Assembly: GCA_964348455.1 (NCBI GenBank) | Contig: CAYGCQ010000001.1 | Location: forward strand, 58,450-122,449 | Origin: an uncultured Pseudomonadales bacterium | GTDB taxonomy: Bacteria; Patescibacteriota; Microgenomatia; UBA1400; MFAQ01 | Length of the DNA: 64,000 bases | Direction of reading: 5' to 3' | Shown: positions 1 through 64,000 of the stretch, in pieces | Position numbering within the stretch: position 1 is the first letter of the stretch | Layout: each line of letters begins with the position of its first letter | The notes under the pieces: generated by a model | The model's input: the letters and a program-made list of their open reading frames with translations, nothing else | Told to the model about the DNA's origin: nothing | The model's database searches: none | Position numbers and translations under genes: made by a program

Positions 1-728
1 CAATTTTAGATCCACTAGTCTTTGTTAAAACCAATGTTCTTGGCACCCAAATACTTTTGGAAGCCGCCAGGAAATATAAACTTCGCTTTCATCACATCTC
101 TACAGATGAAGTTTTTGGCGCACTACCTTTAAATTCGGAACTAAAGTTCACCGAAAATACACCCTATGATCCGCGAAGCCCATACTCGGCCTCCAAAGCA
201 GGATCTGATCATCTGGTTCGAGCTTATTTCCACACCTTTGATTTACCTATTACCATTACAAACTGCAGTAATAACTTTGGACCCTTTCAAGACACGGAGA
301 AATTTATTCCTCGCATGATCACCAATTTATTAATCGGTGAAAAGGTCAAAGTTTACGGCGATGGCAAGTATGTTCGTGATTGGCTTTACGTTTTAGATCA
401 CTGTCGTGCCATAGATGACGTACTTCACAGAGGTAAGGTAGGGGAGACATACTTGGTGGGCGGCCTTACCGAAGACATTTCAAACATGGAAATGGTCAAA
501 AAAGTTTTGAAGATCATGGGTAAAGGTGAAGATAGTATAGAGTATGTCAAAGATCGTCCTGGTCACGACCGACGATATGCTGTGGACTGGTCCAAAATGA
601 ATAAAGAGTTGGGCTGGGAACCAAGTAAGGACTTTGACTCTTGCCTGAAGTCCACTATTGAGTGGTATACTAGCAACCCTTCTTGGTGGAAACCAAACAA
701 GCAAAAGTCCGAATCGATATACAAATAA
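1..728 (+). CDS. rfbB: dTDP-glucose 4,6-dehydratase, C-terminal ~240 aa (5' end lies upstream of window)
   Basis: Translation contains the [15 protein letters not shown] catalytic YxxxK, NCSNNFGP and [13 protein letters not shown] motifs typical of RmlB-type short-chain dehydratases. The ORF is open to the window edge. Confidence 0.85.
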
Positions 729-741
729 ATTAAAAAATAAA

Positions 742-1305
742 ATGGGCCTGATAAAAATAAAACATAAATCTATCGCCCTGCCCAAAAACACAAAACTCTA
801 TCGTCAAACTTACGGAAAAGTTGAAGGAATCCAAGGTGTTTATGTTTTAAAGACAAGCGTCTTTGCTGATGATTATGGCGGTTGGTTCAAAGAGGCAATG
901 CGTCTGGATGCAAGTGGTAATGTAGTAGCTCTCAAAGAATTAGGTGTCAATTTCCATCCTATTCAAGTCAATACCTCATTCTTAGCTCCAAAAACCAAAA
1001 GATTCTGGCACATTCATCCAAAGCAGAATGAAATCTGGACCACGAGCGGCACCATTCTCATGGGATTAATTGATTACCGACCGGAGTCAATTTCCTATCG
1101 AACAAAGATGAAAGTGATTCTCTCCTCCGATAAGCAAATATATATTCCCGCCGGAGTGGCCCATGGCTTTATAAATCCAAATCTAAAATCCGTAACCTTA
1201 AATTACTTTACAGATCACTATTTTGTAGCCAACAAATTCACCCAGGAATGTCGTATAGATCCAAAAATTATTTCTTATGACTTCGTTCTGCCGGAAAAAA
1301 TGTAA
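742..1305 (+). CDS. rfbC: dTDP-4-dehydrorhamnose 3,5-epimerase-like cupin (RmlC family)
   Basis: ~187 aa cupin with GVYVLKTSVFADDYGGWFKEAMR and AHGFINP motifs resembling RmlC. It follows rfbB directly. Start chosen at the ATG at 742 in the ORF frame. Confidence 0.6.
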   Translation: MGLIKIKHKSIALPKNTKLYRQTYGKVEGIQGVYVLKTSVFADDYGGWFKEAMRLDASGNVVALKELGVNFHPIQVNTSFLAPKTKRFWHIHPKQNEIWTTSGTILMGLIDYRPESISYRTKMKVILSSDKQIYIPAGVAHGFINPNLKSVTLNYFTDHYFVANKFTQECRIDPKIISYDFVLPEKM

Positions 1306-1312
1306 CACATCC

Positions 1313-1386
1313 GTCATTGCGAGGAGTGAAGCGACGCGGCAATCTATAATATCAATTGTCATTCCCGACCTGATCGGGAATCTATA
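1313..1386 (+). repeat. two adjacent hairpin repeats (type C 1313-1348; canonical 29-mer 1358-1386) between rfbC and the rmlD-like gene
   Basis: gtcattgcgaggagtgaagcgacgcggcaatctata, then gtcattcccgacctgatcgggaatctata, 15 nt before ATG 1401. Confidence 0.9.
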
Positions 1387-1400
1387 AAAATAAATTCAAT

Positions 1401-2321
1401 ATGTCCAAAGAAAAAATACTCATCACCGGTGCCAGTGGTTTAGTTGGCTCTCGTTTTGTGGAAAAGTACGTCGACAATTTTCAATTAATAACTCCTGAAT
1501 ACCCAGACTTCGACTTAACAAGGTTGGAGGATGTTCGAAAAATAATTGAAAAAGAAAATCCCGACTGGATCATAAACTTCGCAGCTTTTACAGACGTAAA
1601 TTCTGCTGAGGCACAGTTTGGTGATGAGTCAGGTTCGGCATGGAAAATAAATGTTGAAGGTACAGAAAATTTACAAAAAACATTTTTATCCAAGAATTTT
1701 ATTCAAATTTCTACCGATATGGTTTTCCCTGGTGACCTTAGTCAGCCAGGTCCATATTCCGAGACCGATATTCCTCCAGATTCAAGCGACAAACTCACTT
1801 GGTATGGCTGGACAAAAAACCGGGCAGAAAAACTAGTTCTTTCTCAGGGTGGCACAGTGCTTAGAATTATTTATCCGGTTAGAGAAAAATTTAATTTAAA
1901 GCTAGATTACATCAGAGGTGCTCTAAAAAAATTCGCGGAAGGAAAGATGTATCCTCTCTTTGATGATCAACAGATTTGTATTTCATACATCGATGAAGTC
2001 GCCGACACTTTATCCAAAATTATCGAGACTGATTCTCATGGTGTTTTTCATTGTTCTTCCGACACTACTACTCCCTACGAATTAATTTCCTATGTCGTTG
2101 ATCAGCTGGGCGAAGACGCCTCTCTTGTTAAGTCAGCTTCTATTAACGAATTTCTAAAGTCACAAGCAAACCCAAATCGTTACCCGGTTTGGGGAGGGTT
2201 AAGAACCGTCATCACCGAAGAGGCTTTGGAAATGCATTTCTCAACCTGGCAAACAGTAGTTGAGTATCTCATCGGTCAAGGTCTAAGTTTGCCGAAAGTT
2301 GAGAGTAGTGGTCAAAATTAA
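1401..2321 (+). CDS. rfbD: NAD(P)-dependent sugar reductase/epimerase, dTDP-4-dehydrorhamnose reductase-like (RmlD family)
   Basis: N-terminal Rossmann motif ILITGASGLVGS, ~300 aa, third gene of an rml-like cluster. The start codon lies 15 nt downstream of a hairpin repeat. Confidence 0.6.
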   Translation: MSKEKILITGASGLVGSRFVEKYVDNFQLITPEYPDFDLTRLEDVRKIIEKENPDWIINFAAFTDVNSAEAQFGDESGSAWKINVEGTENLQKTFLSKNFIQISTDMVFPGDLSQPGPYSETDIPPDSSDKLTWYGWTKNRAEKLVLSQGGTVLRIIYPVREKFNLKLDYIRGALKKFAEGKMYPLFDDQQICISYIDEVADTLSKIIETDSHGVFHCSSDTTTPYELISYVVDQLGEDASLVKSASINEFLKSQANPNRYPVWGGLRTVITEEALEMHFSTWQTVVEYLIGQGLSLPKVESSGQN

Positions 2322-2340
2322 TCGTATATACTATTTACAG

Positions 2341-3222
2341 ATGACTTCACCAATTGCCATATCTGGGAAAGCGGGTCGATGGTCCCCGAAGGGGGAGATC
2401 CACACCCATATAACTACTCCATCTGTCATTCCCGACTTGATCGGGAATCTATTTAAATTAACTCTACTTTCTCTATTTATTATTCTTGCCGGAATTTTCT
2501 CCCCCTTTGTTTTCGCGGATGCCAAATCAGACTATGATTACCAGTATGGTCAATACCGCACTAGCTACGCCGAGTTCTCTCTTTTAAAACAGGATTATCT
2601 AAACACTCCTAGTTTGGACAATCAACAGAAAGTTATGATTTCAGCCAAACAAACCATTCTTAGTAGAGACTTGGCCAAAGCCTCCCTTGACTGGTATTTG
2701 CTTGATCTAATCAACCATTACCGTGTCGATTACGAGCCAATCAAACCAATCATTGCTGCTTTAAATACATCTAGGCAATATTTTTTAAATGAATCATTTA
2801 AGTCCCAGGGAATAGTGACAGAAACTGATTTAAAAAAATTCACCGAGAGTTATCTCGAAACTGTTCCGCTGCACGATGCCATGATGAAGTTTGGGATTCT
2901 GGCAAACAAGATTGCTGAGCTGGTAAGAATTCAAATAGACTCACAAACTGCTTTAGAAACAATTATTCCGAAGCTTCCTTCACCTATGCCTCAGAACTTA
3001 ACAGATAGAGTCCAGGAGTTACGCGACAAAACCAAGTTTATTGATTCCAAAATAGATATTTTTGCCAATAACCTTCCCATAGCTGATGCTGTTGTCGAGT
3101 CAGCCAACGATATTTTCTTTACATCTCGAGTCGAGCTTTTAGCCGAGATTCGCCTTCTCCAACTAGACTGGATTAATCGCCTTATAGATCTAGATATAAA
3201 CTATGTCCAACCCCAAATTTGA
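2341..3222 (+). CDS. hypothetical secreted/membrane-anchored protein; N-terminal region is built from two repeat copies
   Basis: ORF has a hydrophobic segment LTLLSLFIILAGIFSPFVFA after a repeat-derived stretch (GRWSPKGEIH...VIPDLIGNLFK). True start uncertain. Confidence 0.4.
   Translation: MTSPIAISGKAGRWSPKGEIHTHITTPSVIPDLIGNLFKLTLLSLFIILAGIFSPFVFADAKSDYDYQYGQYRTSYAEFSLLKQDYLNTPSLDNQQKVMISAKQTILSRDLAKASLDWYLLDLINHYRVDYEPIKPIIAALNTSRQYFLNESFKSQGIVTETDLKKFTESYLETVPLHDAMMKFGILANKIAELVRIQIDSQTALETIIPKLPSPMPQNLTDRVQELRDKTKFIDSKIDIFANNLPIADAVVESANDIFFTSRVELLAEIRLLQLDWINRLIDLDINYVQPQI
2356..2452 (+). repeat. long GGTCCCCGAAGGGGGA-containing unit (about 2356-2405) plus canonical variant 2425-2452 (loop cttga)
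   Basis: Both lie just after rmlD-like stop, overlapping the N-terminus of ORF 2341. Confidence 0.85.
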
Positions 3223-3568
3223 AATAACTAATCCTGAGGCTATCAAACTTATTGATAATATTAAGAGTGGAGTTTTTTTCACTCCTGTTAAAGTTTGGGC
3301 TATCAAATACAAATGGTTCCTGGTAACCGGAGCTGTTATTATCGTACTTTTGATTGCTCTTGCTATTGGTAAAGCAATCTCTGCTAGCCGCCAGGCACCG
3401 GTGTTTCTTCCTCCCGATATCGGTACCCCTGTTCCTACCACCACTACGACAGTTAAGTCTGACTATCAATGGATACGACAAAATATTCTGAATTACAGTA
3501 CAGACCTTCCGGACCCTGTTCTTCCAGTTTTGGATAATACAATAAATCTCGAAAGTGCTAATATATAA
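3203..3568 (+). CDS. hypothetical single-pass membrane protein with Pro/Thr-rich linker
   Basis: 121-aa ORF with one TM helix (WFLVTGAVIIVLLIALAIG) and a PVPTTTTT linker. Confidence 0.45.
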   Translation: MSNPKFEITNPEAIKLIDNIKSGVFFTPVKVWAIKYKWFLVTGAVIIVLLIALAIGKAISASRQAPVFLPPDIGTPVPTTTTTVKSDYQWIRQNILNYSTDLPDPVLPVLDNTINLESANI

Positions 3569-3571
3569 CTT

Positions 3572-4306
3572 ATGGCTAAAACACCTACCAAAAAAACAAT
3601 TAACAAAGTAAAACCAACCATGGCAGAAAAAAAGACAAAGTCAAAAAAATCCGTGAAGTCCATTAAAAATTTGAGAACTCCGGTCGAAGAAACATTTCCT
3701 GAAATGACAGAAATGAAGAAGTCACCCTTTAGTTTTATTGTCAAACTAGTTCTCATTGTTGCGCTTGGTTCCGCACTATATCTTTTGGCACAGAAATACA
3801 GGGGTCTAATTCTAGCTGGTACGGTTGATTCTTCGCCTATCAGTAGGTCAGAATTAAATAAAAAGATGGTTGAGAAGTACGGTGCTCAAACATTAGATGA
3901 AATCATTAATGAAAGAATACTGGAAGGTCAATTGAAGAAAAACAACATAAGTATTTCTGACCAGGAAGTCAACGACGAAATGGCTAAAGTTATCAAAGAC
4001 TACGGTGGTGAGGAGGCCTTTAAGTCAGCCCTATCTCAGTACGGGTTAACAGAAGACAAAGCCAAAGACTCCATCAAACAAAGTCTTGGGCTAAAGAAGT
4101 TGGTTGAAATGAACTACAAGGTTGAGATAACCGCTGATCAAATCAAAAAGTATTTTGACGACAACAAAACTCAATTTACTGACAAGAAATTGGAAGAAGT
4201 TTCAGACAGTATCAAAGACACCTTGTATCAGCAAGAGATATATGCCAAGACACAAGAGTGGTTTACCGGAGTCCGAAAAGCCGCAAAGGTCGTCACCTTT
4301 ATCTAA
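3572..4306 (+). CDS. membrane-anchored SurA-N-terminal-domain-like chaperone
   Basis: Lys-rich N-terminus, one TM helix, then a region (SRSELNKKMVEKYGAQTLDEIINERILEGQ...KSALSQYGLTEDKAKDSIKQSL) resembling SurA_N/PpiD-type domains. Confidence 0.5.
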   Translation: MAKTPTKKTINKVKPTMAEKKTKSKKSVKSIKNLRTPVEETFPEMTEMKKSPFSFIVKLVLIVALGSALYLLAQKYRGLILAGTVDSSPISRSELNKKMVEKYGAQTLDEIINERILEGQLKKNNISISDQEVNDEMAKVIKDYGGEEAFKSALSQYGLTEDKAKDSIKQSLGLKKLVEMNYKVEITADQIKKYFDDNKTQFTDKKLEEVSDSIKDTLYQQEIYAKTQEWFTGVRKAAKVVTFI

Positions 4307-4312
4307 AGAACT

Positions 4313-5116
4313 GTGAAAAAAACTGCCCAAGAAAAACAAGCAAAGAAAGCAAAATTCGAGTTCGTCCCTAAGCGCTGGATTGTTCCGGCGCTTACGGCTG
4401 TTATGGTGTTGATTCTTATTATCAATGCCATTGTTTTTAACAGTAGATCGACTAACAATGTTGACCCGGAGCAGTCAGCATCACCATCTGCCATTATAAA
4501 CGCCGATAATATTTCTCTCCCGAACCCTGACTTTAAAAGCAGTAGCTCTATCGAAAGCGTCTTACGGTCCAGACGGACCAGAAGAGCCTTCCAGGACACT
4601 CAGTTATCGTTGAAGCAGGTTTCTCAGATGCTTTGGGCTGCCCAGGGGATCACCGTCGACTGGGGTGGTCGGACAGCGCCATCAGCCAAGTCTACTTACC
4701 CTTTATCCATATTTTTAATAGCGAACGATGTTGCCGGTCTTGAACCGGGTGAGTACCAATACATTTCGGGTGACAGAACTCCCGTCCATCAGCTTAAACC
4801 ACTTAAACAGGTAGAGTTGCAAAAATCTATTTTTGAAGCTTTAAATGAATCATCTTTTCAGCACGCTCCTGCGGTATTGATTATTACCGGAAGTATGGGG
4901 AAGATGGCAGAAGCCTATGGAGGCATTCCTCACGACAAAGAAGTCTACTTGGAAGCCGGACACGCCGCTCAAAATCTATACCTTCAGGCCGAAAGTCTGA
5001 AGCTTGGCATGGTAACCATCACAGGTTTTGACGCAGATAAAATTCTTGGGTTGGTGACAATTCCGGATACCGATACTATAATCTACCTAATTCCTTTCGG
5101 AATCCCAAAACTATAA
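4313..5116 (+). CDS. SagB-type dehydrogenase / nitroreductase-family protein with N-terminal TM anchor
   Basis: Motifs RRTRRAF, MLWAAQGIT, PSAKSTYPL, LEPGEYQY and AGHAAQNLYLQAESLKLGMVTITGF match nitroreductase/SagB-like folds. Confidence 0.6.
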   Translation: MKKTAQEKQAKKAKFEFVPKRWIVPALTAVMVLILIINAIVFNSRSTNNVDPEQSASPSAIINADNISLPNPDFKSSSSIESVLRSRRTRRAFQDTQLSLKQVSQMLWAAQGITVDWGGRTAPSAKSTYPLSIFLIANDVAGLEPGEYQYISGDRTPVHQLKPLKQVELQKSIFEALNESSFQHAPAVLIITGSMGKMAEAYGGIPHDKEVYLEAGHAAQNLYLQAESLKLGMVTITGFDADKILGLVTIPDTDTIIYLIPFGIPKL

Positions 5117-5126
5117 ATTTCATTTT

Positions 5127-5387
5127 ATGACAGAAAAATGGACACCAGATGTTAATGAGCGTATTCGTCGTGAGACATATATTGCTGATCTGAAAGCAGG
5201 AGATCCAGAAAAGTACGAATCATTGCTGGCAGAATGCGATACGTTTAAGAAGTTCGAGACTGAGCAACAAATTCAAGCCGCAAAAACTATGATTGAGGAT
5301 GCGGTAGCGCTTGACGCTGAAGAAGCATACGAGATTATGTTATCAAGAAGGACAGAACCAACAAACGATCAATATCAAAACTTCTAA
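5127..5387 (+). CDS. hypothetical small acidic protein
   Basis: 86-aa ORF with no recognisable motif. Codon usage resembles neighbouring genes. Confidence 0.4.
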   Translation: MTEKWTPDVNERIRRETYIADLKAGDPEKYESLLAECDTFKKFETEQQIQAAKTMIEDAVALDAEEAYEIMLSRRTEPTNDQYQNF

Positions 5388-5410
5388 GTTAATAAATATT
5401 TATAATAAAT

Positions 5411-5596
5411 ATGGCCGAAAAAGAACACCAATCTTCAATGTTTAATATAGATCCGGGAGGTAATGAAACAGTAAGGCCTAAAGGAATATTGAAAAAATTT
5501 AAAAAAGAAAAGAAAATTAAGCCGGCAAAAGAAAAGAAGCAAAAACCCGATCCGTCAGATCGGTGGAGTTGGACAAATCAGGGTGACGAAAAATAG
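5411..5596 (+). CDS. hypothetical small Lys-rich protein
   Basis: 61-aa ORF, low complexity. Could be non-coding. Confidence 0.25.
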   Translation: MAEKEHQSSMFNIDPGGNETVRPKGILKKFKKEKKIKPAKEKKQKPDPSDRWSWTNQGDEK

Positions 5597-5649
5597 CTAT
5601 TTTATCTTTCCCTACTATCTTTTCTTCCCCACACCACCACCACCACATT

Positions 5650-5944
5650 GTCATTCCGGGTCGTAGAGTCGCCTTGGGAGACCTTGACCCGGAATCCAGC
5701 CCCACACCACCCACTCATTAATTTGTCATCCCCGCGAAGATGGACCACTGGCACCCGAGGGGATAGATCCACAATCACTCACCACCTCACCAGTCATTGC
5801 GAGTTTCGGTACCCGATCCCAGAGTCGCCTCAGGAGACACCGAAGCAACCTCACACCACCTCACCACACCGTCTCACCACCCACTCATTAATTTGTCATC
5901 CTCTTCGCACTCCTTGTCATTCCCGACCTGATCGGGAATCTATA
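5650..5944 (+). repeat. intergenic array of 5 heterogeneous hairpin-repeat units separated by CA-rich (caccac) spacers
   Basis: Units: GTCATTCCGGGtcgtagagtcgccttgggagaccttgACCCGGAATCC (5650-5697); GTCATCCCCGCGAAGatggaccactggcacccgaggggatagatcca (5725-5771); GTCATTGCGAGTTTCGGT...ACCGAAGCAACCTCAC (5793-5854); a degenerate unit; then the canonical 29-mer (5916-5944). Confidence 0.9.
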
Positions 5945-6345
5945 TAGATAAAGTACAATTTAATTGTGAAGAGATATTATGTGTATATTCTCGCAAGTTA
6001 TAAAAATGGTACGCTGTATATAGGTGTAACAGGAAATTTAGAAAATAGAATATCTATCCATAAAAACGATATTGTGAAGGGGTTTACAAAGAAATTTGCA
6101 GTACACAGTCTGGTTCATCTGGAGGAATTCGAGAATTCATTACAAGCTATAGCAAGAGAAAAACAACTAAAGCATTGGAAGAGAGATTGGAAAATTGAAC
6201 TCATTGAAAAATCAAATCCAGATTGGAATGATATATCTGATGAATTTCTCTAAAAAAAGTTGAACCCGTTTTTATAGATTCCCGATCAGGTCGGGAATGA
6301 CGATTGAAATATTCCACATATTTTTACTCCGTGATTCGCAATGAC
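5916..6345 (+). mobile_element. ~430 bp micro-element: GIY-YIG nuclease gene flanked by perfect 29-bp terminal inverted repeats (copy 1)
   Basis: Left end gtcattcccgacctgatcgggaatctata (5916-5944) is the exact reverse complement of tatagattcccgatcaggtcgggaatgac (6273-6301). A second partial inverted unit gtgattcgcaatgac lies at 6331-6345. The whole unit is duplicated identically at 9253-9682. Confidence 0.7.
5966..6253 (+). CDS. GIY-YIG nuclease superfamily protein (UPF0213/YhbQ-like), 95 aa
   Basis: YVYILASYKNGTLYIGVTGNLENRISIHKND matches the GIY-(x10)-YIG core with the conserved R and H/N that follow. Identical to the ORF at 9303-9590. Confidence 0.8.
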   Translation: MKRYYVYILASYKNGTLYIGVTGNLENRISIHKNDIVKGFTKKFAVHSLVHLEEFENSLQAIAREKQLKHWKRDWKIELIEKSNPDWNDISDEFL

Positions 6346-6350
6346 AACAA

Positions 6351-6980
6351 TTACTTCCTTTTCCTCCACTTCTCAATTTCCTTATGATTTCCGGAGAGCA
6401 GTACATCCGGCACCTTCCAGCCATTGTACTCAGCCGGTCTGGTGTACTGCGGGTACTCCACGGCCATATCTTCGCTGTAAGACTCTTCTTTAAGAGATTC
6501 CGGATTCCCCAGAACCCCGGGCATTAGTCGACAAATACTGTCCACAGCCACCATTACCGGAAGCTCACCACCGCTTAGGACGTAGGGGCCGATACTATAT
6601 ATCTCATCTGCCAAATGTTCGTGGACGCGGTGATCAATACCCTCAAAGTGCGGGGCAATAAAGATCAAATGCTCTTCTGTTTTCAGTTTTTCGGCACTTT
6701 TCTGGTCATACATTTTTCCCTTTGTATCCATCAAAATTACTTTAGTATTTTCAGTCTTGAGTTCTTTGATGGCTCGATCCACCACATCTATTTTCATCAC
6801 CATGCCGGCACCTCCACCAAAAGGGTGACCATCCACACTTTTGTAGTTATCATCACTCCAGTCCCGTAAATTTCGGACATTGATTTGTACAGCCTCGGTT
6901 CCCACAGCCCGGCCAATCATGGAAGTCTTAAAAACACCTTCGAACATCTCTGGGAATATCGTCAAAATATCAATCTTCAT
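6351..6980 (-). CDS. trmD: tRNA (guanine37-N1)-methyltransferase
   Basis: MKIDILTIFPEMF...HPFGGGAGMVMKIDVVDRAI...IYSIGPYVLSGGELPVMVAVDSICRLMPGVLGNPESL is a full-length TrmD with SPOUT knot motifs. Confidence 0.9.
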   Translation of the reverse strand: MKIDILTIFPEMFEGVFKTSMIGRAVGTEAVQINVRNLRDWSDDNYKSVDGHPFGGGAGMVMKIDVVDRAIKELKTENTKVILMDTKGKMYDQKSAEKLKTEEHLIFIAPHFEGIDHRVHEHLADEIYSIGPYVLSGGELPVMVAVDSICRLMPGVLGNPESLKEESYSEDMAVEYPQYTRPAEYNGWKVPDVLLSGNHKEIEKWRKRK

Positions 6981-6994
6981 TATGATAAATTTGG

Positions 6995-7501
6995 CTAAAG
7001 ATCTATTATCGTGGGTGCGTAACCCTTAGTGAAAAAGATATGAGTCTTTTGATCAGTGCCATTATCCACTTTAACCGTGCAAGTTTCATCGCTTGTTTCC
7101 AGACTTGTAACCTGATATTCCTGATTAGCCTTGATTATATCCGGTTTACCATTGTAAGAGATTCTACCATTTTTAAGGATGGTCAGAATATTGATATTGC
7201 CTGTATCTGGATCTGTATTAGTATAATACTCTTTAGTCTCTGCATCTGGATTTAACTCTCTTTTCCAGCCATCTCTAGGAATATGGCCGAGTACATACCC
7301 CATGGGAAATGCGAATTCGCTCCCATCCATACCAGGATAACCATTGTATCTTTTTCGTATCCCATCCAATAAATTCAACACACTCTCATTATCATGAGAT
7401 GTCTCCACTTCACTTTTGCTTCTATCTGAGGAATTTGTTTCCATATACTGATAATACACCTTCCATTCAATTAGGAGAATATGGCTATATAATATCCTCA
7501 T
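6995..7501 (-). CDS. hypothetical protein
   Basis: 168-aa ORF with no recognisable domain. An internal M (METNSSD) is an alternative start that would leave a short divergent intergenic spacer. Confidence 0.45.
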   Translation of the reverse strand: MRILYSHILLIEWKVYYQYMETNSSDRSKSEVETSHDNESVLNLLDGIRKRYNGYPGMDGSEFAFPMGYVLGHIPRDGWKRELNPDAETKEYYTNTDPDTGNINILTILKNGRISYNGKPDIIKANQEYQVTSLETSDETCTVKVDNGTDQKTHIFFTKGYAPTIIDL

Positions 7502-7823
7502 GCCCAGACTTGTAAAGAAAACCGCTCACGCCCCCATGAAAGTGGGAGATAAATATATTTGCATGTGTGGTCTATCCAAAGACCAGCCATTTTGCGACAA
7601 ATCGCATCTTAAGACCCTCAAGGAGGACGAAACCAAACTTTACTGGTACGAGAACGGTAAAGCCGAAGAAATCGTGACCGAACCCGGGGAGTGTGATTGT
7701 GAAGAATGCAAGGAAGAGAAAAACTGTTGTTCAGACAGGGAGTGTCAATGTGACGGATTGTCTTCTGACGAGAGTACCGGGGACTGTTCCGGAGAAAATT
7801 GCTGTGGCCGTTGCAAAAAATAA
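7500..7823 (+). CDS. CDGSH-type iron-sulfur domain protein with Cys-rich C-terminal tail
   Basis: CMCGLSKDQPFCDKSH matches the C-x-C-x2-S-x3-P-x-CDGSH signature. The tail has many Cys pairs (CDCEEC, CCSDRECQC, CCGRC). Confidence 0.6.
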   Translation: MPRLVKKTAHAPMKVGDKYICMCGLSKDQPFCDKSHLKTLKEDETKLYWYENGKAEEIVTEPGECDCEECKEEKNCCSDRECQCDGLSSDESTGDCSGENCCGRCKK

Positions 7824-7828
7824 TATTT

Positions 7829-9010
7829 ATGAAAAAACTTCCCATCGCAGTCATCGTCATCCCCACTTACAACGAAGCTGCTTCTATCGGGAAGATGATA
7901 GATCACCTCTTTACAGTTACTTTTCCAATCATCAAGAACTGGGATTGTAAAGTTTTAGTAGTTGACGACACATCTCCCGATGGCACCTACAAGGTAGTTC
8001 AAGAAAAGCAAAAGAAGTTCAAAAATTTATTTTTATCCCTTAGTGCCAAGAAGGCCGGTATTGGCGGCGCCTATGTCCGAGGATTCCGCTACGCCATGAA
8101 AGAGCTACATGCCGACGTGGTCATTGAGATGGATGGAGACTTCCAGCATCCTCCTCGACTAGTAAACAATTTACTGAAAGCCATTGACGACGGTTACGAC
8201 TACGTCATGGGTTCCAGAAAAATAAAAGGTGGCAGCAATCCGAAAGGTTGGGGGTTCAAGAGAGTTTTCTTTAGTGAAGTTGGCGGTATGGTCGCTCGCT
8301 TTGTATTATTCTTCCCCACCAAAAATTACTTCCGCATTACAGATCCTACCGGTGGTTTCAAGGCTTCACGAGTTAAAGGTTTTGTAGACACCATTGACAT
8401 GGATCATCTTTATTCCAGAAGTTTTGGGTACAAGTTGGAGTTTCTCTACAAAATGGTTCTGTTGGGAGCCAAGGTAAAAGAAATACCATTACAGTTCAAT
8501 GTTAGAAATGCCGGAGAATCCAAGATAGAGCCTCAGACAGCTAAAGAGATTTTCAAAACAGTTTTTCTGCTTCGGTGGAACGATTCAACTACTCAAAAAT
8601 TTATTAAATTTGGATGCATCGGACTTTTCGGTTTTGCCATTAACAAAATCGGCCTCGACGTCTTTGCTAAACTTCTGGGCAACGTAATCAGTGTAATAGG
8701 AGTTCGTAATACCGTCGCCAACGCCCTCGCCGCCGAGGTTTCTATTATCAGTAACTTTGTTTTTAACAATCTCTGGACCTTCAAGAATGAAAAACTTGTT
8801 TGGGGGTCCAAGTTAATCAAAAAGTTTACTACTTTCAATCTCAGTTCCGTAGTCTCCGGTATCATCATCCCTAGTTTGGTAATCGGTCTTGGCACTCAGA
8901 CTTTTGGTGATCAGTACCGCACCCTTTTCTTAGTCATTGCTGTCTTCCTCATTACTGTACCGCTAAACTGGTTCATCTACAACGTATTTATTTGGAAGAA
9001 GAATAAGTAA
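7829..9010 (+). CDS. GT2 polyprenyl-phosphate sugar synthase (DPM1-like) fused to C-terminal GtrA-like 4-TM domain
   Basis: AVIVIPTYNEAASI, VVDDTSPDGT and IEMDGDFQHPP are GT2 DxD-family motifs. The C-terminus FIKFGCIGLFGFAINKIGLD...NLWTF resembles GtrA-family domains. Start taken at MKKLPIAV. Confidence 0.75.
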   Translation: MKKLPIAVIVIPTYNEAASIGKMIDHLFTVTFPIIKNWDCKVLVVDDTSPDGTYKVVQEKQKKFKNLFLSLSAKKAGIGGAYVRGFRYAMKELHADVVIEMDGDFQHPPRLVNNLLKAIDDGYDYVMGSRKIKGGSNPKGWGFKRVFFSEVGGMVARFVLFFPTKNYFRITDPTGGFKASRVKGFVDTIDMDHLYSRSFGYKLEFLYKMVLLGAKVKEIPLQFNVRNAGESKIEPQTAKEIFKTVFLLRWNDSTTQKFIKFGCIGLFGFAINKIGLDVFAKLLGNVISVIGVRNTVANALAAEVSIISNFVFNNLWTFKNEKLVWGSKLIKKFTTFNLSSVVSGIIIPSLVIGLGTQTFGDQYRTLFLVIAVFLITVPLNWFIYNVFIWKKNK

Positions 9011-9016
9011 AAACCC

Positions 9017-9281
9017 GTCATTGCGAGTTTCGGTACCCGATCCCAGAGTCGCCTCTGGAGAGACCGTAGCAACCTCACACCTTTCACCACACCACCCACC
9101 ACACCACCCGTCATTGCGAGTTTCGGTACTACGAACCGAAGCAATCTCCGCTATTACACCACTCCACGAATGTCATCCTCGCGAAAGCGGGCCGATAGTA
9201 CCCGAATGGGTAGATCCACAAACACCACACAACACATCCTCAAAACACCCCAGTCATTCCCGACCTGATCGGGAATCTATA
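9017..9281 (+). repeat. intergenic array of 4 hairpin-repeat units with CA-rich spacers, ending in the left TIR of GIY-YIG element copy 2
   Basis: Units at 9017-9078 (GTCATTGCGAGTTTCGGT...long loop...AACCTCAC), 9110-9149 (GTCATTGCGAGTTTCGGTactacgaACCGAAGCAATCTCC), 9172-9219 (GTCATCCTCGCGAAAGCGGGccgatagtacccgaatgggtagatcca) and 9253-9281 (canonical 29-mer). Confidence 0.9.
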
Positions 9282-9682
9282 TAGATAAAGTACAATTTAA
9301 TTGTGAAGAGATATTATGTGTATATTCTCGCAAGTTATAAAAATGGTACGCTGTATATAGGTGTAACAGGAAATTTAGAAAATAGAATATCTATCCATAA
9401 AAACGATATTGTGAAGGGGTTTACAAAGAAATTTGCAGTACACAGTCTGGTTCATCTGGAGGAATTCGAGAATTCATTACAAGCTATAGCAAGAGAAAAA
9501 CAACTAAAGCATTGGAAGAGAGATTGGAAAATTGAACTCATTGAAAAATCAAATCCAGATTGGAATGATATATCTGATGAATTTCTCTAAAAAAAGTTGA
9601 ACCCGTTTTTATAGATTCCCGATCAGGTCGGGAATGACGATTGAAATATTCCACATATTTTTACTCCGTGATTCGCAATGAC
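9253..9682 (+). mobile_element. GIY-YIG micro-element copy 2, identical to 5916-6345
   Basis: Same 29-bp TIRs (9253-9281 and 9610-9638), same internal sequence and ORF, same gtgattcgcaatgac end (9668-9682). Flanking sequence diverges immediately outside. Confidence 0.7.
9303..9590 (+). CDS. GIY-YIG nuclease superfamily protein, identical second copy
   Basis: 95-aa translation identical to 5966-6253. Confidence 0.8.
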   Translation: MKRYYVYILASYKNGTLYIGVTGNLENRISIHKNDIVKGFTKKFAVHSLVHLEEFENSLQAIAREKQLKHWKRDWKIELIEKSNPDWNDISDEFL

Positions 9683-9691
9683 GCAAATTTT

Positions 9692-9723
9692 GAGTTTTAG
9701 AGTTTTTGAGTTTTAGAGTTTTT
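9692..9723. repeat. direct tandem repeat (gagttttagagttttt) x2 at the 3' end of the minus-strand gene
   Basis: Two adjacent 16-nt units. A related motif ttttagagttttagattttttgagttttt occurs at 61747-61779. Confidence 0.8.
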
Positions 9724-10838
9724 TACAAATATGGAGCCCAATCCGCTATTGGTGCAGTGTTGTTTAAAAGGAAATTCCACGTAAATAAGAAAATTGGGAC
9801 TATTAGCAAAGCTGCAATTACTTTAAACTCTTTTTTTTGAGCAAGTTTATCCCAGCCAATAAGTACAAATGGAGCTATCGGCAATATGTATCTACTGATA
9901 TCTCGGTGAGCTACAAAAAGAGTGGATAAGAAAAACAGTCCAGCAAAATAGTATTCAACATCCAGTTTTTTCTCTTTAAGCTTCATGACTCCGATTCCAA
10001 AAATCAACCATGTCCAGATAATATCTTCGAGCCAAAAATTTCCCACCCAAACTTGACCTTTGGGTGCAAACACACTAAATGGTGGCCAGAATAAATGCAT
10101 ATTATCTCCGCTGTGCAAATAAGCCCAGAAATCACCGGTTCGAATATTAAAGAACTGGAACAATCCAAAAATTGCAACCACTTGAATTAATAACGGCCAG
10201 TACTTCCATTGAATTTTCTCCTCTTTGACTGATTGAACTAACGCAAATATTCCATACGCAGCAAGTAGAATAATTGCCGGACTTTTGGTCAGTTGGGCTA
10301 ACGCACCAAATACACCTGCCCAAACATATCTTCCTTTTTTGAAGTAAAAAAGGCTGGCAATGATAAAAAGCATAAACCATGGCTCAGGTGAACCAATCCC
10401 TCTTAGTGCCAACCATCTTGCCGGAAGAATCATAAAAACTATTGTTAGCCAAAACGGGTTAACGCTCAGTTTAAACTCGCTAAGGTACTTGTAAAACATT
10501 AAGAAGCACAGAATGGTTCCGAGTAAAGTGGCAAGTAGCATCGCCGTCGGCCCTTTCAAGAAAGGATCAAACATCGATATAACTGCAGGGTAAAGTGGGA
10601 AGTGTGCTGCAAAATACTCCGCTGTTTCTGTCGTCGAGAATGCAGTCTTTATGTGTTCTCTGTCATACCATGTTTTTTCAACTATTAGGTAGTTTGGACC
10701 ATCATAATTCTGCCAAAGAATCTTTGTTCCTTCAGAAAAATCAAGATTCCACCCGGGAAGATTGCTTTTTAGGACAAAAGGTGCCCAAACAATCAAGGTA
10801 AATAAAATAGTAATTAACACTAAATAAGCTCGTTTCAT
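9723..10838 (-). CDS. polytopic membrane protein, GPI-mannosyltransferase-2 (PIG-V)-like GT-C family candidate
   Basis: About 9 predicted TM helices. The N-terminal loop WQNYDGPNYLIVEKTWYD...FPLYPAVI resembles the W-DG-WY...GY...FFPLYP signature of Mannosyl_trans2-type proteins. Paralogous to 55861-56994. Confidence 0.5.
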   Translation of the reverse strand: MKRAYLVLITILFTLIVWAPFVLKSNLPGWNLDFSEGTKILWQNYDGPNYLIVEKTWYDREHIKTAFSTTETAEYFAAHFPLYPAVISMFDPFLKGPTAMLLATLLGTILCFLMFYKYLSEFKLSVNPFWLTIVFMILPARWLALRGIGSPEPWFMLFIIASLFYFKKGRYVWAGVFGALAQLTKSPAIILLAAYGIFALVQSVKEEKIQWKYWPLLIQVVAIFGLFQFFNIRTGDFWAYLHSGDNMHLFWPPFSVFAPKGQVWVGNFWLEDIIWTWLIFGIGVMKLKEKKLDVEYYFAGLFFLSTLFVAHRDISRYILPIAPFVLIGWDKLAQKKEFKVIAALLIVPIFLFTWNFLLNNTAPIADWAPYL

Positions 10839-10857
10839 CTACCTCTAGTATATACTT

Positions 10858-11574
10858 GTGAGTATGTCGAGACAAATAGATAAACTATCCGTATTCTTAC
10901 CGGCTTACAACGAGGAGGCAAATCTTGATAAAACAGTCAGAAATGTTGTAGAAAACCTCAAAAAAAATGTTTCCACCTGGGAGCTAATCATTGTTAACGA
11001 TGGCTCCAAAGACAAGACCGGTGAAATTGCCGATCGATGGAGCAAGAAAGACAAGAGGGTTACCGCCATTCACCACAATCCAAATCGAGGTTACGGGGCC
11101 GCCTTAAAGAGTGGCTTATATGCTTGTAAATATCCCTGGATCTCCTTTATCGACTCCGACGGCCAGTTCGATTTCAGAGAGATAAATCGTTTTATGGATA
11201 CTCAAGAAAAAACCGGTGCCGACATGGTCATAGGTTACTATCTTGGTAGAAAAGTTTCCTTCACTAGAAAATTAAATACTTTTATGTGGCAAGTAATTGT
11301 CCGAATCTTATTCGGTTTGAATGTCAGAGACATCGACTGTGGCTTCAAATTAATTTCCAAGAGAGTTGTGGACAAAATCGAACCGTTACAAAGTGAGAGG
11401 GGAGCCTTTATTAGCAGTGAATTCTTAATTAAAGCCAAAAAAGCCAGGTTCAAAATAGTGGAGATTGGTGTTCAGCACTTTCCCAGAAAACAGGGTGAGG
11501 GCACGGGGGCCAATCTAGACGTCATCATTCAGAGTTTTGTTGATCTCTTCAAGCTATGGTACAAGCTGAAGTAA
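10858..11574 (+). CDS. GT2 glycosyltransferase, DPM1-like polyprenyl-phosphate sugar synthase
   Basis: LSVFLPAYNEEANL, IIVNDGSKDKT, FIDSDGQFD, HHNPNRGYGAA and GFKLISKRV motifs. Confidence 0.75.
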   Translation: MSMSRQIDKLSVFLPAYNEEANLDKTVRNVVENLKKNVSTWELIIVNDGSKDKTGEIADRWSKKDKRVTAIHHNPNRGYGAALKSGLYACKYPWISFIDSDGQFDFREINRFMDTQEKTGADMVIGYYLGRKVSFTRKLNTFMWQVIVRILFGLNVRDIDCGFKLISKRVVDKIEPLQSERGAFISSEFLIKAKKARFKIVEIGVQHFPRKQGEGTGANLDVIIQSFVDLFKLWYKLK

Positions 11575-11576
11575 CC

Positions 11577-11826
11577 GTCATCCCCGATCCAGGAGTCGCT
11601 TGGGAGACCCTGATCGGGGATCAATATAATTAAAATACTCTGTCATCCTCGCGAACGCGGGGATTCACAGAAACAAAAAAACAACACCATGTCATTCCAG
11701 CGAAGGCGGGCCGCTGGTCCCCGGAGGGGGAAATCCATCAAATAAAACAAATGATAAAAAACCCAAAAATCTTTATTAAAAAATAATAAATAACATTGTC
11801 ATTCCCGACCTGATCGGGAATCTATA
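11577..11826 (+). repeat. intergenic array of 4 hairpin-repeat variants ending in the canonical 29-mer directly upstream of the next start codon
   Basis: Units at 11577-11632 (GTCATCCCCGATCcaggagtcgcttgggagaccctGATCGGGGATC), 11642-11670 (GTCATCCTCGCGAACGCGGGGATTC), 11691-11740 (long GTCATTCCAGCGAAGGCGGGccgctggtccccggagggggaaatcca) and 11798-11826 (canonical). The ATG follows at 11830. Confidence 0.9.
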
Positions 11827-11829
11827 CAA

Positions 11830-13326
11830 ATGAACTCAATAATAAATTTTATAAAAAAGAACAAATCCGAGTCTATATTGCTTGGAGCAGTCCTCCTTCT
11901 TGCACTTGTACTTCGCGTCTATCGTATCGAAGATTTTATGACCTTTCTTGGTGACGAGGGTCGTGATGTCCGCATTGTTCGCGATTTAATTACTCAAGGC
12001 AACTTAGTCTTTATCGGTCCGCAAACCAGTATTGGAAACATGTATCTAGGACCTCTTTATTACTACATGATGGCCCCTGCACTTCTCCTTTCCGGTCTCA
12101 ACCCCGTTGGACCAGCCATTATGGTTGCTCTACTGGGAACACTGACAATCTGGCTGACTTGGTTCGTCGGTAGAAACTGGTTTGGCAAACAGGCTGCATT
12201 TATCGCTGCGCTGCTTTTTGCAGTCTCTCCGGTCGCCATTATTTACTCCCGCTCTTCATGGAATCCTAACCCGATGCCTTTTTTCGCTCTTCTGTGTATC
12301 TGGGGAATCTATGAAGTCTGGCAGAATAAAAAATATATTTGGCTTCCCTATACCAGCATCTCTTTTGCCTTTGCTCTTCAGATGCACTATCTGGGGTTAC
12401 TTTTGATTCCTACCCTAGGCCTGTTCTGGCTTTTTACTCTCATATCCATTAATAAAGCCAAAGACATAAGGTCTAGAAGGATTTTTCTACGATATTCTCT
12501 TTTTGGGTTTTTGATTTTTTTATTACTGATGTCTCCACTTTTGCTGTTCGACACAAAACACAACTGGATGAACTTTAATGCTTTCAAGTCATTTTTCTCA
12601 GATCGTCAGACAACTGTAAATCTAAACCCCGCCAGGTCAGATAGATTTCTTCCTGTCATGCTTATGACCATTTCAGACATGGTTTTAGCTCGCCAAGAGT
12701 ACTTTGCTCCCATAACCTTAGCACTCACTCTTCTGCTGTCAGGCTGGGTTTATTTTAAGTCCAAGTGGCAGACTCCTCTAAAGGTATTATTTGTTTGGCT
12801 CGGTCTAGCTATCCTTGGTCTTAGTGTCTATAAGCAACATGTCTACATTCACTATCTCGGATTTATCTACCCAGCCATCTACCTTCTCATTGGGGCGATT
12901 TTAGGATTCATGTTACAACGGAAAGTAGTCTTAAAAATTATTTCAGCTTCTCTGGTACTCTTTCTCTTTTTCTACAGTCTGGTTTACAGTCCGGTAAGAG
13001 AAACTCCAAATCGTCAACTTTGGCGCACAGAAGCGGCCGTAGATCTCATTATTAAGGAGTCGGGTGGCCAGCCGTTCAACTTTGGCTTACTTGCAAAACA
13101 AAACTATGATGAGTCCTATCGTTATTTTTTGGAGAACAAAAAAGCCAATTCTTTTAGAGCTGAAGATAAGGTAACGAATCAGATGTTTGTCATCTGTGAA
13201 GACGGTGATGCTTGTAGCCCGGAAGGAAGTCCTGCGTATCAAATAGCCAAGTTTGGACAAGCTCATGTAGTGGGCACATGGAATGTTGACTATCTGAAAA
13301 TTTATCGTTTAGCACATTTCAAATGA
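11830..13326 (+). CDS. GT-C fold membrane glycosyltransferase, ArnT/PMT-like (subfamily with GDEGRD loop motif)
   Basis: More than 10 TM helices. The first periplasmic loop RIEDFMTFLGDEGRDVRIVRD carries the DE motif. Paralogous to 27145-28878 and the N-terminal half of 37686-38273. Confidence 0.65.
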   Translation: MNSIINFIKKNKSESILLGAVLLLALVLRVYRIEDFMTFLGDEGRDVRIVRDLITQGNLVFIGPQTSIGNMYLGPLYYYMMAPALLLSGLNPVGPAIMVALLGTLTIWLTWFVGRNWFGKQAAFIAALLFAVSPVAIIYSRSSWNPNPMPFFALLCIWGIYEVWQNKKYIWLPYTSISFAFALQMHYLGLLLIPTLGLFWLFTLISINKAKDIRSRRIFLRYSLFGFLIFLLLMSPLLLFDTKHNWMNFNAFKSFFSDRQTTVNLNPARSDRFLPVMLMTISDMVLARQEYFAPITLALTLLLSGWVYFKSKWQTPLKVLFVWLGLAILGLSVYKQHVYIHYLGFIYPAIYLLIGAILGFMLQRKVVLKIISASLVLFLFFYSLVYSPVRETPNRQLWRTEAAVDLIIKESGGQPFNFGLLAKQNYDESYRYFLENKKANSFRAEDKVTNQMFVICEDGDACSPEGSPAYQIAKFGQAHVVGTWNVDYLKIYRLAHFK

Positions 13327-13868
13327 GTTCCACAACTCTCACCTCACCTTTAATCTGGCTAGATCTCGAGTTCACCGACCTTGATGTCAAGAAAGGTGTC
13401 ATCGTTGAGATAGCTACTGTTGTTACCGATGGTAACCTAAACATTATCGGTACCGGACCTGATATCGTCATCAACCAGCCGGAGTCTATTCTGACCAAGA
13501 TGGTGAAGTGGAATCAAGAACATTTTGGTGAGTCCGGTTTACTACAAGAAATCAGAAATTCCAAAGTAACCACAGCCGAAGCCGAAGAAGAAACCTTAAA
13601 TTTTCTGAAAAAACACTGTGCCCCACATACAGCACTCTTGGCTGGATCGTCCGTCTACATGGACCGAGAATTTTTGAGACTTTATATGCCCCGCTTATAC
13701 GACTTCGTACATTACCGGATTATAGACACCAATACCCTAAAAGAACTGATGCATCGCTGGTACCCAAGCATCCCGAACTATCCGAAAGTGGAGCCTCATA
13801 GAGCTAAGGGCGATATTCTTGAGTCCATAGATGAGTTAAAATACTACCAGTCACACTTATTTAAATAA
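13323..13868 (+). CDS. orn: oligoribonuclease (DEDDh 3'-5' exoribonuclease)
   Basis: LIWLDLEFTDLDVKKGVIVEIATVVTD, YMDREFL and the C-terminal HRAKGDILESIDEL match Orn exo motifs I-III. 181 aa. Confidence 0.85.
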   Translation: MSSTTLTSPLIWLDLEFTDLDVKKGVIVEIATVVTDGNLNIIGTGPDIVINQPESILTKMVKWNQEHFGESGLLQEIRNSKVTTAEAEEETLNFLKKHCAPHTALLAGSSVYMDREFLRLYMPRLYDFVHYRIIDTNTLKELMHRWYPSIPNYPKVEPHRAKGDILESIDELKYYQSHLFK

Positions 13869-13875
13869 TATTCTT

Positions 13876-13901
13876 GTCATTCCGGGCTTGACCCGGAATC
13901 C
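13876..13901 (+). repeat. hairpin repeat, type B (GTCATTCCGGGCTTGACCCGGAATCC), 10 nt upstream of ATG 13912
   Basis: Stem CCGGG/CCCGG, loop cttga. Intergenic between orn and a GT2 gene. Confidence 0.9.
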
Positions 13902-13911
13902 AGAAACTCAA

Positions 13912-14673
13912 ATGTCTCCAAAACTATCAATAGTCCTCAGTAACTATAACGAGCTTGCAAACCTAGAAAGGGGAGTGCTTGAGGAAATGTATTCTTATCT
14001 TAAGAAAGTAAAATTCACCTGGGAAGTTATCATTAACGATGATGGTTCTTCCGATGGCGGTGACAAGATTATAGGAAATTTTGTAAAGAAGCACTCCGGG
14101 TTCAAAATGATAAAGGGAAGTCATGGAGGTAAAGCTGCCGGTATTTGGAATGGTATCCAGGCCGCCAACGGTGAAGTGGTTCTCTATACCGACATGGATC
14201 AATCGACTCCATTAAAAGAATGCGAGAAACTCCTTCCTTGGTTTGATAAAGGCTACGACGTTGTCTTTGGTTCTAGAGGAAAGATGCGCAACAACTTTTC
14301 TCCCATTCGCCAGGTATCCTCATGGTCCTTCAGAACTTTCAGGGGATTTCTACTTCTTCATGATGTTGTCGATACTCAATGCGGCTTCAAGGCTCTCAGA
14401 ACAGACGTTGCCAAAAAAATATTTCCCATGCTTTCAGTAATCAAAAGCAACAAGACTGTAAGCAAAGGTTGGACGGTTTCTGCTTTCGATGTTGAGCTAT
14501 TATTTCTCGCCGAGAAACTTGGATACAAACTGAAAGAAGTTGATGTTATTTGGAAGAACGAAGATACTTCCACCAGCAAACAAAAGAGTTTTATTGGTGA
14601 GTCGGTGGACATGTTACAGCAAATAATTCAAGTCAAAATTAATGACCTAAAAGGTTTATATGATCAAAAATAA
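13912..14673 (+). CDS. GT2 glycosyltransferase
   Basis: LSIVLSNYNELANL, VIINDDGSSDG, YTDMDQSTP and QCGFKAL motifs. ATG start chosen. The ORF track extends upstream to a TTG inside the repeat. Confidence 0.75.
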   Translation: MSPKLSIVLSNYNELANLERGVLEEMYSYLKKVKFTWEVIINDDGSSDGGDKIIGNFVKKHSGFKMIKGSHGGKAAGIWNGIQAANGEVVLYTDMDQSTPLKECEKLLPWFDKGYDVVFGSRGKMRNNFSPIRQVSSWSFRTFRGFLLLHDVVDTQCGFKALRTDVAKKIFPMLSVIKSNKTVSKGWTVSAFDVELLFLAEKLGYKLKEVDVIWKNEDTSTSKQKSFIGESVDMLQQIIQVKINDLKGLYDQK

Positions 14674-16162
14674 ATTAGCTTGGTTGGTGGGACTTGCTCT
14701 AGCATCCGTCGCTTTGTTTTTATTTTTTCGACTTTATTCACTAAATAAAATTCCTGTTTTTGTTGATGAGGCGATCTATGTTCGCTGGTCTCAAGTCATG
14801 AGGACAGAACCCACCCTACGCTTTCTTCCGCTTTCAGATGGCAAGCAGCCACTATTTATGTGGATGACCATGCCTTCACTCAAATTTATTTCAGATCCTC
14901 TAGTTGCGGGGAGAATAGTCTCTGTTTTTGCCGGACTTGGTTCTATGATTGGTATTGGAGTTCTAACCTTTTTACTTTTTTCTGACCCCTTCATCGCTCT
15001 ATTTTCTTCACTTCTTTATGCCATTGTTCCTTTTTTCATGTTTTTCGATCGCATGGCCCTCGCCGATAGTCTTCTGGCCATGTTCGGAGTTTGGGCTCTT
15101 GTTTTTGCGATTAAATATGCCAAAACACTAACCACCGAGTACGCCATCTATCTTGGTTTTGCCATTGGCGGAGGTTTATTAACGAAGTCACCTGCCATGA
15201 TTTTTTATATTTGGTCTTTACTTGCACTCGTCTTTTTTCTTGACCTAAAAAATATTCATGCAAAAAATATTGGGAAATTACTCTGGGGATTATTCTTGGT
15301 CCTTGTTATTTCTCAGGTAATGTACGGCATACTCAGATTAGGTGTTGGTTTCCAGATGATTGGAGCCAGAAACCAGGACTACGTCTACTCCATTAGAGAA
15401 GTCCTGAGTCATCCACTTTCTCCTCTGATCGGAAATCTAAAGACCACCGGAAACTGGCTATTCCTTCTTTTGTCCCCGACAGTCTTAATTCTAGGAGTAC
15501 TGGGATACTTAAACACTAAGACTAGAAGGCAGTTTTTCTTTTTACTACTTATTTCATTTCTGCCACTTATTTTTCAAGCTTCAATCGCCAAAGTATATAC
15601 CAGTCGCTACATTATCTATGCCACACTACCACTTCTACCACTAGCCGGACTTGGACTTCACTGGCTATTTTGCCGAAAAGGGATTCTCATTAAGTCCTCC
15701 ATTGCATTGTTTTTGTCTGTCCCTCTACTACTTACCACAGTCTATTTGCTAAATCCCGGCATCGCTCCCATGTCATACGATATGAGTAGTGGCTACTTGC
15801 AAGAATGGACTGCCGGTACCGGGCAGAAAGAAGTTGCCGATTATCTTCTAAAAGAAGAAGCTAAAGGAAGCAAAATAGTGGTTTTTACCGAAGGTACTTT
15901 TGGCACACTTCCCGATGGTCTTCAGATTTATACCGAGGGTCACAAAGATATTACCATTGTCGGATCCACACCAAATATTTACGAAATTCCCGAGGGATTA
16001 CTGAACACAGATCCGGAGAATCAACGTTACTACGTTTTAAATTCTTCTAGAAATCATCTTCCGGCTTCGGAAATGGAAAAGCTGGAACTTATCAAGGAGT
16101 ATCCCAAGATGACGAGATTAGATGGTTCTCACGAATCTCTTTTGTTCTTCCGCCTCAAATAA
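14660..16162 (+). CDS. GT-C fold membrane glycosyltransferase, ArnT/PMT-like
   Basis: About 12 TM helices. First-loop motif IPVFVDEAIYVRWSQVM (DE). C-terminal soluble domain. Confidence 0.6.
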   Translation: MIKNKLAWLVGLALASVALFLFFRLYSLNKIPVFVDEAIYVRWSQVMRTEPTLRFLPLSDGKQPLFMWMTMPSLKFISDPLVAGRIVSVFAGLGSMIGIGVLTFLLFSDPFIALFSSLLYAIVPFFMFFDRMALADSLLAMFGVWALVFAIKYAKTLTTEYAIYLGFAIGGGLLTKSPAMIFYIWSLLALVFFLDLKNIHAKNIGKLLWGLFLVLVISQVMYGILRLGVGFQMIGARNQDYVYSIREVLSHPLSPLIGNLKTTGNWLFLLLSPTVLILGVLGYLNTKTRRQFFFLLLISFLPLIFQASIAKVYTSRYIIYATLPLLPLAGLGLHWLFCRKGILIKSSIALFLSVPLLLTTVYLLNPGIAPMSYDMSSGYLQEWTAGTGQKEVADYLLKEEAKGSKIVVFTEGTFGTLPDGLQIYTEGHKDITIVGSTPNIYEIPEGLLNTDPENQRYYVLNSSRNHLPASEMEKLELIKEYPKMTRLDGSHESLLFFRLK

Positions 16163-16190
16163 TCGTCTTAGACATATATAATTACACTAC

Positions 16191-18008
16191 ATGCGTTACT
16201 TCTCTCAGATTATTCCCTCAATAGCCAAATTTATTTCACGATTTAGAGTAGAGATTATTTTGTTGCTTTTAATTGTTCCTGCAATCAGCGACATATTTAA
16301 GCCTGGTTTTATGCCTATGCACGATGATCTTCAAGTTCTTCGCTTGGTAGAAGTTCATAAATGTGTATTGGACGGCCAGATTCCTTGCCGTTGGGTGCCG
16401 GATGCTGGTTATGGTTATGGCTACCCTCTTATGGAGTTCTATCCACCTATGCCTTACTACCCGATGGAGCTCATGGTACTACTCGGTTCCGACTTCTTCT
16501 TACCGGTCAAGGTCATGTTTGCCTTAGCCTTCTTACTTAGTGGTCTGGGTATGTATCTATTAGCCAAGGAGTTCTTTGGTAAATGGGGAGGTGTTATAGC
16601 CGCCGTTCTGTATGTCTATTCTCCGTATCACTCTGTAGATGTATATGTTCGAGGCGCCATGAACGAAGCCTGGGGGATGGTCTGGTTCCCCTTTGTCCTT
16701 CTCTACATTTATAGATTAATACATAGTCATTCCCGACCTGATCGGGAATCTATAAAAATAAAATCCCAAAATACAATTTCTCGCGACTTTATCTACTTAA
16801 GCATCGCCCTCGCTCTCCAGCTAACCTCACACAACGTTATGACTTTAGTTTTTGCCCCCACGGCTATTATCTGGGCATTTTTCTGGATGTGGAAAGCAGA
16901 CAAATTTGAAAGGTTCAAAGAGCTCTTTTTTGCCGGGTTACTTGCCTTAGGACTTTCAGCTTTCTTCTTTATTCCCGTAGTCTTGGAGCAGAAATTTGTT
17001 CACGTAGACACCATGACCATCGGTTATTTCAATTACTTAGCTCACTTTGCTGATTTAAATCAACTATTCTGGACCCGTTTCTGGGGTTATGGCGGCTCTA
17101 CTTGGGGTCCGGAAGATGGGATGTCTTTCTCGATTGGTCACATTCAGTGGATCGGTGCCATACTCGCTAGCACAGTAGCTATTATGAGACTTTATCGACT
17201 CAAGTTTTACAAAAATGTATCTGTCATTGCGAGTCTCGTAGCCGAGCCGAAGCAATCTAAAAGTACAAAATCATCGGAAATAAATATGATGATTCTTCTG
17301 ATGATTTCTTTCGGCTTATTTTACGCTTTTCTCACTCATAGTCGATCAAACTTTATCTGGGAAAGGCTGTCAGTTCTTCAGTTTGCTCAGTTTCCTTGGC
17401 GACTCGTGGCATTGATTGTCTTTTACTTCTCTTTTGCTGCCGGATATGTGGGTACTATTACTATTCCTAAGTTTTTTAAGGCTATTATTTTTCCCATATT
17501 AATCATTGGCATTATTTTATTTAACATTCCCTTCTTCCGGTTTGAGCGTCATGTAAGGGTAACGATTCAAGAAAAAATGTCTGGACTTCAATGGGAGAAT
17601 CAGGTTACGGGTGGTATCTTCGACTATCTTCCTAGGACGGCTACCAGACCACCCGGCGCCCCTGCCTTCACTATTCCTCAATACATCGAAGGCAATGGTG
17701 GAATCTTGAACTATCGATCAGGGTCAAACTGGATTGCCTTTGATGCTTTCGTTTCTACTTCCTCAGCCAAAGTCATGCTTCCCATGTTTACATTCCAAGG
17801 TTTAAAAACAAAAGTCGATTCCCAGAGAGTGCTAACTGAAATGGATCCGGATCTAGGAAGAATAATCGTCAACCTGGATCAAGGACTTCATCATGTAGAA
17901 GCCAAAATTGGCTACACGAAAGTAAGGCTCTTGTCAGACTTTTTAACTTTTATTTCTCTTGCCATATTAATAAAGCTAATCTACCGTGATCGAAAACACA
18001 CCACCTGA
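16191..18008 (+). CDS. large polytopic membrane protein (possible GT-C glycosyltransferase) carrying two in-frame hairpin repeats
   Basis: 605 aa with at least 12 TM helices. Repeats at 16726-16754 (read as HSRPDRESI) and 17223-17259 (SVIASLVAEPKQS) keep the frame open. Confidence 0.5.
   Translation: MRYFSQIIPSIAKFISRFRVEIILLLLIVPAISDIFKPGFMPMHDDLQVLRLVEVHKCVLDGQIPCRWVPDAGYGYGYPLMEFYPPMPYYPMELMVLLGSDFFLPVKVMFALAFLLSGLGMYLLAKEFFGKWGGVIAAVLYVYSPYHSVDVYVRGAMNEAWGMVWFPFVLLYIYRLIHSHSRPDRESIKIKSQNTISRDFIYLSIALALQLTSHNVMTLVFAPTAIIWAFFWMWKADKFERFKELFFAGLLALGLSAFFFIPVVLEQKFVHVDTMTIGYFNYLAHFADLNQLFWTRFWGYGGSTWGPEDGMSFSIGHIQWIGAILASTVAIMRLYRLKFYKNVSVIASLVAEPKQSKSTKSSEINMMILLMISFGLFYAFLTHSRSNFIWERLSVLQFAQFPWRLVALIVFYFSFAAGYVGTITIPKFFKAIIFPILIIGIILFNIPFFRFERHVRVTIQEKMSGLQWENQVTGGIFDYLPRTATRPPGAPAFTIPQYIEGNGGILNYRSGSNWIAFDAFVSTSSAKVMLPMFTFQGLKTKVDSQRVLTEMDPDLGRIIVNLDQGLHHVEAKIGYTKVRLLSDFLTFISLAILIKLIYRDRKHTT
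16726..16754 (+). repeat. canonical 29-mer hairpin repeat inside CDS, frame b (HSRPDRESI)
   Basis: gtcattcccgacctgatcgggaatctata, exact. Confidence 0.9.
17223..17259 (+). repeat. hairpin repeat type D (GTCATTGCGAG...CCGAAGCAATCTA) inside CDS, in-frame
   Basis: gtcattgcgagtctcgtagccgagccgaagcaatcta. Confidence 0.85.
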
Positions 18009-19464
18009 CGCTCCATCGATACTGGAAGTCCAAGAGGTAAAGAGGCGTAGTGTCTCAGGTGTTCTCGCGCTCATTTCTCGTACTTTTATAATCCAAATTA
18101 TTTCCTTTGTTGCCACTCTTGCTCTTACTATTTTTCTCGATCCCAATACCTATGGTATTTTTTATCTTGTTTCTTCCGTCGTAAACTTCTTGGCCTATTT
18201 CTCGGACGTCGGTTTAGCCGCAGCTCTCATACAGAAAAAAGAAGCTATAACAGACGAAGATCTCTCTACTACTTTTACTATTCAGCAACTTTTGGTACTT
18301 AGTCTTCTGACCTTGCTTTTTATTCTGTCACCTTTTATTGGAAGTCAGTATCACATAGATCAATCGGGAATGTATCTACTCTACGCCATGGGAGTTTCGC
18401 TTTTTCTGAGTTCTCTAAAGACTATCCCTTCCATAATGCTGGAGAGAGAAATCAAGTTTAACAAACTCATTCTTCCTCAGGTTCTGGAAACTCTTACCTT
18501 TAACGGAATCGCCGTTTTTCTTGCTTGGCAAGGTTTTGGTGTCACCGCTTTTACTTTTGCAGTGCTCGGTAGGGGAGTTGTGGGGTTGATCGCTATGTAC
18601 ATTGTTTACCCCTGGAAACCCAAGATTGGAGTCAATCGAACTTCGCTCAAACACCTGCTAAAGTTTGGCCTTCCTTATCAGGTAAATACTTTTTTGGCAG
18701 TTTTAAAGGATGATGGTATGACCATTATTCTCACCAAGATTATCGGTACTCAGGGTTTGGGCTACATAGGCTGGGCGTCTCGTTGGGCGGGCCTACCACT
18801 TAGAATTGTCATGGATAACCTTACCAAGGTTTCCTTCCCGACTTTTGCTCGCTTGCAGCACGACAAAGAAAGACTGGCTAAGGCAGTAGAAATCAGCCTT
18901 AAGTACATGTGTCTACTGGCTTTCCCTATTCTGGTCGGTATGGGGTTTTTGGCTATTCCCATGACGCACTTAATTCCAAGATACGTAAAATGGCTACCCG
19001 CCATTATTCCTCTTTATCTTTATCTCTACAACTCAGCTTGGGCTAGTATCAGTACCAGTCTGACAAATTTACTGAATGCTACCGGTCATATAAAATCCAC
19101 TTTTAAACTAATGCTTATGTGGACAGGTCTTACCTGGGCAATCATGCCGATACTATCCATCAAGTTTGGTTATATGGGTGTTGCTTATGCCACAGCTTTG
19201 ATCGCCACATCCTCAATAGTTACAATTATTATGGCCAAGAAGTACGTCAGCTTTAGTATGATTCGAATCATAAAAACTCCAGTGCTCTCTTTACTGCCTA
19301 TGATTTTGTGGTTGTATTTATCGGTTGGATCAATTGGTTCATATTCTGCTTTGATAGCTATCCTTATTAGTTCAGCCATTATTTACTTTGGATCCATATT
19401 TATTTTGGAAGGTAAAACATTTTTTACCGATACGCTTAGTTACTTTAAGATAAAACATGCTTAA
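17986..19464 (+). CDS. Wzx-like oligosaccharide flippase (MOP superfamily polysaccharide biosynthesis protein)
   Basis: At least 12 TM helices. The N-terminus ISRTFIIQIISFVATLALTIFLDPNTYGIFYLVSSVVNFLAYFSDVGLAAALIQ is typical of Wzx/RfbX-family proteins. Confidence 0.65.
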   Translation: MIENTPPDAPSILEVQEVKRRSVSGVLALISRTFIIQIISFVATLALTIFLDPNTYGIFYLVSSVVNFLAYFSDVGLAAALIQKKEAITDEDLSTTFTIQQLLVLSLLTLLFILSPFIGSQYHIDQSGMYLLYAMGVSLFLSSLKTIPSIMLEREIKFNKLILPQVLETLTFNGIAVFLAWQGFGVTAFTFAVLGRGVVGLIAMYIVYPWKPKIGVNRTSLKHLLKFGLPYQVNTFLAVLKDDGMTIILTKIIGTQGLGYIGWASRWAGLPLRIVMDNLTKVSFPTFARLQHDKERLAKAVEISLKYMCLLAFPILVGMGFLAIPMTHLIPRYVKWLPAIIPLYLYLYNSAWASISTSLTNLLNATGHIKSTFKLMLMWTGLTWAIMPILSIKFGYMGVAYATALIATSSIVTIIMAKKYVSFSMIRIIKTPVLSLLPMILWLYLSVGSIGSYSALIAILISSAIIYFGSIFILEGKTFFTDTLSYFKIKHA

Positions 19465-22400
19465 AAAATTTCTTATAATCATCACCTTTATTTTTCTTAG
19501 CCTTCCGGGGAAAACTCTTGCTTTTAAGCCAGAAACTTTTGTCACTTTTGCCAATCCTGTTCGTGGTCCTGAAAATTGGCAAGCCGGCAAGCAAGACCCT
19601 CTGGCTCTTCCTATGCTTCAGTATGCCGAGTCCACATCCTCTGCTTATCCAATTACCTGGTTGCTTCGGTATGATGCAGTCAGAGATGCGACGATGTCTG
19701 CTTTTTTCAATAATCTCTCGACATCTGACAAGACTCAGACTCTAGGAGCATTCCTAGAAATTACACCTAAGTTATCTGCCGAAGCCAACGTCTCGTATCC
19801 AAAGGGCACCACTCCATTCAATGCCAATCGCATTTTTCTTTCCGGCTACTCGATAGATAATCGAGAAAATCTTATAGATACTTACATGGCCGCCTTCTTT
19901 GTTGAGTACGGCTACTATCCCAAGTCTGTCTCAGCCTGGAACCTTGATAGTTATAGTTTGCAGTACCTCCAATCCAGGTACTCAGTCCTAACAGCCATGA
20001 ACTGCGACGATCAGTACACCACTGATAACTATCGCATCTGGGGTGGTTATTTAGGTAGTCCCTACTTCCCGGATAAGAACAACTCCCTTATTCCGGCTAA
20101 ATCAGCTGACGAGCGTGTGAACTTGGCCATGGTACGCTGGGCTCAGAGAGACCTATTTAATTTTTACGGATATCGTTCTGAGTCTTCTTACTCAGTACAA
20201 GTAAATGATTATTTAGCTCAGGGACAAAACACAAAGTACTTTGAGAAACTCTTGGGATTGTATTCTCAGAGAAATTTAAATGAATTCACTTATATTAATA
20301 TTGGTTTGGAAAACGATTACGGTCTCATTGAATATAAAGCTGAGATAAAAAATGTTTTCAAAGCTCTTAAAGTAAACGAAGAAAAATTCAATCTCCACTT
20401 TATTTCGTTGTCCGATTTTGGTGATTGGTTCAAAGCTCGATACCCCGAAAGCACCCCGGCCTACTACTACGAGACCACAGATCCTTTGGAAAGTAGAGAA
20501 GGTAAGGTGTTTTGGTACCAGAGTCCTTGGTATCGCATCGGTTTCAAATCGGAAAAGGGGATTACTAAGATTATAGATTTCCGTGTGTACAATCGGGAAA
20601 TATATGAAGACTACTTTGCCACCCCGAATCAAGAACTTAGTCTCTACCAGGAAATTCCTGCCGTCATAGACTCGGTAAAGACACCAGGAACAGAAGTCAT
20701 TTTAGATCTGGATTTGGAAAAAGCTGAATTAGTCCACTCAAAGCAGTGGGATTACTGGCAAATTGCTTTTAAGTCGGGAGATGAAATTGTGACGCTAGAA
20801 CCGGAAAGAATTGTTTTTTCAGGTGTTTCTGCTCCGACGATTTCATCCAAAGATATCAAAGTAATCTCTAAGAAAAAAACAACCACTTGGGAATTAACTC
20901 CATACACTCCCTTTAAAAACTCTTCAAAGTTTACTTGGTTATTCTGGCTTCTTGCATCCCTAATAGTTGTCATCCTCGCGAAAGCGGGGATCCATCCCAA
21001 ATCACGACCTCCAACCTCGTCATTGCGAGATTCGGTAGACCGAACCGAAGCAATCTCCTCCACCAAACAATCCGTAATCTCTAAAAAAAATTCTTCTAAT
21101 GCCACAAAATCATCTGTCATCCTCGCGAAAGAGTTTACACTCCTGGGCGGGGGGATCCATCCGAACACTCGCACTCTTATAATTAGCATCTTAATCTCTC
21201 TCCTCGCCACCCTTACCGTCTTCCGTAATGGCCTTCTCTACCCCTTTGGCATGGGTTTCTGGGGTCCCAACGGACACGACGCTATCTTCCATCTCTCGCT
21301 CATAGAAAAATTCGCAGCCAGCCCCTTTAGTTTTTTACACCCCCAGATAGCCGGAGAGAGAATTGCCAACTATCATTTCATTTTTGATTTTCTGTCGGGG
21401 TTAGTCGTTAAGCTCTTTGGCATCTCTTCTCTGGATCTTTACTTTCGAGTCTTTCCTGTCGCTGCCGGTATCACTATAGTCTTACTCTTAAACAAGTTAC
21501 TAATATCTTGGAAATATAATCGCCAAGAAAGATTACTGGCAATCTTTCTAGCATTTCTGGCCGGTTCATTTGGCTTTATCCCAAAGCTTCTTACCGGCCA
21601 AAATTTTTTTACCGGAGAGTCCGCTTTCTGGGCCAACCAATCGGTCTCTATTTTTCTCAACCCCCCCTACGCCCTCTCCCTCATCCTCCTCCTAATTTTT
21701 CTTAACCGTATCACTAGTCATTCCCGACCTGAGCGGGTCGCTGATACTCGAAGGGGTAAATCAATACAAGACAGTTCAAAATTCTCGCCTGTCATCCCTG
21801 CAAAGGCAGGAATCCATCAAATTATTCCTCTAATTATTCTTGGTGCCCTCCTTGCCCAAACAAAAATCTACGCATTTATCCTACTTCTAGGAGCATTGTT
21901 ATTCTCCAAAAAATACAAACTGTTCTTCGGCGTTCTTGTTCTCGGAGTATTAATATCTTTGCCATTTACCGCCTTCGGTGGACCGTCACCCTTTCTCTTT
22001 TCTCCACTTTGGTTTCCCAGAAGTCTTTTTGCTTCATTTGATCGTTTTTACTGGCCCCAAATAGTTCAGGCCTGGCAAGCGTACGAAGCCTCAGGAAACT
22101 TTATTAAGCTAGCCTTGGTAAATTTATTTGCCTTAACAGTCTTTTTGATAGGAAACTTGGGCATGCGTTTTCTCGGCCTTATCCGAATTGCAAAAACAAA
22201 GGCGCCTAATGATTCCGAGACAATTGTTCGCTGGGTTATCTTTTTTGGACTAATCATTCCATTACTTTTCGTTCAGAACATCAATCCCTGGAACACGATC
22301 CAGTTCATGTACTACTCACTTTTTTTCTTAGCCATCTTCACCGCAAAATATATAAGCTCTCTTTTCACAGAAAAAACTGTCATCCTCGCGAATGAGGGAC

Positions 22401-22972
22401 GCTGGTCCCCGAAGGGGGAGATCCACAAACTGCCTCACCTTGTCATTCCGGGCTTGACCCGGAATCTATACAAATCTTCCATATTTTTAGTATTCATTCT
22501 TTTTGCCACCCTCACCTCCATTGGCACTCTCAAGGATTACATTGGTTTCTTCTCTTCTTCCCGTATCGGGTACACAGAACTATTGGCCCTGGATAAATTC
22601 CGAGACCAACCCAGAGGTATTGTCCTAGCTCCTTTTTACAGTCAGCCAAAGGCTTCAACCATCTACGCCCCCAAACCACTTTACTCATACGTATCCACAG
22701 CTTACATCTCCGCCATTTCAGGTCAACCGGAGTTCCTAGCCGATACTATCAATTTAGACATTACCGGCTTCGATTATACTGATCGCGCTAGGGACGTTCA
22801 GCGCTTTTACATTACCGAAGATAAACTGTGGGCAAACGACTTTTTATCTAATAATCATATTGAATACGTCTACGAAACCCCACTCCAAAAAATCAAGCTA
22901 GCTCCGGAAGATCTCAAATTAAAAAAAATCTTTGACTCTGGTGAAATAAATGTCTACGTTCGAGCACTGTAA
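19457..22972 (+). CDS. 1171-aa ORF: N-terminal secreted domain (~500 aa) plus C-terminal polytopic membrane domain, bridged by seven in-frame hairpin repeats (possibly two genes)
   Basis: Signal-like N-terminus MLKKFLIIITFIFLSLPGKTLA. Repeats at 20969-21162, 21717-21818 and 22379-22470. The downstream half has more than 10 TM helices. No stop in 3.5 kb. Confidence 0.45.
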   Translation: MLKKFLIIITFIFLSLPGKTLAFKPETFVTFANPVRGPENWQAGKQDPLALPMLQYAESTSSAYPITWLLRYDAVRDATMSAFFNNLSTSDKTQTLGAFLEITPKLSAEANVSYPKGTTPFNANRIFLSGYSIDNRENLIDTYMAAFFVEYGYYPKSVSAWNLDSYSLQYLQSRYSVLTAMNCDDQYTTDNYRIWGGYLGSPYFPDKNNSLIPAKSADERVNLAMVRWAQRDLFNFYGYRSESSYSVQVNDYLAQGQNTKYFEKLLGLYSQRNLNEFTYINIGLENDYGLIEYKAEIKNVFKALKVNEEKFNLHFISLSDFGDWFKARYPESTPAYYYETTDPLESREGKVFWYQSPWYRIGFKSEKGITKIIDFRVYNREIYEDYFATPNQELSLYQEIPAVIDSVKTPGTEVILDLDLEKAELVHSKQWDYWQIAFKSGDEIVTLEPERIVFSGVSAPTISSKDIKVISKKKTTTWELTPYTPFKNSSKFTWLFWLLASLIVVILAKAGIHPKSRPPTSSLRDSVDRTEAISSTKQSVISKKNSSNATKSSVILAKEFTLLGGGIHPNTRTLIISILISLLATLTVFRNGLLYPFGMGFWGPNGHDAIFHLSLIEKFAASPFSFLHPQIAGERIANYHFIFDFLSGLVVKLFGISSLDLYFRVFPVAAGITIVLLLNKLLISWKYNRQERLLAIFLAFLAGSFGFIPKLLTGQNFFTGESAFWANQSVSIFLNPPYALSLILLLIFLNRITSHSRPERVADTRRGKSIQDSSKFSPVIPAKAGIHQIIPLIILGALLAQTKIYAFILLLGALLFSKKYKLFFGVLVLGVLISLPFTAFGGPSPFLFSPLWFPRSLFASFDRFYWPQIVQAWQAYEASGNFIKLALVNLFALTVFLIGNLGMRFLGLIRIAKTKAPNDSETIVRWVIFFGLIIPLLFVQNINPWNTIQFMYYSLFFLAIFTAKYISSLFTEKTVILANEGRWSPKGEIHKLPHLVIPGLTRNLYKSSIFLVFILFATLTSIGTLKDYIGFFSSSRIGYTELLALDKFRDQPRGIVLAPFYSQPKASTIYAPKPLYSYVSTAYISAISGQPEFLADTINLDITGFDYTDRARDVQRFYITEDKLWANDFLSNNHIEYVYETPLQKIKLAPEDLKLKKIFDSGEINVYVRAL
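20969..20998 (+). repeat. hairpin repeat type E (GTCATCCTCGCGAAAGCGGGGATCCATCCC), in-frame (VILAKAGIHP)
   Basis: Stem CCTCGCG/CGCGGGG with a T-G pair that is a G-U wobble only on the + strand RNA. Confidence 0.9.
21019..21058 (+). repeat. hairpin repeat type D (GTCATTGCGAGATTCGGTagaccgaACCGAAGCAATCTCC), in-frame
   Basis: Nested stems ATTGC/GCAAT and TTCGGT/ACCGAA. Confidence 0.9.
21116..21162 (+). repeat. type E repeat with 15-nt insertion in the loop, in-frame
   Basis: gtcatcctcgcgaaag[agtttacactcctgg]gcggggggatccatcc. Confidence 0.85.
21717..21773 (+). repeat. long hairpin-repeat variant (GTCATTCCCGACCTGAGCGGGtcgctgatactcgaaggggtaaatca), in-frame
   Basis: Same architecture as 61439-61496. 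Confidence 0.85.
21791..21818 (+). repeat. hairpin repeat type F (GTCATCCCTGCAAAGGCAGGAATCCATC), in-frame (VIPAKAGIHQ)
   Basis: Stem CCTGC/GCAGG. Confidence 0.9.
22379..22429 (+). repeat. long type E variant (GTCATCCTCGCGAATGAGGGacgctggtccccgaagggggagatcca), in-frame
   Basis: Contains the inner GGTCCCCGAAGGGGGA hairpin shared with the 2364, 11691 and 51816 units. Confidence 0.85.
22442..22470 (+). repeat. type B repeat GTCATTCCGGGCTTGACCCGGAATCTATA, in-frame (VIPGLTRNLYK)
   Basis: Exact match to other type B copies. Confidence 0.9.
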
Positions 22973-23004
22973 CAAGAAGTTTCGTATCGATTACAATTAA
23001 ATAC

Positions 23005-23922
23005 ATGGCAAAAACAAAAATATCAGCGATAGTAAACACTAGGAACGAAGCAGATAATGTATTTGATTGCTTAAAGTCACTTAGTTTTTGTGATGAAATA
23101 GTCGTCGTTGATATGGAGTCAGAAGATAATACGAAAGAAATTGCAAAGCAATTTACAGACCATATATTTGATCATCGCAAAACTGGCTATGTAGAACCTG
23201 CCAGGAATTTCGCTATAAAAAAAGCAGTCGGAGATTGGCTTTTAATAGTAGATGCTGACGAGCGAATCCCAAAAACTTTAGCTGTCAAATTAATCGAGAT
23301 AGCCAATAACGGCGAAGTAGACTTTGTTAGAATTCCCAGAAAAAATTTAGTCTTTGGTCAGTGGCTTCAACATTCTAGATGGTGGCCGGACTACAACATT
23401 CGTTTCTTCAAGAGGGGTACGGTAGAATGGCAAGATGAAATCCACTCTGTTCCTATTACTTATGGAAACGGAATAAATTTAGATGCCGAGTCGTCACTAG
23501 CCATAGAGCATCACCATTACCGCAGTATTGACGAGTACTTCATCAGGGCTCTCAGATACTCAAACCAACAAGCCAAAGAGCTCATTGAGTCCGGATACAA
23601 GTTCGAACCTGCCGATATTATCAAAAAACCCATGGGAGAATTTCTCTCCCGTTTCTTCGCCGGTGAAGGTTACAAAGATGGTCTTCATGGCCTCATTGTA
23701 GCTATGCTTCAGTTTTTCTCAATTCTGCTTGTTTACCTTAAGGTTTGGCAGTTCGAGGGCCGAAAACCCGTCAAAGGTAGCGAATTTACCAAAGTTTGGC
23801 AAAAAGCTTTCATGGAGAAGTTCAAAGAACTTCGATACTGGTATCTCACAGTCCTCATCCAGAACTCTAGATCTAAGACCGAAGCCTTTTTCCTCAAGCT
23901 CCGCCGCCGTCTCCAAAAATAA
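23005..23922 (+). CDS. GT2 glycosyltransferase
   Basis: ISAIVNTRNEADNV, IVVVDMESEDNT and LLIVDADERIP motifs. Paralogous to 25222-26022 and 52102-52983. Confidence 0.7.
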   Translation: MAKTKISAIVNTRNEADNVFDCLKSLSFCDEIVVVDMESEDNTKEIAKQFTDHIFDHRKTGYVEPARNFAIKKAVGDWLLIVDADERIPKTLAVKLIEIANNGEVDFVRIPRKNLVFGQWLQHSRWWPDYNIRFFKRGTVEWQDEIHSVPITYGNGINLDAESSLAIEHHHYRSIDEYFIRALRYSNQQAKELIESGYKFEPADIIKKPMGEFLSRFFAGEGYKDGLHGLIVAMLQFFSILLVYLKVWQFEGRKPVKGSEFTKVWQKAFMEKFKELRYWYLTVLIQNSRSKTEAFFLKLRRRLQK

Positions 23923-23939
23923 ATTGATATACTGAATAC

Positions 23940-24239
23940 ATGATCACAGATCAGGAATTTTCACAACTCAGGACAATAATTAAAGAGGAAATTAATCTCG
24001 AAGTAAGAAAGGTTGTGGAAGATGTATTAGAGGAGAAGCTGGAACAGAAGCTGGAACAGAAGCTGGAACAGAAGCTAGATCAGAAACTGGACGAAAAACT
24101 CAAACCTATACATAGAAAGCTCAACAAGCTAGAAAAAGATTTGCAAGCAACAAATCACTTCTTTGATAACGAATACTTAGGTCACGAAAGAAGAATTACC
24201 AGAATCGAAACTCACCTAAATATTTCAAATCGTCTCTAA
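23940..24239 (+). CDS. hypothetical coiled-coil protein with tandem KLEQ heptad-like repeats
   Basis: EEKLEQKLEQKLEQKLDQKLDEKL is encoded by direct 12-nt DNA repeats (ctggaacagaag x3-4). Confidence 0.45.
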   Translation: MITDQEFSQLRTIIKEEINLEVRKVVEDVLEEKLEQKLEQKLEQKLDQKLDEKLKPIHRKLNKLEKDLQATNHFFDNEYLGHERRITRIETHLNISNRL

Positions 24240-24289
24240 AATTGTTCTTTTTTTGGAAATCAAGCACAAATAGACTATAATTGAGCTAG

Positions 24290-25219
24290 ATGAAAATAGC
24301 TTTTATTACAGTTAACTTTCACAGCGACGAAGATACTTACGAAGTCGTGTCCCAGCTAGAGAAAAATATTCTCCCAAAAGGAGTCGAGATGACGGTGTAC
24401 TGCGTAGATAACTCCGTATCCGACAAACTAAAAAGAAATCTTTCCAAATACAAACACGCTGTCTATGTTAAATCACCCGGTAATGTTGGTTTTGCTGCGG
24501 GAAATAACTTAGGGTATATTCAAGCTATTCGTGACAAAGCCGATATCATCGTCTTGATAAATAATGATACGGTAGTTCCAACCGACCTGGTTAAAAATAT
24601 TTTAAATTCCCCAATCACAGATCCAAAAGTTGGAGTTGTTGGTGGATTAATATATTTCGCTAAGGGGTTTGAATTCCAATCGAACTACAAGAAATCAGAT
24701 CTTGGAAAGGTAATCTGGTACGCAGGAGGTAAACACGACTGGAAGAATGTCTACGCTAGTCATGTCGGCGTGGATGAGGTAAACAGGGGGCAGTACAAAG
24801 GCATCAGGGATACTGATTTTGTAACTGGATGTCTGTTCATTGCTCGTCGGAATGTTCTTGAAGAAGTTGGTCTACTAGATGAACGTTACTGCTTGTATTA
24901 CGAGGACTCTGATTTGTGTGCCAGGATAAAAAGAGCCGGCTATCGAATCGTCATTGATACAAGTATTGAGATAGGTCACAAAGTCGCACAAAGTTCCGGT
25001 ATCGGTTCTCCCCTGAATGATTATTTTTTAACCAGAAACCGTTTACTTTTCGGCACCACTTATGCCTCACCGAGAACCAAGTTTGCCCTCATCAGGGAAG
25101 CTATAAAAAAATTATTTATCGGTACCCCCGCTCAGAAAATTGCCATCAGAGATTTTTTTACTAAAAATTTTGGTTGGGGTAGTTGGAACAAGAAAGTCTC
25201 TGTTCCCGGAAAACAATAA
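24290..25219 (+). CDS. GT2 glycosyltransferase (rhamnosyltransferase/WbbL-like)
   Basis: IAFITVNFHSDEDT, YCVDNSVSD, GNVGFAAGNN and VLINNDTVV motifs. Confidence 0.7.
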   Translation: MKIAFITVNFHSDEDTYEVVSQLEKNILPKGVEMTVYCVDNSVSDKLKRNLSKYKHAVYVKSPGNVGFAAGNNLGYIQAIRDKADIIVLINNDTVVPTDLVKNILNSPITDPKVGVVGGLIYFAKGFEFQSNYKKSDLGKVIWYAGGKHDWKNVYASHVGVDEVNRGQYKGIRDTDFVTGCLFIARRNVLEEVGLLDERYCLYYEDSDLCARIKRAGYRIVIDTSIEIGHKVAQSSGIGSPLNDYFLTRNRLLFGTTYASPRTKFALIREAIKKLFIGTPAQKIAIRDFFTKNFGWGSWNKKVSVPGKQ

Positions 25220-25221
25220 AT

Positions 25222-26022
25222 ATGAAACTATCTACTATTATTCTAGCTAGAGATGTAGAGAAAGAAATAATTCCTGCCATAAAATCCTCACAATTTGCCG
25301 GTGAAGTAATCGTAGTAGATACTGGCTCTACAGATGGAACTCTCGATATTTGTCGAAAAATGGGAGTAAGGATTGTCCACACCACAGGTGATAGCTTTGC
25401 TAAATGGCGTAACGATGGAGCCAAAGCTGCCAAAGGTGAGTGGCTACTGTATCTTGACTCGGATGAACGAATTCCCTTCAAACTGGCCAAAGAGGTCCTT
25501 AGTACTATCGCCGATACCGATTTTGCAGCCTTTACGATTAGTCGCTACGAAATATTTCTAGGAAAACATCTGAACCACTGGGGGGACCCGCGCGTTCTAA
25601 GACTGATGAAGAAATCAGCCTTAAGGCGCTGGGAAGGAAAACTGCATGAGCAGCCGAAGATTAATGGCACCATCGGGGATCTTCGCGAGCAAATGGTACA
25701 CTTGTCTCACAAGAACATTGACGAAAAGCTTCCCAATACACTCGTATGGTCCAAGTTGGAGGCCAAAATGCTCCTAGATGCCGGACACCCTCCCATGGCA
25801 GGATGGAGATTCATTAGAATTATGCTTACTGAATTTTGGAGTCGCTGTATCAAACAGGGGCTGTGGCGAGACGGAACCGAAGGCTGGATAGAGATAATCT
25901 ATCAAATGTTTAGCAAATTCGTCACTTACGAACGTCTTTGGGAAATGCAACGCAAGCCTTCTCTCAAGGATACATATGACAACGTCGACAAGCAAATACT
26001 CGAAGAATGGAAAAATAATTAG
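25222..26022 (+). CDS. GT2 glycosyltransferase
   Basis: LSTIILARDVEKEI, VIVVDTGSTDGT and LLYLDSDERIP motifs. Start at the ATG at 25222 just after the upstream stop. Confidence 0.7.
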   Translation: MKLSTIILARDVEKEIIPAIKSSQFAGEVIVVDTGSTDGTLDICRKMGVRIVHTTGDSFAKWRNDGAKAAKGEWLLYLDSDERIPFKLAKEVLSTIADTDFAAFTISRYEIFLGKHLNHWGDPRVLRLMKKSALRRWEGKLHEQPKINGTIGDLREQMVHLSHKNIDEKLPNTLVWSKLEAKMLLDAGHPPMAGWRFIRIMLTEFWSRCIKQGLWRDGTEGWIEIIYQMFSKFVTYERLWEMQRKPSLKDTYDNVDKQILEEWKNN

Positions 26023-26032
26023 TTAGCACCCT

Positions 26033-26061
26033 GTCATTCCCGACCTGATCGGGAATCTATA
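26033..26061 (+). repeat. canonical 29-mer hairpin repeat, 15 nt upstream of ATG 26076
   Basis: gtcattcccgacctgatcgggaatctata followed by aatataaaaacaatATG. Confidence 0.9.
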
Positions 26062-26075
26062 AATATAAAAACAAT

Positions 26076-27140
26076 ATGAAAAAAGCACTGTTATACGACC
26101 CATACATGGACACCCTTGGAGGCGGAGAACGTTATATCTTTACCTTTGCCCTGGGATTAATAAAAAATGGCTACAAAGTTATCATTGCTTGGTCCTCTCG
26201 TGATGAGCTGGATGAGGCGGAAAAGCGCTTCGGCTTAGATCTTTCTAAGGTTGAAATAGATGAAGAAGCCTACGCACTCTGTAGCCAAAAAAGTGGCTAT
26301 GCAGAAAGATTACAATTTACTAAGAACTACGACTTAATTTTTTGGGTCAGCGATGGCAGCTTGCCCTTCCTGTTTTCGAAAAACAACATCATTCATCTCC
26401 AGGTGCCCTTCAAAAAAATGGGTAACAACCCTGTCATCATAAATCTTAAAACAGTCTTTGTTAGTAAATTCGTATACAACTCGAATTTTACCAAAGAAGT
26501 CCATGAGAAAAATCTACCAAAGAACAAGAGTTTTGTTCTCTACCCTCCCATAGATGTAAATGGTATTAAACCAGGCAAAAAAGAAAATATCATCCTTTCC
26601 GTAGGTAGATTTGATTCTCCCTCTCACAGTAAACGTCAAGATGCACTAATTGATGCTTTTAAAATTTTTTCAAAAAAGAACAAGGACTATCAATTGATAC
26701 TTGCCGGTGGGCTTGCTGGAGGAGAAGTAGTGATTAAGAAACTTAGGAGTGCTGCTAAAGGACTCAACGTCAAGTTTGTTACCAATCCTGATTTTTCTGA
26801 GCTGAAGAAGCTCTACTCGAAAGCCAAATTTTACTGGCACGCAGCCGGATTTGATGTGGATGAAAAGAAGAACCCTGAGAAGGTCGAGCATTTTGGAATG
26901 ACAACAGTGGAGGCCATGGCCTCAGGAGCAGTCCCTATCGTCATTGGAAAAGGTGGCCAGAGAGAAATACTTACTCCAGAAACAGGAGTCCTTTGTTACA
27001 CTTTGGACGATATGGCGAAGGAGACTCTTGACCTTGCAGCCGATTCTGCCAAGGTGACACAGATGTCAAAAAGTGCTATTGAAAGATCCAAGTTTTTCTC
27101 CGTTGACAACTTCTACGAAAAATTAAAAGTATTGATATAA
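26076..27140 (+). CDS. GT4 (GT-B fold) glycosyltransferase
   Basis: C-terminal EHFGMTTVEAMASGAVPIVIGKGGQREIL is the GT4 E-x7-E-like donor-binding motif. Confidence 0.75.
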   Translation: MKKALLYDPYMDTLGGGERYIFTFALGLIKNGYKVIIAWSSRDELDEAEKRFGLDLSKVEIDEEAYALCSQKSGYAERLQFTKNYDLIFWVSDGSLPFLFSKNNIIHLQVPFKKMGNNPVIINLKTVFVSKFVYNSNFTKEVHEKNLPKNKSFVLYPPIDVNGIKPGKKENIILSVGRFDSPSHSKRQDALIDAFKIFSKKNKDYQLILAGGLAGGEVVIKKLRSAAKGLNVKFVTNPDFSELKKLYSKAKFYWHAAGFDVDEKKNPEKVEHFGMTTVEAMASGAVPIVIGKGGQREILTPETGVLCYTLDDMAKETLDLAADSAKVTQMSKSAIERSKFFSVDNFYEKLKVLI

Positions 27141-27144
27141 CAAT

Positions 27145-28878
27145 ATGAGTTTTTTTAAAAAAAACTTTTGGATCATTATTCTATCTACACTGTTAATAGC
27201 CACATCAGCTATTAAAGTTGCCGAGGTCTACAACGGCAACTTCCCATTTACCACAGACCAAGGGAGAGACATGGTGGATATACGGCACATGGTCGTTACA
27301 CACACTCCTAGACTTGTGGGTCCGACAACCAGTATCAACGGAGTCCTCTTGGGTCCATTCTGGTACTACTTCAATCTAATCCCCTTTATAGCCGGCGGCG
27401 GAGATCCTTCATACATCGTTTACTGGCAGATTCTTTGGTACCAAATCTCAGTCATTACTCTTTGGTTAGTTCTGAAAAGAAAGAATGCAAACTTAGCCGG
27501 CATAATTTCCCTCATCTTACTGCTTATGCCCACAGGTTTTAACGCGGCACGGTATTTCTGGAACGCAAACTCCATGCCCATTTTTACTGCCTTATATTTT
27601 GCAGCTCTCATCTGGGCTCTATCCCCCGATGTCATTCCTGCGAAGGCAGGAATCCACAAACACCAAGCCGCATCACGTGTCATTCCGGGTTTGACCCGGA
27701 ATCTATACAAATCGCTCAACTTTAAATTATTTACCCTAGGCCTTATCTCTGGTCTTGCCATGCAAGTCGAAGCCGCCTTTGGCATTCTTTTATTTCCTTT
27801 CGCCTTTATATATTTGCTATATTGTCATCCCCGATCCAGGAGTCGCCTGGGAGACCCTGATCGGGAATCTATGCAAATGAAACTCAAAAAAACAATCCCC
27901 CTTATCTTTGGTTTTGGCTTAACACTCCTCCCTCAAATCTTGTTTGAACTCAAGCACGGCTTCATTATGACAAAGATCTTGATTAATGAGATTATAGGAA
28001 GAGGGGGTATGTTGGGCGAAAAAATTAATTTTTCAGAAAGATTAATTCAAAGAAAAGAGCATCTTCTAGATCTGATCCAGCACTCCAGCCACCTCCCTCC
28101 AAATACTATTCTTGGCCTCTTTATCCTCGCCCTCATCGTCTATATCATTAGTCATTCAAGATCTAATCGGGCATCTAAAAAAAATAATACAAATTCAAAT
28201 TATTTAGATATTTGGACCCTCTCTTTCTTCTTCATTCTCTTCTCAGCTATCTTCTACCTTCTTTTTCCACAGAAGCTAAAGATCTGGTACACCTTGGGTT
28301 TTTCGATTCCGCTAGCAATTTTTATCGGCAGTTTCTTTAATTACTTGTTTGAGCGTAAGCTTTTTATTTTCAAGCTTATGGCTATCGGACTGCTCATCAT
28401 GACAGTTTTCTACTCCTTAAAATCTCAAGTTGACTACACCAGAGATGTAGCCTCTAAGGTCTCGGACGATAGAAGTAATATGAAGAATGAGTTGTCTGCC
28501 ATTGATTGGGTTTATGAGAATGCAGCGGGTAGGGGATTTAATGTCTACAGCTATCTTCCTTCGGTCTACGACTTTCCCTACAATCATTTATTCTGGTGGT
28601 ATGGAAGCTCTAAATATGGCTACGAACCAGCAGAAACAGCTTATTTGCCTGGCCAGCCGGAGTACATCAGGGATGTTGATAAGCTCTGGACCAAGAAAAA
28701 GCCGGTAGACCTGGAATATCCAATCACCTTTCTTATCATCGAAGAAGACTTCGATATGCCGGAAAGAACCGAAGCTTGGCTGGGAAATTTTGCTCATCTA
28801 TGCATAGTTAAGAAAGAAGTGTTTCCGTGGCATGCTCAGGTAAGGATGCTAACGTCAAATTGTCTTCCAGATAATTAA
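27145..28878 (+). CDS. GT-C fold membrane glycosyltransferase (GDEGRD-subfamily paralog) carrying three in-frame hairpin repeats
   Basis: The loop TTDQGRDMVDIRHMV...GPTTSINGVLLGPFWYY is paralogous to the 11830 gene. Repeats lie at 27631-27660, 27679-27709 and 27824-27872. Confidence 0.6.
   Translation: MSFFKKNFWIIILSTLLIATSAIKVAEVYNGNFPFTTDQGRDMVDIRHMVVTHTPRLVGPTTSINGVLLGPFWYYFNLIPFIAGGGDPSYIVYWQILWYQISVITLWLVLKRKNANLAGIISLILLLMPTGFNAARYFWNANSMPIFTALYFAALIWALSPDVIPAKAGIHKHQAASRVIPGLTRNLYKSLNFKLFTLGLISGLAMQVEAAFGILLFPFAFIYLLYCHPRSRSRLGDPDRESMQMKLKKTIPLIFGFGLTLLPQILFELKHGFIMTKILINEIIGRGGMLGEKINFSERLIQRKEHLLDLIQHSSHLPPNTILGLFILALIVYIISHSRSNRASKKNNTNSNYLDIWTLSFFFILFSAIFYLLFPQKLKIWYTLGFSIPLAIFIGSFFNYLFERKLFIFKLMAIGLLIMTVFYSLKSQVDYTRDVASKVSDDRSNMKNELSAIDWVYENAAGRGFNVYSYLPSVYDFPYNHLFWWYGSSKYGYEPAETAYLPGQPEYIRDVDKLWTKKKPVDLEYPITFLIIEEDFDMPERTEAWLGNFAHLCIVKKEVFPWHAQVRMLTSNCLPDN
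27631..27660 (+). repeat. type F repeat GTCATTCCTGCGAAGGCAGGAATCCAC, in-frame (VIPAKAGIH)
   Basis: Stem CCTGC/GCAGG, loop gaag. Confidence 0.9.
27679..27709 (+). repeat. type B repeat GTCATTCCGGGTTTGACCCGGAATCTATACA, in-frame (VIPGLTRNLYK)
   Basis: Direct match. Confidence 0.9.
27824..27872 (+). repeat. long variant GTCATCCCCGATCcaggagtcgcctgggagaccctGATCGGGAATCTAT, in-frame, followed by gcaaATG
   Basis: Same architecture as 11577-11632 and the inverted copy at 47101-47143. Confidence 0.85.
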
Positions 28879-28888
28879 TTACTCCATA

Positions 28889-28915
28889 CCATCCGCCTAG
28901 GCGGATCTATATATT
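28889..28915 (+). repeat. divergent hairpin variant CCATCCGCCTAGGCGGATCTATATAT upstream of ATG 28923
   Basis: Palindrome CCGCC-ta-GGCGG followed by the same ATCTATATA tail as canonical repeats. Confidence 0.6.
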
Positions 28916-28922
28916 AAACAAA

Positions 28923-30380
28923 ATGAACCTTAAAAGAATTATTGCACTCATAGTAATTTTGATTTCTTCGCTTTTAATTTATAATCACAAACTTTTGGAA
29001 GTACCAACCAGTCTTACGGTTGATGAGGCGGCTTTTGGTTACAACGCAGCTCTTCTGGCTAAAACAGGTAGGGATGAAAGAGGTCTTCGTATGCCCATGT
29101 TTGTCCTTTCGATAAACGGTAAGGACTGGCGCCAGCCGGTAACACAGTACTATTTGGCAGGTCTCTTCAAAGTATTTGGATCCTCGTTATACTTATTAAG
29201 ATTTTCCAGTGTCATTATTGTTCTGGCTTCTGTCTGGGCCATATATATTTTGACTGCAGATTTGATGGGTGGAAATTGGGGGCTAGTCGCTGCTATATCA
29301 CTTGCAACCATGCCAATCATGCTCATACAAGGACACTTGGGGCTAGACAATATCATGCCTGTTCCTTTTACAATCCTTTGGCTATGGTCATTATTTTCAT
29401 ACAGACACAAGCGTGATTGGCGATGGCTTGCCCTTTCGGCTTTTGCCTTAGGTATCAGTTTCTACTCATATAAGGGGATGAGGGCTATTGTTCCCATGTG
29501 GTTAATTACTTCTGTTATCTATTTATTAGCTATCAGGAAAAACTGGAAAGAATGGTTCAAATCATCTTTTGTGCTGGGACTTAGCTTTCTTCCTTTTTTG
29601 GCGATAATTCCATATATTGAAAAAAACTTTAGTGGAGCCATACTAGGAGGAGCCAATCCTACCTGGAACAATTTTTACGAATTAGCTATTCCTTATTTAT
29701 CTTCCTTTGACTTATCCTACTTATTTGTAAGGGGTGACGCTTTGCTTTTTCACTCTACTGGTAGGCATGGCATGATGTTGCTGGCAACCTTACCATGGAT
29801 TCTTCTTGGTATTTATAGAATGTTGCTTGGAAAAAATGCAGAATTTAAAACGATGCTACTGGCTCTAGTTGCAGGCCCTTTGCTATACAGTGTGGTCGGC
29901 TCAGAGCATCGCTACAGTCGACTTCTCTGCATGTTGCCATTGTATGCATTAACCATCACCGTGGGTGTCAAGCATTTATGGGAAAACAGAAAAACTAAAT
30001 GGAGTATTTTGGGGGCTGTCGCGCTTCTAATGGTCTTTGTTAACTTTGGGGATTTTGTAAGATACTATTGGAAAACTTATCCTGGTGTTACTCTCACTCT
30101 TCTGGGGAAGATGGATTATTATCGAGACTTCGAAACACTGGCAACAGAGTCAAGGAAGCTAAACCTCGAACCAGTACTAAGTGGAATGGTAGCGAACACT
30201 ACAGGAGAGATCGGAAAATTCTTTCAAGTCGTGTATTTTGGTCGACTCCTAGAAACCGTCTCTGATGATAGAGGTGCACAAGAAGGGCAGGCTATGCTTA
30301 CACAAAGAAAAGAAATAGATGGAAATACATTGATGGGTACCAATCAGGCCCTATACTTTGTTCAGGTTCCAGAGCAATAG
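28923..30380 (+). CDS. ArnT/PMT-family (GT39/GT83-like) membrane glycosyltransferase
   Basis: First loop TVDEAAFGYNAALLAKTGRDERGLRMPMF. About 12 TM helices. Confidence 0.7.
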   Translation: MNLKRIIALIVILISSLLIYNHKLLEVPTSLTVDEAAFGYNAALLAKTGRDERGLRMPMFVLSINGKDWRQPVTQYYLAGLFKVFGSSLYLLRFSSVIIVLASVWAIYILTADLMGGNWGLVAAISLATMPIMLIQGHLGLDNIMPVPFTILWLWSLFSYRHKRDWRWLALSAFALGISFYSYKGMRAIVPMWLITSVIYLLAIRKNWKEWFKSSFVLGLSFLPFLAIIPYIEKNFSGAILGGANPTWNNFYELAIPYLSSFDLSYLFVRGDALLFHSTGRHGMMLLATLPWILLGIYRMLLGKNAEFKTMLLALVAGPLLYSVVGSEHRYSRLLCMLPLYALTITVGVKHLWENRKTKWSILGAVALLMVFVNFGDFVRYYWKTYPGVTLTLLGKMDYYRDFETLATESRKLNLEPVLSGMVANTTGEIGKFFQVVYFGRLLETVSDDRGAQEGQAMLTQRKEIDGNTLMGTNQALYFVQVPEQ

Positions 30381-30386
30381 ATAGGC

Positions 30387-32639
30387 TTACTTGCGTCTTT
30401 TGTAGAAGTAGGTCAGACTCCCAAGCGTCAGCAGAAGACTAATACCACTAATCTTCATTCCAAGCCAAAAGCTTGCAGGCTGATAATCAAACACGACTTC
30501 TCCAGTGTCATCATTTAGCTTGATGCATCTAAAGATTCCGTCGCATTTTTCTATATCGGTTTCTTTGTCATTCACAAAAGCCTTCCATCCCGGATACCAT
30601 GTATCGGCCAGTAACAGTGTTTTTCCTTTACCACCATCATAAGAAATTTTTACGATATTTGGGGTATAAGAAGTGATTTTTACGTCACCACCATTATCAC
30701 CTACGAGTCTTGCTCTGGCCTTGTAGTTAGTATTCTCTAGCACAGCTGTTTCGTTGGTTTCAAATACTTTTTTCCATTCTTTTTGATCAATCGTGTAGTT
30801 TATATCATCTCCGCCCAGCTTTCCCAACTTTCCACGTTTTACTACAAGAAGATACTTGACATTAAACTCTCCAAGAGCTTTTGAGTCATATCTCTCTAAT
30901 TGCGAATATCTAGATATATTCCCACTAAAATCAGCATTTATTATTTCCAAATAAGCCTCCGTATATTCCTTTACTGCCATTGGATCATATCCAGAGGGAC
31001 TCATCAGGCGATACTGCATCCACGTGGCCGGAGGCAAGACTTCAGCCCTTTCCCTGTCGATTCTAATCACCTCATTTTTAGATTTTTCCTTAAGATAGCT
31101 AATAGAAGGTGTCTCGGGATAAACAATTCTTGCAGGCACAAATGGTAAATATTTCCAGCCAAATCTAAACATTTCCAGACAAGTTGTGATAAGTAAAAGA
31201 GCGGTGAATATTTTCCATTTTTTAGACAATAGAAAAGTAACAGAATATACTCCGATTAATGCTCCTGGCAACAGAAGATTTCTAAGGGTAACAAGTCTTT
31301 TCTCATCTAAATTTAAAAAAGGGTTAGTGTTTGATGCAAGTATTGCATCATTTGTTTTGGCTAGGTAATATAAAACACTATAAGCAAGACAAACAATACC
31401 TATTGTGGCCAATATTTTTTTATAGTTAATTTTCTCCAGATTTGAAATTACGATACCGGAAAGCACAGCCAGACTCATCGAGAAGATTACAGCCACTCTC
31501 CCGGCTGCACTAGTAGAGATGCCCGGAACTTTATATTCATAAACAGACCGTCCCAAGGAAGTATCAAATCCGAATAAAAATGAAAGTATAGCTAGTGCAA
31601 CAAAAAATCTAACGTATTTGTTTTCTTTAAAGAGGAAAAGAGATAATATGAAGCCAAATACCGCCAAAACTCCGGTATAAAAAATTGCCTCATGGTAATT
31701 AAAAACTCCGAAGAAGTTCCCTGTGGCGGGGTTCCCAAAATAATCAGGGGCGATTAAAGTTGCAAGATATTTTAAGGGTAGTAAGCCATTGTTATATCCC
31801 GAAATATACTTATCCACGGTTCTCATTCCATATTTTGTTAATTCTATGGTTGGTAGTAGTTGGAGAGCAGAGAGTCCTACAGATAAAACACCGGGAATAA
31901 GCATAGCTCCAATGTCTCTAAAGTCTTTTTTCTCCACCCATTTCCACAAAAAATAAACGACGGTTAATATTGAGATATAAACCATTATTTGAAAGTGCCC
32001 CGATGTAATTAGAAGAAAGAATATAAAAGGTAACCAGTAAAGATGGTAGATTTTTTTAGAGCTAAAATAATTTTCAAGAACTATGAAAATGATAGGCATC
32101 CAAATCATCGCGTGAGCCGCAGTCACAAATTGAGCCCAGCTAATAGCAAAACCGGAAAAAGCATAAATAATTGCGCCAGTCGTGGCACCAATATCATTCA
32201 ATTTAATACGCTTGAGATATAAGTACATGGTTACAGCGCTTGCGAAAGACGGGAAAATCACCAGGAAATCCCAACCGGCTATATCACCGAATAGCACCGA
32301 CACAATATTGAATGGGTAAAATACTCCGGAGTGAAAGTTGGCAAGTAGGGGGTATCCGGAGTAAGAGTAGGGATTCCACAAGGGGATTTGGAGATGCCTC
32401 CAACTTTCTGCTATTAGACTCTTCCACATATAGAACTGAGAAAAAATATCGGAAATTAAAGGATTTTTAATGGGAACACCTGCGACATATCCCCATTTAC
32501 TCTCGAGCCAAGGCTCGTAAGCCCCCACCATTAGGTCCCCGGGGAATGGCACATACCCTTTGAGAAATACTTTCCAAAAATAACCAATGGTCGCCAGTAA
32601 GAAAACTAAAATTGGCCAATATTGAAGAATTTTTTTCAT
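30387..32639 (-). CDS. YfhO-like polytopic membrane protein (putative glycosyltransferase)
   Basis: About 750 aa. N-terminal GDLMVGAYEPW...WNPYSYSGYPLLANFHSGVFYPFN is typical of YfhO-family proteins. Start set at the MKKILQYW internal Met, whereas the ORF track extends to 32693. Confidence 0.55.
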   Translation of the reverse strand: MKKILQYWPILVFLLATIGYFWKVFLKGYVPFPGDLMVGAYEPWLESKWGYVAGVPIKNPLISDIFSQFYMWKSLIAESWRHLQIPLWNPYSYSGYPLLANFHSGVFYPFNIVSVLFGDIAGWDFLVIFPSFASAVTMYLYLKRIKLNDIGATTGAIIYAFSGFAISWAQFVTAAHAMIWMPIIFIVLENYFSSKKIYHLYWLPFIFFLLITSGHFQIMVYISILTVVYFLWKWVEKKDFRDIGAMLIPGVLSVGLSALQLLPTIELTKYGMRTVDKYISGYNNGLLPLKYLATLIAPDYFGNPATGNFFGVFNYHEAIFYTGVLAVFGFILSLFLFKENKYVRFFVALAILSFLFGFDTSLGRSVYEYKVPGISTSAAGRVAVIFSMSLAVLSGIVISNLEKINYKKILATIGIVCLAYSVLYYLAKTNDAILASNTNPFLNLDEKRLVTLRNLLLPGALIGVYSVTFLLSKKWKIFTALLLITTCLEMFRFGWKYLPFVPARIVYPETPSISYLKEKSKNEVIRIDRERAEVLPPATWMQYRLMSPSGYDPMAVKEYTEAYLEIINADFSGNISRYSQLERYDSKALGEFNVKYLLVVKRGKLGKLGGDDINYTIDQKEWKKVFETNETAVLENTNYKARARLVGDNGGDVKITSYTPNIVKISYDGGKGKTLLLADTWYPGWKAFVNDKETDIEKCDGIFRCIKLNDDTGEVVFDYQPASFWLGMKISGISLLLTLGSLTYFYKRRK

Positions 32640-32676
32640 TGTATTCTTATTATAGCTAGCGAGTATAATTTTCGAT

Positions 32677-35007
32677 ATGGTGCAATCTATCAAGTCTAAT
32701 TTGTTTAGGATTAAGCTTGTTTCGGGGTTTTTGGTGCCTGTCTTAACAATGCTGTTTGTTGTTGGGTTGCTATTTTATCCGTATTTCAAAGACAATCGTG
32801 CCCCGATTGCTTTGGATATTCCAGTTGGAATGTATTATCCCTGGTATAACGACACGTTTGGATATGCTGTCCGGCCACCAGTTAAGAATTCTCTAATTTC
32901 AGATACTGTAAGTCAATTTTGGATCTGGAGAAATAGAGCTGTACCGCAATTAGGATTGGGAAAGGTTGATATTTGGAATCCTTACTCATTTTCTGGATAT
33001 GAGATGTCTCCTTGGTTCCATACTATATTATTTTCTCCTCTTAACATATTCTATTTTGTTCTTCCGGTTGTGGATGCAATGTCATTCATTGTTATATCTC
33101 AAGTAATTGTGTCATTGGTGGGTGGATTCTTGCTTGGTAAGTCTCTCTATTCCAGCTCTCTAGTTGGAGGATTCTTGGCTATTGGTTGGACAATGTCTAG
33201 TTATTTTGTGGGATGGCTCACCTGGGGGACTATTTCGTTCGCTTTGGCAATGATTCCATGGTCTTTGTATTTTATTGAAAAGTATTTAAAAAGTAAAAAT
33301 CAAAAAATTTTCTTATTTCTTACTGTATTATCTATTGCCGCGTTAATACTGTCTGGACATCCTCAGACTATTGGCTATGGGATGATAATCTTTTTTATAT
33401 GGAGTTCTACAAGAAGTCTTACTGCAGGAAAAAGATTGTTACCTTCATTGCTTATGTCTACATCTGTCATTATAGTTGGGCTTTTGCTCTGTTCTCCGGC
33501 CATCTTTCCAAGCATAGAGATAGTCAAGAACTCGATCCGTTCGCATGAGTCGCTAGCAAATGTAAATTATGGCTTTATACCATGGAGTAAAATTCTTGTC
33601 GGCTTGTTCTCTGTAAATTTCTTTGGTAATCCATCTTCAGGAAACTACTTCGGTGGAGATTACAATTTTCAGGAGAAGTTTGTGAACTTTGGAACCATAC
33701 CTCTCTTCTTTGCCATATATCAAACTATTAAGCTTGTTCGAACTCGGAAGTTTTCCTCATTGGATATACTGGGATTGAGCTTTTTTCTTATTGGTATTTT
33801 AATGGCCACTTCAGCTCCCTTGGGGTATTTAATCTATCGGTTTAATATGCCTTTACTTTCTACTAGTCCGGCTGGTAGAGCCACTATAATCATGATTTTT
33901 GGTGGAATGATCATGTCATGCTCAGGTTTAATAGATATTATTCAAAAGAAGCTTAACACCAGAGCTCTAGTTCACACAATAATATATTTTTTATCATTCC
34001 ATTTAGCTGCCTACGGAATAGTGCTTGGATATTTGCGTCTAATTTCCACATTCCCTGTTGATGTAGCATTTTTCTACCAATCAATAAAATCAAATTTTAC
34101 TACTGCGGCTCGAAATACGATTTATCCTATGGGTATATTCTTTATCCTATCTTCATTAATTCTGTTTATCAAAAAAACTGGAAAATTTACCCTACCAATT
34201 TCATTTTTTATAGTCATTTTAATGTTTCTAGAAGGCTTTATATTCTTTAGAAAAATTACCCCATTTGTTCCCAAGAACTTATACTTTCCCAGCACTCCAT
34301 CCTTGAACTACATCCAAGAAAGATACAAATCTACTCAAGATTTCTTCAGAGTAGAGCGAGAGTCTGGAGAGCTGCTACCGCCAAATATGTGGGAGGTATT
34401 TGGATTCTACTCAACTTCTGGATATGACCCCATCGCACCTCTTCCCTATGAAAAATATATGATTAAAAAAGAGGTAAAGGGTAACTACAGTCGCTACTTT
34501 GAAAATGGAGATGCTGTAGATAAGCTTGAAAATCTGGGAGTACGATATTTTTTGGTACTAAGACGCAATAAAGAAGCGATTCCTGTAAGTGGTAGTTCCC
34601 TCTCCTACAAGATAAATCAGAAGGTGTGGAAACCAGTTTTTTCAGAGGGACCAGTTGAGATATTAGAGAACTCAAATTACAAACCGCCTTACTTCTTAGA
34701 TAAGCAGCAGAAGTCTGATTTTATTTCACTTGTAGGCAAAAAGTCTGACTACTGGGAATTCGAGATTCAGTCCAGTACAAGCCAAAATTTTGTCCTTATG
34801 GAAAACAATTCCAAAAGCTGGTTGGCGTATGTTGACGGCAACAAAGTAGCTATAAGTTCATATGAGGGTACATTTAAACAGGTTGCCATTCCCAGTGGAA
34901 AGCATAAACTTCAGTTTTCATACCAGAATAAAGATCTCAGAACTGGATTGATCATTTCAGTCGTTATTTGGGTTTCCTGTGTAGTTTATCTGCTTCTGTT
35001 CTCGTAA
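32677..35007 (+). CDS. YfhO-like polytopic membrane protein, divergent paralog of the upstream gene
   Basis: 776 aa with MYYPWYNDTFGYAVRPPVKNSLISD...WNPYSFSGYEMSPWFHTILFSPLN and a conserved C-terminal beta-rich domain. Confidence 0.55.
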   Translation: MVQSIKSNLFRIKLVSGFLVPVLTMLFVVGLLFYPYFKDNRAPIALDIPVGMYYPWYNDTFGYAVRPPVKNSLISDTVSQFWIWRNRAVPQLGLGKVDIWNPYSFSGYEMSPWFHTILFSPLNIFYFVLPVVDAMSFIVISQVIVSLVGGFLLGKSLYSSSLVGGFLAIGWTMSSYFVGWLTWGTISFALAMIPWSLYFIEKYLKSKNQKIFLFLTVLSIAALILSGHPQTIGYGMIIFFIWSSTRSLTAGKRLLPSLLMSTSVIIVGLLLCSPAIFPSIEIVKNSIRSHESLANVNYGFIPWSKILVGLFSVNFFGNPSSGNYFGGDYNFQEKFVNFGTIPLFFAIYQTIKLVRTRKFSSLDILGLSFFLIGILMATSAPLGYLIYRFNMPLLSTSPAGRATIIMIFGGMIMSCSGLIDIIQKKLNTRALVHTIIYFLSFHLAAYGIVLGYLRLISTFPVDVAFFYQSIKSNFTTAARNTIYPMGIFFILSSLILFIKKTGKFTLPISFFIVILMFLEGFIFFRKITPFVPKNLYFPSTPSLNYIQERYKSTQDFFRVERESGELLPPNMWEVFGFYSTSGYDPIAPLPYEKYMIKKEVKGNYSRYFENGDAVDKLENLGVRYFLVLRRNKEAIPVSGSSLSYKINQKVWKPVFSEGPVEILENSNYKPPYFLDKQQKSDFISLVGKKSDYWEFEIQSSTSQNFVLMENNSKSWLAYVDGNKVAISSYEGTFKQVAIPSGKHKLQFSYQNKDLRTGLIISVVIWVSCVVYLLLFS

Positions 35008-35032
35008 TATCAACTAAGACTATAATAAACCT

Positions 35033-35914
35033 GTGACCAGACAAGCAAGAATCGATATCATCATTCCCTCTTACAACGCTCGATATTTACTGGAGAAAAA
35101 CCTCCCATCAATTATCAAGAATACTGAAAATATCGGGAAATTGATAATAATCGATAATGGCAGTGAAGATGACACTGTAGACTGGCTAAAGAAAAACTAC
35201 CCCAAAACAGTTATCGTGAGAAACAATTCTAACCTTGGTTATACCAAACCAATAAATCAGGGAGTAACAAAGTCTGACTCAGAGCTATTTATTCTCATCA
35301 ACAATGATGTTCTTCCTAAGAAGGGTTATGAAACCTCAGCTTTACCATATTTTACAGATCCTGAAGTTTTTGCCGTTACCTTCAATGAAGAAGGTGCCTC
35401 TTGGCCAGACATGAATTGGTCCCAGGGAAAAATGCAGTTTTCTCATGGAAAGGACAAATCCAAACCTGTCCTGTCCGCCTGGGCGTCAGGCGGAAGTGCA
35501 ATCTTTAGGAGGTCAATTTGGAATGAACTAGGTGGATTGGACGAAATCTATGCTCCATTTTACTGGGAAGATATTGACATTGGTTACCGAGCTTGGAAGT
35601 CGGGTTTTAAAATCATCTGGGAGCCTCGTGCTGCTGTTGTTCACGATCATGAATCCACTTCCAAAAAACTAAACCCAAAATACATTAGCACGATAAAACA
35701 AAGGAATGAACTACTCTTTAACTGGCTAAACATTACAAATAAGAAATATATTCGCCAGCATTTATATTTTTTGTTATCACACACTTTCCGACATCCAGGA
35801 TATCTAAGAATAATTTTGATTGCCGGATGGAGATACCTAACGCATCCACACTTAAAAAGAAAATTTATTATTTCCGATGAGAATGTCCTCTCTCATATTT
35901 CAAAGGCTATATGA
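35033..35914 (+). CDS. GT2 glycosyltransferase
   Basis: IDIIIPSYNARYLL, IIIDNGSEDDT, NLGYTKPINQG and a DxD-like FILINNDV motif. Confidence 0.7.
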   Translation: MTRQARIDIIIPSYNARYLLEKNLPSIIKNTENIGKLIIIDNGSEDDTVDWLKKNYPKTVIVRNNSNLGYTKPINQGVTKSDSELFILINNDVLPKKGYETSALPYFTDPEVFAVTFNEEGASWPDMNWSQGKMQFSHGKDKSKPVLSAWASGGSAIFRRSIWNELGGLDEIYAPFYWEDIDIGYRAWKSGFKIIWEPRAAVVHDHESTSKKLNPKYISTIKQRNELLFNWLNITNKKYIRQHLYFLLSHTFRHPGYLRIILIAGWRYLTHPHLKRKFIISDENVLSHISKAI

Positions 35915-36726
35915 AACCTGAACTATCCATTATTACTGTTGGATTCAGGTCAGAAAAGACCATGGGTCCATTTCTGGACTCAATCCAGAAAAACCGTGAC
36001 GGTATAAAAAAAGAAATTATAGTCGTGGATAACTATCCTGCAGATAAGGGAGCAACAGTCGCCGAAAAACACTCCACAAAACCAACCGTCATTCGAAACA
36101 CAGAAAACGTCGGATTCTCTATTGCCATCAATCAGGGGATAAAGGTTTACAAGGGAAAATACATTTTGATTATCAATCCGGACACTAGAATCATTGGTTC
36201 TGCTTTGAAGAAGTTATTGGACTTTGCCAAGTCCACTTCCAAGCTCGGAGCTGTTGCTCCTAGACTCTTAAATTATAATGGCAAAATTCAGCCATCGTGC
36301 TTCAAGTTCCCCACCATATGGAACGCTATAAAGTACAATTTTTTTGGCTGCAAGACGTGTTTCAAGAAGTACAATCCTGGGGACAAGATTACTACTGTAG
36401 ATGTAGCTGTCATGGCGGCATTCTTGGTCCCTAAAGCTACTTTAGACTACGTTGGCGGACTTGATGAGAGATATTTCCTCTACTATGAAGACGTTGAGTT
36501 TTGTAGAAGGCTTCACAAGTTTGGCCTACCTGTTTACTATCTTCCCGAGGCCAAGGTTAAGCATGCCCATGGTGTCAGTGGTAACTTCACTATGCATCTA
36601 AAAAGCCCCTTGTTAGCCTCTGCCAAGCTTTACTATGGTCCAGTGTATTTTGCCATATTAAATGCAGTTCTCTGGATTGGGCACAAGTGGCAAGTAATCT
36701 TAAGAGGAAAGCGTTTCCGAGATTAA
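35911..36726 (+). CDS. GT2 glycosyltransferase
   Basis: LSIITVGFRSE, IIVVDNYPAD, NVGFSIAINQG and LIINPD motifs. Overlaps the upstream stop (ATGA). Confidence 0.7.
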   Translation: MKPELSIITVGFRSEKTMGPFLDSIQKNRDGIKKEIIVVDNYPADKGATVAEKHSTKPTVIRNTENVGFSIAINQGIKVYKGKYILIINPDTRIIGSALKKLLDFAKSTSKLGAVAPRLLNYNGKIQPSCFKFPTIWNAIKYNFFGCKTCFKKYNPGDKITTVDVAVMAAFLVPKATLDYVGGLDERYFLYYEDVEFCRRLHKFGLPVYYLPEAKVKHAHGVSGNFTMHLKSPLLASAKLYYGPVYFAILNAVLWIGHKWQVILRGKRFRD

Positions 36727-36730
36727 GTTC

Positions 36731-38273
36731 CTATTTGGGAAAATTTTCAGTCAGGCATCTACTATCAAGGGATATTCTCTTTTCAAGTAGAAAATATCCG
36801 AATTCAAAAGTGTCTTCTATTTTAGAAAATTCATCTTCATCTTTTTCGTCTTTCTCGATTAAATGTTTTGGTATACCACCGATAGGTTCTCTGATTAAGA
36901 ATCTCACACATGTTACTCCTGATGTTGGTTGGGGGATATAGCCCGGAAAACCGAGAACATTCCCTGTTTCGTAATATGGAGAATATCCATGTACCGGTTT
37001 CCCATATTGATCGATCAAGTATGCCCATACAGTCTGCATGTTGTAGGGCATAGAGGTAATTCTCATGGTAAAAGATTTGTTGTCGGCCAGAGAATACATT
37101 TTATTTATTATCTTTATTTCATCCGCAAGGAACATAAACTGCTGAGTCTTGATGTCTTCTATCAAGCCGTCTTTGTTCAATGCTCTGATCTGATAAATAT
37201 TCCCCGCTAGAGCCAGCAGTATTACAGCAAATCCCACATATTTACTTTGGTCAATAGCCTTATCAGCAAAAGCAGCCAAGCCAATAATGAGTCCAGTGCC
37301 TATACCTACATTAATATAGTAAGCACTGTATGCACCAAATATAAATATTGCCACTCCACCAAAAATCCAAGTAAGAAGCAGACGATACTCTACTTTTTTT
37401 AGAGCTTGGTAAATCCAGAATAGCAAAAAGACACTCGCAATCACCCATAAAACACGAGAATCAGCAGGGAAAAAGTTATCATGAAAAAGTTTTATCCACC
37501 TCTTTTCATAAATAATCCATTTAGACGCATCGCCCGAAACACTATATCCACCTGTGGCTAAATTGAGAGCTGTTTTAACTCCATTAAAATTACTTCTGAT
37601 TTCAGTCAAGATATACGGAGAATCTATTCCCAGGCCGACAACTATTGCCAGAATCCAGGACTTAATGCTGATTTTCTTTAGGTTCTTAAACAGTATCAGT
37701 AGAATTACTATTCCGACTATAAAGAGTCACCAGAAAAAGTTCTAACTGAGCACCAGAAGCTATTCCAAGTGCCATCAATGGAAGTCCCCAAAATTTATTT
37801 TTATTTTTATAAATAACCACTGCGCCGGCAAAAAGGCTAATCCAGGAGAATATCGCCAGACTTGGGTTTCCATAATACATAGAGTACTGAGTCGCTTCGA
37901 AAGAGACGGCAAAGATTGCTGAAGCTATGTAGGCCGCTCGCTTACCAAAAAGTTTATCTGTAATCCAGAATATCGGGAAAATAGCCAAAGCATTTATAAT
38001 TCTAAAAACAGCAGCTACAAAGAAGGGGTTTCCGAGTCCAACTATATAAAGAATCCCCATTAAATACCAGTGAAGTACTCCATGATTAAGACCTGGGGCA
38101 TTTGCTGGTGGTCCAATTATTTTCCAATCTCCCTGAGTGTAAATGGCTTGAGAGACAAATGCATCTCTAGCTTCATCAAACCCAAAATATACATTTCCAG
38201 TAAACCCGTAAAATCTTAAAAACAAAGCTAGGATGAAAATTAGGCCCAGAGGCCACCATTTGTTCAATTTCAC
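36731..38273 (-). pseudogene. GT-C fold glycosyltransferase (GDEGRD subfamily) split into two ORFs (37686-38273 N-terminal part; 36731-37609 C-terminal part), probably by a frameshift or stop
   Basis: The N-terminal ORF has FYGFTGNVYFGFDEARDAFVSQAIYTQGDW, paralogous to the 11830 and 27145 genes, but stops after 195 aa. A second TM-rich ORF continues 76 nt downstream on the same strand. Confidence 0.45.
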
Positions 38274-38314
38274 ACACTAATTTTATCAAATAATATCATT
38301 TATGATGCAAGAAG

Positions 38315-39580
38315 TTGGTATACTCAACTTACATGAAACTGGCCAAAAATTTATGGATTGCGCTGATTATCGCCGTTATTCTTAGATTGTTTGTGATGGG
38401 CATCTCATACCATCCAGACCTTTCAGGTCAGTTGCTTTCGGGCTACTTCTTCGCTTTTGAGGGGGTGACAAATGTTTACGACCACCTGGCTAACCTCTCA
38501 TCGGACCATGCTTTGGTAAAAAACTTTGGAGTAGGGGACATCTTTATATATCCACCTCTAACGTACTTTACCATCGGTTCATTTATAAAACTCTCTAGCG
38601 TTATCGTTCCGGAAAAATTCTTTTTGGATATCATGAACGGCTTATCAATATATCAACCCGGACTCAGCTGGAATCTCATCATTCTTAAGTTTCCTTATCT
38701 TTTGGTAGATATCTGTATGGCTTTTGCTTTAGCGTCTCTGTTTGATAAAGAAAAGCAGAAAAAATGGGCCTTTTTACTCTGGCTTTTTAATCCTGTCACC
38801 TTTTACGCGACATTTTCCATGGGAGTATTTGATATTATTCCTGCCATTTTTACAGTTCTGTCACTGTATTTTGCCAAGCAAAAGAAGCTTCCCCTAGCCG
38901 CTGTGATGCTTTCAATCGGCGCTGCATATAAGCAATATCCCATCTTTTTACTTCCATATATCGTTTTCTCCGCTAAAAATTTCAGAGAAGGGATAAAGAT
39001 AGTTCTTTGCGGACTCCTCCCTTACCTTCTAACTATAGCTCCATTTCTTAATTCTTCTGCCTTCAAATATATGGTCTTTGGAGCCAAGTCTCAGAAAGAG
39101 TTTTATATGCAGTGGATGGTCTCGGGCTCAGAAGGAATCTTCCCATATCTCCTCGGAGTGGTTGTGCTCTACCTTCATGCTTTCAGAAATAAATATCTGG
39201 TTCCAAGACTGTGGAAATATTATCTGGGAATTTTTCTACTACTTTTTTCCGTCACTCATTATCACCCTCAATGGTTTATTTGGATCGCCCCCTTCCTGGT
39301 TATTGAGCTAGTCAGTACAGATTTCTACAATCTTTGGCTAGATCTTACTCTTTTTGCCTGCTACGTATTCATTGTTCTGACTTTCGACAACTCGCTTTCT
39401 GTGGGAATGTTCTCGGTACTCAATCAAAATCTAAATAAGTTCCAAGGGATAGATAAATTAATTTCCGCTAAGACAGATATCTTTGCACTCAAGAGTTACG
39501 TCAGGACTCTTTTTGCAGGAGTCAGTCTGTTCTTGGTCTTTGATTTGCTAAAGTCAGGTAAAAAGCCAAAAGAGGCATGA
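38315..39580 (+). CDS. hypothetical polytopic membrane protein (possible GT-C/DUF2029-like)
   Basis: 421 aa with at least 10 TM helices. Weak resemblance only. Confidence 0.45.
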   Translation: MVYSTYMKLAKNLWIALIIAVILRLFVMGISYHPDLSGQLLSGYFFAFEGVTNVYDHLANLSSDHALVKNFGVGDIFIYPPLTYFTIGSFIKLSSVIVPEKFFLDIMNGLSIYQPGLSWNLIILKFPYLLVDICMAFALASLFDKEKQKKWAFLLWLFNPVTFYATFSMGVFDIIPAIFTVLSLYFAKQKKLPLAAVMLSIGAAYKQYPIFLLPYIVFSAKNFREGIKIVLCGLLPYLLTIAPFLNSSAFKYMVFGAKSQKEFYMQWMVSGSEGIFPYLLGVVVLYLHAFRNKYLVPRLWKYYLGIFLLLFSVTHYHPQWFIWIAPFLVIELVSTDFYNLWLDLTLFACYVFIVLTFDNSLSVGMFSVLNQNLNKFQGIDKLISAKTDIFALKSYVRTLFAGVSLFLVFDLLKSGKKPKEA

Positions 39581-40332
39581 TCCCTCAACTTTTCCTGTCA
39601 TTTGTATTTTCTTTGATATTCTTTGCCAGAGAAAAATCAGGCTGGTTTGGTATTCTATATCTCGCATTTCTTCCATTTATTATTTTCTCCGGCTTAGAAC
39701 CACTCCTCTTATTTATCTCACTATTACTCGGGTATCTCCTCTTTTGTCTTTTCCGAAAACCAACCGCTTCTAACTTCGTAATCTTTATAATTGTTGTTAT
39801 TACTTCTCTTGCTATAGTCCAGCCAAGGAGTGGAATTGATCTGGGCATGCTCAATGCAATCAATTCTCAAAGAGGGGAGCACTCCGATTTTGAAAACTCA
39901 CTATTGCCAAAGCTACTTCACAACAAATCAGACCTTTTCCAATCTTTTATAAACAATTTTGACAAGCTTTTGTCTCCAGTTGCCATTTTTGCTTCCGGAT
40001 TTTGGCACAATATCAGTCCTTATTATCCTCTTGGATTCTTGTTTCCTTGGGATCTATTTTTTATCTATTACTTCTTCAAGAATCAATCGACTTCTTGGAC
40101 TCGAAAATCTTACTGGTTTTTTGCAGTAGCCTTGATTCTACTTATCCTGCTTACGGGATTTGTCTACCTTGACCAGGCAGAGGTTTACTGTTTCGCTGTC
40201 GTTTATTTCTTGGCTATTTTGGCTTTCCTTGGATATTCGCAGTCATCCATAAAGACCAGATATATTTTCCTACTCATCAACTCAATTTACTTGGTCTACC
40301 ATCTGGTCGTCACTAGTTACTTTCCCATATGA
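39577..40332 (+). CDS. hypothetical polytopic membrane protein
   Basis: 251 aa with about 7 TM helices. Overlapping start and stop with its neighbours. Confidence 0.45.
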   Translation: MIPQLFLSFVFSLIFFAREKSGWFGILYLAFLPFIIFSGLEPLLLFISLLLGYLLFCLFRKPTASNFVIFIIVVITSLAIVQPRSGIDLGMLNAINSQRGEHSDFENSLLPKLLHNKSDLFQSFINNFDKLLSPVAIFASGFWHNISPYYPLGFLFPWDLFFIYYFFKNQSTSWTRKSYWFFAVALILLILLTGFVYLDQAEVYCFAVVYFLAILAFLGYSQSSIKTRYIFLLINSIYLVYHLVVTSYFPI

Positions 40333-42062
40333 CAAAGTCGAATTTTAATCATAAATATGTCATTCCCGACCTGATCGGGAATCCATCCCCTGTTAAATTT
40401 ATGTTTTGGATCATAATTTTATTTGTCATATTTTTTACCAGATTCTACAAACTAGATTCTATCCCTCCATCTTTAACCATCGATGAAGTTTCCATAGGTT
40501 ACAACGCATTCTCAATACTCAAAACCGGCCGAGATGAGTGGGGAAATCTTTTACCTATTTCGTTTAGATCTGTGGGGGACTTCAAAGCGCCTACTCTAAT
40601 CTATCTCACGGTTCCCTTTATCAGGATTTTTGGGCTAAATGAATTTGGTGTCAGACTTCCAGTTGCCATCTTTTCTGCCCTAAATATCCTTTTGTTTTGG
40701 ATACTGGTTAAACTTTTTGTATTTAATAGGAAATTTATTTGGTCACCATACATAGCCACTCTAATCTTCTCGCTTTCGCCTTGGCTAATTCCATTCTCAC
40801 GTTCCGGCTTCGAAGCTGTTATTGCATTAACCTTTTTACTCACCAATCTAATTTTTGCTTTCAAGTTTAAGCAGTCAGGCAGCTTGCAACATTTCTTTTT
40901 TATGTTCTTATTTGCATTTCTTTCCGCCATCACATATCACTCGACCAAAATAGTTGTTCCCTTGATTAATCTATTCTTTATTGGTTTTGAATTTAGTTAT
41001 TTTAGATCTCGTCTCAAAGCCTGGTCAAGAGAAAACAAAACAGCTTTAATTTTTACATCCACAGTATTCTTATTGCTCATGGCTTTCTTCGTTGGGAATT
41101 TTATTCTTGGACCAGGATCCTCGCGGGCAAGTATGACGATGCTTTCGAAAGATTTTGATTTTTCCAGAGGCTTGCTTCCTCAGTTCCAACAGCATCCCTT
41201 CTCTGGACTTACTTCCTCAATTGGCTTGTTTTCACTTTGGTTTAAACGCTTGTTGGAATATTTTTCTCCAAATTTCTATCTTACGTCTGGACTTGGACTA
41301 GTTACACCAGGTCAGCCGGGTCAGGGTGTAATTTACTCCATCGAGTTTCCATTTTTAATTCTCGGGTTTTTGCTCTTAATTTTTAAGTCCAATATTTTGA
41401 ACACACTACTTGCTTCGACACTGGCTACAAAACTTCTGATTGTTTGGCTATTTATTTCTTTACTCCCAGCTTCTGTTACCAACAACAGTCAGCATGCTTT
41501 AAGAACTTTAAACATCGTACCGGTTATTACCATTCTTATCGTCGTTGGTTTTGAGTATACTTACTCGTTTCTCAAGAAGAATTTCTTGAGATATCTTTTC
41601 TTTACGCTGGTTCTTATTGGCTATATGTATGGACTACTAAGATTTACTGACTACTATAGCCTCCACTATCCGGTAGAGCTTTCAGAAACTCGTTCATACG
41701 GTTGGAAACAAATGGCAATATTTGCTAGAGGTCACCACACTGAATACGACTCTGTGTACGTAGACCCTAGGTTTGGTACTCAGGGTCCGTACACTTATGG
41801 TGTGCCATATCTCTATTTTCTCTTTTATTCTAAATACGATCCAAAAACCTATATTGACGATCCAAGAAGAAATTCTGGAACAGATTTTGAAAATTATATT
41901 TTCGAACCAATTGAGCGAATGTATGTAGATCAAGAAAAAAATAATTTATACATAGCCAGCCCTTGGACTTTTCCGAGCGAGCTAATATCCTCAAAAAATC
42001 AGAAGTATTACGTGCCTTTTCTCAACAACTCCTCTGGTTTATACGCCATTTCCGACAGGTAG
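40329..42062 (+). CDS. ArnT/PMT-family membrane glycosyltransferase (tandem paralog 1 of 6)
   Basis: TIDEVSIGYNAFSILKTGRDEWGNLLPISFRSVGDFKAP...GVRLPVAIFSALN. A canonical repeat at 40359-40390 lies in the N-terminal extension, and an alternative ATG at 40401 follows it. Confidence 0.7.
   Translation: MTKSNFNHKYVIPDLIGNPSPVKFMFWIIILFVIFFTRFYKLDSIPPSLTIDEVSIGYNAFSILKTGRDEWGNLLPISFRSVGDFKAPTLIYLTVPFIRIFGLNEFGVRLPVAIFSALNILLFWILVKLFVFNRKFIWSPYIATLIFSLSPWLIPFSRSGFEAVIALTFLLTNLIFAFKFKQSGSLQHFFFMFLFAFLSAITYHSTKIVVPLINLFFIGFEFSYFRSRLKAWSRENKTALIFTSTVFLLLMAFFVGNFILGPGSSRASMTMLSKDFDFSRGLLPQFQQHPFSGLTSSIGLFSLWFKRLLEYFSPNFYLTSGLGLVTPGQPGQGVIYSIEFPFLILGFLLLIFKSNILNTLLASTLATKLLIVWLFISLLPASVTNNSQHALRTLNIVPVITILIVVGFEYTYSFLKKNFLRYLFFTLVLIGYMYGLLRFTDYYSLHYPVELSETRSYGWKQMAIFARGHHTEYDSVYVDPRFGTQGPYTYGVPYLYFLFYSKYDPKTYIDDPRRNSGTDFENYIFEPIERMYVDQEKNNLYIASPWTFPSELISSKNQKYYVPFLNNSSGLYAISDR
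40359..40390 (+). repeat. canonical hairpin repeat (GTCATTCCCGACCTGATCGGGAATCCATCCCC)
   Basis: Lies between the ORF-track start 40329 and the alternative start 40401. Confidence 0.9.
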
Positions 42063-42083
42063 CGCATATAATTACTAAGCAAC

Positions 42084-42920
42084 ATGAAAAAACTAATATT
42101 TTTTGTCTCGGCAGTTTTGATGTTGGCTTTCTGGCCTCTCTCTTTCCTATTTGCCAATCAGGACTCCTGGGTACCCTTTTTCGTAGCTCTCACAATACTT
42201 CTGGTAGATTGGCTTCTTTATCTAAATAAGTTTAAATACCACTACTTCCTATATCTCCTCTTCCCTCTCATCCATCCTGCGTTGCTCCTCTTCCCAATTA
42301 TTTCACTTATTTTTATTGTTATTTCGACCGAGGGTAAGCCCAGGTGGAGAAATCTCACACTAGCAATATTCACCTCGCTCCTAATTATTGTCTCTTTTTT
42401 TTCCTACAAAACCTTCTATGCTTACTCCATCTTCACTCCAGATCCACTAGCTTTTGATACCCTAAACAAAAAGATTTCTCTAATCCCAAATCGCAATCTA
42501 GCCAAAGTTTTCATGAACAAAACTACAATTTTTCAGGATAAATTTAAATCCAATATTTTTATCTCTTTAGACCCAAACAACTACTTTTTTGGACTTCACC
42601 CACAAGAGTTGGGAAACAACCAGAACTTAACAAAATTTCCATATCTAGCCATTTTTCCCTTTCTGATAGGTTTGTACTATTTATTGGACAGTAAGTCCAA
42701 GCATTGGATAATATCTATCTTTGTTGCCATAGCATCTTCCATCGCCTTTATAAACAATCAGGATCGATTCGACATCCTACTTTACTTACCCATAGTCCTC
42801 ATTTGTCTTAATGGGCTGAAAAAGATCTTCGATTCATCATCTTTTAATTTCTCCATTTTTTCTGCCTTTTTCATCCCCATTTCAATTATCGAACTAGCTA
42901 GGCTAATTATATTTAGATAA
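42084..42920 (+). CDS. hypothetical polytopic membrane protein
   Basis: 278 aa with about 8 TM helices, interleaved between PMT paralogs. Confidence 0.45.
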   Translation: MKKLIFFVSAVLMLAFWPLSFLFANQDSWVPFFVALTILLVDWLLYLNKFKYHYFLYLLFPLIHPALLLFPIISLIFIVISTEGKPRWRNLTLAIFTSLLIIVSFFSYKTFYAYSIFTPDPLAFDTLNKKISLIPNRNLAKVFMNKTTIFQDKFKSNIFISLDPNNYFFGLHPQELGNNQNLTKFPYLAIFPFLIGLYYLLDSKSKHWIISIFVAIASSIAFINNQDRFDILLYLPIVLICLNGLKKIFDSSSFNFSIFSAFFIPISIIELARLIIFR

Positions 42921-44624
42921 ATGAAAAAATTAAGCAAACATCTCCCGCTTTTTCTTTTATTCATTGCTATCATCGTTGGGGCATTCTTCCGATTTTACAA
43001 AATCGGAGACTCTCCAAAAGGTGTTTATGTGGACGAAGCCGCCCTTGGTTACAATGCCTACTCGATTTTGAAAACAGGTAAGGACGAGTTTGGAAAAGCA
43101 TTTCCCATAATGTTTAGATCCTTCGCCACTTTCCAAAGTCCTGTATATACCTATCTCACAGTGCCCTTTATTTCCATGTTTGGATTATCCTCATTTTCCA
43201 CTCGCTTGCCTTCGGCATTATTCGGGTTGCTCACCATCCCCCTCCTATATTTTCTTGTTAAGCAGTTATCAGGTACAGATCCAGTCACCAAGAACCAAGT
43301 TCCTCGCACCAATCACTTCGCACTATTTTCTGCCCTCCTCCTCGCCATTTCTCCTTGGCACATTCAGTATAGTCGGACAGCATACGAATCAAACATTGCG
43401 CTCTTTTTCTTACTTCTGGGATCACTGCTGTTTATCAAAGCTTTGAAAAAACCTTGGCTTTTTACTCTCTCTGCTCTTTCATTTGGAATTTCTTTTATAG
43501 CCTACAGAGCCGAGATTCTGATTGTGCCAGTGTTACTCGCGGTATTTACCGTTCGATTTGGTAAGGTAATAATTACAAACCTAAAATCTTTCCTATTTCC
43601 AATCTTCATTGGAAGTATTCTTGGACTCGTGGTAATTGCTCCCACAGTTCTGATATTGCGCACCCCAGGATTCCAAGCAAGGACTTCAGCAATGAATATT
43701 TTTTCACTGTCCCTTCAGGCTCCCTGGGGTTATAAAGAGGGTGGTGGACCCCTTGAAAAATTAACGAACAATCCCCAGCTACTTTCAGGCAAAGAGTTTC
43801 TTTCACTTTACTCTTCTTATCTTTCACCTAGATACATGTTCTCTCTGGGAGACTCTGGTCCTAGAAAGCCGTATACAGACCTTGGCACTTTTTACGCATG
43901 GCAATTCCCTTTCTTTTTGGTTGGCCTTTATTTATTACTCAAGTCCAAAGATCAGAATGGTCTAAAAACTTTTATTCTTACATTGCTTTTGGTTTCTCCT
44001 ATTCCGGCGGCTCTTACCCGAGATCCTTACTCCACTCTCAGATCACTACCACTGGTAGTGCCCATAATCCTAATCATTTCGTACGGACTGGTGAAAATCT
44101 TCGAGATAAATTGGCGGTACGCAAATAGATGGAAGTACACCGCTCTCACAATTTTGATACTCCTATCTTCGTTAAAGATGTTTATATCTGCTTTCTATCA
44201 TCACGATTATTTCAGATCTGTTTTTTGGAACTACGGTTGGCAAAATGTAGTCGAGAGCTTTCAGGACTTGGATCCTACGTTGCCAATCATCGTGGACAAT
44301 TCCCGTGGAGATTCCTACATTGAGCTATTGTTCTTTTTAAAATACTATCCGGCTACATATCAGCAAGATAACCTAGAAGTGCCTCTTTCGGAGTACTATA
44401 CCAATATGACGCGCAACACCACAAAACACTTGGGAAAAATTACGGTTAAGGGCTTTCAATGGGGTGTTGATACTGACAATGTCGAACAGTATATTGTGGC
44501 TGATAGCATTGCTATCTCAGACCCACAAGTGGAGTATCACGGCCTAACAGTAGTTTCAGAGACTCGACTGCCCAACAACGGAGGCTCATTGCGCATACTA
44601 AAAACAAACCCTAAATCAAAATGA
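42921..44624 (+). CDS. ArnT/PMT-family membrane glycosyltransferase (tandem paralog 2)
   Basis: VDEAALGYNAYSILKTGKDEFGKAFPIMFRSFATFQSPVYTYL...STRLPSALFGLL. Confidence 0.7.
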   Translation: MKKLSKHLPLFLLFIAIIVGAFFRFYKIGDSPKGVYVDEAALGYNAYSILKTGKDEFGKAFPIMFRSFATFQSPVYTYLTVPFISMFGLSSFSTRLPSALFGLLTIPLLYFLVKQLSGTDPVTKNQVPRTNHFALFSALLLAISPWHIQYSRTAYESNIALFFLLLGSLLFIKALKKPWLFTLSALSFGISFIAYRAEILIVPVLLAVFTVRFGKVIITNLKSFLFPIFIGSILGLVVIAPTVLILRTPGFQARTSAMNIFSLSLQAPWGYKEGGGPLEKLTNNPQLLSGKEFLSLYSSYLSPRYMFSLGDSGPRKPYTDLGTFYAWQFPFFLVGLYLLLKSKDQNGLKTFILTLLLVSPIPAALTRDPYSTLRSLPLVVPIILIISYGLVKIFEINWRYANRWKYTALTILILLSSLKMFISAFYHHDYFRSVFWNYGWQNVVESFQDLDPTLPIIVDNSRGDSYIELLFFLKYYPATYQQDNLEVPLSEYYTNMTRNTTKHLGKITVKGFQWGVDTDNVEQYIVADSIAISDPQVEYHGLTVVSETRLPNNGGSLRILKTNPKSK

Positions 44625-46318
44625 AAATAAAAAATTTCATTCTCAACTACTGGCCCTTAATATTAGCTCTTTTCGTCGCAGGTATCATAAGGCTTTACGG
44701 CCTACTTCAAAATCCAATCAGTCTATATTCAGATGAGGTAGATATCGGTTATCAGGTACATACTTTGCTCACTACAGGCAGAGATTATCAAGGTAATTTC
44801 TTACCTTTACAGTTTCATTCATTTTCTGATGTTCGCACACCTCTCCCGATATACTTCACTGCTTTAGTTAATCTTATTGGTGTTCCATTAGATCTCGCTA
44901 TTCGTCTTACTCCGGCAATTTTTGGAATTCTGGGCATTTTGGCCACTTATCTTTTTTTAGAGAATCTATCAAAAAAAGAAATATTCGACCTGAAAGTATC
45001 CCATCTCGGATTAATTGGTTCAGCTATTCTAGCTTTAATCCCTTGGCACGTAACTTTTTCCAGAATAGGATTCGAACTATCCATGCTATATTTCTTTGCT
45101 ATTTTTGGCTTCTACCTATACACAGAATACTTGATAATGAAAAAAAATAAATTTCTTTATCTTTCTACACTTTTTCTTGGTCTCACTCCTATGGTGTATA
45201 GCACTGCCAAGCTGGCGGTGCTCGCATACCCAATTCTGCTATTGATGTTATCTGGTGATACCAAGGTCTTCAAATCTCTGAAACAGATTTTGACAGCTTT
45301 AGTGATTTTATTTCTACCCCTTGTCCTTTTACTACTCAGTGGGGGAGCTGCTTCTAGATTCCAATATATTTCCATCTTCACAAACCCAACGACGGTTCCG
45401 GAAATAAATCTTGAAAGACAGTCGGATTTTGGTCCCGTCTCTGCTGTGGGTTCCAGTCCCTCAATATTTACAAAAATATTTCACAATAAGCCTCTCTGGT
45501 ACTCTAACGATCTCACAAATAACTTGTTTGATTTAATCTCTACGCAATTTTTATTTACACAAGGCGACCCAAACCTTCGTCATTCACCAGAAAACTGGGG
45601 TGTATTGTATCGCGCAATATTCCCACTATTAGTGATTGGGGTGTATTTCCTCATTAGGTATCAAAAAAGCAGATTAGTGTTATTCTTGGGATCTTTTTTG
45701 ATTGTCGCCATGTCCGCATCAGTGATTACCAGAGGAGGTGGAACACATGCAAGTCGATCATATATGATGATCTTGCCTTTTGTGGTTGTTAGCGGAATTG
45801 GCTTAGCTTATTTAAGCTCCTTCAAAAAAATATTATTTTATCTATTTTCTTTAGCTGTTGTGTTTGAATCGATATTTTTTCTTCATAGCTACTGGACACA
45901 TTATCGATACGATTCTGCGGGTTTTTGGAGCTATGGCATGAAGCAAGCAATCATTTCTTCTGAGAAATACCCCGGACAGCCAATTGTGATTTCTCCGAAA
46001 AATGAAAACCCCTTGATTTTTTATCTGTACTACACAAGATTTGACCCTAGTAGATTTCAAAAATTTGTTCAAGACAATACCGTATACATCAATATGTCTG
46101 GCGAGCACAATCTTGAGGGTAACAGGATTGGAGACAGCAATCTCTATATTGCCACACTCAGCGACATGAACAATAAATCAGAAAACCTACTGCCTGAAGC
46201 AGTCTATTATTTTGCAAAACTCGAGACCATTAATAGTCAAGTCCGAACAGTAGGAACAAACAGTGACATAATTACATCACCTTCCGGTGAACCAATATTT
46301 TATGAAATCCATTTTTAA
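44621..46318 (+). CDS. ArnT/PMT-family membrane glycosyltransferase (tandem paralog 3)
   Basis: SDEVDIGYQVHTLLTTGRDYQGNFLPLQFHSFSDVRTP...AIRLTPAIFGIL. Confidence 0.7.
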   Translation: MKIKNFILNYWPLILALFVAGIIRLYGLLQNPISLYSDEVDIGYQVHTLLTTGRDYQGNFLPLQFHSFSDVRTPLPIYFTALVNLIGVPLDLAIRLTPAIFGILGILATYLFLENLSKKEIFDLKVSHLGLIGSAILALIPWHVTFSRIGFELSMLYFFAIFGFYLYTEYLIMKKNKFLYLSTLFLGLTPMVYSTAKLAVLAYPILLLMLSGDTKVFKSLKQILTALVILFLPLVLLLLSGGAASRFQYISIFTNPTTVPEINLERQSDFGPVSAVGSSPSIFTKIFHNKPLWYSNDLTNNLFDLISTQFLFTQGDPNLRHSPENWGVLYRAIFPLLVIGVYFLIRYQKSRLVLFLGSFLIVAMSASVITRGGGTHASRSYMMILPFVVVSGIGLAYLSSFKKILFYLFSLAVVFESIFFLHSYWTHYRYDSAGFWSYGMKQAIISSEKYPGQPIVISPKNENPLIFYLYYTRFDPSRFQKFVQDNTVYINMSGEHNLEGNRIGDSNLYIATLSDMNNKSENLLPEAVYYFAKLETINSQVRTVGTNSDIITSPSGEPIFYEIHF

Positions 46319-48245
46319 AAGCAAAACTTTTATTTTTCTACTTCTAACCACCTTATTGGGTGGTGTTCTCAGATTTTGGAAATTGGCCGACTTCCCTGTA
46401 GCACCCAACTGGGATGAGGTGAGTCATGGAGTTAATGCCTACTCGATACTCTTGACCGGAAAAGATGAATGGGGAATTTCATTCCCTCATATTTTTCGAG
46501 CATTTGGTGACTACAAACTTCCTTTGTATATTTATCTCTCTACTATCCCAGTTTGGCTTTTTGGATTAAACGTATTTGCTGTGAGATTCATTTCTGCCTT
46601 AGCCGGAACTCTCGCCATCCCCGGAATTTACTTACTAACACGAGAACCCTTCACAAATAAAGACACATCAAAGGACTCACCTGTCATTCCCGACCAGATC
46701 GGGAATCTATATAAAGACCTTCCGCTCCTCTCTGCCCTCCTTCTTGCCATCTCTCCATGGCACTTCTTCATTTCTCGTCCCGCTCTGGAAGCCAATCTAT
46801 CACTTACCCTAATAATTTTCGGCTTTTATTTCTTATTACGATTTTTGAAGCAAAATCAACCTGTCATCCCGACCGCAGTGGAGGGATCTCAAACCACAAA
46901 AAAATCTTTATCTCGAAAGATTTCTCTTCTCCCCGCGGTCCTACTTCTTGGTCTTTCCCTCCACACTTACAACACCGCCCGCGTCTTCGTCCCATTAATG
47001 GTTATCACAACACTTTTAATCTATAAAGAAAAATTTCTATCTAACATTCGTCATTCCGGGCTTGACCCGGAATCCATCCGGAAACAAAAAAATTTAAATA
47101 GATTCCTAATCAGGGTCTCCCAGTCGCTACGATCGGGAATGACAAGTAATATTTTTGCACTGCTCCTGGTAGTTATTTTCTCCGGCCTCGTCATCTTTCA
47201 AGTCTTCGTTGGAGAGGGCACAGCCCGCTACGAAAAATTAAAGATTTTATCGCCAGCTGCCGTTTTTCAAATAGGGGAAAGTCGAGCTAATAGCCAGCTA
47301 GCACCTCTATTTGCCAAGCTGATTCATAATCGACCTGTTTTCTTTGTTGGCACCGCACTCAGAAATTACATAGGGTATTTCACTCCCGATTTTTTCTCTC
47401 AGAAATGGGGAGCCCAGTTCCAGTTTGCAATTCCGGATCAGAACCTTTTGACTCTTCCTGTATTCCTCTTGGCCTTTCTCGGCTTCTTCTCTTTCCTTAG
47501 ACGAATCAACCCCCTTACGAATCATAAAATCATAAGTCATTCCCGACCTGATCGGGAATCTATACAAATGAATTCCATCAAATCCTTTCAGTTTCTTTAT
47601 TCCTGGCTCTTACTATCCCCGATAGCAGCGTCTCTCACTATAGATCCACCACAAGCCCTTCGCCCAAATCCCATGATCCCAGCCCTGATCATTTTTGCTG
47701 CACTGGGTTTTTACCGGCTTTTAAGTCTCGTTGGGTCCAAATGGAAAACAACAATCTCTGTCCTTCTTGCCTTGTGGATATCTATTTCTTTCGGTTTTTA
47801 TCTCAAGAATTACTTCGGTGATTATTCTCAAAAGTATTCTTCTTCATGGCAACATAGCTACGCTGAAGTAATGGATTACGTTAAAGATCACCAATCTGAA
47901 TACGACAAAATTTTTATAACCAAGCGCTTAGGCGAACCTCACATTTTCTATGCTTTTTACACCAAGTTAAATCCGGAACTGCTTCAGCTAGGGGGTGACA
48001 ATATCCGTTTTGAGAAGTCTGACTGGTTCTGGACAGATAAGATAGATAACATCTATTTTGTAAACGATTGGCAAATCCCAACTACCGGTATAAAAACTCT
48101 GCCATTAGAAAGTGGCGGTCAAATTCCCACCCAGAGAAGTCTCCTTATAACTTCTCCGGAACATGTACCGGTCAACGCTCATGTCATAAAAACAGTCAAT
48201 TTCTTAGATGGTACTCCAGCGTTTATAATTACTTCTGTCCCATGA
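46287..48245 (+). CDS. ArnT/PMT-family membrane glycosyltransferase (tandem paralog 4) carrying five in-frame hairpin repeats
   Basis: WDEVSHGVNAYSILLTGKDEWGISFPHIFRAFGDYKLP...AVRFISALAGTL. 652 aa versus ~565 for the siblings. The excess is accounted for by repeats at 46683, 46863, 47050, 47101 (inverted) and 47536. Confidence 0.65.
   Translation: MNQYFMKSIFKSKTFIFLLLTTLLGGVLRFWKLADFPVAPNWDEVSHGVNAYSILLTGKDEWGISFPHIFRAFGDYKLPLYIYLSTIPVWLFGLNVFAVRFISALAGTLAIPGIYLLTREPFTNKDTSKDSPVIPDQIGNLYKDLPLLSALLLAISPWHFFISRPALEANLSLTLIIFGFYFLLRFLKQNQPVIPTAVEGSQTTKKSLSRKISLLPAVLLLGLSLHTYNTARVFVPLMVITTLLIYKEKFLSNIRHSGLDPESIRKQKNLNRFLIRVSQSLRSGMTSNIFALLLVVIFSGLVIFQVFVGEGTARYEKLKILSPAAVFQIGESRANSQLAPLFAKLIHNRPVFFVGTALRNYIGYFTPDFFSQKWGAQFQFAIPDQNLLTLPVFLLAFLGFFSFLRRINPLTNHKIISHSRPDRESIQMNSIKSFQFLYSWLLLSPIAASLTIDPPQALRPNPMIPALIIFAALGFYRLLSLVGSKWKTTISVLLALWISISFGFYLKNYFGDYSQKYSSSWQHSYAEVMDYVKDHQSEYDKIFITKRLGEPHIFYAFYTKLNPELLQLGGDNIRFEKSDWFWTDKIDNIYFVNDWQIPTTGIKTLPLESGGQIPTQRSLLITSPEHVPVNAHVIKTVNFLDGTPAFIITSVP
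46683..46715 (+). repeat. canonical repeat variant (loop ccaga), in-frame (VIPDQIGNLYKD)
   Basis: gtcattcccgaccagatcgggaatctatataaa. Confidence 0.9.
46863..46892 (+). repeat. short degenerate variant GTCATCCCGACCGCAGTGGAGGGATCTCA, in-frame
   Basis: Resembles the 5' part of 61321-61371. Confidence 0.6.
47050..47080 (+). repeat. type B repeat GTCATTCCGGGCTTGACCCGGAATCCATCCGG, in-frame (RHSGLDPESI)
   Basis: Read in frame b. Confidence 0.9.
47101..47143 (-). repeat. inverted-orientation copy of the long GATC-stem variant (gattcctaatcagggtctcccagtcgctacgatcgggaatgac), still in-frame
   Basis: Reverse complement is gtcattcccgatcgtagcgactgggagaccctgattaggaatc. One of only three minus-orientation copies in the window. 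Confidence 0.85.
47536..47570 (+). repeat. canonical 29-mer plus CAAATG tail inside CDS, frame b (SHSRPDRESIQMN)
   Basis: Identical to the promoter-proximal copies at 11798 and 1358. Followed by an in-frame ATG. Confidence 0.9.
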
Positions 48246-49966
48246 AGAAATACACCATACTGATTGTTGCTCTGGTTCTAGGTACATTCCTTCGGCTGTG
48301 GCAGTTGTCTGCAGTTCCAAATGGATTGACCTGGGACGAAGCAGCTATTGGCTACAATGCTTTTTCGATTCTAAAGACCGGTCGAGATGAGCATGGCGCA
48401 TTCTTACCACTTATCTTCAAAAGTTTTGGGGATTACAAGCCAGGCGCATATATTTACCTCACTGTTCCCTCAGTCGCTATATTTGGCTTGAATGAATTCG
48501 CTGTGCGCTTTCCATCTGCTCTTGCCGGCATTCTGGGCATATTGGGCATTTACCTTCTCACCAATGAAATATTCTCAAATAAGTCTAAATCAAAATCAAA
48601 ATCAAAAAACAATGTCATTCCCGACCTGATCGGGAATCTATATAAATCAAATTCAACTTTTAATTTAGGGTCTTTCGCCGCTCTTGCCTTCGCCATTTCT
48701 CCCTGGTCTGTTCACTTTAGCCATGGATCTTGGGAGGTGAATGTTTTCTCCACTTTGACAATTTTTGCACTCTACTACTTCTTGAGATTTATAAAAAATA
48801 AATCATCTCTATACCCATCACTTCTTTTGGCTTGTTTGTCACTGGCCATGTATCAAGCTGCCAAGCTTCTTACACCTCTAGTATTCCTTCTATTTGTCAT
48901 AATTTACTGGAAAGAATTTTGGTTGGAATTTAAGAAATATCTCAATCCAAGAAAACTGTTATTAGTATTACCCTTTGTACTATTTGGCTTATTTATCTTT
49001 TTTGGATCTATCTTTGGTAGTGCTGGTAATAGACTTAGTACTCTTAGTATCTTTAACTACAAGCCAAATCTCGCAGAAAAAGCACTGCCAATAGACGGGC
49101 CAAATTCATTTGCTACTCCCATATTTCATAATCAGACCCAGTTGTCCACCTCACTAGTGATCTCCCGCTACATCTATCATTTTTCTCCGGAAGTCCTACT
49201 TTATGAGGGTCCGATAATCTCTGAAAGGGGACACATCCCTGGCCTTGGAGTTTTGAACCCTCTCGAATTTATTTGGCTTGTGTTTGGATTCATCTGGCTC
49301 GCTCGTCAAATTTTTCCAGGCAGTCATGACTCACCAAGTAAGCCCACTCTTTTAATCCTTGGACTATTGTTTATCGCCCCGATACCCGCTTCGCTGACTT
49401 TGGCCGAATTTTCAACCGTTCGCGCGCTATTTATGTTAGTTCCACTTGCCATAATTTCCGGTATTGGTATGGCCTATTCGATTCAGCAATTAAAATACTT
49501 TGCAGTTCCCATAGTTATCTTGTATGGTTTGGTCACCGTTTACACTTTTGATGTCTACTTTTTTCACAGCCAAACAGCTTTTGCAAAAGAATTTAATTAT
49601 GGATACAAACAAGTAGTTGGATTAATCAAAGAAAATCCAACCAAAAGAGTTGTGTTTACTGATGTCTTCGGTCAGCCATATATTTATTATCTCTTTTATA
49701 CCGCTTACGATCCCGATACATATCAAAAAAACAATGGCTTTATAGACGGAGGACTTGATGTGGGAAAAGTTGATAAAGTCGCCAACGTAGAGTTCCATCA
49801 ATTTAATTCCGATGACATGAATACTGGTAAGGACACTCTCTTTATCGGGAGTGAGGGTAATATCAATAACCAGTTCGACATAGCCGGGTCAAACGTGTCT
49901 CTTTTTCGCCAATTTGAAACTCCTGATCTAAAAATCTTATTTAGAGTCATTAAAACTAAACAATGA
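48242..49966 (+). CDS. ArnT/PMT-family membrane glycosyltransferase (tandem paralog 5)
   Basis: TWDEAAIGYNAFSILKTGRDEHGAFLPLIFKSFGDYKPG...AVRFPSALAGIL. The start MKKYTILIVAL overlaps the upstream stop. Carries a KSKSKSKSK low-complexity run and a repeat at 48614. Confidence 0.7.
   Translation: MKKYTILIVALVLGTFLRLWQLSAVPNGLTWDEAAIGYNAFSILKTGRDEHGAFLPLIFKSFGDYKPGAYIYLTVPSVAIFGLNEFAVRFPSALAGILGILGIYLLTNEIFSNKSKSKSKSKNNVIPDLIGNLYKSNSTFNLGSFAALAFAISPWSVHFSHGSWEVNVFSTLTIFALYYFLRFIKNKSSLYPSLLLACLSLAMYQAAKLLTPLVFLLFVIIYWKEFWLEFKKYLNPRKLLLVLPFVLFGLFIFFGSIFGSAGNRLSTLSIFNYKPNLAEKALPIDGPNSFATPIFHNQTQLSTSLVISRYIYHFSPEVLLYEGPIISERGHIPGLGVLNPLEFIWLVFGFIWLARQIFPGSHDSPSKPTLLILGLLFIAPIPASLTLAEFSTVRALFMLVPLAIISGIGMAYSIQQLKYFAVPIVILYGLVTVYTFDVYFFHSQTAFAKEFNYGYKQVVGLIKENPTKRVVFTDVFGQPYIYYLFYTAYDPDTYQKNNGFIDGGLDVGKVDKVANVEFHQFNSDDMNTGKDTLFIGSEGNINNQFDIAGSNVSLFRQFETPDLKILFRVIKTKQ
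48614..48645 (+). repeat. canonical repeat, in-frame (VIPDLIGNLYKS)
   Basis: gtcattcccgacctgatcgggaatctatataaa. Confidence 0.9.
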
Positions 49967-51813
49967 AATCAACTGTCATTCCGGGCTTGACCCGGAATCT
50001 ATACAAATTTATTCCTATTATTCTTGTCTTGCTATTAGCTGCCTTTCTAAGATTAATCTCTCTGGACAAATTTCCGGCTGGTTTAAACGCAGATGAAGCC
50101 GCGATTGGGTACAACGCTTGGTCTTTGATCCAGACAGGTAAAGATGAACATTCTATGTCTTGGCCATTAGTATTTAGATCTTTCGATGACTACAAGCCTC
50201 CAGTTTATTTTTATCTTGTCCTCCCATTCGTAAAATTTTTAGGACTGAATGTCTGGTCTGTCCGTCTTCCCTCAGCACTAGACGGTATTGCCTCTGTCTA
50301 CCTCCTTTACTTAGTTGTCATTCTTTTATTCAAAAAAACAAATTCCACTAACAATCATGTCATCCTCGCGAAGGCGGGGATCCATCCGGATCACAATTCT
50401 TCTGATTTAGAATGTGACACAAAGACATATCGATTTGCCCTCCTCTCCGCCCTCCTTCTCGCTATTTCTCCTTGGCATCTTCAGTTCTCTCGGGGAGGAT
50501 GGGAGGTAAACGCAGCACTCTTTTTTATCCTTTTGGGGATTTGGTCTTTCTTCAAGGGCTTGGAAAAGCCAAAATATTTTTATCTCTTTGTCATTTCTAT
50601 GGCCGTCAGCCTCTACACATATCACTCCGCCCGCATCATCTCTCCCTTACTTGCCCTCACTCTCGTCATCCTCTTCTGGAAACAACTCTTCCCAATATCA
50701 TTACCCAAAGTCCATCGTGTCATTCCCGACCTGATCGGGAATCTATATAAATCTACCGCTTCAAAAACCTGTCTCATCGCCTGTCTTCTCGGCCTCCTCC
50801 TCTCCCTCCCTCTCGCCGGCCAGCTTCTATCCAAAGAAGGTCAATCGCGTTTTTCAGGAGTTTCTGTTTTTTCAGATACCGGTCCACTCTGGCAAGCACT
50901 GGAACAGCGTAGAGCTCACACCCCTGAAACTATTTTTATCAAATCTATTCACAACCAATATCTTTCCTACGGACTAAGATTTGTCAAAAATTATTTATCT
51001 CACTTTTCACCACGCTTTCTATTTGTTACCGGAGACGAGATTGCTCGTAGTAAAGTGCCTGGTATGGGGCAGACTTATTTGTTCTTGATACCATTTTATT
51101 TTCTAGGACTTTACTCCTTACTGAAACTAGATTCGAAGGGTAAAAAACTTATTTTTATTTGGTTCTTGATAGCGCCATTGGCTGCTGCTCTAACTTTTCA
51201 GTCACCTCATGCCCTACGCTCTCAGAACATGGTAGTGCCTCTATCGGTAATCTCTGCGCTTGGACTTTCAGTATTTATAAACCTGCTTCTAAGAGTAAAT
51301 AAGAAATGGCTCACTATTACGATTTCAACTTTACTATTTCTTTCTGGCACCTACTCCGTCGCTCGGTATCTACATCTATACTATGTTCATTACCCCAAAG
51401 AGCTCCCCTTTGCTTGGCAATTCGGTTTTGATCAAGTCGCTGCTTATACCAACGACAACTATGATAATTATGACCGTATCTTAATTTCCGATCGTTATGA
51501 TCAGCCCTACATACTTATGGCCTTTTTCCTAAAATATCCACCTGAAGTGCTCCAAAAAGAACTTGTCATGACCCCTCGCGATAAGTTTGGTTTCTCCACG
51601 GTCAGAAAGTTCGGAAAGTTTGAATTCCGATCAATTGACTATGGTCAAGATAAGTTGCTTCCAAATACCCTTATAATGGCCGCAGACGAGGCCGTCGATG
51701 ATGAAGCCGTAATCCATATTATCAACGACCCCGCCGGAATCCCAATGTACAAATTCATCTCGACAGAACCTGTTTTAAAAATTGATCTACCTATCACTGC
51801 CAAAGAAAAATAA
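49963..51813 (+). CDS. ArnT/PMT-family membrane glycosyltransferase (tandem paralog 6) carrying three in-frame repeats
   Basis: NADEAAIGYNAWSLIQTGKDEHSMSWPLVFRSFDDYKPP...SVRLPSALDGIA. Repeats at 49975 (N-terminus, MKSTVIPGLTRNLYKF), 50359 (VILAKAGIHP) and 50719 (VIPDLIGNLYKS). Confidence 0.7.
   Translation: MKSTVIPGLTRNLYKFIPIILVLLLAAFLRLISLDKFPAGLNADEAAIGYNAWSLIQTGKDEHSMSWPLVFRSFDDYKPPVYFYLVLPFVKFLGLNVWSVRLPSALDGIASVYLLYLVVILLFKKTNSTNNHVILAKAGIHPDHNSSDLECDTKTYRFALLSALLLAISPWHLQFSRGGWEVNAALFFILLGIWSFFKGLEKPKYFYLFVISMAVSLYTYHSARIISPLLALTLVILFWKQLFPISLPKVHRVIPDLIGNLYKSTASKTCLIACLLGLLLSLPLAGQLLSKEGQSRFSGVSVFSDTGPLWQALEQRRAHTPETIFIKSIHNQYLSYGLRFVKNYLSHFSPRFLFVTGDEIARSKVPGMGQTYLFLIPFYFLGLYSLLKLDSKGKKLIFIWFLIAPLAAALTFQSPHALRSQNMVVPLSVISALGLSVFINLLLRVNKKWLTITISTLLFLSGTYSVARYLHLYYVHYPKELPFAWQFGFDQVAAYTNDNYDNYDRILISDRYDQPYILMAFFLKYPPEVLQKELVMTPRDKFGFSTVRKFGKFEFRSIDYGQDKLLPNTLIMAADEAVDDEAVIHIINDPAGIPMYKFISTEPVLKIDLPITAKEK
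49975..50006 (+). repeat. type B repeat 12 nt after the annotated ATG, in-frame
   Basis: gtcattccgggcttgacccggaatctatacaaa. Confidence 0.9.
50359..50389 (+). repeat. type E repeat GTCATCCTCGCGAAGGCGGGGATCCATCCGG, in-frame
   Basis: T-G wobble position conserved. Confidence 0.9.
50719..50750 (+). repeat. canonical repeat, in-frame (VIPDLIGNLYKS)
   Basis: Exact 29-mer plus TATAAA. Confidence 0.9.
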
Positions 51814-51815
51814 AC

Positions 51816-52088
51816 GTCATTCCTGCGCAGGAATGACGCTGGTACCCGAAGGGGGAAATCCATCAAATCAATTTCATCCCCTTTCGTCATTGCGAGTTTC
51901 GTAACCGATCCCAGAGTCGCCTCAGGAGACACCGAAGCAATCTCACTCCACCCTTGTCATTCTGAACTTGATTCAGAATCCATCCCCTCATCTCACACAA
52001 ACAATCTCACTCCACACACCACACCACACGTCATGGGGTTAATCCGCCGTGGCGGAAGTTTTGGTATTCCGAACCGAAGCAATCTATA
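51816..52088 (+). repeat. intergenic array of 4 hairpin-repeat variants with CA-rich spacers
   Basis: Starts with the perfect 22-nt palindrome GTCATTCCTGCGCAGGAATGAC (51816-51837), extended by gctggtacccgaagggggaaatcca. Type D long unit at 51886-51946. GTCATTCTGAACTTGATTCAGAATCCATCCC at 51956-51986. A GTCATGGGGTTAATCCGCCGTGGCGGAAG... unit ending AAGCAATCTATAAT at about 52029-52088. Confidence 0.9.
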
Positions 52089-52101
52089 ATATAAATATTC
52101 A

Positions 52102-52983
52102 ATGAAAGCCACTCGTCAAACAATCTCCGTCACTATGGCCTCGTACAACAACGAGGATAGTATTGCCGACACTCTCAATTCCGTCAAAGGCTGGGTTGAT
52201 GAGATCATCGTAGTCGATGGCACCTCTTCCGACAAGACTGCAGAGATTGCCAAGAAAATGGGAGCCAGGGTCATGATAAGAGAGAACAACCCTATCTTCC
52301 ACATTCAAAAGAGAATAGCAAATGATGCTGCCAAATCGGACTGGATTCTTCAACTCGACACAGACGAAGTGGTAACTCCTGAAATGAAAAAAGAAATTAT
52401 TGGTATCCTGGAAGGCCGATACTTCGGTTATAACTGGTGGATCTCACCTCTTAAACTTTCGTTAAATAAAATTTATAAAATCTTCCCCGAACCAAAACTT
52501 TTGCATTCACCTGCATCAGCCTACTGGTTACCACGCAAAAATTATTTTCTCAAAGGCACTCTGATGCACTCCGGCCAATATCCAGATCCGGTAATTAGAT
52601 TATTTCAAAAAGGAAAGGCCGAGCTGCCGGGCAAAGATGTCCACGAACAAATGGTAGTTAAAGGCGTTACTGGCTGGTTGAGGTCAAATCTCGATCACTT
52701 TGGAACCCCAAACTTTTCCAGATACCTTATCAGAGAAGATCGCTACTCAAGTTTGAACGCCCATCAGCTGAAAGAAAAAGGTCTAAAAATAAACATCTTG
52801 AATACGATAAATTATTTATTCTTCAAGCCTCTTGGAACTTTTTGCAGTCTATACTTCCGTTACCGGGGTTTCTTGGATGGCTTTCCTGGTTTTGTTTTTG
52901 CTCTCTACTCCGGACTTCATCACGCTTTCTCATACATGAAACTCTGGGAATTATATAAAGACATTGACTATGGAACCCATTAA
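52102..52983 (+). CDS. GT2 glycosyltransferase
   Basis: ISVTMASYNNEDSI, IIVVDGTSSDKT and ILQLDTDEVVTPEM motifs. Paralogous to 23005 and 25222. Confidence 0.7.
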   Translation: MKATRQTISVTMASYNNEDSIADTLNSVKGWVDEIIVVDGTSSDKTAEIAKKMGARVMIRENNPIFHIQKRIANDAAKSDWILQLDTDEVVTPEMKKEIIGILEGRYFGYNWWISPLKLSLNKIYKIFPEPKLLHSPASAYWLPRKNYFLKGTLMHSGQYPDPVIRLFQKGKAELPGKDVHEQMVVKGVTGWLRSNLDHFGTPNFSRYLIREDRYSSLNAHQLKEKGLKINILNTINYLFFKPLGTFCSLYFRYRGFLDGFPGFVFALYSGLHHAFSYMKLWELYKDIDYGTH

Positions 52984-53986
52984 AGTATTTATTAACAGCG
53001 GTGGCCACTCTGCCGGAAGAGGAGTCGGGGTCTATGCCGACAATCTCTCCAAGTCACTAACTAAGTTTCCGGAAATTATATTAACGGATAAAAATCCGGA
53101 CATTATTCACTACCCATTCTTTGATCTTTTTTATCCTACTCTCAAAATAAAAAAAGAAAAACCAACTGTAGTAACCATTCACGATCTTACACCTCTGGTA
53201 ATGTCGGATAGATATCCAAGAGGCGTCATGGGTACCATTAATCTGCTTAGGCAGTGGTATTCACTTCGCTCTGTCGCTGCCATTATCACCGATTCAAATA
53301 ATTCGAAGCAGGATATCGAGAAATATTTTAGAATTTCCCCGGAAAAAATATTCGTCACCCCTCTTGCAGTAGGGGATAGTTACAAGGTTAAACCAAGCCC
53401 TGCCAAGATTGCCGAGGTGAAAAAGAAATACAACTTGCCGAACAAATTTGTCTTCACCATTTCTTCTGGTCCGAACCCAAACAAGAATCTACCATCACTG
53501 GCTGAGGTAACTGATCGACTAGGTGTCCCCCTCGTAATTGTTGGAAAAAACATGATTCAGGAAATAGTAAAGCCTGTTCACCCAGAGCTAATCGACCTCG
53601 TAAGGCTTCAGGTGTATAACCACATTAATATTCTAGGAGCCATTCCAAACGAAGACGTAAACGCCATATTCCACCTCGCCTCTCTTTACGTTCAACCATC
53701 TTACTACGAAGGGTTTGGCTTACCACTACTGGAAGCCATGACAAAAGGCTGTTTAATAGCTTCTTCAAACACTTCCAGCTCTCCTGAGATCTATCATGAG
53801 GGGGCCATCACCTTCAATCCCCGAAAATTAAAATCCATGGAGAAAGCGATTCAAAAAGCACTCAGTCTTTCGCCAAAACAAAAAGCCCACCAAATTGAAA
53901 TGGCAAGAGAGCGCTCCAGAGACTTTACCTGGGCCAAAACCGCCAAACAAACTCTCGAAGTCTACAAAAAGGTAGGCTCTCTATAA
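52964..53986 (+). CDS. GT4 (GT-B fold) glycosyltransferase
   Basis: YYEGFGLPLLEAMTKGCLIASSNTSSSPEI donor-binding motif. Confidence 0.7.
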   Translation: MTMEPIKVFINSGGHSAGRGVGVYADNLSKSLTKFPEIILTDKNPDIIHYPFFDLFYPTLKIKKEKPTVVTIHDLTPLVMSDRYPRGVMGTINLLRQWYSLRSVAAIITDSNNSKQDIEKYFRISPEKIFVTPLAVGDSYKVKPSPAKIAEVKKKYNLPNKFVFTISSGPNPNKNLPSLAEVTDRLGVPLVIVGKNMIQEIVKPVHPELIDLVRLQVYNHINILGAIPNEDVNAIFHLASLYVQPSYYEGFGLPLLEAMTKGCLIASSNTSSSPEIYHEGAITFNPRKLKSMEKAIQKALSLSPKQKAHQIEMARERSRDFTWAKTAKQTLEVYKKVGSL

Positions 53987-55552
53987 TTTTCTTGCCAGAG
54001 TAAAATACTCAAAAAACTTTTGATATGCAGGAGTTCCTTTGTTGGGGTTGGGATCACTTAAAAATTTGTACGCCAAGTTTCGATATATTCTAACCTCAGA
54101 TGGAGTGATGATTTCAGAAAGTTGCTTTGCTGTTCGTTCAATAATAAAGTTAATTTCAGTTTTAAGAATCAATTTCTCAACGTCTATAGCTTCATCATCG
54201 TGTGATCCGAATTTCACAATATCTATTCCATATCTTGCCATTTCCATAATTATTTCTTCATGGTGTGGATCTTCTATTGATACAAAACGTGGCCAGCCGA
54301 GAACAATTTCTAGACTATTTCCAGAGTCTTCGGCCTTCTTATATTCTAAGTAAATATGGGTCAAGTCATTATACTTTCTGGGTTCATCTGCTAAATATCT
54401 AAAGAGTTTAGCTCTTTCCCCGGTTGGATTTCTGATAGATTCAATCTCCCAACCATACCAAACATCATGGTGGTGAATATCATTTCTACCACCGTCGTTG
54501 TTGTAAGATCGTTCAGGGTCAAACTCGAGATTTGGTCGAATGATCATTATTGGGGTTTCCTTGTTGATTGATGGATTTTTCATTATTAACCCTCTAAACT
54601 CAACAGCTTCTGACGGATACTCTTCCAGCCTCTGTTTCATATACTGCATATCTTCTTCAAAAAATTTTCTTGCAAGCATGACAGCTTCTAGGTCTGAAAT
54701 GATCTCTTTTTGACTTGGTCTTTCTTTCGATTTTTGCACTCCAATCTCTAACTTAAAATTTGATTCCAGCATGCTACTGTCAAACCATGTCTTCTCAAAT
54801 GAATTATCTGAATCATCGGGGTATTCGCGGTTAACTCTGTCTATGGGACCATAATAATCTAGCTCATCAAAGTCAGTATGATTTTTGATATCTAGGGGGT
54901 AATAATATGTCTTAGCTTCGTTAAGGTTACCGGTTGAAAATAGCTGCGTAAACTCTCTTACTTTATTTGCTAATTTGCTGGTAAAAACATCTTTGCTTGC
55001 AGCTACTAATGAGTGGATATGTGCAAGCTCTCTAGGATCCAGAAATACAGTTACCTTTATCATATTAAACAAGTCCATCCTTGCCAGCTCCGCTGTTCTG
55101 TTATCTACATCCTCATATTTTTCTATTAGCTTGATGATCTGCTCAATTGCCTTTTTTATATTTCCGACTGTTATTTCATTCGGAAGATTAGAGGATTCCT
55201 CTGAAATCGACAGCAAGCTTTCAATTACATCAGATTTGCAACTTCGGTCAGTGGATTGAATAATGCTCGGTTCAGAGATAATTTTGGCAAGCAAAGAAAC
55301 ATCTTCTCCTTTCCATTGTTTTTCTAGTACTCGTAATATGCTTAGCTTCTCAGTAGAGGAGTTTATTGTCAGGATGTTTTCAGTCATTGCCTCCTTCCAA
55401 TTATCTCCTAAGATATTTTTTGCTTTGTTAGCGAGCCTTATCTTTTCTTCAGAGTCAAGATAGCCAACTTGATATATTTCTTGGAATAATAGATCAGTTT
55501 CGGACAGTATTCCTTCATTCACATTTGATAATATTTTGTCAGAATCAATCAT
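53981..55552 (-). CDS. hypothetical soluble protein (523 aa), no recognisable domain
   Basis: Long uninterrupted minus-strand ORF with Glu/Lys-rich composition. Convergent with the upstream + strand genes. Confidence 0.5.
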   Translation of the reverse strand: MIDSDKILSNVNEGILSETDLLFQEIYQVGYLDSEEKIRLANKAKNILGDNWKEAMTENILTINSSTEKLSILRVLEKQWKGEDVSLLAKIISEPSIIQSTDRSCKSDVIESLLSISEESSNLPNEITVGNIKKAIEQIIKLIEKYEDVDNRTAELARMDLFNMIKVTVFLDPRELAHIHSLVAASKDVFTSKLANKVREFTQLFSTGNLNEAKTYYYPLDIKNHTDFDELDYYGPIDRVNREYPDDSDNSFEKTWFDSSMLESNFKLEIGVQKSKERPSQKEIISDLEAVMLARKFFEEDMQYMKQRLEEYPSEAVEFRGLIMKNPSINKETPIMIIRPNLEFDPERSYNNDGGRNDIHHHDVWYGWEIESIRNPTGERAKLFRYLADEPRKYNDLTHIYLEYKKAEDSGNSLEIVLGWPRFVSIEDPHHEEIIMEMARYGIDIVKFGSHDDEAIDVEKLILKTEINFIIERTAKQLSEIITPSEVRIYRNLAYKFLSDPNPNKGTPAYQKFFEYFTLARKL

Positions 55553-55559
55553 TTCCTAA

Positions 55560-55802
55560 TTAGATCATAGTGGAGCGATAGACACAATAAGTTGAGCCAT
55601 AGTTTTCGATATCTATGTTTCTAATAGAAGTTGTTCTTTCTGTGATATTATTGGTTTCTTCCTGTAGGATAAATTCTTCAAGATTAATATACTCTAAATC
55701 TTCCTCAAAAAACCTCACAGATATCCTTGTCGCTTCCTCAGTAGCGATAATCTTTTCAGTATCATGAGCTACAGCCATTTCCTCTTGTAGATAATCTAGC
55801 AT
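55560..55802 (-). CDS. hypothetical small protein
   Basis: 80-aa ORF directly downstream of the 523-aa ORF on the same strand. Confidence 0.3.
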   Translation of the reverse strand: MLDYLQEEMAVAHDTEKIIATEEATRISVRFFEEDLEYINLEEFILQEETNNITERTTSIRNIDIENYGSTYCVYRSTMI

Positions 55803-55860
55803 AGTTGAATATTACTACACCGCAAACTTGGAAGCGAAATTGATATAATCATCCTTACCC

Positions 55861-56994
55861 ATGTCTCTAAAAGAAATATTTAAGCTGATTTTAGGTTGGA
55901 GACTAATCTTGATTCTTATTGCCATCCCGGCAATGTTCCTTCTAGTACCCCGCCCTCGTTTCACCAACGTCTCCGAAAAGCCTGCCTTTGGAAACATTTT
56001 TTCCATGTGGTCCAACTTCGATGGATCTCGCTATCTAGATATAGCCCAAAATGGATATGGTTATCAGCGCAAGACAAACGCAGACTATGCTTTCTATCCC
56101 GTTTACCCCTGGTTGGTAAGAAGTTTTAGTTTCCTTGGTGGCTACTTATCTTCCGGTCTGATTATTTCTCATGCTTCATTTGTCTTGGCTTTGTATTTTC
56201 TCTACAAGCTAATTTTGCTGGACTTCAAGTCCAAGATTGCCAAGTCCACTATCTACCTTCTACTATTATTTCCTACAGCTTTCTTTTTTGGCTCGGTTTA
56301 TACCGAATCTGTATTTTTGTTGCTAGTTATTCTCAGTTTTTACTTTGCCAGGAAAAATAATTTTTTTCTCGCTTGTGCTATGGCGGGTATTGCCTCTGCC
56401 ACCAGAGTCACCGGAATTTTTCTCTGGCCCGCCCTCATCTATGAATTCTGGTTGCTTTACGGTAAAGATAAAAAATTTGAAATTAACCCCTCTTCTATCT
56501 GGCTTAGTCTCCCCCCCATAGGTCTAATTTCATTTCTAAGATATCAATTTCTTCAGACAGGAGATCTATTTTTCTTCATTAAGTACCAGACTGATTTAGC
56601 CGGGATGGCGGGGAACAAACTGATTCTTCTCCATCAAGTGTTTTTTAGATATTCCAGAATGGTATTGTTTATGGATCACTTAGACCCCTTATTCTTTACA
56701 GTTTTGCTGGAACTACTAAGTGCCGCCTTAATAGTTTTGGTGCTAATATTTTCGCTTAAGAAGATAAGGTTTTCTTACTGGATTTTTACCTTTTTGTCTT
56801 TCCTGCTTCCCACTTTTATTGGATCATTTTCCAGCATGCCTAGGTTTACACTAGTTCTCTTTCCTATCTTTATCTATCTGGCTCTATGGCTAGACAGGAA
56901 TCACCCATACTTCAAATATTTTTATTACCTTATTTGTGTGGTTTTCACAATCTTTTCTGTAATCTTCTTCACCCGTGGCTACTTTGTTGCCTAG
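55861..56994 (+). CDS. polytopic membrane protein, PIG-V/Mannosyl_trans2-like GT-C candidate
   Basis: WSNFDGSRYLDIAQNGYGY...YAFYPVYPWLV. Paralogous to 9723-10838(-). Confidence 0.5.
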   Translation: MSLKEIFKLILGWRLILILIAIPAMFLLVPRPRFTNVSEKPAFGNIFSMWSNFDGSRYLDIAQNGYGYQRKTNADYAFYPVYPWLVRSFSFLGGYLSSGLIISHASFVLALYFLYKLILLDFKSKIAKSTIYLLLLFPTAFFFGSVYTESVFLLLVILSFYFARKNNFFLACAMAGIASATRVTGIFLWPALIYEFWLLYGKDKKFEINPSSIWLSLPPIGLISFLRYQFLQTGDLFFFIKYQTDLAGMAGNKLILLHQVFFRYSRMVLFMDHLDPLFFTVLLELLSAALIVLVLIFSLKKIRFSYWIFTFLSFLLPTFIGSFSSMPRFTLVLFPIFIYLALWLDRNHPYFKYFYYLICVVFTIFSVIFFTRGYFVA

Positions 56995-58428
56995 CTACCA
57001 AATCCTTTTAAAGAGATAAAAGTGTCCCTGGTGGAATTCAAGGCTATATTTCTCATCCACTAGTAGTTTTTCAATTACGGATCCCTCGAAATCTTTTGGC
57101 TTATAGTCCCCGATAATACGGTTTTGATCTACCATGGCAACGTAGTCAGCTCCAAATACCATTTGTGGTAAATTAAACGCATTTTCTCTATGTGTAATGT
57201 GCCCTCTTACCTCAGATGATGCGGCTACAGAAGCTTCTTTTGGAATTGCCCTAAGCGCCTTCTCAAAAGCAATCTCATCTTGGCCAACATCATACATTGG
57301 TCTCCAGTATGATGGGGTAGTCGGAAGTGGGCTGTAGTGATAATTTGTTCTAATCGCAACAGCCAGTAGCCATACCCCGATTAACCAGCCAATCCACTTA
57401 TATTTTTTGAATATAATATCTATCAGCTTCCAAGCCAAGATTGTCGACATCACCAGTCCGACCACTATAATACTGTCATAGTGAAATGTGTTGCTTCTCA
57501 TCTGGCTTTGAGTGCTCATCATGTTAATAAAGAAGTCCGGCACCGCCAAGAAGAACCATGGAAAGCCGAGAAGTGGAATGAATCCAAAAGGTTTGAGAAG
57601 TGTAAGGTAATATGGCCCTGAGTCTATGTTGGTAAATTTCCAAAGTATCTTACTAATATCAAAGCCCACACCGGAATCATTAGAGTATTTGGAAATATCA
57701 AACCAGTTCCATACCCAAAAAGCTCCACTTACAGCAGCGTGAGGAATTAGATAGAAAACGGTTACTATAAACCATACCGCTCCGGCTACCATCAGGATCG
57801 TCCCCCTCAGCCATTGTCTATAGAAAATAAATATATAGACTCCTAGCATAACTACGGCCAGAGATGCGCTTTCCTTGGTCAGTAGTGTCAGAAATGAAAA
57901 TAAGAACATCCAGTTCCATTTTTTCTTATATGCACTATAGAAAGCCGCCGGGAGAAAAGCCATAGCCATGGTAACTCCATGAAAGTCATAAATATTAGAC
58001 CACTGTACACCTGGATTGAGAAGATAGACTGAAGCAATCACAAGACCCTTTACCTTATTCTTTAATACGTCACGAGCAAGAAGGTATATTGGAATCGCAG
58101 CCAGTCCGATAACTAAGCTTTGCAGAAATAATAAAGTATCAATACGATCATAGATAAGGTAAAAAGGCGAAAGCAAGGCCAGAATTAGATCAGCATGATA
58201 ACTAAATCTTGAGGTGGTCCCAGTCATTCCCGAGACAGCAAAAAAACGACCATTAGCAGTGTTCCATACAGTCTGATCCATATTTGCGAGATCAAAGCTG
58301 GAAGCAAAGGCATAGTGTCTTCGAATAGACAGGTAAGACAAGGTGATTACATAAACAGCAACTAGAATCGAAAGTGTTATTCCGGCCCAGTTTTTTTTGG
58401 CAAATTTTAGCAATTTATTTATTTTCAA
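56995..58428 (-). CDS. DUF2079-like polytopic membrane protein
   Basis: SFDLANMDQTVWNTANGRFF N-terminal loop plus about 12 TM helices. Commonly found in clusters with GT2 polyprenyl-phosphate glycosyltransferases. Confidence 0.5.
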   Translation of the reverse strand: MKINKLLKFAKKNWAGITLSILVAVYVITLSYLSIRRHYAFASSFDLANMDQTVWNTANGRFFAVSGMTGTTSRFSYHADLILALLSPFYLIYDRIDTLLFLQSLVIGLAAIPIYLLARDVLKNKVKGLVIASVYLLNPGVQWSNIYDFHGVTMAMAFLPAAFYSAYKKKWNWMFLFSFLTLLTKESASLAVVMLGVYIFIFYRQWLRGTILMVAGAVWFIVTVFYLIPHAAVSGAFWVWNWFDISKYSNDSGVGFDISKILWKFTNIDSGPYYLTLLKPFGFIPLLGFPWFFLAVPDFFINMMSTQSQMRSNTFHYDSIIVVGLVMSTILAWKLIDIIFKKYKWIGWLIGVWLLAVAIRTNYHYSPLPTTPSYWRPMYDVGQDEIAFEKALRAIPKEASVAASSEVRGHITHRENAFNLPQMVFGADYVAMVDQNRIIGDYKPKDFEGSVIEKLLVDEKYSLEFHQGHFYLFKRIW

Positions 58429-59353
58429 TGATTTTTTTTATCATCCAAGATTTTTCTTGAGTATTATTTTTAATTACCAGGTCGGCAAGTATTCCGGAAA
58501 CCAGTAGCTGTATTCCCGCTAGAAGCCCAACTAGCCCAACTAGTGGCCATATCTTGTCTGATAAAGTATATCCGAAAAAGATTTTCATCCATGCCATGGT
58601 AAAAAGTAAAACAGAAGAAAATAAAATCAGAAACAATCCCGCGCCCCCAAAGAGATGTAGTGGTCTAGAATTATATTTTCTGGTAAACCAGATCAGAAGC
58701 ATATCTAAGAATCCCTTGACCATTCTACTCGGACCATACTTACTGACTCCAGCTATACGAGGGCGATGATTTACTATTATCTCTGTGATTTTAAAACCTC
58801 TCCATCGTAGTATAGCCGGTATCATCCGATGCATTTCTCCACTCAAGTCCAAGTCCTCAAAGCAATCTCTTTTGTAAACTCTCAAAGTACATCCCGCATC
58901 GTGAACTGTGTCATCTACCAGTATGGATCTTAAATTCCTGGCCACGCTAGATATAAATCTTTTATCAAAACTATCCTTCCTCTGATATCTCCAGCCACAA
59001 ACCACTTCATACCCCTCCTCCATTTTTTGAATTAGTTTGAGAAAGTCGGCTGGATCATTTTGCCCATCTCCATCAAGAGTTATTATTTTCTCTCCCACGG
59101 AAGCTTTTATACCGGTATCTAAGGCAGTTGACTGACCAAAATTTCTTCTAAGTGAAATTATTTTGACACTTTCGATCTTTGCAAGCACCTTTTCGGTATC
59201 ATCTGTCGAACCGTCGTTCACTACGATAATTTCATATTCACCGGCAACTTTTTTCATCGACACCTTGATCTCTTTAATCAAAGTTTCTACGTTGCTCTCT
59301 TCATTAAAGACGGGAATCACAACTGAATATCTGGGACTATTTTGCTTTTGCAT
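58415..59353 (-). CDS. GT2 polyprenyl-phosphate glycosyltransferase (ArnC/DPM1-like) with C-terminal TM helices
   Basis: YSVVIPVFNEESNV, IIVVNDGSTDDT, RRNFGQSTALDTG, ITLDGDGQNDP and GCTLRVYKR motifs. Confidence 0.8.
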   Translation of the reverse strand: MQKQNSPRYSVVIPVFNEESNVETLIKEIKVSMKKVAGEYEIIVVNDGSTDDTEKVLAKIESVKIISLRRNFGQSTALDTGIKASVGEKIITLDGDGQNDPADFLKLIQKMEEGYEVVCGWRYQRKDSFDKRFISSVARNLRSILVDDTVHDAGCTLRVYKRDCFEDLDLSGEMHRMIPAILRWRGFKITEIIVNHRPRIAGVSKYGPSRMVKGFLDMLLIWFTRKYNSRPLHLFGGAGLFLILFSSVLLFTMAWMKIFFGYTLSDKIWPLVGLVGLLAGIQLLVSGILADLVIKNNTQEKSWMIKKIIENK

Positions 59354-59621
59354 TTGAAATAAGGTTAATGTTGCGCATATAGATGGCTATTTGTAAAAAA
59401 ATACTGATTAAAAAAACCACGTCTCTTCTCTGTAATACGTAAAAAATTAACATAATAGAAGCAATTATTCTCAATACCCAAAAACCAGTTGGGATGACGC
59501 TTCTTTTTTCTTTCTCCGAAACAGCCCACTGAAAAACAAAGCTTAAGAAAAATATACCTTGAGCAGCCAACCCCCAAACAGTCCACAAGTCTATTTTAAA
59601 TCCGGCAAATTCCATGCTCAA
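59337..59621 (-). CDS. small membrane protein with lipid-A-biosynthesis N-terminal (LAB_N)-like domain
   Basis: WTVWGLAAQGIFFLSFVFQWAVSEKEKRSVIPTGFW...DVVFLI matches the LAB_N pattern. Sits immediately upstream of the ArnC-like GT2. Confidence 0.55.
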   Translation of the reverse strand: MSMEFAGFKIDLWTVWGLAAQGIFFLSFVFQWAVSEKEKRSVIPTGFWVLRIIASIMLIFYVLQRRDVVFLISIFLQIAIYMRNINLISNAKAK

Positions 59622-59652
59622 ATTATAGACTACTTGTTATATTAGTGCGGAG

Positions 59653-60927
59653 ATGAGACTAGTGTTAAACTTACCTGTGAAACGCATTATCAAAGTTTTT
59701 TCTACACCCACCGCCAGATCTTCTACGGTATTTTATTTCTCAAATTTTTTCCTAAGTGTGATTCGCTATCTCTTTCACTTAATTCTTCTTAGACTTCTAT
59801 CTCCTGGCCAGTACGGAGAGTTTCTCTCCTATCTAAGCCTAATCTACTTACTAGGTATACCGGCAGGTACCATTGCCGGGGTAGTCACCAAATATGTTTC
59901 GGAATTTAACGGAAAAGGGGACAAGGCCTCAATCAATCATTTCTTCTACTACATTTTGAGGATAATCAGCCCTATTACTTACGGACTTGGATTTTTACTC
60001 ATTCTCTTCGCTCATCCACTAGCCACACTTTTCAAAGCTCACTCCATCGCTTTTGTTGTCCTTGGGGTTAGTATGTTTATTTCTCTCTATCAAACAGTCA
60101 TCAGCTCATATCTTATTGCCTTTCAGAAATTTATTTTCCAGTCGATCGTTGGTTTTTTTGGAGCCTTGCTAACTATCGGTATTTCCATTCTTTTTATAAA
60201 CCTCGGTTTTGGAGCTACTGGAGCGGTGATTGGTCAAATCTTGGCCGGCATCCTAACCACAATTGTAATTTTTTGGAATATTAGAAAATCCATAACTCCG
60301 AAGATAATTGCAAAGTCCACTGTCAAGTTCTCTCTTGCAGGTTTCACAGGATACAGTTTTATTTATTCTCTGGGTACCATGGCTCTAATCTCGGTAGATA
60401 TTTTATTAGCTAGAATTTTTTTCGACCCACATTTATCAGGCATTTATTCCTCTTTATCTATCTTGGGTCGCATGATCCTTTTTGGTCTTACTCCCATCAT
60501 CGCTTTAGTTTTACCGATTGCTTCGCATAGACACGCTTCGTCTGGTTCGACTAAGTCTGTTCTGATTAAGCTGGGCGGGGTCATAGTTATCTTTGGGCTC
60601 ATTGGCGCCGGCATTTTTGCAACTTTCCCAGCATTAATCATTAGAGTACTATCCGGATCAGCTTATCTAGAAGCTGCCCCATTTTTGTCAATCTTTGCCT
60701 TTTCCATGGTTTTCTTTGCTCTTAGCCAGTTTATGCTTTCGTACCAAATGGCTATTGGCCGTCCACAAGCAAATAAGCTAATGCTAGTTGCCGTTATTCT
60801 TCAGCCCATCGCTCTCTACTTTTTTAGAGGTAGCTTTTCCGGCTTCATATGGTCCGGCTTCGTTATCCAGCTTTTACTGACAACATCTCTGCTCTTGAGC
60901 TTGTTTCGATCCTCAAATCGTGCCTAG
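59653..60927 (+). CDS. Wzx-like flippase / polysaccharide biosynthesis membrane protein
   Basis: About 12 TM helices. N-terminal LLRLLSPGQYGEF is typical of MOP flippases. Confidence 0.5.
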   Translation: MRLVLNLPVKRIIKVFSTPTARSSTVFYFSNFFLSVIRYLFHLILLRLLSPGQYGEFLSYLSLIYLLGIPAGTIAGVVTKYVSEFNGKGDKASINHFFYYILRIISPITYGLGFLLILFAHPLATLFKAHSIAFVVLGVSMFISLYQTVISSYLIAFQKFIFQSIVGFFGALLTIGISILFINLGFGATGAVIGQILAGILTTIVIFWNIRKSITPKIIAKSTVKFSLAGFTGYSFIYSLGTMALISVDILLARIFFDPHLSGIYSSLSILGRMILFGLTPIIALVLPIASHRHASSGSTKSVLIKLGGVIVIFGLIGAGIFATFPALIIRVLSGSAYLEAAPFLSIFAFSMVFFALSQFMLSYQMAIGRPQANKLMLVAVILQPIALYFFRGSFSGFIWSGFVIQLLLTTSLLLSLFRSSNRA

Positions 60928-60997
60928 CTTCCTTGACAAAGACCCATAATAGTAGTATATTCAAGACAATCGCATCTTAAAAAAGAAGGAGGCCATC

Positions 60998-61240
60998 GTG
61001 CCCATAAACAAGTACAAACCTGCTATCAGGAGAGCTATTCAGCCTGATAACAACAAAAAGATATTTGTGACATTCGTAAGAATATTTTTCGGGAGTCTGG
61101 CATTGCTCTTTTTTTCACTTGCCATATATTGCTTTAGCCTTGGCGCTGCGCTAGGGGGAACAGTCTACGCAATATGTGGTTGCTTAGCAATAATTGTTGG
61201 TGCAGTTGGTGAAGCGACTTATCCCGGGACTCCTAAATAG
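60998..61240 (+). CDS. hypothetical small two-TM membrane protein (GTG start)
   Basis: An AAGGAGG Shine-Dalgarno at 60982-60988 sits 9 nt before GTG. 80-aa ORF. Confidence 0.4.
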   Translation: MPINKYKPAIRRAIQPDNNKKIFVTFVRIFFGSLALLFFSLAIYCFSLGAALGGTVYAICGCLAIIVGAVGEATYPGTPK

Positions 61241-61320
61241 GAGTCCTTTTTTTTGTCAATAAAGTTATTAGCTAACAATCTCGCACCCATAAACAACAGC
61301 TATTCACTCCACCCGATACT

Positions 61321-61736
61321 GTCATCCCGACCGTAGGGGCCGATGGTACCCGAAGGGGTAGATCTCACCCCACTGTCATTCTGAACTTGATTCAGAATCC
61401 ATCCACCATCTTTCATCATTGCGAGGTACCACACCCTAGTCATTCCCGACCTGAGTGGGCCGCTGGTACCCGAAGGGGTGAATCTATATAAATTATTCCA
61501 CCCTCTCGTGATCCCTACCAAATGAAATGAGTGGAGGAATCTCTCTCCACTGTCATTCTGAACTTGATTCAGAATCCATCCCCACACCACCACTCACAAC
61601 TCAACCCGTCATGGAGTTTATCCGCCGTGGCGGAAGTTTCGGCAACCGATCCCAGAGTCGCCTCAGGAGACACCGAAGCAATCTCACACCCTCTACCAAA
61701 CCATTCGTCATTCCCGCGAAGGCGGGAATCCATCCC
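61321..61736 (+). repeat. largest intergenic array: 7 heterogeneous hairpin-repeat units
   Basis: Units at 61321-61371, 61375-61405 (GTCATTCTGAACTTGATTCAGAATCC), 61414-61437 (degenerate GCGAGG type), 61439-61496, 61552-61583 (second TGAA/TTCA unit), 61608-61687 (GTCATGGAGTTTATCCGCCGTGGCGGAAG...ACCGAAGCAATCTCAC) and 61707-61736 (GTCATTCCCGCGAAGGCGGGAATCCATCCC). Confidence 0.9.
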
Positions 61737-61783
61737 ATTTATTCCAATTTTAGAGTTTTAGATTTTTTGAGTTTTTCAGCTAG

Positions 61784-62629
61784 TTGTTAATATATAATCT
61801 CCTCATGCCCACAAAGGCAAAGAAAAAAACATTCAAAGTCGGCAAAGTTGACACCAGTCTACTTTCTGTTATTGTTCCGACTTACAACTGTAAAACCATT
61901 TTCAAAGACCTATCTTTCATCAAACTCCATTTAGATATCCTAAATCGTCCCTACGAAATCATCTGCGTTGTCGACGGTCTAGTCTCTCCCAGAGATAAAA
62001 CTTATAAGCATGCAAAAAAATTCAGAGCAGACAAAACCAAAATATATTTTTACAAAAACAATAAAGGCAAGGGCTACGCCATCCGCTACGGCATGGCCAG
62101 GGCCAAAGGTGGGCTGATCGCCTTTATAGATGCAGGGGGTGATCTCCATGCAAAAGGTATTTCTCTAGCGCTTGAGCATATGAAGTGGTATGACGCGGAC
62201 ATTATAATAGGCAGCAAGCGTCACAAGGCTAGTAAAGTCGAGTATCCATTACAGAGAAAAATTCTTTCTTTCATTGTGCAGAAGGCTACCAAATTCATGT
62301 TCGGATTAAACGTTTCGGATACTCAAACAGGACTTAAACTTTTCAAAAGAAATGTGTTGGTAAAGGTTTTGCCTCGTTTGATCGTGAAGCGCTGGGCTTT
62401 CGACCTCGAAGTCCTTACAGTTGCTAACCATCTTGGGTTTAAAAGAATATTTGAGTCACCTGTCGAAATTAGTCACAATTTTATGAGCAATATCGGACTC
62501 TCCTCTGTCCAGAACTTTGCGATGGATTATCTTGCCATTCTTTACCGTACTTACATTCTTCGTTACTATGATGATGGAGGATCAGACCACTGGGAGGGAG
62601 ACCCAAATCTCACCCTCCGCTACAAATAA
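61784..62629 (+). CDS. GT2 glycosyltransferase
   Basis: LSVIVPTYNCKTIF, ICVVDGLVSP, AFIDAGGDL and QTGLKLFKR motifs. Alternative start MPTKAKKK at 61805. Confidence 0.65.
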   Translation: MLIYNLLMPTKAKKKTFKVGKVDTSLLSVIVPTYNCKTIFKDLSFIKLHLDILNRPYEIICVVDGLVSPRDKTYKHAKKFRADKTKIYFYKNNKGKGYAIRYGMARAKGGLIAFIDAGGDLHAKGISLALEHMKWYDADIIIGSKRHKASKVEYPLQRKILSFIVQKATKFMFGLNVSDTQTGLKLFKRNVLVKVLPRLIVKRWAFDLEVLTVANHLGFKRIFESPVEISHNFMSNIGLSSVQNFAMDYLAILYRTYILRYYDDGGSDHWEGDPNLTLRYK

Positions 62630-62644
62630 ATATTCTAAAATCTT

Positions 62645-62677
62645 GTCATTCCTGCGAAGGCAGGAATCCATCAAATG
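62645..62677 (+). repeat. type F repeat GTCATTCCTGCGAAGGCAGGAATCCATCAAATG running into the start codon of the next gene
   Basis: ATG 62675 lies 3 nt after the repeat body. Confidence 0.9.
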
Positions 62678-63817
62678 AATTCCACAAAAAAAACACAAGC
62701 CACTCTGCACCAAAAACTTCCCAAAGTCTCCATCATCATTGTCGACTACAAAAAGAAAAATCCATATTTAGTCGAGTGTTTGGACGCCATCCAAAATCAA
62801 ACCTACAAAAATTTCGAAATCATTCTCGTCTGTGACTATCCAGTTACATTGTCATCCTCGCGAAGGCGTGGATCCATCCCCTCACTCCGCCAAAAATCCT
62901 ACGGTCACTACGTCGGTCCGGCCGAAAAGCGAGATGTTGGTGCCAAGATGGCAAAGGGGGAAATTCTGGCCTTTATCGATGACGATGCTTTTCCATCACC
63001 TGACTGGTTAGCTAAAATAGTTCCTCATTTAAAAAACAAAGATATCGCAGGTGTGGGCGGTCCAGGAATCACCCCGACCAATGTATCCTGGCAGGAGCAG
63101 TCTTCCGGGTGGGCATCTGCCTCACCTGCTGGAGCTGGGAACTACACCTATCGATTTCTTCCCGGAAAAATGCAGTTTGTCGACGACTACCCCTCTATGA
63201 ATCTTGCAGTTCGCAAAACAGACTTCGATAGAGTCGGTGGTTTTGACTCGAATTTCTGGCCAGGCGAGGACACTAAGCTTTGCTTGGATCTTACACACAA
63301 GTTGGGCAAGAAAATAATTTATGAGCCAAAAGCTATTGTTTATCATCATAGACGCCCCATCTGGAAAGGTCACTTAATGCAAAACGGTAACTTCGGTCTT
63401 CATCGAGGATTTTTTGCTCGTATTCTTCCGGAAACATCCCTTAAGCTCATTTATTTCGCGCCATCATTTTTACTTCTCGGTCTTATTTATCTTTTATTTT
63501 TATCAAAATTAAATCAACCACCTTTTAACTATCTGCACTCATATGGCTGGTTGGCACTCAAACTATATTTCCTCCTCCTCACCCTCAACTCTCTCTGGAT
63601 TTTCTCCATCATTGCGAGGAGTGAAACGACGTGGCAATCCAGCACATCAACTTCCTTACACTCTGTCATTCCTGGCTTGACCAGGAATCCATCAAATAAA
63701 GTTCAATCAGCTATCCTCCAATCCCTCATTTCCATCCCCGTCATCTTTGTCACCCATCTTTGGTACGGCACCCGTTTCCTTCAAGGCTTCCTCTTTACCG
63801 AAAAATTATCCCGATAG
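62675..63817 (+). CDS. GT2 glycosyltransferase carrying three in-frame hairpin repeats
   Basis: VSIIIVDYKKKN, FIDDDAFPSPDW and GGPGITP GT2 motifs. Repeats at 62851-62881 (VTLSSSRRRGSIP), 63607-63640 and 63665-63694 (VIPGLTRNPSNK). Confidence 0.7.
   Translation: MNSTKKTQATLHQKLPKVSIIIVDYKKKNPYLVECLDAIQNQTYKNFEIILVCDYPVTLSSSRRRGSIPSLRQKSYGHYVGPAEKRDVGAKMAKGEILAFIDDDAFPSPDWLAKIVPHLKNKDIAGVGGPGITPTNVSWQEQSSGWASASPAGAGNYTYRFLPGKMQFVDDYPSMNLAVRKTDFDRVGGFDSNFWPGEDTKLCLDLTHKLGKKIIYEPKAIVYHHRRPIWKGHLMQNGNFGLHRGFFARILPETSLKLIYFAPSFLLLGLIYLLFLSKLNQPPFNYLHSYGWLALKLYFLLLTLNSLWIFSIIARSETTWQSSTSTSLHSVIPGLTRNPSNKVQSAILQSLISIPVIFVTHLWYGTRFLQGFLFTEKLSR
62851..62881 (+). repeat. type E repeat GTCATCCTCGCGAAGGCGTGGATCCATCCCC, in-frame, splitting the GT2 catalytic domain
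   Basis: Inserted between the conserved CDYP and the DxD region. Confidence 0.9.
63607..63640 (+). repeat. type C repeat (CATCATTGCGAGGAGTGAAACGACGTGGCAATCC), in-frame
   Basis: Same variant as 1313-1348. Confidence 0.85.
63665..63694 (+). repeat. type B-like repeat GTCATTCCTGGCTTGACCAGGAATCCATCA, in-frame
   Basis: Compensatory change: stem CCTGG/CCAGG instead of CCGGG/CCCGG with an identical loop. Confidence 0.9.
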
Positions 63818-64000
63818 CTCATGACTGGAACAATTTGTAATATAAAGTTGTTGCAAAAAATGCAACAACTGAAGCGTATAAACTATTTCCAATTTAGAAA
63901 GAGTTGCGGTAGGGAAGTGAATTTATCGCACATTACTCAGTTCGAGGTATAAACTCAATTTTCAACTTCTTACCAAAAGCCATTGCAATCTTATTCATAG

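Follow-up and report, generated by a model that had tools for sequence, protein, structure and literature searches.

Which enzymes supply the sugars for a locus crowded with membrane glycosyltransferases, and how might those sugars be delivered? The question is raised by the 64,000-nucleotide stretch of DNA analysed here, which we call the window. A Pfam search of its ORFs counted 12 GT2s and two GT4s among crowded surface-glycosylation genes, and overall it is a large surface-glycosylation island, in which some 16-20 membrane glycosyltransferases are of the GT-C type. A preliminary description had proposed that three GT2s supply polyprenyl-phosphate sugars to the GT-C set, and the GT2, LAB_N, DUF2079 and MOP/Wzx-like genes that it named are all real ORFs at the positions given below. 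It is likely that at least three GT2s, and probably five, supply lipid-linked sugars to the GT-C enzymes, and that LAB_N, a GT2 and DUF2079 form a three-component module.

A glycosylation island in a Microgenomates-type host

All of the relatives that we found are classified as Patescibacteria/Microgenomates (CPR), a group believed to have no outer membrane (PMC6744442). The host is of the Microgenomates type (Patescibacteria/CPR), monoderm-like and probably without an outer membrane, and we infer that lipid A is absent as well. Because of these affinities, the periplasm of the preliminary description, and modification of lipid A, are the wrong frame for this locus.

GT-C genes occur across the window. 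Divergent from the GT2 at 10858, a minus-strand gene for a GT-C-like membrane protein (9723-10838; topology TM1, long loop, TM2) matches the NCBIfam AZOBR_p60025 glycopolymer formation family at 2.2e-10, and a plus-strand PMT_2 (ArnT-like) GT-C lies downstream of the same GT2 (11830-13326; PF13231 2.4e-12). A plus-strand pair of PMT_2-type GT-Cs (14660-16162 and 16191-18008; PF13231 3.8e-11 and 1.3e-4) comes after the GT2 at 13888. Further along are a PMT_2 GT-C (28923-30380, plus), a YfhO GT-C (30387-32693, minus) and a YfhO-like GT-C (32677-35007, plus). The plus-strand GT-C run at 38315-51813 opens with a GT87/PIG-U-like gene (38315-39580) and continues with PMT_2-like GT-Cs at 42921, 44621, 46287, 48068 and 49963, besides unannotated polytopic ORFs. 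Finally, a plus-strand PMT_2-like GT-C (55861-56994; PF13231 1e-5) is convergent with the module.

Polyprenyl-phosphate-type GT2s of the window

Only three of the 12 GT2s carry a DxDxQ motif: those at 7829 (DGDFQ), 10858 (DSDGQ) and 58415 (DGDGQ). They are the three credited earlier with a DPM1/ArnC motif set, and their best PDB matches, a DPMS, an ArnC and an ArnC, agree with that assignment; each aligns with solved members over the full GT-A catalytic domain. The plus-strand gene at 7829-9010 encodes a GT2 (PF00535 2.9e-23) fused to a GtrA/DPMS-type 4-TM domain (PF04138, GtrA_DPMS_TM, 3.8e-11). Its best PDB match is Pyrococcus furiosus DPMS (5mlz, 6.3e-42, residues 9-355 against 27-345), with which its DGDFQHPP and DPTGGF motifs align and in which the TM domain is included, and we regard it as a candidate archaeal-type (P. 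furiosus-like) polyprenyl-phosphate hexose synthase. The minus-strand gene at 58415-59353 encodes an ArnC/GtrB-type GT2 of 312 aa (Glycos_transf_2 5.5e-32) with two C-terminal TM helices. It best matches ArnC (9hwj, 4.7e-34, residues 8-294 against 9-296), the TM helices aligning with those of ArnC, and it also matches GtrB at 4e-26. Its NCBIfam matches to ArnC (1.7e-40) and PgfS (5.3e-37) are both far under the equivalog cutoffs. None of the GT2s is an ArnC orthologue: the score is 139 bits against the NF007986 cutoff of 529, and there are no Arn genes in the window.

The third of these enzymes, encoded on the plus strand at 10858-11574 with GT-C genes on both sides, is a GT2 of 238 aa (Glycos_transf_2 3e-32) whose best PDB match is the catalytic domain of ArnC (9bhc, 4.8e-14, residues 6-216). 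It has no predicted TM helix and no adjoining small partner gene. Enzymes of the GacI/PpgS-type subclass normally have this TM-less form, as do most of the GT2s linked to LAB_N. Membrane association is provided by two TM helices in the protein at 58415 and by the GtrA_DPMS_TM domain in that at 7829, so a check for a C-terminal TM region succeeded for both and failed for 10858-11574, where the case is indirect, by precedent of GacI/PpgS and the LAB_N-linked GT2s. Sequence comparison supports all three as polyprenyl-phosphate glycosyltransferase-like, and such class assignments are routine. None of these GT2s reaches an NCBIfam equivalog cutoff, which counts against our explanation.

We also built profiles from GT2s that adjoin LAB_N and ran them against the 12 GT2s of the window. 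Matches that span the whole catalytic domain, at 64-404 bits, come from five of them, among which 10858-11574 reaches 140-159 bits; six others stay below 34 bits over the N-terminal half only, and a seventh gives no match. The five include a probable fourth polyprenyl-phosphate-type GT2 (13888-14673, plus; 105-116 bits; motifs DMDQS and DTQCGFK), which matches GtrB at 6.6e-10 and DPMS at 6.8e-8 and whose end overlaps the start of the GT-C gene at 14660-16162. A possible fifth, the weakest case, lies at 61784-62629 (plus; 64-75 bits; motif DTQTGLK) and matches NCBIfam PpgS at 8e-13, its residues 29-231 aligning with 4-198 of 226, and GtrB at 1.6e-4. By this profile test the window holds at least three and probably five such GT2s; the class proposed for the three named genes is supported, and the count of three is probably too low.

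We think it very improbable that the three are ordinary processive or elongating glycosyltransferases working on an Und-PP-linked oligosaccharide or polymer, with GT-C genes nearby only incidentally. So many GT2s and GT4s do make chance adjacency easy, and there are partial NCBIfam matches to PgaC, TuaG and similar enzymes. However, those matches span only the N-terminal nucleotide-binding half, whereas the matches to polyprenyl-phosphate glycosyltransferases take in the entire catalytic domain together with the TM regions. Moreover, GT2s also adjoin LAB_N or DUF2079 outside glycosylation islands, among housekeeping genes (loci L085; L002, L003 and L006). 

In the reading that we favor, the donor-supply GT2s would attach a single sugar, taken from a nucleotide sugar, to polyprenyl phosphate at the cytoplasmic face; the lipid-linked sugar would then cross the membrane and be taken as donor by GT-C enzymes at the outer face. 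A Pfam search of the window's ORFs showed no priming phosphoglycosyl transferase, a further point against the donor-supply explanation.

The LAB_N / GT2 / DUF2079 module

The minus-strand genes at 56995-59621 encode the small 3-TM protein LAB_N (59337-59621; PF07578 3.2e-21; 92 aa from the gene callers' start at 59615), the GT2 at 58415 and a polytopic DUF2079 membrane protein (56995-58428; DUF2079 2.1e-53). Their overlaps of 17 and 14 nt suggest an operon, which is probably a three-component glycosylation module in the style of Gtr, Gac and Arn, complete in itself. In it, the GT2 would make a polyprenyl-phosphate sugar and DUF2079 would be the transferase. The predicted structure of DUF2079 (pLDDT 92.5) agrees with the GT-C fold, whose marks are a conserved N-terminal TM module and, in the first loop outside the cytoplasm, an acidic residue, and we predict that it is the GT-C transferase of the module. 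LAB_N, the third component, would either help the GT2 to use polyprenyl phosphate, as a GacJ-like subunit, or move the lipid-linked sugar across the membrane.

As the preliminary description implied, the module is syntenic elsewhere: triads of GT2, GT-C and small membrane protein occur at no fewer than eight further locus groups. The full LAB_N/GT2/DUF2079 triad is found, in three gene orders, in the window and at L004, L026, L033, L083, L085, L087 and L096/L097, with a truncated LAB_N-DUF2079 pair at L099. Other triads combine GT2 and LAB_N with PMT_2 or with YfhO, the latter at L120, L122 and L127 involving close homologues of the window's YfhO at 30387. Because the loci sampled share phylogenetic relationships, counts of them are not counts of independent events. 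LAB_N lies directly beside a polyprenyl-phosphate-type GT2 in 51 of 80 loci, and in 32 of the 42 evaluable ones (metagenomic, flanked by 1 kb or more at each end); elsewhere in 453 kb there are only two such GT2s. The LAB_N-GT2 pairing is the strongest link of the module. The LAB_N gene is mostly directly downstream of its GT2 and frequently overlaps it. Among 43 complete LAB_N-adjacent GT2s, 33 are TM-less (~236-264 aa) and 9-10 have two TM helices, as in 58415-59353. Most polytopic proteins encoded beside LAB_N are GT-Cs: 18 of 32 are PMT_2, and GT87, YfhO and DUF2142 also occur.

Seen from DUF2079, the linkage is looser. A GT2 adjoins it in 13 of 60 evaluable loci (~22%) and LAB_N accompanies it in three of 79, most DUF2079 genes being without LAB_N. 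Thus the triad is one of several arrangements. The MprF flippase-like domain PF03706 is present in 39 of the 79 DUF2079 loci, mostly fused to DUF2079, and never together with LAB_N. In the 80 LAB_N loci we detected no PF03706-like domain of the DUF2079-fused type, although one polytopic LAB_N neighbour does match Pfam PF03706 directly.

Possible roles of LAB_N and of the Wzx-like transporters

What LAB_N contributes, whether as subunit or as flippase, we infer from these associations and from its structure, modeled by AF2 as three helices (pLDDT 92.7). There is a nearly even chance that it is an accessory membrane subunit like GacJ or Rv3632, which binds the GT2, makes it bind polyprenyl phosphate more tightly and anchors TM-less forms, with no part in transport. 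The prevalence of TM-less GT2s with LAB_N directly downstream fits this, as does the matching arrangement of gacI-gacJ and ppgS-Rv3632, in which the presence of a 3-TM partner reduces the Km for Und-P from 18.7 to 1.1 uM and increases Vmax (10.1101/180810). Some LpxB proteins also fuse LAB_N to a peripheral lipid-directed glycosyltransferase (NCBIfam PRK01021 N-terminus). However, because LAB_N also adjoins GT2s with two TM helices of their own, in the window and elsewhere, anchoring alone is insufficient; moreover, LAB_N belongs to a different family from GacJ (DUF2304) and to a transporter clan. It is possible, if rather doubtful, that LAB_N acts on the polyprenyl-phosphate sugar as a flippase, scramblase or "utilisation factor", working as a dimeric SemiSWEET/PQ-loop-like unit in the manner of GtrA, ArnE/F and possibly the eukaryotic MPDU1. 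In Pfam, Lab-N shares the MtN3-like clan with SWEET and PQ-loop (PMC4499210). The PQ-loop protein CLPTM1L scrambles glycolipids, and the use of Dol-P-Man and Dol-P-Glc depends on MPDU1 (PMC9169118, PMC3281891). At E<10, the only PDB matches of the LAB_N profile are four SemiSWEETs, near full length, and a Foldseek search with the model ranks SemiSWEETs 2, 6, 8, 11 and 15; yet all of these similarities are sub-significant (E 0.04-0.9 and E>1, respectively). Six LAB_N proteins are tandem duplications, one of them weakly matching MtN3_slv. The mutual exclusion of LAB_N and PF03706 points the same way but tracks clade boundaries and may reflect phylogeny, and the tight pairing with TM-less GT2s suits an accessory subunit at least equally well.

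The absence from LAB_N loci of MOP flippases of the 59653-60927 type also favors transport by LAB_N. Both Wzx-like genes of the window are on the plus strand. The gene at 17986-19464 encodes a Wzx-like MOP flippase (Polysacc_synt_3 5.8e-52; NCBIfam MOP flippase 1.1e-35). The gene at 59653-60927, divergent from the module, has no Pfam match of its own and no significant BLASTP similarity to the first; transitive evidence identifies it as a divergent MOP/PST-family (Wzx-like) transporter. Polysacc_synt (PF01943) is matched by 48 of its 55 homologues, and its family profile matches the solved MOP transporters 6hfb and 3vvn (~1e-9 to 1e-10; 3.8e-10) and the gene at 17986 (1.9e-6). A gene of the 59653 type occurs in two of the 79 DUF2079 loci and in none of the 80 LAB_N loci, its adjacency to the module being kept only in L035 and L039. 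Two Wzx-like flippases had been counted as steps of one coherent pathway; their identity is upheld, and their linkage to the module is not conserved. They may instead serve an Und-PP-oligosaccharide, with the two GT4s and the other seven GT2s, of the ordinary kind, as its makers.

Comparison with known systems

The LAB_N/DUF2079 make-up of three-component (Gtr/Gac/Arn-type) glycosylation is new. Relative to GtrA/GtrB/Gtr(type), the small protein is LAB_N (3 TM, MtN3-like clan) and not GtrA (4 TM, PF04138), the predicted GT-C is DUF2079, and the setting is a CPR bacterium that is monoderm-like and has no O-antigen. From the lipid A aminoarabinose pathway (ArnC/ArnT/ArnE-F) it differs in that the window has no ArnC orthologue and, by Pfam search, no ArnA, ArnB or ArnD. 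Closer in layout are GacI/GacJ/GacK/GacL of Streptococcus pyogenes and PpgS/Rv3632 of Mycobacterium tuberculosis, with a GT2 synthase, an adjoining gene for a 3-TM partner, a GT-C user and a Wzx-like gene nearby (10.1101/180810); all four Gac-type classes are present within 56995-60927. In contrast, GacJ is a DUF2304 protein and the partner here is LAB_N, GacI is TM-less whereas the GT2 at 58415 has two TM helices, and across loci the module does not keep its Wzx-like neighbour. The protein at 7829-9010 resembles type III DPMS of P. furiosus (5mlz) in both its catalytic and GtrA-like TM domains and keeps the metal-binding DxDxQ, although it is bacterial. LAB_N, for its part, recalls MPDU1, PQ-loop proteins and SemiSWEETs in its MtN3-like clan, its 3-helix unit and its occasional tandem duplication, a likeness to MPDU1 and SemiSWEET at clan level only. 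Like MPDU1, it is tied, here genetically, to the makers and users of polyprenyl-phosphate sugars, the step at which MPDU1 is needed.

The glycosylation region and its host

Nearly all of the window, which has a GC content of about 40%, consists of glycosylation genes. At its start are rmlB (partial), rmlC and rmlD, and it contains 12 GT2 genes, two GT4 genes and two MOP-type transporters, together with about 16 polytopic proteins that match GT-C families (PMT_2, PMT, YfhO, GT87/PIG-U, DUF2079 and the AZOBR_p60025 family). Several further unannotated polytopic ORFs share the same layout, in which TM1 is followed by a long loop and TM2. Two consecutive minus-strand ORFs at 36731-38273, 76 nt apart, may be halves of one disrupted GT-C gene; the 195-aa ORF has a weak PMT_2 N-terminal match and the 292-aa ORF only a weak TatC-like match. 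Searching the whole window for tRNAs and Rfam families gave no match.

The contig belongs to a metagenome assembly in ENA. The relatives of the window's DUF2079 protein all come from Patescibacteria of the Microgenomates group (Levy-, Davies-, Woese- and Shapirobacteria). Many records with clear Microgenomates-type DUF2079 genes (among comparison loci L002-L081) go under the title 'uncultured Gammaproteobacteria bacterium'. They are MAGs from binchicken or SRP co-assemblies, and they look mislabelled because close relatives carry Patescibacteria titles. Such bacteria are believed to have a Gram-positive-like envelope with no outer membrane (PMC6744442), so framing the region in terms of lipid A and a periplasm does not suit this host and should be abandoned.

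Predicted polyprenyl-phosphate GT2s and Wzx-like transporters

Every feature named in the preliminary description was present with the domains it had assigned, and three GT2s had been placed in the polyprenyl-phosphate class, rightly so as judged by their sequences. For each of them, the best relative in the PDB is a solved polyprenyl-phosphate glycosyltransferase. The protein encoded at 7829-9010, a GT2 with a GtrA_DPMS_TM domain, matches Pyrococcus furiosus DPMS over both the catalytic and the TM domain (6.3e-42). The 312-aa GT2 at 58415-59353, which has two C-terminal TM helices, matches ArnC (4.7e-34) and GtrB (4e-26) in alignments that run from the catalytic domain through the juxtamembrane region and both helices, while the match of the 238-aa, TM-less GT2 at 10858-11574 to ArnC (4.8e-14) and GtrB (5e-12) covers the catalytic domain. 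Exactly these three of the 12 window GT2s contain the metal-site motif DxDxQ, whose counterpart in ArnC and DPMS is DADLQ.

The window GT2s also separate cleanly against two profiles built from GT2s that adjoin LAB_N in unrelated metagenomic loci, a class set by genomic context only. Five match over the whole catalytic domain; taking the better of the two profiles in each case, 58415 scores 404 bits, 10858 159, 13888 116, 7829 96 and 61784 75. Of the remaining seven, six stay below 34 bits and match in the nucleotide-binding half only, and the GT2 at 24290-25219 has no match to these profiles. Two more genes thus probably belong to the same class: 13888-14673, which overlaps the start of a PMT_2 GT-C gene, has a DTQCGFK motif and matches GtrB best in the PDB (6.6e-10), and 61784-62629 is PpgS-like (8e-13). 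Since all five score below the NCBIfam equivalog cutoffs, we assign them no sugar specificity, and they are not ArnC orthologues. These GT2s appear to be new members of an already known kind of enzyme, and their annotation as polyprenyl-phosphate sugar synthases is routine; it mainly helps to explain how a tiny-genome CPR bacterium supplies its unusually numerous surface glycosyltransferases.

Both sides of the DPMS-like GT2 are occupied by small genes. Directly upstream lies 7500-7823 (+), whose Cys-rich product of 107 aa carries a CDGSH iron-sulfur zinc-finger motif. Immediately downstream is the second copy of a small element found at 5640-6345 and 9010-9682, each copy with a 95-aa GIY-YIG ORF (5966-6253 and 9303-9590) and the two 100% identical over about 430 nt. 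The element is flanked on both sides by the hairpin GTCATTCCCGACCTGATCGGGAATC and its inverse, and ahead of it lies a GC-rich (50-56%) run of related palindromic 'GTCATTGCGAGTTTCGG...' units. It had no match in an Rfam search and resembles a mobile or REP-like element.

Of the two transporters, the one at 17986-19464 is clearly recognisable as Wzx/PST (Polysacc_synt_3, 5.8e-52). The other, 59653-60927, has no Pfam match and no significant BLASTP similarity to 17986. Calling it Wzx-like is acceptable by homology, because 48 of 55 sampled members of its 3,826 homologues match Polysacc_synt and its family profile matches solved MOP transporters. The start of a 1171-aa ORF at 19457-22972 (+), with about 12 predicted TM helices and no match in Pfam or NCBIfam, overlaps the 3' end of the first Wzx-like gene by 8 nt.

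The proposal that these flippases and the LAB_N/GT2/DUF2079 genes form one pathway fared less well. Only two of 79 DUF2079 loci (L035 and L039) and no LAB_N locus out of 80 have a transporter of the 59653 type linked to the module, and we reject a conserved linkage. The seven ordinary GT2s and two GT4s presumably build Und-PP-linked oligosaccharides, and because of them the two MOP proteins may serve that branch instead. Flipping of monosaccharide carriers by these proteins, which synteny does not support, is possible by analogy with GacK, a Wzx-like protein proposed to move GlcNAc-P-Und (10.1101/180810).

DUF2079 and the conservation of the module

More useful than the GT2 calls are two families that accompany them and on which our literature search found almost nothing, DUF2079, a predicted GT-C family, and LAB_N. 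On the minus strand, LAB_N (59337-59621, 3.2e-21), the GT2 at 58415-59353 and DUF2079 (56995-58428, 2.1e-53) overlap by 17 and 14 nt. Our literature search found no paper naming DUF2079. Because a sequence search of the DUF2079 profile against the PDB found nothing, we compared folds, and obtained scores of 18.4 with ALG12, 16.5 with ArnT, 15.9 with Pmt2, 15.8 with ALG9, 15.3 with PglB and 14.3 with AftB. The catalytic acidic residue of GT-C enzymes lies just after TM1, and the DUF2079 family alignment has an invariant Asp directly after TM1. On the strength of the modeled fold and this Asp, DUF2079 is very probably a GT-C transferase.

The module does recur elsewhere, as the preliminary description had suggested checking. 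Full triads occur in the window and in L004, L026, L033, L083, L085, L087 and L096/97, in three gene orders, and a truncated LAB_N-DUF2079 pair lies in L099; the L085 triad is surrounded by housekeeping genes. We sampled 79 species-representative genome loci anchored on DUF2079. A polyprenyl-phosphate-type GT2 directly adjoins DUF2079 in 17 of them (13 of the 60 with enough flank), and LAB_N occurs in only three (L004, L026 and L033). A PF03706 domain, the flippase-like TM domain of MprF type, is present in 39 of the 79: 36 have it as an N-terminal fusion to DUF2079 and three have it adjacent. None of the 79 contains both LAB_N and PF03706. The fusions come from Levybacteria-like genomes (for example L044:7035-9422, L068:7062-10382 and L056:8004-10412). 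A few DUF2079 proteins, some of these fusions among them, also have a C-terminal alpha/beta-hydrolase domain (Peptidase_S9/BD-FAE-like), and in L083 a free-standing alpha/beta-hydrolase is encoded two genes upstream of DUF2079.

Linkage is much tighter when viewed from LAB_N, using six look-ups and 80 metagenomic loci. In 51 of the 80 (32 of the 42 that have 1 kb or more on each side), LAB_N has a polyprenyl-phosphate-type GT2 as its direct same-strand neighbor, and only two such GT2s in 453 kb of LAB_N loci do not adjoin it. Among 43 complete partners, 33 are TM-less (236-264 aa, like 10858-11574) and 9 or 10 have the two-TM form of 58415-59353. The polytopic neighbors are mostly GT-C proteins, with PMT_2 in 18 of 32 and also GT87, YfhO and DUF2142. 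YfhO replaces DUF2079 in the triads of L120, L122 and L127, where it is a close homologue of the window YfhO at 30387, and PMT_2 does so in L111. The robust unit is LAB_N plus GT2, and the GT-C is exchangeable. One of the 32 polytopic neighbors matches PF04018 (VCA0040-like, undecaprenyl phosphate translocase-like; 5.5e-102), which places a carrier-lipid recycling protein beside a LAB_N gene.

Candidate roles of LAB_N

LAB_N (PF07578) is modeled confidently as a three-helix bundle, and several lines connect it weakly to SemiSWEET/PQ-loop proteins. Its residues Q21, Q31, W32, E36, D67, R83 and N84 are invariant. Pfam groups Lab-N with SWEET and PQ-loop in the MtN3-like clan (PMC4499210), the only mention of PF07578 in our literature search, which gave nothing relevant on LAB_N. 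LgmD of the Bordetella lgmABCD locus was considered as a LAB_N protein and dropped; the papers say only that lgmD is not essential. Below E = 10, the LAB_N profile finds four PDB sequences, all SemiSWEETs aligned in register (E 0.04-0.9). Because a three-helix bundle offers too little to tell folds apart, Foldseek of the model against the PDB found no significant match; SemiSWEETs rank high in that non-significant list. Six LAB_N proteins of about 205-217 aa are tandem duplications (L138:953-1576, L140, L142, L164, L169 and L171), as is L092:4001-4576 (P0171), and the one in L138 has a weak MtN3_slv match. These tandem forms are reminiscent of the SemiSWEET-to-SWEET duplication.

Two roles fit, and they are not mutually exclusive. 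LAB_N could be an accessory subunit of the GT2, as are GacJ and Rv3632, 3-TM proteins encoded beside the TM-less GacI and PpgS that strongly stimulate those enzymes (10.1101/180810). The predominance of TM-less GT2s among LAB_N partners matches this arrangement, although LAB_N also accompanies GT2s with their own TM helices, as in the window, which argues against a purely anchoring role; we give an accessory function slightly less than an even chance. A flippase or 'utilisation factor' for the lipid-linked sugar would fit the transporter clan of LAB_N, its mutual exclusion with PF03706 in the DUF2079 loci and the absence of 59653-type MOP genes from its loci. It would also follow PQ-loop precedents, since CLPTM1L acts as a scramblase of glycolipids and use of Dol-P-Man and Dol-P-Glc depends on MPDU1 (PMC9169118, PMC3281891). 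We hold this second role to be possible and rather unlikely.

What we say of the module's sugar, its acceptor and the role of LAB_N is what we infer. As a speculative proposal that may well prove wrong, LAB_N would be a third component, widespread and so far overlooked, of bacterial glycosylation systems that use polyprenyl-phosphate sugars, a 'half' PQ-loop/SemiSWEET unit that dimerises beside the GT2 and hands over or flips the lipid-linked monosaccharide to the GT-C. It would then be a bacterial counterpart of MPDU1, and fused PF03706 would serve DUF2079 likewise in other lineages. The name LAB_N, after lipid A biosynthesis, is misleading; the family is tightly linked to lipid-linked-sugar synthases and GT-C proteins in many environmental bacteria. 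To our knowledge, the passage of polyprenyl-phosphate monosaccharides across membranes has long been an unsettled problem, the parts played by GtrA, ArnE/F and MPDU1 still rest largely on inference, and the mechanism of MPDU1 is unexplained. A 90-residue bacterial protein of the MPDU1/SWEET clan in a three-gene operon would offer a simple system for this question. The LAB_N/GT2/DUF2079 operon would work like the three-component Gtr, Gac and Arn systems, but it differs from them in that two of its three positions are filled by uncharacterised families.

Follow-up and report, generated by a model that had tools for sequence, protein, structure and literature searches.

Hairpin Repeats of the NTS/SRM Type Lie in Frame within Membrane-Protein Genes of a CPR-like Bacterium

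Introduction

The 64,000-nucleotide stretch of DNA analyzed here (the window) raises the question of how a short repeat can lie many times inside protein-coding genes while leaving them uninterrupted. The original prediction had placed about 25 such in-frame copies in a genome that it took to be CPR-like, an assignment with which the best named homologues, from Candidatus Collierbacteria, agree. We ask what these repeats are, whether they were inserted into their host genes, and what their placement suggests about how they persist.

Results and Discussion

The Repeat Family

The core of the repeat is 24–25 nt long and comprises GTCAT, an 8-bp stem, a loop of 4–5 nt, the returning stem, and ATC, followed by a conserved 3′ tail (TATAMAAAT.. 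or CATCC..); compound forms reach ~60 nt, giving an overall range of 24–60 nt. The dominant stem/loop variant is CCCGA-CCTGA-TCGGG, and the commonest 25-mer, GTCATTCCCGACCTGATCGGGAATC, occurs 14 times at ≤3 mismatches in the 64-kb window, where dinucleotide-preserving shuffles give an expected count of 0.00. Across 15 stem variants, the GTC head and the C that follows the palindrome vary little or not at all, with compensatory double changes at stem positions 3, 5, 6, 7, and 8; three variants contain T-G wobble pairs in the given strand, and there is one C-A mismatch. Folded as single-stranded DNA, the hairpins have energies of −7.6 to −13 kcal/mol (z = −4 to −5). No T-tract was found 3′ of the stems, and comparison of the hairpins with Rfam matched no family.

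Because the GTC head and the 3′ C match the residues that are critical for cleavage and binding by SsnA (PMC11893778), and because the copy at 61706–61733 equals the Neisseria NTS consensus (PMC11893778) at 27 of 28 positions, the repeats are, on their sequence and architecture, hairpins of the already known NTS/dRS3/SRM type, with its GTC head, 8-bp stem, and 3′ C (hereafter SRMs). The small GIY-YIG nuclease Ssn acts on such hairpins in single-stranded form, both binding and cutting them (Chenal et al., Nat Commun 2025, PMC11893778). The original prediction had not recognized the family and is corrected on this point. A candidate gene for the cognate nuclease is present twice in the window (5966–6253 and 9303–9590), within the following units:

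5916–6345, + strand: ssn cassette copy 1, 100% identical to 9253–9682 across exactly 430 nt; contains an SRM at 5916–5940 (+), the GIY-YIG ORF 5966–6253, an inverted SRM at 6277–6301 (−), and a partial SRM to 6345 (−)
5966–6253, + strand: Ssn-like, single-domain GIY-YIG nuclease gene, 95 aa (Pfam PF01541, E = 4e-15, residues 4–77)
9253–9682, + strand: ssn cassette copy 2, with ORF 9303–9590

The 430-nt identity begins at GTCAT and stops at ATGAC, so that the unit reads as an IS-like cassette, present in two copies, with inverted SRMs at its borders and a putative cognate ssn inside. The 95-aa protein carries the motif YVYIL...YIGVT, and a search of the PDB with it returned only distant UPF0213 GIY-YIG matches. 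A GIY-YIG gene also occupies the syntenic position of cassette 2 at locus L121, and homologues with 50–64% identity lie 20–55 nt from an identical 25-mer on contigs of Dehalococcoidaceae, Armatimonadota, and UBP14. No transposase domain was found in the window ORFs scanned.

Copies Inside Genes

Curation gives a total of ~58–60 SRMs per 64 kb, with ~32 intergenic and 26 clear genic copies (a genic share of ~45%), plus a 27th, degenerate genic copy at 63607–63640. The DNA of genic copies is identical to that of intergenic ones, as 5 of the 12 exact 25-mers are genic. The genic copies are listed below with their reading frame (f0, VIP...; f1, HSRP...; f2), each starting at the lower coordinate given except for the single reverse copy, whose first base is 47143.

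2356–2411, + strand: candidate degenerate compound SRM, N-terminus of ORF 2341–3222, from the window sequence
2425–2449, + strand: SRM, N-terminal region of the same ORF, f0, VIPDLIGNLFK; the least certain case, likewise from sequence only
16726–16750, + strand: SRM, ORF 16191–18008 (PMT_2-like), f1, SHSRPDRESI; orthologue continuous, with another SRM-like peptide there
17223–17257, + strand: compound SRM, ORF 16191–18008, f0, VIASLVAEPKQS
20969–21157, + strand: three SRMs, loop 1 of ORF 19457–22972 (1171 aa): 20969–20992 (f0), 21019–21055 (f2, SLRDSVDRTEAI), 21116–21157 (f0)
21717–21814, + strand: two SRMs, loop 2 of the same ORF: 21717–21762 (f1), 21791–21814 (f0); alignment A3 columns 765–810
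22379–22466, + strand: two SRMs, loop 3 of the same ORF: 22379–22423 (f0), 22442–22466 (f0); A3 columns 990–1035
27631–27703, + strand: two SRMs, ORF 27145–28878: 27631–27654 and 27679–27703, both f0, VIPAKAGIHKHQAASRVIPGLTRNLYKS; the L121 orthologue lacks 19 aa here, in frame
27824–27869, + strand: nested/compound SRM, ORF 27145–28878, f1, RSRLGDPDRESM; 8-aa gap in the L121 orthologue
28151–28175, + strand: degenerate SRM, ORF 27145–28878, f1, SHSRSNRAS
40359–40383, + strand: SRM after codon 10, ORF 40329–42062, f0, VIPDLIGNPSP
46683–46707, + strand: SRM, ORF 46287–48245, f0, VIPDQIGNLYK; 16-codon gap in L119
46863–46888, + strand: SRM variant, ORF 46287–48245, f0, VIPTAVEGS; L119 has a different SRM there (VILAKAGIHQ)
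47050–47143, both strands: two SRMs sharing one loop, ORF 46287–48245: 47050–47074 (+, f1, RHSGLDPESI) and 47101–47143 (reverse, RFLIRVSQSLRSGMT)
47536–47560, + strand: SRM, ORF 46287–48245, f1, SHSRPDRESIQMNS; 21-codon gap in L119
48614–48638, + strand: SRM, ORF 48242–49966, f0, VIPDLIGNLYKS; 23-codon gap in L119, identity elsewhere 77%
49975–49999, + strand: SRM after codon 4, ORF 49963–51813, f0, VIPGLTRNLYK; compared with L119 and alignment A2
50359–50382, + strand: SRM, ORF 49963–51813, f0, VILAKAGIHPD; 19-codon gap in L119
50719–50743, + strand: SRM, ORF 49963–51813, f0, VIPDLIGNLYKS; 20-codon gap in L119; pLDDT ~58
62851–62874, + strand: SRM, GT2 catalytic domain of ORF 62675–63817, f2, SSSRRRGSIP; 7-aa indel in alignment A5
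63607–63640, + strand: degenerate compound SRM, C-terminal loop of ORF 62675–63817, IIARSETTWQS
63665–63689, + strand: SRM, the same C-terminal loop, f0, VIPGLTRNPS

The host frame is open through all 26 clear copies, in the 9 ORFs originally listed (P ≤ 2.6e-5 for an open share of frames no higher than two thirds), and the degenerate copy is open as well. Recurring peptides are VIPDLIGNLYK, VIPGLTRNLYK, VILAKAGIHP, VIPAKAGIH(K/Q), and SHSRPDRESI. The expectation that only two frames are used, with the TGA-containing frame avoided, describes 23 copies (f0 in 17, f1 in 6; P = 0.017 for frame 0 over frame 1) and fails for those at 21019 and 62851, which are read in frame 2 and are stem/loop variants lacking the TGA. 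Nor are all copies forward, since 47101–47143 is reversed; the other 25 of 26 run in the direction of their gene, more than the 2/3 that stop codons would predict by themselves (P = 3.7e-4). As predicted, the hosts are PMT_2-type GT-C proteins, one GT2, and other polytopic membrane proteins.

Two gene starts affect this inventory. The true start of ORF 48242 is the ATG at 48242 and not the mechanically called TTG at 48068, and the SRM at 13876 is intergenic, lying 5′ of the real start at 13912 (a TTG start at 13888 is spurious). In ORF 2341–3222, no in-frame ATG, GTG, or TTG occurs between the SRM and the signal-peptide-like segment.

Comparison with Orthologues and Paralogues

We compared eight of the nine host ORFs with orthologue alignments (A2, A3, and A5) and, at the codon level, with L119 and L121, syntenic loci of a related genome in which the gene order of the window is kept. 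In all of these, as the original prediction had anticipated, the SRM segments appear as clean in-frame indels, with 60–80% identity in the same frame on either side and with catalytic and structural motifs conserved on both flanks. Neither of the outcomes named beforehand as contrary, namely ancestral conserved segments or ORFs split at the repeats, was seen: the segments are missing from most orthologues in A2, A3, and A5, and the flanks are collinear. Because the SRM peptides are limited to the closest 40–60 of 120 orthologues, and because the proteins that carry them are longer (by a median of 26–29 aa), the insertions are lineage-restricted and derived rather than ancestral. The insertion-free paralogues 42921 and 44621 are correspondingly shorter (567 and 565 aa, against 652, 574, and 616 aa).

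Individual sites illustrate this pattern. Columns 513–590 of A3 (loop 1 of ORF 19457–22972) are a gap in most orthologues, which have 1050–1065 aa. The N-terminus of ORF 40329 reads MTK, ~18 extra aa, and KFMFW, where the L119 orthologue starts MTKQK.... For the insert at 49975, the window has ATG AAA [36 nt TCAACT-GTCAT..ATC-TATAC] AAA TTT and L119 has ATG AAA AAA CAT; this N-terminal case is the only one with a nucleotide-level empty site, and no target-site duplication was found. Besides the window protein, only P0243 and P0244 carry the SSSRRRGSIP indel in A5, so that it is conserved across three orthologues. The C-terminal loop of ORF 62675–63817 is missing in most orthologues, while others carry their own SRMs there (VIARSETTWQSH, VIPDLSG...), and more generally the same loops are re-hit in related genomes, with different SRM variants across orthologues and paralogues.

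Intergenic Copies and Placement

The intergenic copies include the following clusters:

5650–5860, + strand: SRM cluster upstream of ssn copy 1
9017–9216, + strand: SRM cluster upstream of ssn copy 2
11577–11822, + strand: four SRMs; gene 11830 takes its ATG from the tail of the last
51816–52088, + strand: four SRMs between ORF 49963–51813 and the GT2 gene at 52102
61321–61733, + strand: six SRMs, including the NTS-consensus-like 61706–61733

The L119 orthologues of ORF 49963–51813 and the GT2 gene at 52102 overlap by 4 nt, without a spacer. The density of SRMs is 0.44 per kb in genes versus 6.2 per kb in intergenic DNA, a 14-fold depletion in coding DNA, in a genome that is 92% coding. Tails also differ, with TATAC/TATAT (L-Y-K) at frame-0 genic copies and TATAA (stop) at 4 of 8 intergenic ones. 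Nearly all intergenic SRMs are co-oriented with transcription, and almost all genes in the window lie on one strand. Of 121 occurrences of the same 25-mer at 117 loci from other phyla, 111 are intergenic.

Within genes, the copies are concentrated in the glycosylation/envelope gene cluster, where they occupy variable, mostly low-confidence regions, namely N-termini and loops of GT-C/GT2 membrane proteins. In the AlphaFold model of ORF 49963, pLDDT is <50 for insert 1, at the N-terminus, and for insert 2, which lies between two TM helices (residues 126–153).

Origin and Alternative Explanations

We consider it likely that the SRMs are selfish hairpins, filtered by selection to genic sites where they can be translated and tolerated. 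They would be non-autonomous repeats that multiply through a putative single-stranded DNA step linked to Ssn, a protein for which we know of no transposition activity. Because the genome is 92% coding, many new copies would land in genes; gene-breaking copies would be purged, and the survivors would be those that add a length divisible by three, can be read through in the frame of the host gene, and sit in a permissive place, either an N-terminus before the first TM helix or a variable inter-TM loop of a GT-C/GT2 envelope glycosyltransferase. Surviving SRMs would then be translated as loop insertions of 7–25 residues that are presumably neutral or near-neutral. Since the same loops gather different variants in orthologues and paralogues, insertion and turnover are probably recurrent, and existing SRMs may be favored as targets of further SRMs. 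We note that a pure model of random insertion plus a stop filter leaves both the co-orientation and the frame-0 bias unexplained, and that the conservation of SSSRRRGSIP may reflect more than neutrality.

This conserved insertion is among the observations that would fit genic SRMs kept because they are useful, either as Ssn cleavage sites on single-stranded DNA that enters the cell or is being replicated, tuning recombination or transformation of envelope-glycosylation genes in the way that NTS acts near Neisseria surface-protein genes, or as recombination hotspots diversifying surface-related enzymes. There is a precedent in N. meningitidis, where SsnA causes ~5-fold less integration of NTS-bearing transforming DNA and NTS cluster around membrane/surface genes (PMC11893778), and the concentration in the envelope cluster, the re-hit loops, and the strong orientation bias (Ssn cleaves one strand only, PMC11893778) point the same way. 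We nonetheless judge this unlikely, as the 14-fold coding depletion is expected of deleterious passengers, the sites are the most variable loops, where repeated hits may reflect mere tolerance, and most orthologues function without the insert. The co-orientation of 25 of 26 genic and nearly all intergenic copies could also reflect selection on the transcript, through mRNA stability, pausing for membrane insertion, or attenuation, and both the T-G wobble pairs (alongside one C-A mismatch) and the location of inserts immediately before or after TM helices would suit such a role. This appears less probable still, however, given that SsnA shows no binding to NTS RNA (PMC11893778), that T-tracts and an Rfam match are missing, that the family is known to work at the level of DNA, and that the one-strand gene layout makes co-orientation with transcription and with replication inseparable in the window.

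The remaining explanations concern whether there are insertions into genes at all. Hairpin repeats can confuse assemblers, and two open element frames allow accidental fusion, of which the spurious start at 13888 is an example, so that the host ORFs might be pseudogenes, might break at the repeats, or might have been fused by gene calling or assembly. This is very improbable and largely refuted, since many independent MAGs encode orthologues of full length that run through every insert site with collinear, same-frame homology, in addition to the shared gene order and the motifs on both flanks. The recurrence of peptides at homologous loop positions might in turn suggest that the segments are not inserted DNA but ancestral coding sequence or a convergent motif of the peptides. 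The chance of this is negligible: the tests put forward with the original prediction refute it, as the DNA is identical to that of intergenic copies, one element is translated in three frames and in reverse, distant orthologues lack the segments, and the same loop holds different stem variants in different genomes.

Relation to Known Systems

The SRMs of the window share with Neisseria dRS3/NTS/SRM elements an oriented hairpin with a (C)GTC head, an ATTCC... palindrome and a C after it, an IS-like SRM-ssn-SRM arrangement in which the repeats flank a short gene for a single-domain GIY-YIG protein, spacer clusters beside envelope genes, and a distribution over many phyla. They differ in their host, a Collierbacteria-like member of the CPR, a group unmentioned in PMC11893778; in a dominant variant that falls outside the published degenerate search string, which matches only 3 window copies; and in their conserved 3′ tail. 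On its layout and domain, the window protein is a putative SsnA counterpart. A genic share of ~45% is also unusual beside the 2% reported for N. meningitidis (PMC11893778), and in-frame reading inside genes, with its presumed translation, is known from Rickettsia and not reported for the NTS/SRM family.

The parallel drawn originally with the Rickettsia palindromic elements (RPEs; Ogata et al. 2000, as summarized in PMC10969869) holds as an analogy. Those, too, are palindromic selfish repeats that lie in frame in unrelated protein-coding genes, nearly half of them genic, and the recurrent peptides that they encode fall where the fold and function of the protein allow them. RPEs are, however, ~150 bp long, unrelated in sequence, from another lineage, and without a known cognate enzyme, whereas the SRMs have an adjacent nuclease gene, reside almost only in polytopic membrane glycosyltransferases, and are found stacked or nested within the same loops. 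With REP/BIME and RAYT (TnpA-REP) and IS200/IS605, they share short hairpins oriented by a conserved non-palindromic head, single-stranded DNA recognition, tandem spacer clusters, and a repeat-flanked enzyme gene, although the enzyme is a GIY-YIG protein and not an HUH/Y1 transposase, and REPs are essentially extragenic. Bacterial MITEs (ERIC, Correia, QMITE1, and Anabaena MITEs; PMC10969869) are likewise small, non-autonomous repeats with occasional in-frame ORF fusions; compared to these, the SRMs are far shorter and much more frequently found in frame within genes, and no target-site duplication next to terminal inverted repeats could be shown for them.

Identity and Structure of the Repeats

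By sequence and architecture, the repeats in the window belong with the NTS/SRM-Ssn group, and their recognition by an Ssn nuclease is predicted. The reference element is the Neisseria dRS3/NTS repeat (CGTCATTCCCGCGMAVGCGGGAATCYRG), whose relatives have been named Ssn-related motifs (SRMs; Chenal et al. 2025, PMC11893778); both the string GTCATTCC and the name dRS3 lead to that paper. SsnA, the nuclease in question, is a small single-domain GIY-YIG enzyme that binds and cuts NTS hairpins as forward-strand single-stranded DNA only; the three bases 5' of the palindrome (GTC, which gives the orientation) are the most important for cutting, and the C after the palindrome is the most critical base for binding (PMC11893778). 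The window repeats possess the GTC head, the palindrome and the 3' C that are critical for SsnA, and the copy at 61706-61733 agrees with the NTS consensus at 27 of 28 positions. The published degenerate SRM string matched only 3 window copies, being too narrow for the dominant variant.

SRMs as a class are inverted repeats of 20-50 nt that fold into a hairpin when single-stranded. The SRM core in the window consists of GTCAT, an 8-bp stem, a loop of 4-5 nt, the return stem and ATC, 24-25 nt in total, with the stem variants TCCCGA/TCGGGA, TCCGGG/CCCGGA, CCTCGC/GCGGGG, TCCTGC/GCAGGA and TCTGAA/TTCAGA. Compound SRMs hold one or two additional hairpins within identical GTCAT...ATC ends, such that the elements span 24-60 nt. 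Curation by eye gave a total of ~58-60 SRMs, all except five on the + strand, while an energy-based scan of every GTCAT returned 86 candidates, mostly noise. The dominant 25-mer occurs 14 times in the window at up to 3 mismatches (≤3), compared to 0.00 expected from shuffles. Among 15 distinct simple variants, the GTC head is invariant (15/15), the C directly 3' of the palindrome (...AT-C) is present in 14, and stem pairs 1, 2 and 4 and the C after the stem are invariant or nearly so, with paired compensatory changes at stem positions 3, 5, 6, 7 and 8 (5/8 positions). As these positions change jointly on both sides, the structure is what is conserved. Folded as single-stranded DNA, the hairpins have energies of -7.6 to -13 kcal/mol (z ~ -4 to -5). 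Rfam, searched at gathering thresholds, returned no match for the window repeats, and they are thus not a described RNA family.

SRM hairpin and candidate Ssn substrate
GTCATTCCCGACCTGATCGGGAATC

The exact 25-mer is found in >117 genome contigs, with hosts among CPR groups, Dehalococcoidia, Bacteroidales, Desulfobacterota-type lineages, Planctomycetota, Verrucomicrobiota, Gammaproteobacteria and others. We found no report of SRM/Ssn in CPR or of GIY-YIG hairpin repeats in Patescibacteria, nor any earlier report of palindromic in-frame repeats in CPR, any follow-up of SsnA/SRM, or any mention of the peptide motifs VIPAKAGI, VIPDLIGN and their like.

A Putative Ssn Nuclease Flanked by SRMs

Two copies of a cassette encoding a putative Ssn lie in the window, and in each the GIY-YIG gene is preceded by an SRM (+) and followed by an inverted SRM (-) and then a partial one (-).

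ssn cassettes and GIY-YIG gene
5916-6345 and 9253-9682, + strand: ssn cassettes, 430 nt, 100% identical, 3.3 kb apart
5966-6253, + strand: GIY-YIG gene, 95 aa; PF01541 at residues 4-77 (E=4e-15), no other domain

The identity between the two cassettes begins exactly at GTCAT and ends exactly at ATGAC, as for an IS-like unit that may recently have moved or been converted. The encoded protein is placed as a putative Ssn by its size, its single GIY-YIG domain (Ssn proteins, classed as cd10448 or GIY-YIG_unchar_3, are ~100 aa) and the SRMs on both flanks; ssn genes are typically repeat-flanked and IS-like (PMC11893778). Queried against PDB sequences, the 95-aa protein matched only distant UPF0213 GIY-YIG proteins (E=3e-4). 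In L121, a syntenic locus of a related genome, a GIY-YIG gene occupies the site corresponding to the second cassette, and the available stretch ends short of the first. In three other phyla, contigs carry homologues of 50-64% identity at a distance of 20-55 nt from the dominant 25-mer (contigs with the 25-mer adjoining an Ssn homologue: L011, L027, L060 and L089).

In-Frame SRMs Are Derived Insertions in Single Host Genes

The window is 92% coding and constitutes a cell-envelope glycosylation region, with rhamnose-pathway enzymes, many GT2 genes, a tandem PMT_2-type GT-C array, a flippase-like gene and YfhO/DUF2079-type membrane proteins. The protein of ORF 49963-51813 is identical to the database protein P0001, and its best named relatives are from Candidatus Collierbacteria; the closest host-protein homologue outside the source assemblies is only 75% identical. 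The six PMT_2-type GT-C paralogues at 40329-51813 are mutually 25-29% identical and broken by one small membrane-protein gene (42084-42920), in an order that is conserved in L119, the second syntenic locus (GCA_964357975.1), where gene order matches window 39.6-54 kb.

The original prediction of about 25 copies inserted in frame within nine ORFs is borne out by 26 clear SRMs and a degenerate copy at 63607-63640, all of which lie within these ORFs. Each host ORF is a genuine single gene into which repeats have been inserted, as seen in the orthologue alignments for ORFs 49963-51813 (A2), 19457-22972 (A3) and 62675-63817 (A5), and at L119 and L121; this comparison covers all of the ORFs originally named except the N-terminal copies of ORF 2341. 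Most orthologues of ORF 49963 are 543-547 aa long, with short loops at the three insert sites of the window protein (A2). ORF 19457-22972 (1171 aa) was the most suspect case at first sight; its full-length orthologues comprise 1050-1065 aa, and the seven SRMs of the window ORF are confined to three loops, at which most of these orthologues have gaps (A3). The GT2 enzyme of ORF 62675-63817 carries a 7-residue SRM insert in its catalytic domain that is common to two orthologues only, as well as a C-terminal loop that is filled by SRMs and missing from most orthologues (A5).

The SRMs in ORFs 40329, 46287, 48242 and 49963 each correspond to an in-frame gap of 12-23 codons in L119 in both pairwise and codon alignments, with 60-80% identity on either side, and ORFs 16191 and 27145 are continuous in L121, which is syntenic to window 9.3-30 kb. 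The target site is defined by L119/L121 at nucleotide level in one N-terminal case, the loop flanks elsewhere being too diverged: ORF 49963 begins ATG AAA [TCAACT GTCATTCCGGGCTTGACCCGGAATC TATAC] AAA TTT in the window and ATG AAA AAA CAT in L119, which corresponds to an insert of 36 nt. SRM peptides are confined to the closest 40-60 of 120 orthologues, and the carriers are longer by a median of 26-29 residues, which shows that the inserts are derived and not ancestral. This refutes ancestral coding sequence as an explanation, just as the full-length continuous orthologues refute split genes.

Reading Frames and the Marks of a Translational Filter

The host frame is open through every one of the 26 genic SRMs, for which P ≤ 2.6e-5 if at most 2/3 of frames are open. 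Frame 0 (V-I-P/L...) is used by 17 of them, frame 1 (H-S-R/G-P/L-D...) by 6 and frame 2 by 2. The original prediction held that the third frame contains TGA and is never used; this stands for the loop variants that contain TGA, and fails for the copies at 21019 and 62851.

Genic SRMs in unusual frame or orientation
21019, + strand: frame-2 SRM, peptide SLRDSVDRTEAI
62851, + strand: frame-2 SRM, peptide SSSRRRGSIP
47101-47143, - strand: the single genic SRM in reverse orientation

The predicted peptides across the in-frame inserts have junctions such as ...NNVIPDLIGNLYKSNS... and ...HSRPDRESIQMNSIK... The tails of frame-0 genic SRMs are TATAC or TATAT (Leu-Tyr-Lys), and the stop-making TATAA is found in 0/7 of these, compared to 4/8 intergenic tails (P=0.08). 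Judged from their sequences, the surviving genic SRMs bear the marks of a translational filter. A stop-codon filter alone leaves two biases unaccounted for, namely co-orientation with the gene (25/26; P=3.7e-4 against 2/3) and the preference for frame 0 over frame 1 (17 to 6; P=0.017). Since nearly all genes of the window lie on one strand, transcription and replication polarity are not separable here.

Genic SRMs occupy the N-termini of membrane proteins and those of their loops that vary most. An AlphaFold model of ORF 49963 (pLDDT 73, pTM 0.79) gives inserts 1 and 2 pLDDT values below 50 and insert 3 a value of ~58, with insert 2 modeled between two TM helices.

In the window, 5 of 12 exact 25-mers and ~45% of all SRMs are genic, a frequency of SRMs within genes for which we found no report in the literature. 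By a spanning-ORF criterion, the 25-mer is intergenic in 111/121 occurrences from 117 loci of other genomes, and in N. meningitidis 2% of NTS lie inside genes (PMC11893778). SRM density in the window is 6.2 per kb in spacers and 0.44 per kb in genes, a 14-fold excess that is expected if most genic insertions get lost.

Proposed Mechanism and Alternatives

We propose that selfish SRM hairpins linked to an Ssn nuclease would multiply in a genome with almost no spacer, and that genic copies would persist only where a stop-free multiple of three bases enters a tolerant loop, there to be translated as passenger peptides. Both the mobilization of SRMs by Ssn and the translation of the inserts are inferred. 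The same loops are occupied by different variants: other close orthologues of ORF 49963 hold VIPDLIGNP, VIPGLTRNP, VIPAKAGIHP, VIARSERDVAI and HSGLDPESI in two of its insert loops (A2), and VIPTAVEGS in the window stands at the site of VILAKAGIHQ in L119. Together with intergenic SRMs stacked in tandem and nested hairpins (e.g., 5650-5696 and 27824-27869), this points to ongoing insertion and turnover, perhaps through SRM-into-SRM targeting. At 5650-5696, 11577-11622, 27824-27869 and 47101-47143, a standard SRM stem encloses a second palindromic module (..AGGAGTCGCYTGGGAGAC..) in its loop, which suggests that one hairpin element was inserted into the loop of another.

The main rival to selfish spread credits genic SRMs with a use, as Ssn sites through which the recombination of envelope genes would be modulated; this reading draws on the analogy with Neisseria, and we consider it unlikely. 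An RNA-level role of the hairpins is less likely, given that SsnA ignores RNA (PMC11893778), that the repeats lack a T-tract and that they have no Rfam match. The lack of a T-tract likewise led us to reject terminators, while tRNA-linked elements were rejected because the window is without a tRNA, and CRISPR or integron attC sites because the architecture does not match.

A bolder form of the selfish reading is that the ssn cassette and its hairpins together are truly mobile, driven by a single-strand nuclease of the GIY-YIG type, with a minimal unit of ~36 nt (TCAnnT + GTCAT-hairpin-ATC + TATAC) that evolved to be coding-competent, a possibility that we put forward with considerable doubt. 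We know of no described precedent among bacterial IS families for transposition or copying driven by a GIY-YIG nuclease. Were it true, the unit could spread inside ORFs of genomes with hardly any spacer, helped by having two frames open, tail variants without stops and peptides that do no harm, and the in-frame copies in CPR genes would be a natural record of insertions, revealing the target, polarity and mobility unit of SRMs.

Relation to Known Systems and Significance

The original prediction likened the repeats to Rickettsia palindromic elements (RPEs), which are ~150 bp long (criterion ~100-150 bp) and of which nearly half lie in frame within ORFs (PMC10969869). The likeness holds in behavior, in that in-frame genic insertion gives recurrent peptides, whereas the window SRMs are set apart by size (24-60 nt) and lineage (a Collierbacteria-like host). 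The logic is also similar to that of REP/RAYT, but the enzyme there is of the HUH (Y1) type and the repeat-flanked gene of the window is GIY-YIG; scans of 31 window ORFs and the gene lists of L119 and L121 showed neither Y1_Tnp nor any other transposase domain. MITEs are defined by terminal inverted repeats with target-site duplications and by kinship to the ends of an autonomous IS; in the window, the hairpin has the same sequence as those that end the ssn cassette, and the loop flanks have diverged too far from the empty-site orthologues for a target-site duplication to be read.

These repeats join the Ssn/NTS family, which has a characterized cognate ssDNA nuclease, to an RPE-like, predicted translation of selfish DNA within genes, and both are hereby extended to the candidate phyla radiation. 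The dozens of dated, orthologue-anchored insertions offer a handle on SRM multiplication and on the role of Ssn outside Neisseria. In compact CPR genomes, a measurable share of the length variation of envelope glycosyltransferases is repeat-derived, and this bears on annotation, on the clustering of orthologues, on structure prediction and on any inference of lineage-specific loops. SRM open frames also pose an annotation hazard, as they can fuse or extend ORFs: the public call of the L121 ssn gene (L121 108-443, 111 aa) begins within the upstream SRM (MSSSRRRGSI...), and at window 13888 a TTG that was taken mechanically as a start gives a frame running through the SRM at 13876-13900, the real start being the ATG at 13912.

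Additional Observations

In L074, a contig labeled uncultured Pseudomonadales, an exact 25-mer with a TATACAAAT tail lies at ~3233 within a very long ORF (>500 codons open on each side), with an Ssn homologue 2 kb off; either the contig is mis-binned, or this is one more in-frame genic insertion, from outside CPR. Of the 32 2-kb segments of the window, 30 have a negative GC skew, and cumulative skew declines steadily, even though the + strand carries ~85% of the genes and almost every SRM. The usual pattern is a G-rich leading strand with co-oriented genes, and the window is the opposite, which may come either from composition (C-rich repeats, codons of membrane proteins) or from genuine replication polarity.

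The conserved SRM 3' tail (..AAATGAAYTC..) provides the ATG of genes 11830 and 62675 (at 11823-11835 and 62669-62680), both of which start MNS, and the same tail is read within ORF 46287 as ...QMNS.... A TATAMAAAT tail that resembles a -10 box lies ~10-20 nt upstream of the starts at 1401, 26076 and 5966. An unrelated short repeat of four tandem 8-nt units (TTTTGAG/TTTTAGAG) adjoins an SRM cluster at both 9676-9732 and 61737-61793. Finally, a 12-nt tandem repeat (AGAAGCTGGAAC, ~6 copies) at 24034-24105, lies in a stretch without a long ORF (23922-24290); a small ORF of repetitive or coiled-coil type is the probable explanation, as L121 has a 96-aa gene call at the syntenic position.

What the first reader, a model, noticed from the sequence alone, without database searches (positions are those of the whole stretch)
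20969..20998. Type E repeats conserve a T-G pair that is a G-U wobble only in + strand RNA
All seven type E copies in the window are in + orientation. They lie at 9172, 11642, 20969, 21116, 22379, 50359 and 62851. Each keeps stem CCTCGCG / CGCGGGG, with U-G on the sense strand and C-A on the complement. A mismatch tolerated only as a wobble in sense-strand RNA points to function as a transcribed RNA hairpin, such as a processing or stability element, and not as a double-stranded DNA site.
Basis: seen in the sequence. Interest (0 to 1): 0.55.

Follow-up and report, generated by a model that had tools for sequence, protein, structure and literature searches.

The report
Ssn-nuclease hairpin repeats, T·G variant
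The "type E" repeats are one variant of a hairpin repeat family already described across bacteria (CGTC-tagged REPs, also called dRS3, NTS or SRM) that pairs with a small GIY-YIG single-stranded-DNA nuclease, which this window encodes twice; the strand-specific T·G pair is real, but it fits a single-stranded DNA hairpin at least as well as an RNA hairpin.

Summary
The 14-mer GTCATCCTCGCGAA occurs seven times, all on the + strand, at exactly the stated coordinates. Only four copies (11642, 20969, 21116, 50359) actually form the T·G pair. Copy 62851 has T·T, 9172 bulges the T, and 22379 pairs it with A.

Type E is a sub-variant of about 53 GTC-tagged hairpins in the window (48 on +, 5 on −). They match the published CGTC-1 REP, dRS3, NTS and SRM architecture. 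The window also encodes two identical 95-aa GIY-YIG proteins of SsnA type. Each is flanked by inverted SRM hairpins inside a 430-nt exact duplicate.

Published biochemistry shows SsnA binds and cuts only the forward strand of these hairpins as ssDNA. It does not act on dsDNA or RNA. A T·G tolerated on one strand is therefore expected without any RNA role.

The T·G form is a real, widespread sub-family. It outnumbers the mirror C·A form 15 to 1 in IMG/VR. It is also conserved 26/26 nt at an orthologous site in a Collierbacteria relative. Across the family in general there is no significant wobble excess and no co-orientation with genes.

The "G·T pairs imply transcription" argument was already published for these repeats in 2013. 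Verdict: a new member of a known kind, of modest interest.

The parts
20969..20994 (+). Focal type E hairpin: GTC tag, 8-bp stem ATCCTCGC/GCGGGGAT with a T·G pair, loop GAAA, tail CCA. It lies in frame inside ORF 19457-22972 and encodes VILAKAGIH.
   Evidence: Matches the published SRM search sequence at 20968-20995. An identical 26-mer sits at the orthologous site of L441.
50359..50384 (+). Type E short hairpin with T·G, loop GAAG, in frame inside ORF 49963-51813 (VILAKAGIH).
11642..11667 (+). Type E short hairpin with T·G, loop GAAC, tail TCA. Intergenic, within a cluster of four hairpins (11577, 11642, 11691, 11798).
21116..21159 (+). Type E copy with a 20-nt insertion in the loop. T·G is kept in the predicted fold. 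Inside ORF 19457-22972.
22379..22425 (+). Type E 5' half fused to a long-form 3' part (…CGCTGGTCCCCGAAGGGGGAGATCCA). The T pairs with A in the minimum-energy fold. Inside ORF 19457-22972.
   Evidence: (family D5).
9172..9218 (+). Type E 5' half in a long form. The T is bulged. Intergenic, directly upstream of the second ssnA unit.
62851..62876 (+). Type E copy with a T·T mismatch (GCGTGGAT). Inside glycosyltransferase ORF 62675-63817, read in another frame (SSSRRRGSI).
5916..6345 (+). 430-nt unit: SRM hairpin on +, then the ssnA-like gene, then two SRM hairpins on −. It is 100% identical to 9253-9682. Identity starts at the G of GTCAT and ends at ATGAC.
   Evidence: (D4).
5966..6253 (+). ssnA-like gene, copy 1: a 95-aa single-domain GIY-YIG nuclease.
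   Evidence: Pfam PF01541 E=4.2e-15. At least 7995 homologs of about 95 aa.
9253..9682 (+). Second identical SRM-ssnA-SRM unit.
   Evidence: The gene was also called with GIY-YIG on contig L001.
9303..9590 (+). ssnA-like gene, copy 2.
61707..61732 (+). Canonical NTS-like hairpin CGTCATTCCCGCGAAGGCGGGAATCCA. It is the perfect-stem relative of type E.
19457..22972 (+). Host gene of the focal copy: a conserved 1171-aa membrane protein. Homologs are 1050-1070 aa. The hairpin-encoded peptides are lineage-specific in-frame insertions in three variable loops.

Best explanation
Type E is a sub-variant of the Ssn-related motif (SRM). The same family has been called NTS, dRS3 and CGTC-1 REP. It is a directional hairpin repeat of this form: (C/T)GTC tag, 8-bp stem starting AT, 4-nt loop, tail C(CA).

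These hairpins act, and probably spread, as single-stranded DNA. The strand that reads GTCAT… folds. A small GIY-YIG nuclease (Ssn) recognises it and cuts a few nucleotides upstream. The window encodes this enzyme twice, each copy bracketed by inverted SRM hairpins in an IS-like unit.

Only the forward strand has to fold. A C→T change that leaves a G·T pair on that strand is therefore tolerated. The mirror change gives C·A on that strand and is not tolerated.

The T, together with a compensated T-A→C-G change two pairs further out in the stem (towards the GTC tag), marks a sub-family that is inherited and copied as a unit. It does not represent seven independent events. The focal copy is additionally an in-frame insertion into a loop of a conserved membrane-protein gene.

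Shown here: family architecture, the enzyme gene and its flanks, T·G far exceeding C·A at this pair, and orthologous conservation. Inferred: that this genome's Ssn actually binds and cuts type E, and that single-strandedness arises during replication, DNA uptake or repair.
For: 1. Architecture. All short type E copies have GTC + ATCCTCGC + GAAN + GCGGGGAT + C. This matches the CGTC-1 definition in PMC3733652. Copies 20969 and 50359 match the published SRM search sequence (motif quoted from PMC11893778).

2. Partner enzyme. A 95-aa single-domain GIY-YIG protein is encoded at 5966-6253 and 9303-9590. Y7, Y18 and E65 have the same spacing as the catalytic Y6, Y17 and E64 of the 94-aa SsnA. Inverted hairpins flank it on both sides. 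In the Collierbacteria contig L123, three exact type E copies sit directly upstream of a 67%-identical homolog.

3. Published biochemistry. SsnA binds and cuts forward-strand ssDNA only, not RNA, dsDNA or the reverse strand. The GTC and the C after the palindrome are the key determinants. Both are invariant in type E.

4. Pairing is selected. In 157 copies from at least 120 species, 608 of 628 variable stem cells are Watson-Crick, with several pair types at two positions.

5. T·G specifically.
- A complete IMG/VR scan of GTCATCCNCGCGAANGCGNGGATC gave C-G 65, T·G 15, T-A 12, C·A 1, T·T 1 (binomial p=5e-4; 9 contigs against 1).
- With the 5' arm fixed, the partner of the T is G in 34 metagenome copies and A in 5.
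- At the orthologous site in L441 the hairpin is 26/26 identical, while the upstream flank is 44/67 and the gene 67-72% identical.

6. DNA-parameter folding shows the same strand asymmetry: −6.4 against −4.7 kcal/mol.
Against: - No experiment links this genome's Ssn to type E. Its own flanking hairpins are the 5-nt-loop variant ATTCCCGA-CCTGA-TCGGGAAT, and SsnA recognition is partly sequence-specific.
- I could not compare the protein directly with N. meningitidis SsnA or with CDD cd10448.
- The near-uniform + orientation in this window (48 to 5) coincides with the coding strand. A sense-RNA role is therefore not excluded here.
- Family-wide, the G·T-type excess over A·C-type is not significant. 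The 15 to 1 ratio could partly reflect expansion of one lineage.
- Three of the seven window copies do not form the T·G pair.
Confidence: 0.7

Rival explanations
1. Sense-strand RNA hairpin. The repeats are transcribed within mRNAs and act as stability, processing or translation-modulating hairpins. T·G is kept because it is a G·U wobble in RNA.
For: - In the window all type E copies, and 48 of 53 family members, are on the coding strand of the surrounding + genes.
- RNA folding is strongly asymmetric: −13.0 against −8.8 kcal/mol.
- Many 5-nt-loop copies sit between a stop codon and the next start codon in unidirectional gene runs.
- Di Nocera et al. made this argument for CGTC REPs from gene context and G·T frequency.
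Against: - The same asymmetry holds for ssDNA.
- The conserved unpaired GTC and C flanks match the determinants of an ssDNA nuclease that does not bind RNA.
- In other genomes the family shows no co-orientation with genes: 111 to 87 in long ORFs; in low-GC contigs 9 to 6 inside and 33 to 28 outside.
- There is no T-run or terminator-like context and no Rfam match.
- The family-wide wobble excess is not significant.
- Five of seven type E copies lie inside coding sequence, where they are translated.
Confidence: 0.15
2. Neutral founder mutation. The T arose once in a master copy and was propagated by copying. The wobble has no selective meaning.
For: - All seven copies share an identical 14-nt 5' half.
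- Three copies lack the T·G pair.
- Family-wide G·T-type against A·C-type mismatches are 10 to 6 and 15 to 7, not significant.
Against: - At this pair T·G outnumbers C·A 15 to 1 in IMG/VR and is about as common as the fully compensated T-A at 12.
- T·G occurs in very different taxa and habitats: Uhrbacteria, a Nitrosomonas MAG, Collierbacteria, and soil and marine metagenomes.
- It is unchanged at an orthologous site where flanking DNA has diverged to about 66-70% identity.
Confidence: 0.1
3. Protein-level selection. In frame 1 the T changes Pro (CCC) to Leu (CTC), giving VILAKAGIH instead of VIPAKAGIH. Leu would be favoured where the insert extends a transmembrane helix.
For: - Four of five intragenic type E copies are read in frame 1.
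- The focal copy directly follows a hydrophobic segment, FTWLFWLLASLIVVILAKAGIH.
Against: - Intergenic copies carry the same T: 9172, 11642, L438 12038 and 14160, and three in L123.
- Copy 62851 is read in another frame.
- The variant is common in unrelated genomes, where it is mostly intergenic.
Confidence: 0.03
4. Palindromic double-stranded DNA binding site for a dimeric protein.
For: A near-palindromic core, with compensatory changes that would also preserve dyad symmetry.
Against: - The asymmetric conserved flanks (GTC… / …C) and loop give the element a direction.
- The T·G variant breaks dyad symmetry, yet it is abundant while C·A is not.
- SsnA shows no activity on dsDNA.
Confidence: 0.02

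Closest known systems
NTS / Ssn-related motifs with SsnA GIY-YIG ssDNA nuclease (Chenal et al. 2025, Nat Commun, PMC11893778)
   Same: - HGTC tag, AT-initiated 8-bp stem, short loop, C after the palindrome.
- Hundreds-of-copies dispersed hairpins.
- A single-domain GIY-YIG gene of about 95 aa flanked on both sides by the hairpins.
- Clustering around envelope and surface genes.
- Directionality.
   Different: - Stem sequence is ATCCTCGC/GCGGGGAT with a T·G pair, not ATTCCCGC/GCGGGAAT.
- The host is a Collierbacteria-like (CPR) organism.
- About half of the copies lie inside genes in frame (25 of 48 + copies), against 2% in N. meningitidis.
- Copies are almost all singletons in one orientation.
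- Enzyme activity is untested here.
CGTC-tagged REPs, family CGTC-1 (Di Nocera et al. 2013, PMC3733652); includes Neisseria dRS3 and Rickettsia RPE-6
   Same: - (C/T)GTC tag, 8-bp stem beginning AT, 4-nt loop, CCA tail.
- Intragenic in-frame copies, as in R. conorii.
- G·T pairs in stems were already noted and read as a sign of transcription.
   Different: - The paper describes mostly head-to-head dimers; here copies are singletons.
- In 2013 no dedicated enzyme was known; here an ssnA-type gene is present.
REP/REPIN elements with RAYT transposases; IS200/IS605
   Same: - Short hairpin repeats with an unpaired tag.
- The nuclease gene is flanked by inverted copies.
- Recognition of ssDNA hairpins on one strand.
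- Clusters of repeats.
   Different: - The tag is GTAG, not GTC.
- The enzyme is an HUH/Y1 transposase, not GIY-YIG.
- Mobility of the Ssn unit has not been demonstrated.
Rickettsia palindromic elements (RPE)
   Same: Palindromic repeats inserted in frame into conserved protein genes, adding peptide segments in loops.
   Different: Classical RPE-1 is 100-150 bp. Only RPE-4 and RPE-6 correspond to CGTC hairpins. The host lineage also differs.

Membership tests
SRM / NTS (Ssn-related motif) | Matches the published degenerate search sequence HGTCWYN(0-2)YYVSBRHN(0-5)WNVSBRGN(0-2)RNCYNB | tested here: met
   The focal copy (20968-20995) and 50358-50385 match, as does the canonical 61706. The other five type E copies do not: 11642 has a different tail, 62851 has a mismatch, and three are long forms. 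The motif was transcribed from the plain text of the paper.
SRM / NTS (Ssn-related motif) | Directional hairpin with conserved GTC immediately 5' of the palindrome and C immediately 3' | tested here: met
   All short type E copies read GTC-ATCCTCGC-GAAN-GCGGGGAT-C, except 11642, whose tail is T.
SRM / NTS (Ssn-related motif) | The genome encodes a single-domain GIY-YIG Ssn homolog of about 94 aa flanked by the motif on both sides | tested here: met
   Two identical 95-aa genes, each with an inverted GTCATTCCCGACCTGATCGGGAATCTATA on either side. In L123, type E itself flanks the homolog.
SRM / NTS (Ssn-related motif) | The protein belongs to CDD cd10448 or gives E<1e-10 to N. meningitidis SsnA | not testable with these tools
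   Neither CDD nor the Nm SsnA sequence was available. Indirect support: PF01541; only weak similarity to UPF0213 structures; Y/Y/E spacing identical to the published catalytic residues; E=6e-24 to a Sphingorhabdus homolog next to an NTS-type hairpin.
SRM / NTS (Ssn-related motif) | Bound and cleaved by the cognate Ssn as forward-strand ssDNA only | not testable with these tools
   Biochemical property, shown for four homologs in PMC11893778.
CGTC-1 REP (Di Nocera 2013) | (C/T)GTC tag, 8-bp stem with A-T and T-A as the first two pairs, 4-nt loop, 3-nt tail fitting CCA | tested here: met
   for 20969, 50359 and 62851. Copy 11642 has tail TCA.
CGTC-1 REP (Di Nocera 2013) | Predominantly organised as head-to-head dimers | tested here: not met
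   In the window the copies are singletons or same-orientation clusters, 48 on + and 5 on −. This is a typical feature of the family, not a defining one.
Neisseria dRS3 | ATTCCC-N8-GGGAAT | tested here: not met
   Type E reads ATCCTC-N8-GGGGAT. It is a relative of dRS3, not dRS3 itself. Copy 61707 does fit.
Rfam RNA families | Reaches the gathering score of any of 4227 covariance models | tested here: not met
   no match in the whole window.
Intrinsic terminator | GC-rich hairpin followed by a T-run | tested here: not met
   None of the 21 terminator-like sites in 5000-24000 coincides with a type E copy, and the count is not above shuffles. The sequences after the hairpins are C/A-rich.
GTAG REP / RAYT system | GTAG tag and an associated Y1 (HUH) transposase | tested here: not met
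   The tag is GTC(A). The gene flanked by the repeats is GIY-YIG, not Y1. The rest of the window was not screened for Y1 transposases.

The most novel reading that the evidence does not exclude
The 430-nt SRM-ssnA-SRM unit is an active mobile element driven by a GIY-YIG ssDNA nuclease. In this Collierbacteria-like genome its solo hairpins insert strand-specifically, so that nearly all point one way along a replichore. They often land in frame inside genes and next to existing hairpins. The T·G sub-family persists because only the top strand is ever the substrate. If true, Ssn/SRM would be a new class of ssDNA transposon, analogous to IS200/IS605 and REP-RAYT but built on a different nuclease fold, and a source of peptide insertions in CPR membrane proteins.
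Probability: 0.25. Interest if true: 0.7.

Novelty: new member of a known kind. Interest (0 to 1): 0.3.

Why it matters
The finding itself does not open a new question. The repeat family, its partner nuclease, and even the "G·T pairs suggest a single-stranded or transcribed role" argument are all published.

What the window adds is a clean natural example in a candidate-phyla-radiation lineage.
- Two 100% identical SRM-ssnA-SRM units have edges that fall exactly on the GTCAT tags.
- Hairpins are almost all in one orientation.
- In-frame hairpin insertions accumulate at the same loops of a conserved membrane protein in related genomes.
- A T·G variant far outnumbers its mirror C·A form.

Together these observations make testable the open hypothesis of Chenal et al. 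that the NTS-ssnA-NTS unit is, or was, a mobile element acting on one DNA strand.

Tried and rejected
- Rfam scan of the window found nothing, as did the tRNA scan.
- Promoter and terminator scan of 5000-24000: counts equal those of shuffles, and no site falls on a type E copy.
- I searched for the GIY-YIG gene next to hairpins in 120 loci from other species. Only 1 of 120 (L103) has it within 8 kb. This is uninformative, because dispersed repeats need not neighbour the gene. The reverse test, hairpins around ssnA homologs, is the published one, and it held in L123 and L124.
- NCBIfam gave no family above cut-off for the nuclease. PDB gave only weak UPF0213 matches.
- A general wobble-excess test across the family was not significant in two samples, so I do not claim general G·T tolerance.
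- The orientation-versus-gene test in other genomes showed no bias. High-GC contigs produce spurious long ORFs, so I repeated it on low-GC contigs only.
- I tried to recover the longer source contig, or more of the same genome, to separate replication direction from transcription direction. I obtained only about 10 kb past the 3' end (L438); on the 5' side the contig (L439) ends about 2.2 kb upstream of the window. The window's − strand genes (about 10 kb) carry no hairpins, so the two explanations for orientation stay confounded.
- GC skew is negative throughout. I did not use it to assign the replication strand, because C/T-rich membrane-protein coding sequence and the C-rich repeats themselves bias it.
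- The 14-mer metagenome scan returned about 85 chance matches in unrelated coding DNA out of 127 hits. Only hits with a hairpin context were used.
Full report
**Observation.**

The 14-mer GTCATCCTCGCGAA is present seven times, all on the + strand, at 9172, 11642, 20969, 21116, 22379, 50359 and 62851. No shuffle comes close to this count.

Reading the copies and folding them gives four different situations.
- 11642, 20969 and 50359 are compact hairpins GTC-ATCCTCGC-GAAN-GCGGGGAT-C(CA) with one T·G pair.
- 21116 keeps that pair around a 20-nt loop insertion.
- 62851 has T·T.
- 9172 and 22379 join the same 5' half to a longer 3' part, where the T is bulged or pairs with an A.

So the wobble exists in four of seven copies. 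The seven share an identical 5' half, so they count as roughly one inherited change, not seven. Two more type E copies, also on +, lie within 10 kb beyond the window on the same contig (L438).

**Context in the window.**

Type E is one flavour of a large superfamily of GTC-tagged hairpins. The commonest is GTCATTCCCGACCTGATCGGGAATCTATA. Other flavours include:
- TTCCGGG/CCCGGAA
- TTCTGAA/TTCAGAA
- TTCCCGC/GCGGGAA
- TTCCTGC/GCAGGAA
- long GTCATTGCGAG…GAAGCAATC forms

A census by 5' arm gives 49 on + and 6 on −. After removing one chance 11-mer and one self-palindrome, this is 48 on + and 5 on −. Four of the five − copies are the right-hand ends of two gene-bearing units described below.

About half of the + copies (25 of 48) lie inside long + strand ORFs, mostly with GTC read as Val. 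They give peptides such as VILAKAGIH, VIPGLTRNLYK and VIPAKAGIH. The genes form a glycosyltransferase, PMT-like and polysaccharide-export cluster.

The host ORF of the focal copy is a real, conserved membrane protein. Its closest named homologs are from Candidatus Collierbacteria, Microgenomates and Woesebacteria. They are 1050-1070 aa, against 1171 aa here. The alignment shows that the hairpin-encoded segments are lineage-specific insertions in three variable loops.

**What it is.**

Among 157 copies, 608 of 628 variable stem positions are Watson-Crick, and two positions show several pair types. The hairpin is therefore under selection for pairing.

The literature identifies the family. Di Nocera et al. 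2013 defined "CGTC-tagged REPs" as follows: (C/T)GTC tag, 8-9 bp stem beginning AT, 4-5 nt loop, CCA tail. CGTC-1 equals Neisseria dRS3 and Rickettsia RPE-6. The same paper describes intragenic in-frame copies and makes the explicit remark that frequent G·T pairing suggests transcription.

Chenal et al. 2025 showed that the oriented form (NTS, CGTCATTCCCGCGMAVGCGGGAATCYRG, generalised as SRM) is the target of SsnA. SsnA is a 94-aa single-domain GIY-YIG nuclease. Its properties are:
- It binds the forward strand as ssDNA and cuts a few nucleotides upstream.
- It is inactive on dsDNA, RNA and the reverse strand.
- The GTC governs cleavage, and the C after the palindrome governs binding.
- Its gene is typically flanked by SRMs on both sides.

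**Tests of membership.**

The focal copy and 50359 match the published SRM search sequence. The window encodes a 95-aa GIY-YIG protein twice (5966-6253 and 9303-9590; PF01541 E=4e-15). Y7, Y18 and E65 are spaced exactly as the published catalytic Y6, Y17 and E64.

Each gene lies in a 430-nt block that is 100% identical between the two loci. The block begins exactly at the G of a + strand GTCAT hairpin and ends exactly at the ATGAC of a − strand one. The protein has at least 7995 homologs of about 95 aa; the nearest named one (67% identity) is from Collierbacteria. On that contig, three exact type E copies sit immediately upstream of the gene.

I could not compare the protein with Nm SsnA or cd10448 directly, and activity is untested.

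**The T·G pair.**

Relative to the canonical stem, type E carries one compensated change (T-A→C-G) and one C-G→T·G change. Folding is asymmetric with both parameter sets. As DNA the + strand gives −6.4 and the − strand −4.7 kcal/mol. As RNA the values are −13.0 and −8.8.

A complete IMG/VR scan that left both partners of this pair free gave C-G 65, T·G 15, T-A 12, C·A 1 and T·T 1. The T·G copies come from 9 contigs and the C·A copy from 1. With the 5' arm fixed, metagenome copies have G opposite the T 34 times and A 5 times.

The syntenic Collierbacteria locus L441 carries the same 26-mer at the same position of the orthologous gene. It is 26/26 identical, against 44/67 in the upstream flank and 67-72% over the gene. 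A second T·G copy in L441 sits at the site corresponding to window 22379.

So the T·G form is a genuine, persistent sub-family, and the mirror mismatch is rare. General tolerance of wobbles is not shown, however. Single mismatches across unbiased samples are G·T-type 10, A·C-type 6 and other 8 (p=0.45). A broader hairpin set gave 15, 7 and 10 (p=0.13).

**RNA or ssDNA?**

The wobble argument only says that one strand folds. Several things favour ssDNA.
- The conserved unpaired flanks match the mapped Ssn determinants.
- The enzyme gene is present.
- The published enzyme does not bind RNA.
- In other genomes the family is not co-oriented with genes: 111 to 87 inside long ORFs; in low-GC contigs 9 to 6 inside and 33 to 28 outside.
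- The copies are not terminator-like and match no Rfam family.

What keeps the RNA reading alive is that in this window nearly every copy is on the coding strand. The window lies on one side of any skew turn, and its few − strand genes carry no hairpins. Transcription direction and replication direction therefore cannot be separated here.

**Mechanism proposed.**

The forward strand, when single-stranded during replication, DNA uptake or repair, folds into the hairpin. Ssn binds the stem plus the 3' C and nicks upstream of GTC. The identical 430-nt units bounded by GTCAT support the IS-like reading raised by Chenal et al.

Synteny supports it too. In L442 the two convergent genes that flank the window's second unit overlap directly. 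In the window they are separated by 713 nt of hairpins plus the ssnA unit. The intergenic site before the PMT gene has one hairpin in L441 and L442 but four in the window.

These steps are inferred, not shown.

**Verdict.**

The element is a new member (a T·G sub-variant in a CPR lineage) of a known repeat and nuclease system. Interest is modest. The mobile-element reading is the part worth following up.

Noticed in passing
window 5916-6345 and 9253-9682: Two 100% identical 430-nt units. Each has a + hairpin, a 95-aa GIY-YIG (ssnA-like) gene and two − hairpins. Identity starts exactly at GTCAT and ends exactly at ATGAC, with no obvious target-site duplication. Both units sit just downstream of a − strand gene. 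They look like a recently duplicated IS-like element.
   Followed up: partly
window 19457-22972 (loops near 20969-21160, 21717-21815, 22379-22470); L441 11513 and 12698-12773: Hairpin-encoded peptides are in-frame insertions at three variable loops of a conserved membrane protein. The same loops carry hairpin-derived segments in related Collierbacteria proteins (P0122, P0123, P0128) but not in others (P0134, P0155). These are insertion hot spots or old shared insertions.
   Followed up: partly
window 11577-11830 compared with L441 2422 and L442 2499; window 9010-9723 compared with L442 641-644: Hairpin clusters grow at fixed intergenic sites. There is one conserved hairpin before the PMT gene in two relatives but four in the window. 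A convergent gene junction that overlaps by 4 nt in L442 holds three hairpins plus the ssnA unit in the window.
   Followed up: partly
window 47050-47143: The only − strand hairpin not attached to an ssnA unit. It forms a tail-to-tail pair (+ short form, − long form) inside ORF 46287-48245.
   Followed up: no
window 51816-51837: GTCATTCCTGCGCAGGAATGAC is a perfect 22-nt palindrome in which the tag itself is part of the stem. It is followed by the long-form 3' module.
   Followed up: no
window 1358, 11798, 26033, 47536, 48614 and others: The 5-nt-loop hairpins carry a conserved 3' extension, CTATAYAAAT. They often end 10-40 nt before the start codon of the next + gene; at 11830 the ATG lies inside the extension. 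A possible role in the intercistronic or 5' leader region was not tested.
   Followed up: no
window 9676-9732 and 61737-61793: Short runs of an approximately 8-nt unit (GAGTTTTA/GAGTTTTT) lie next to hairpin clusters, just outside gene ends.
   Followed up: no
window 24034-24105: A 12-nt tandem repeat, AGAAGCTGGAAC, in about 5-6 copies within a small ORF between two glycosyltransferase genes.
   Followed up: no
window 29022, 40482, 43032, 48335, 50092: A conserved 27-nt stretch, GATGARGCNGCNNTTGGTTACAAYGC, recurs in five large PMT-like membrane-protein genes. It is a paralogous protein motif, not a mobile repeat.
   Followed up: no
loci L245-L329 (IMG/VR): The ATCC(C/T)CGC hairpin sub-variant occurs in 85 stretches of contigs classified as viral, often several copies in the same orientation per contig. 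Whether these are phages, prophage flanks or misclassified host DNA was not examined.
   Followed up: no
L123 10001-20288: In the Collierbacteria contig, the ssnA homolog and its hairpin cluster lie next to a type IV pilus / competence-like gene cluster (PilM, pilins, prepilin peptidase, T2SS E and F). This is of note because SsnA modulates natural transformation in Neisseria.
   Followed up: no
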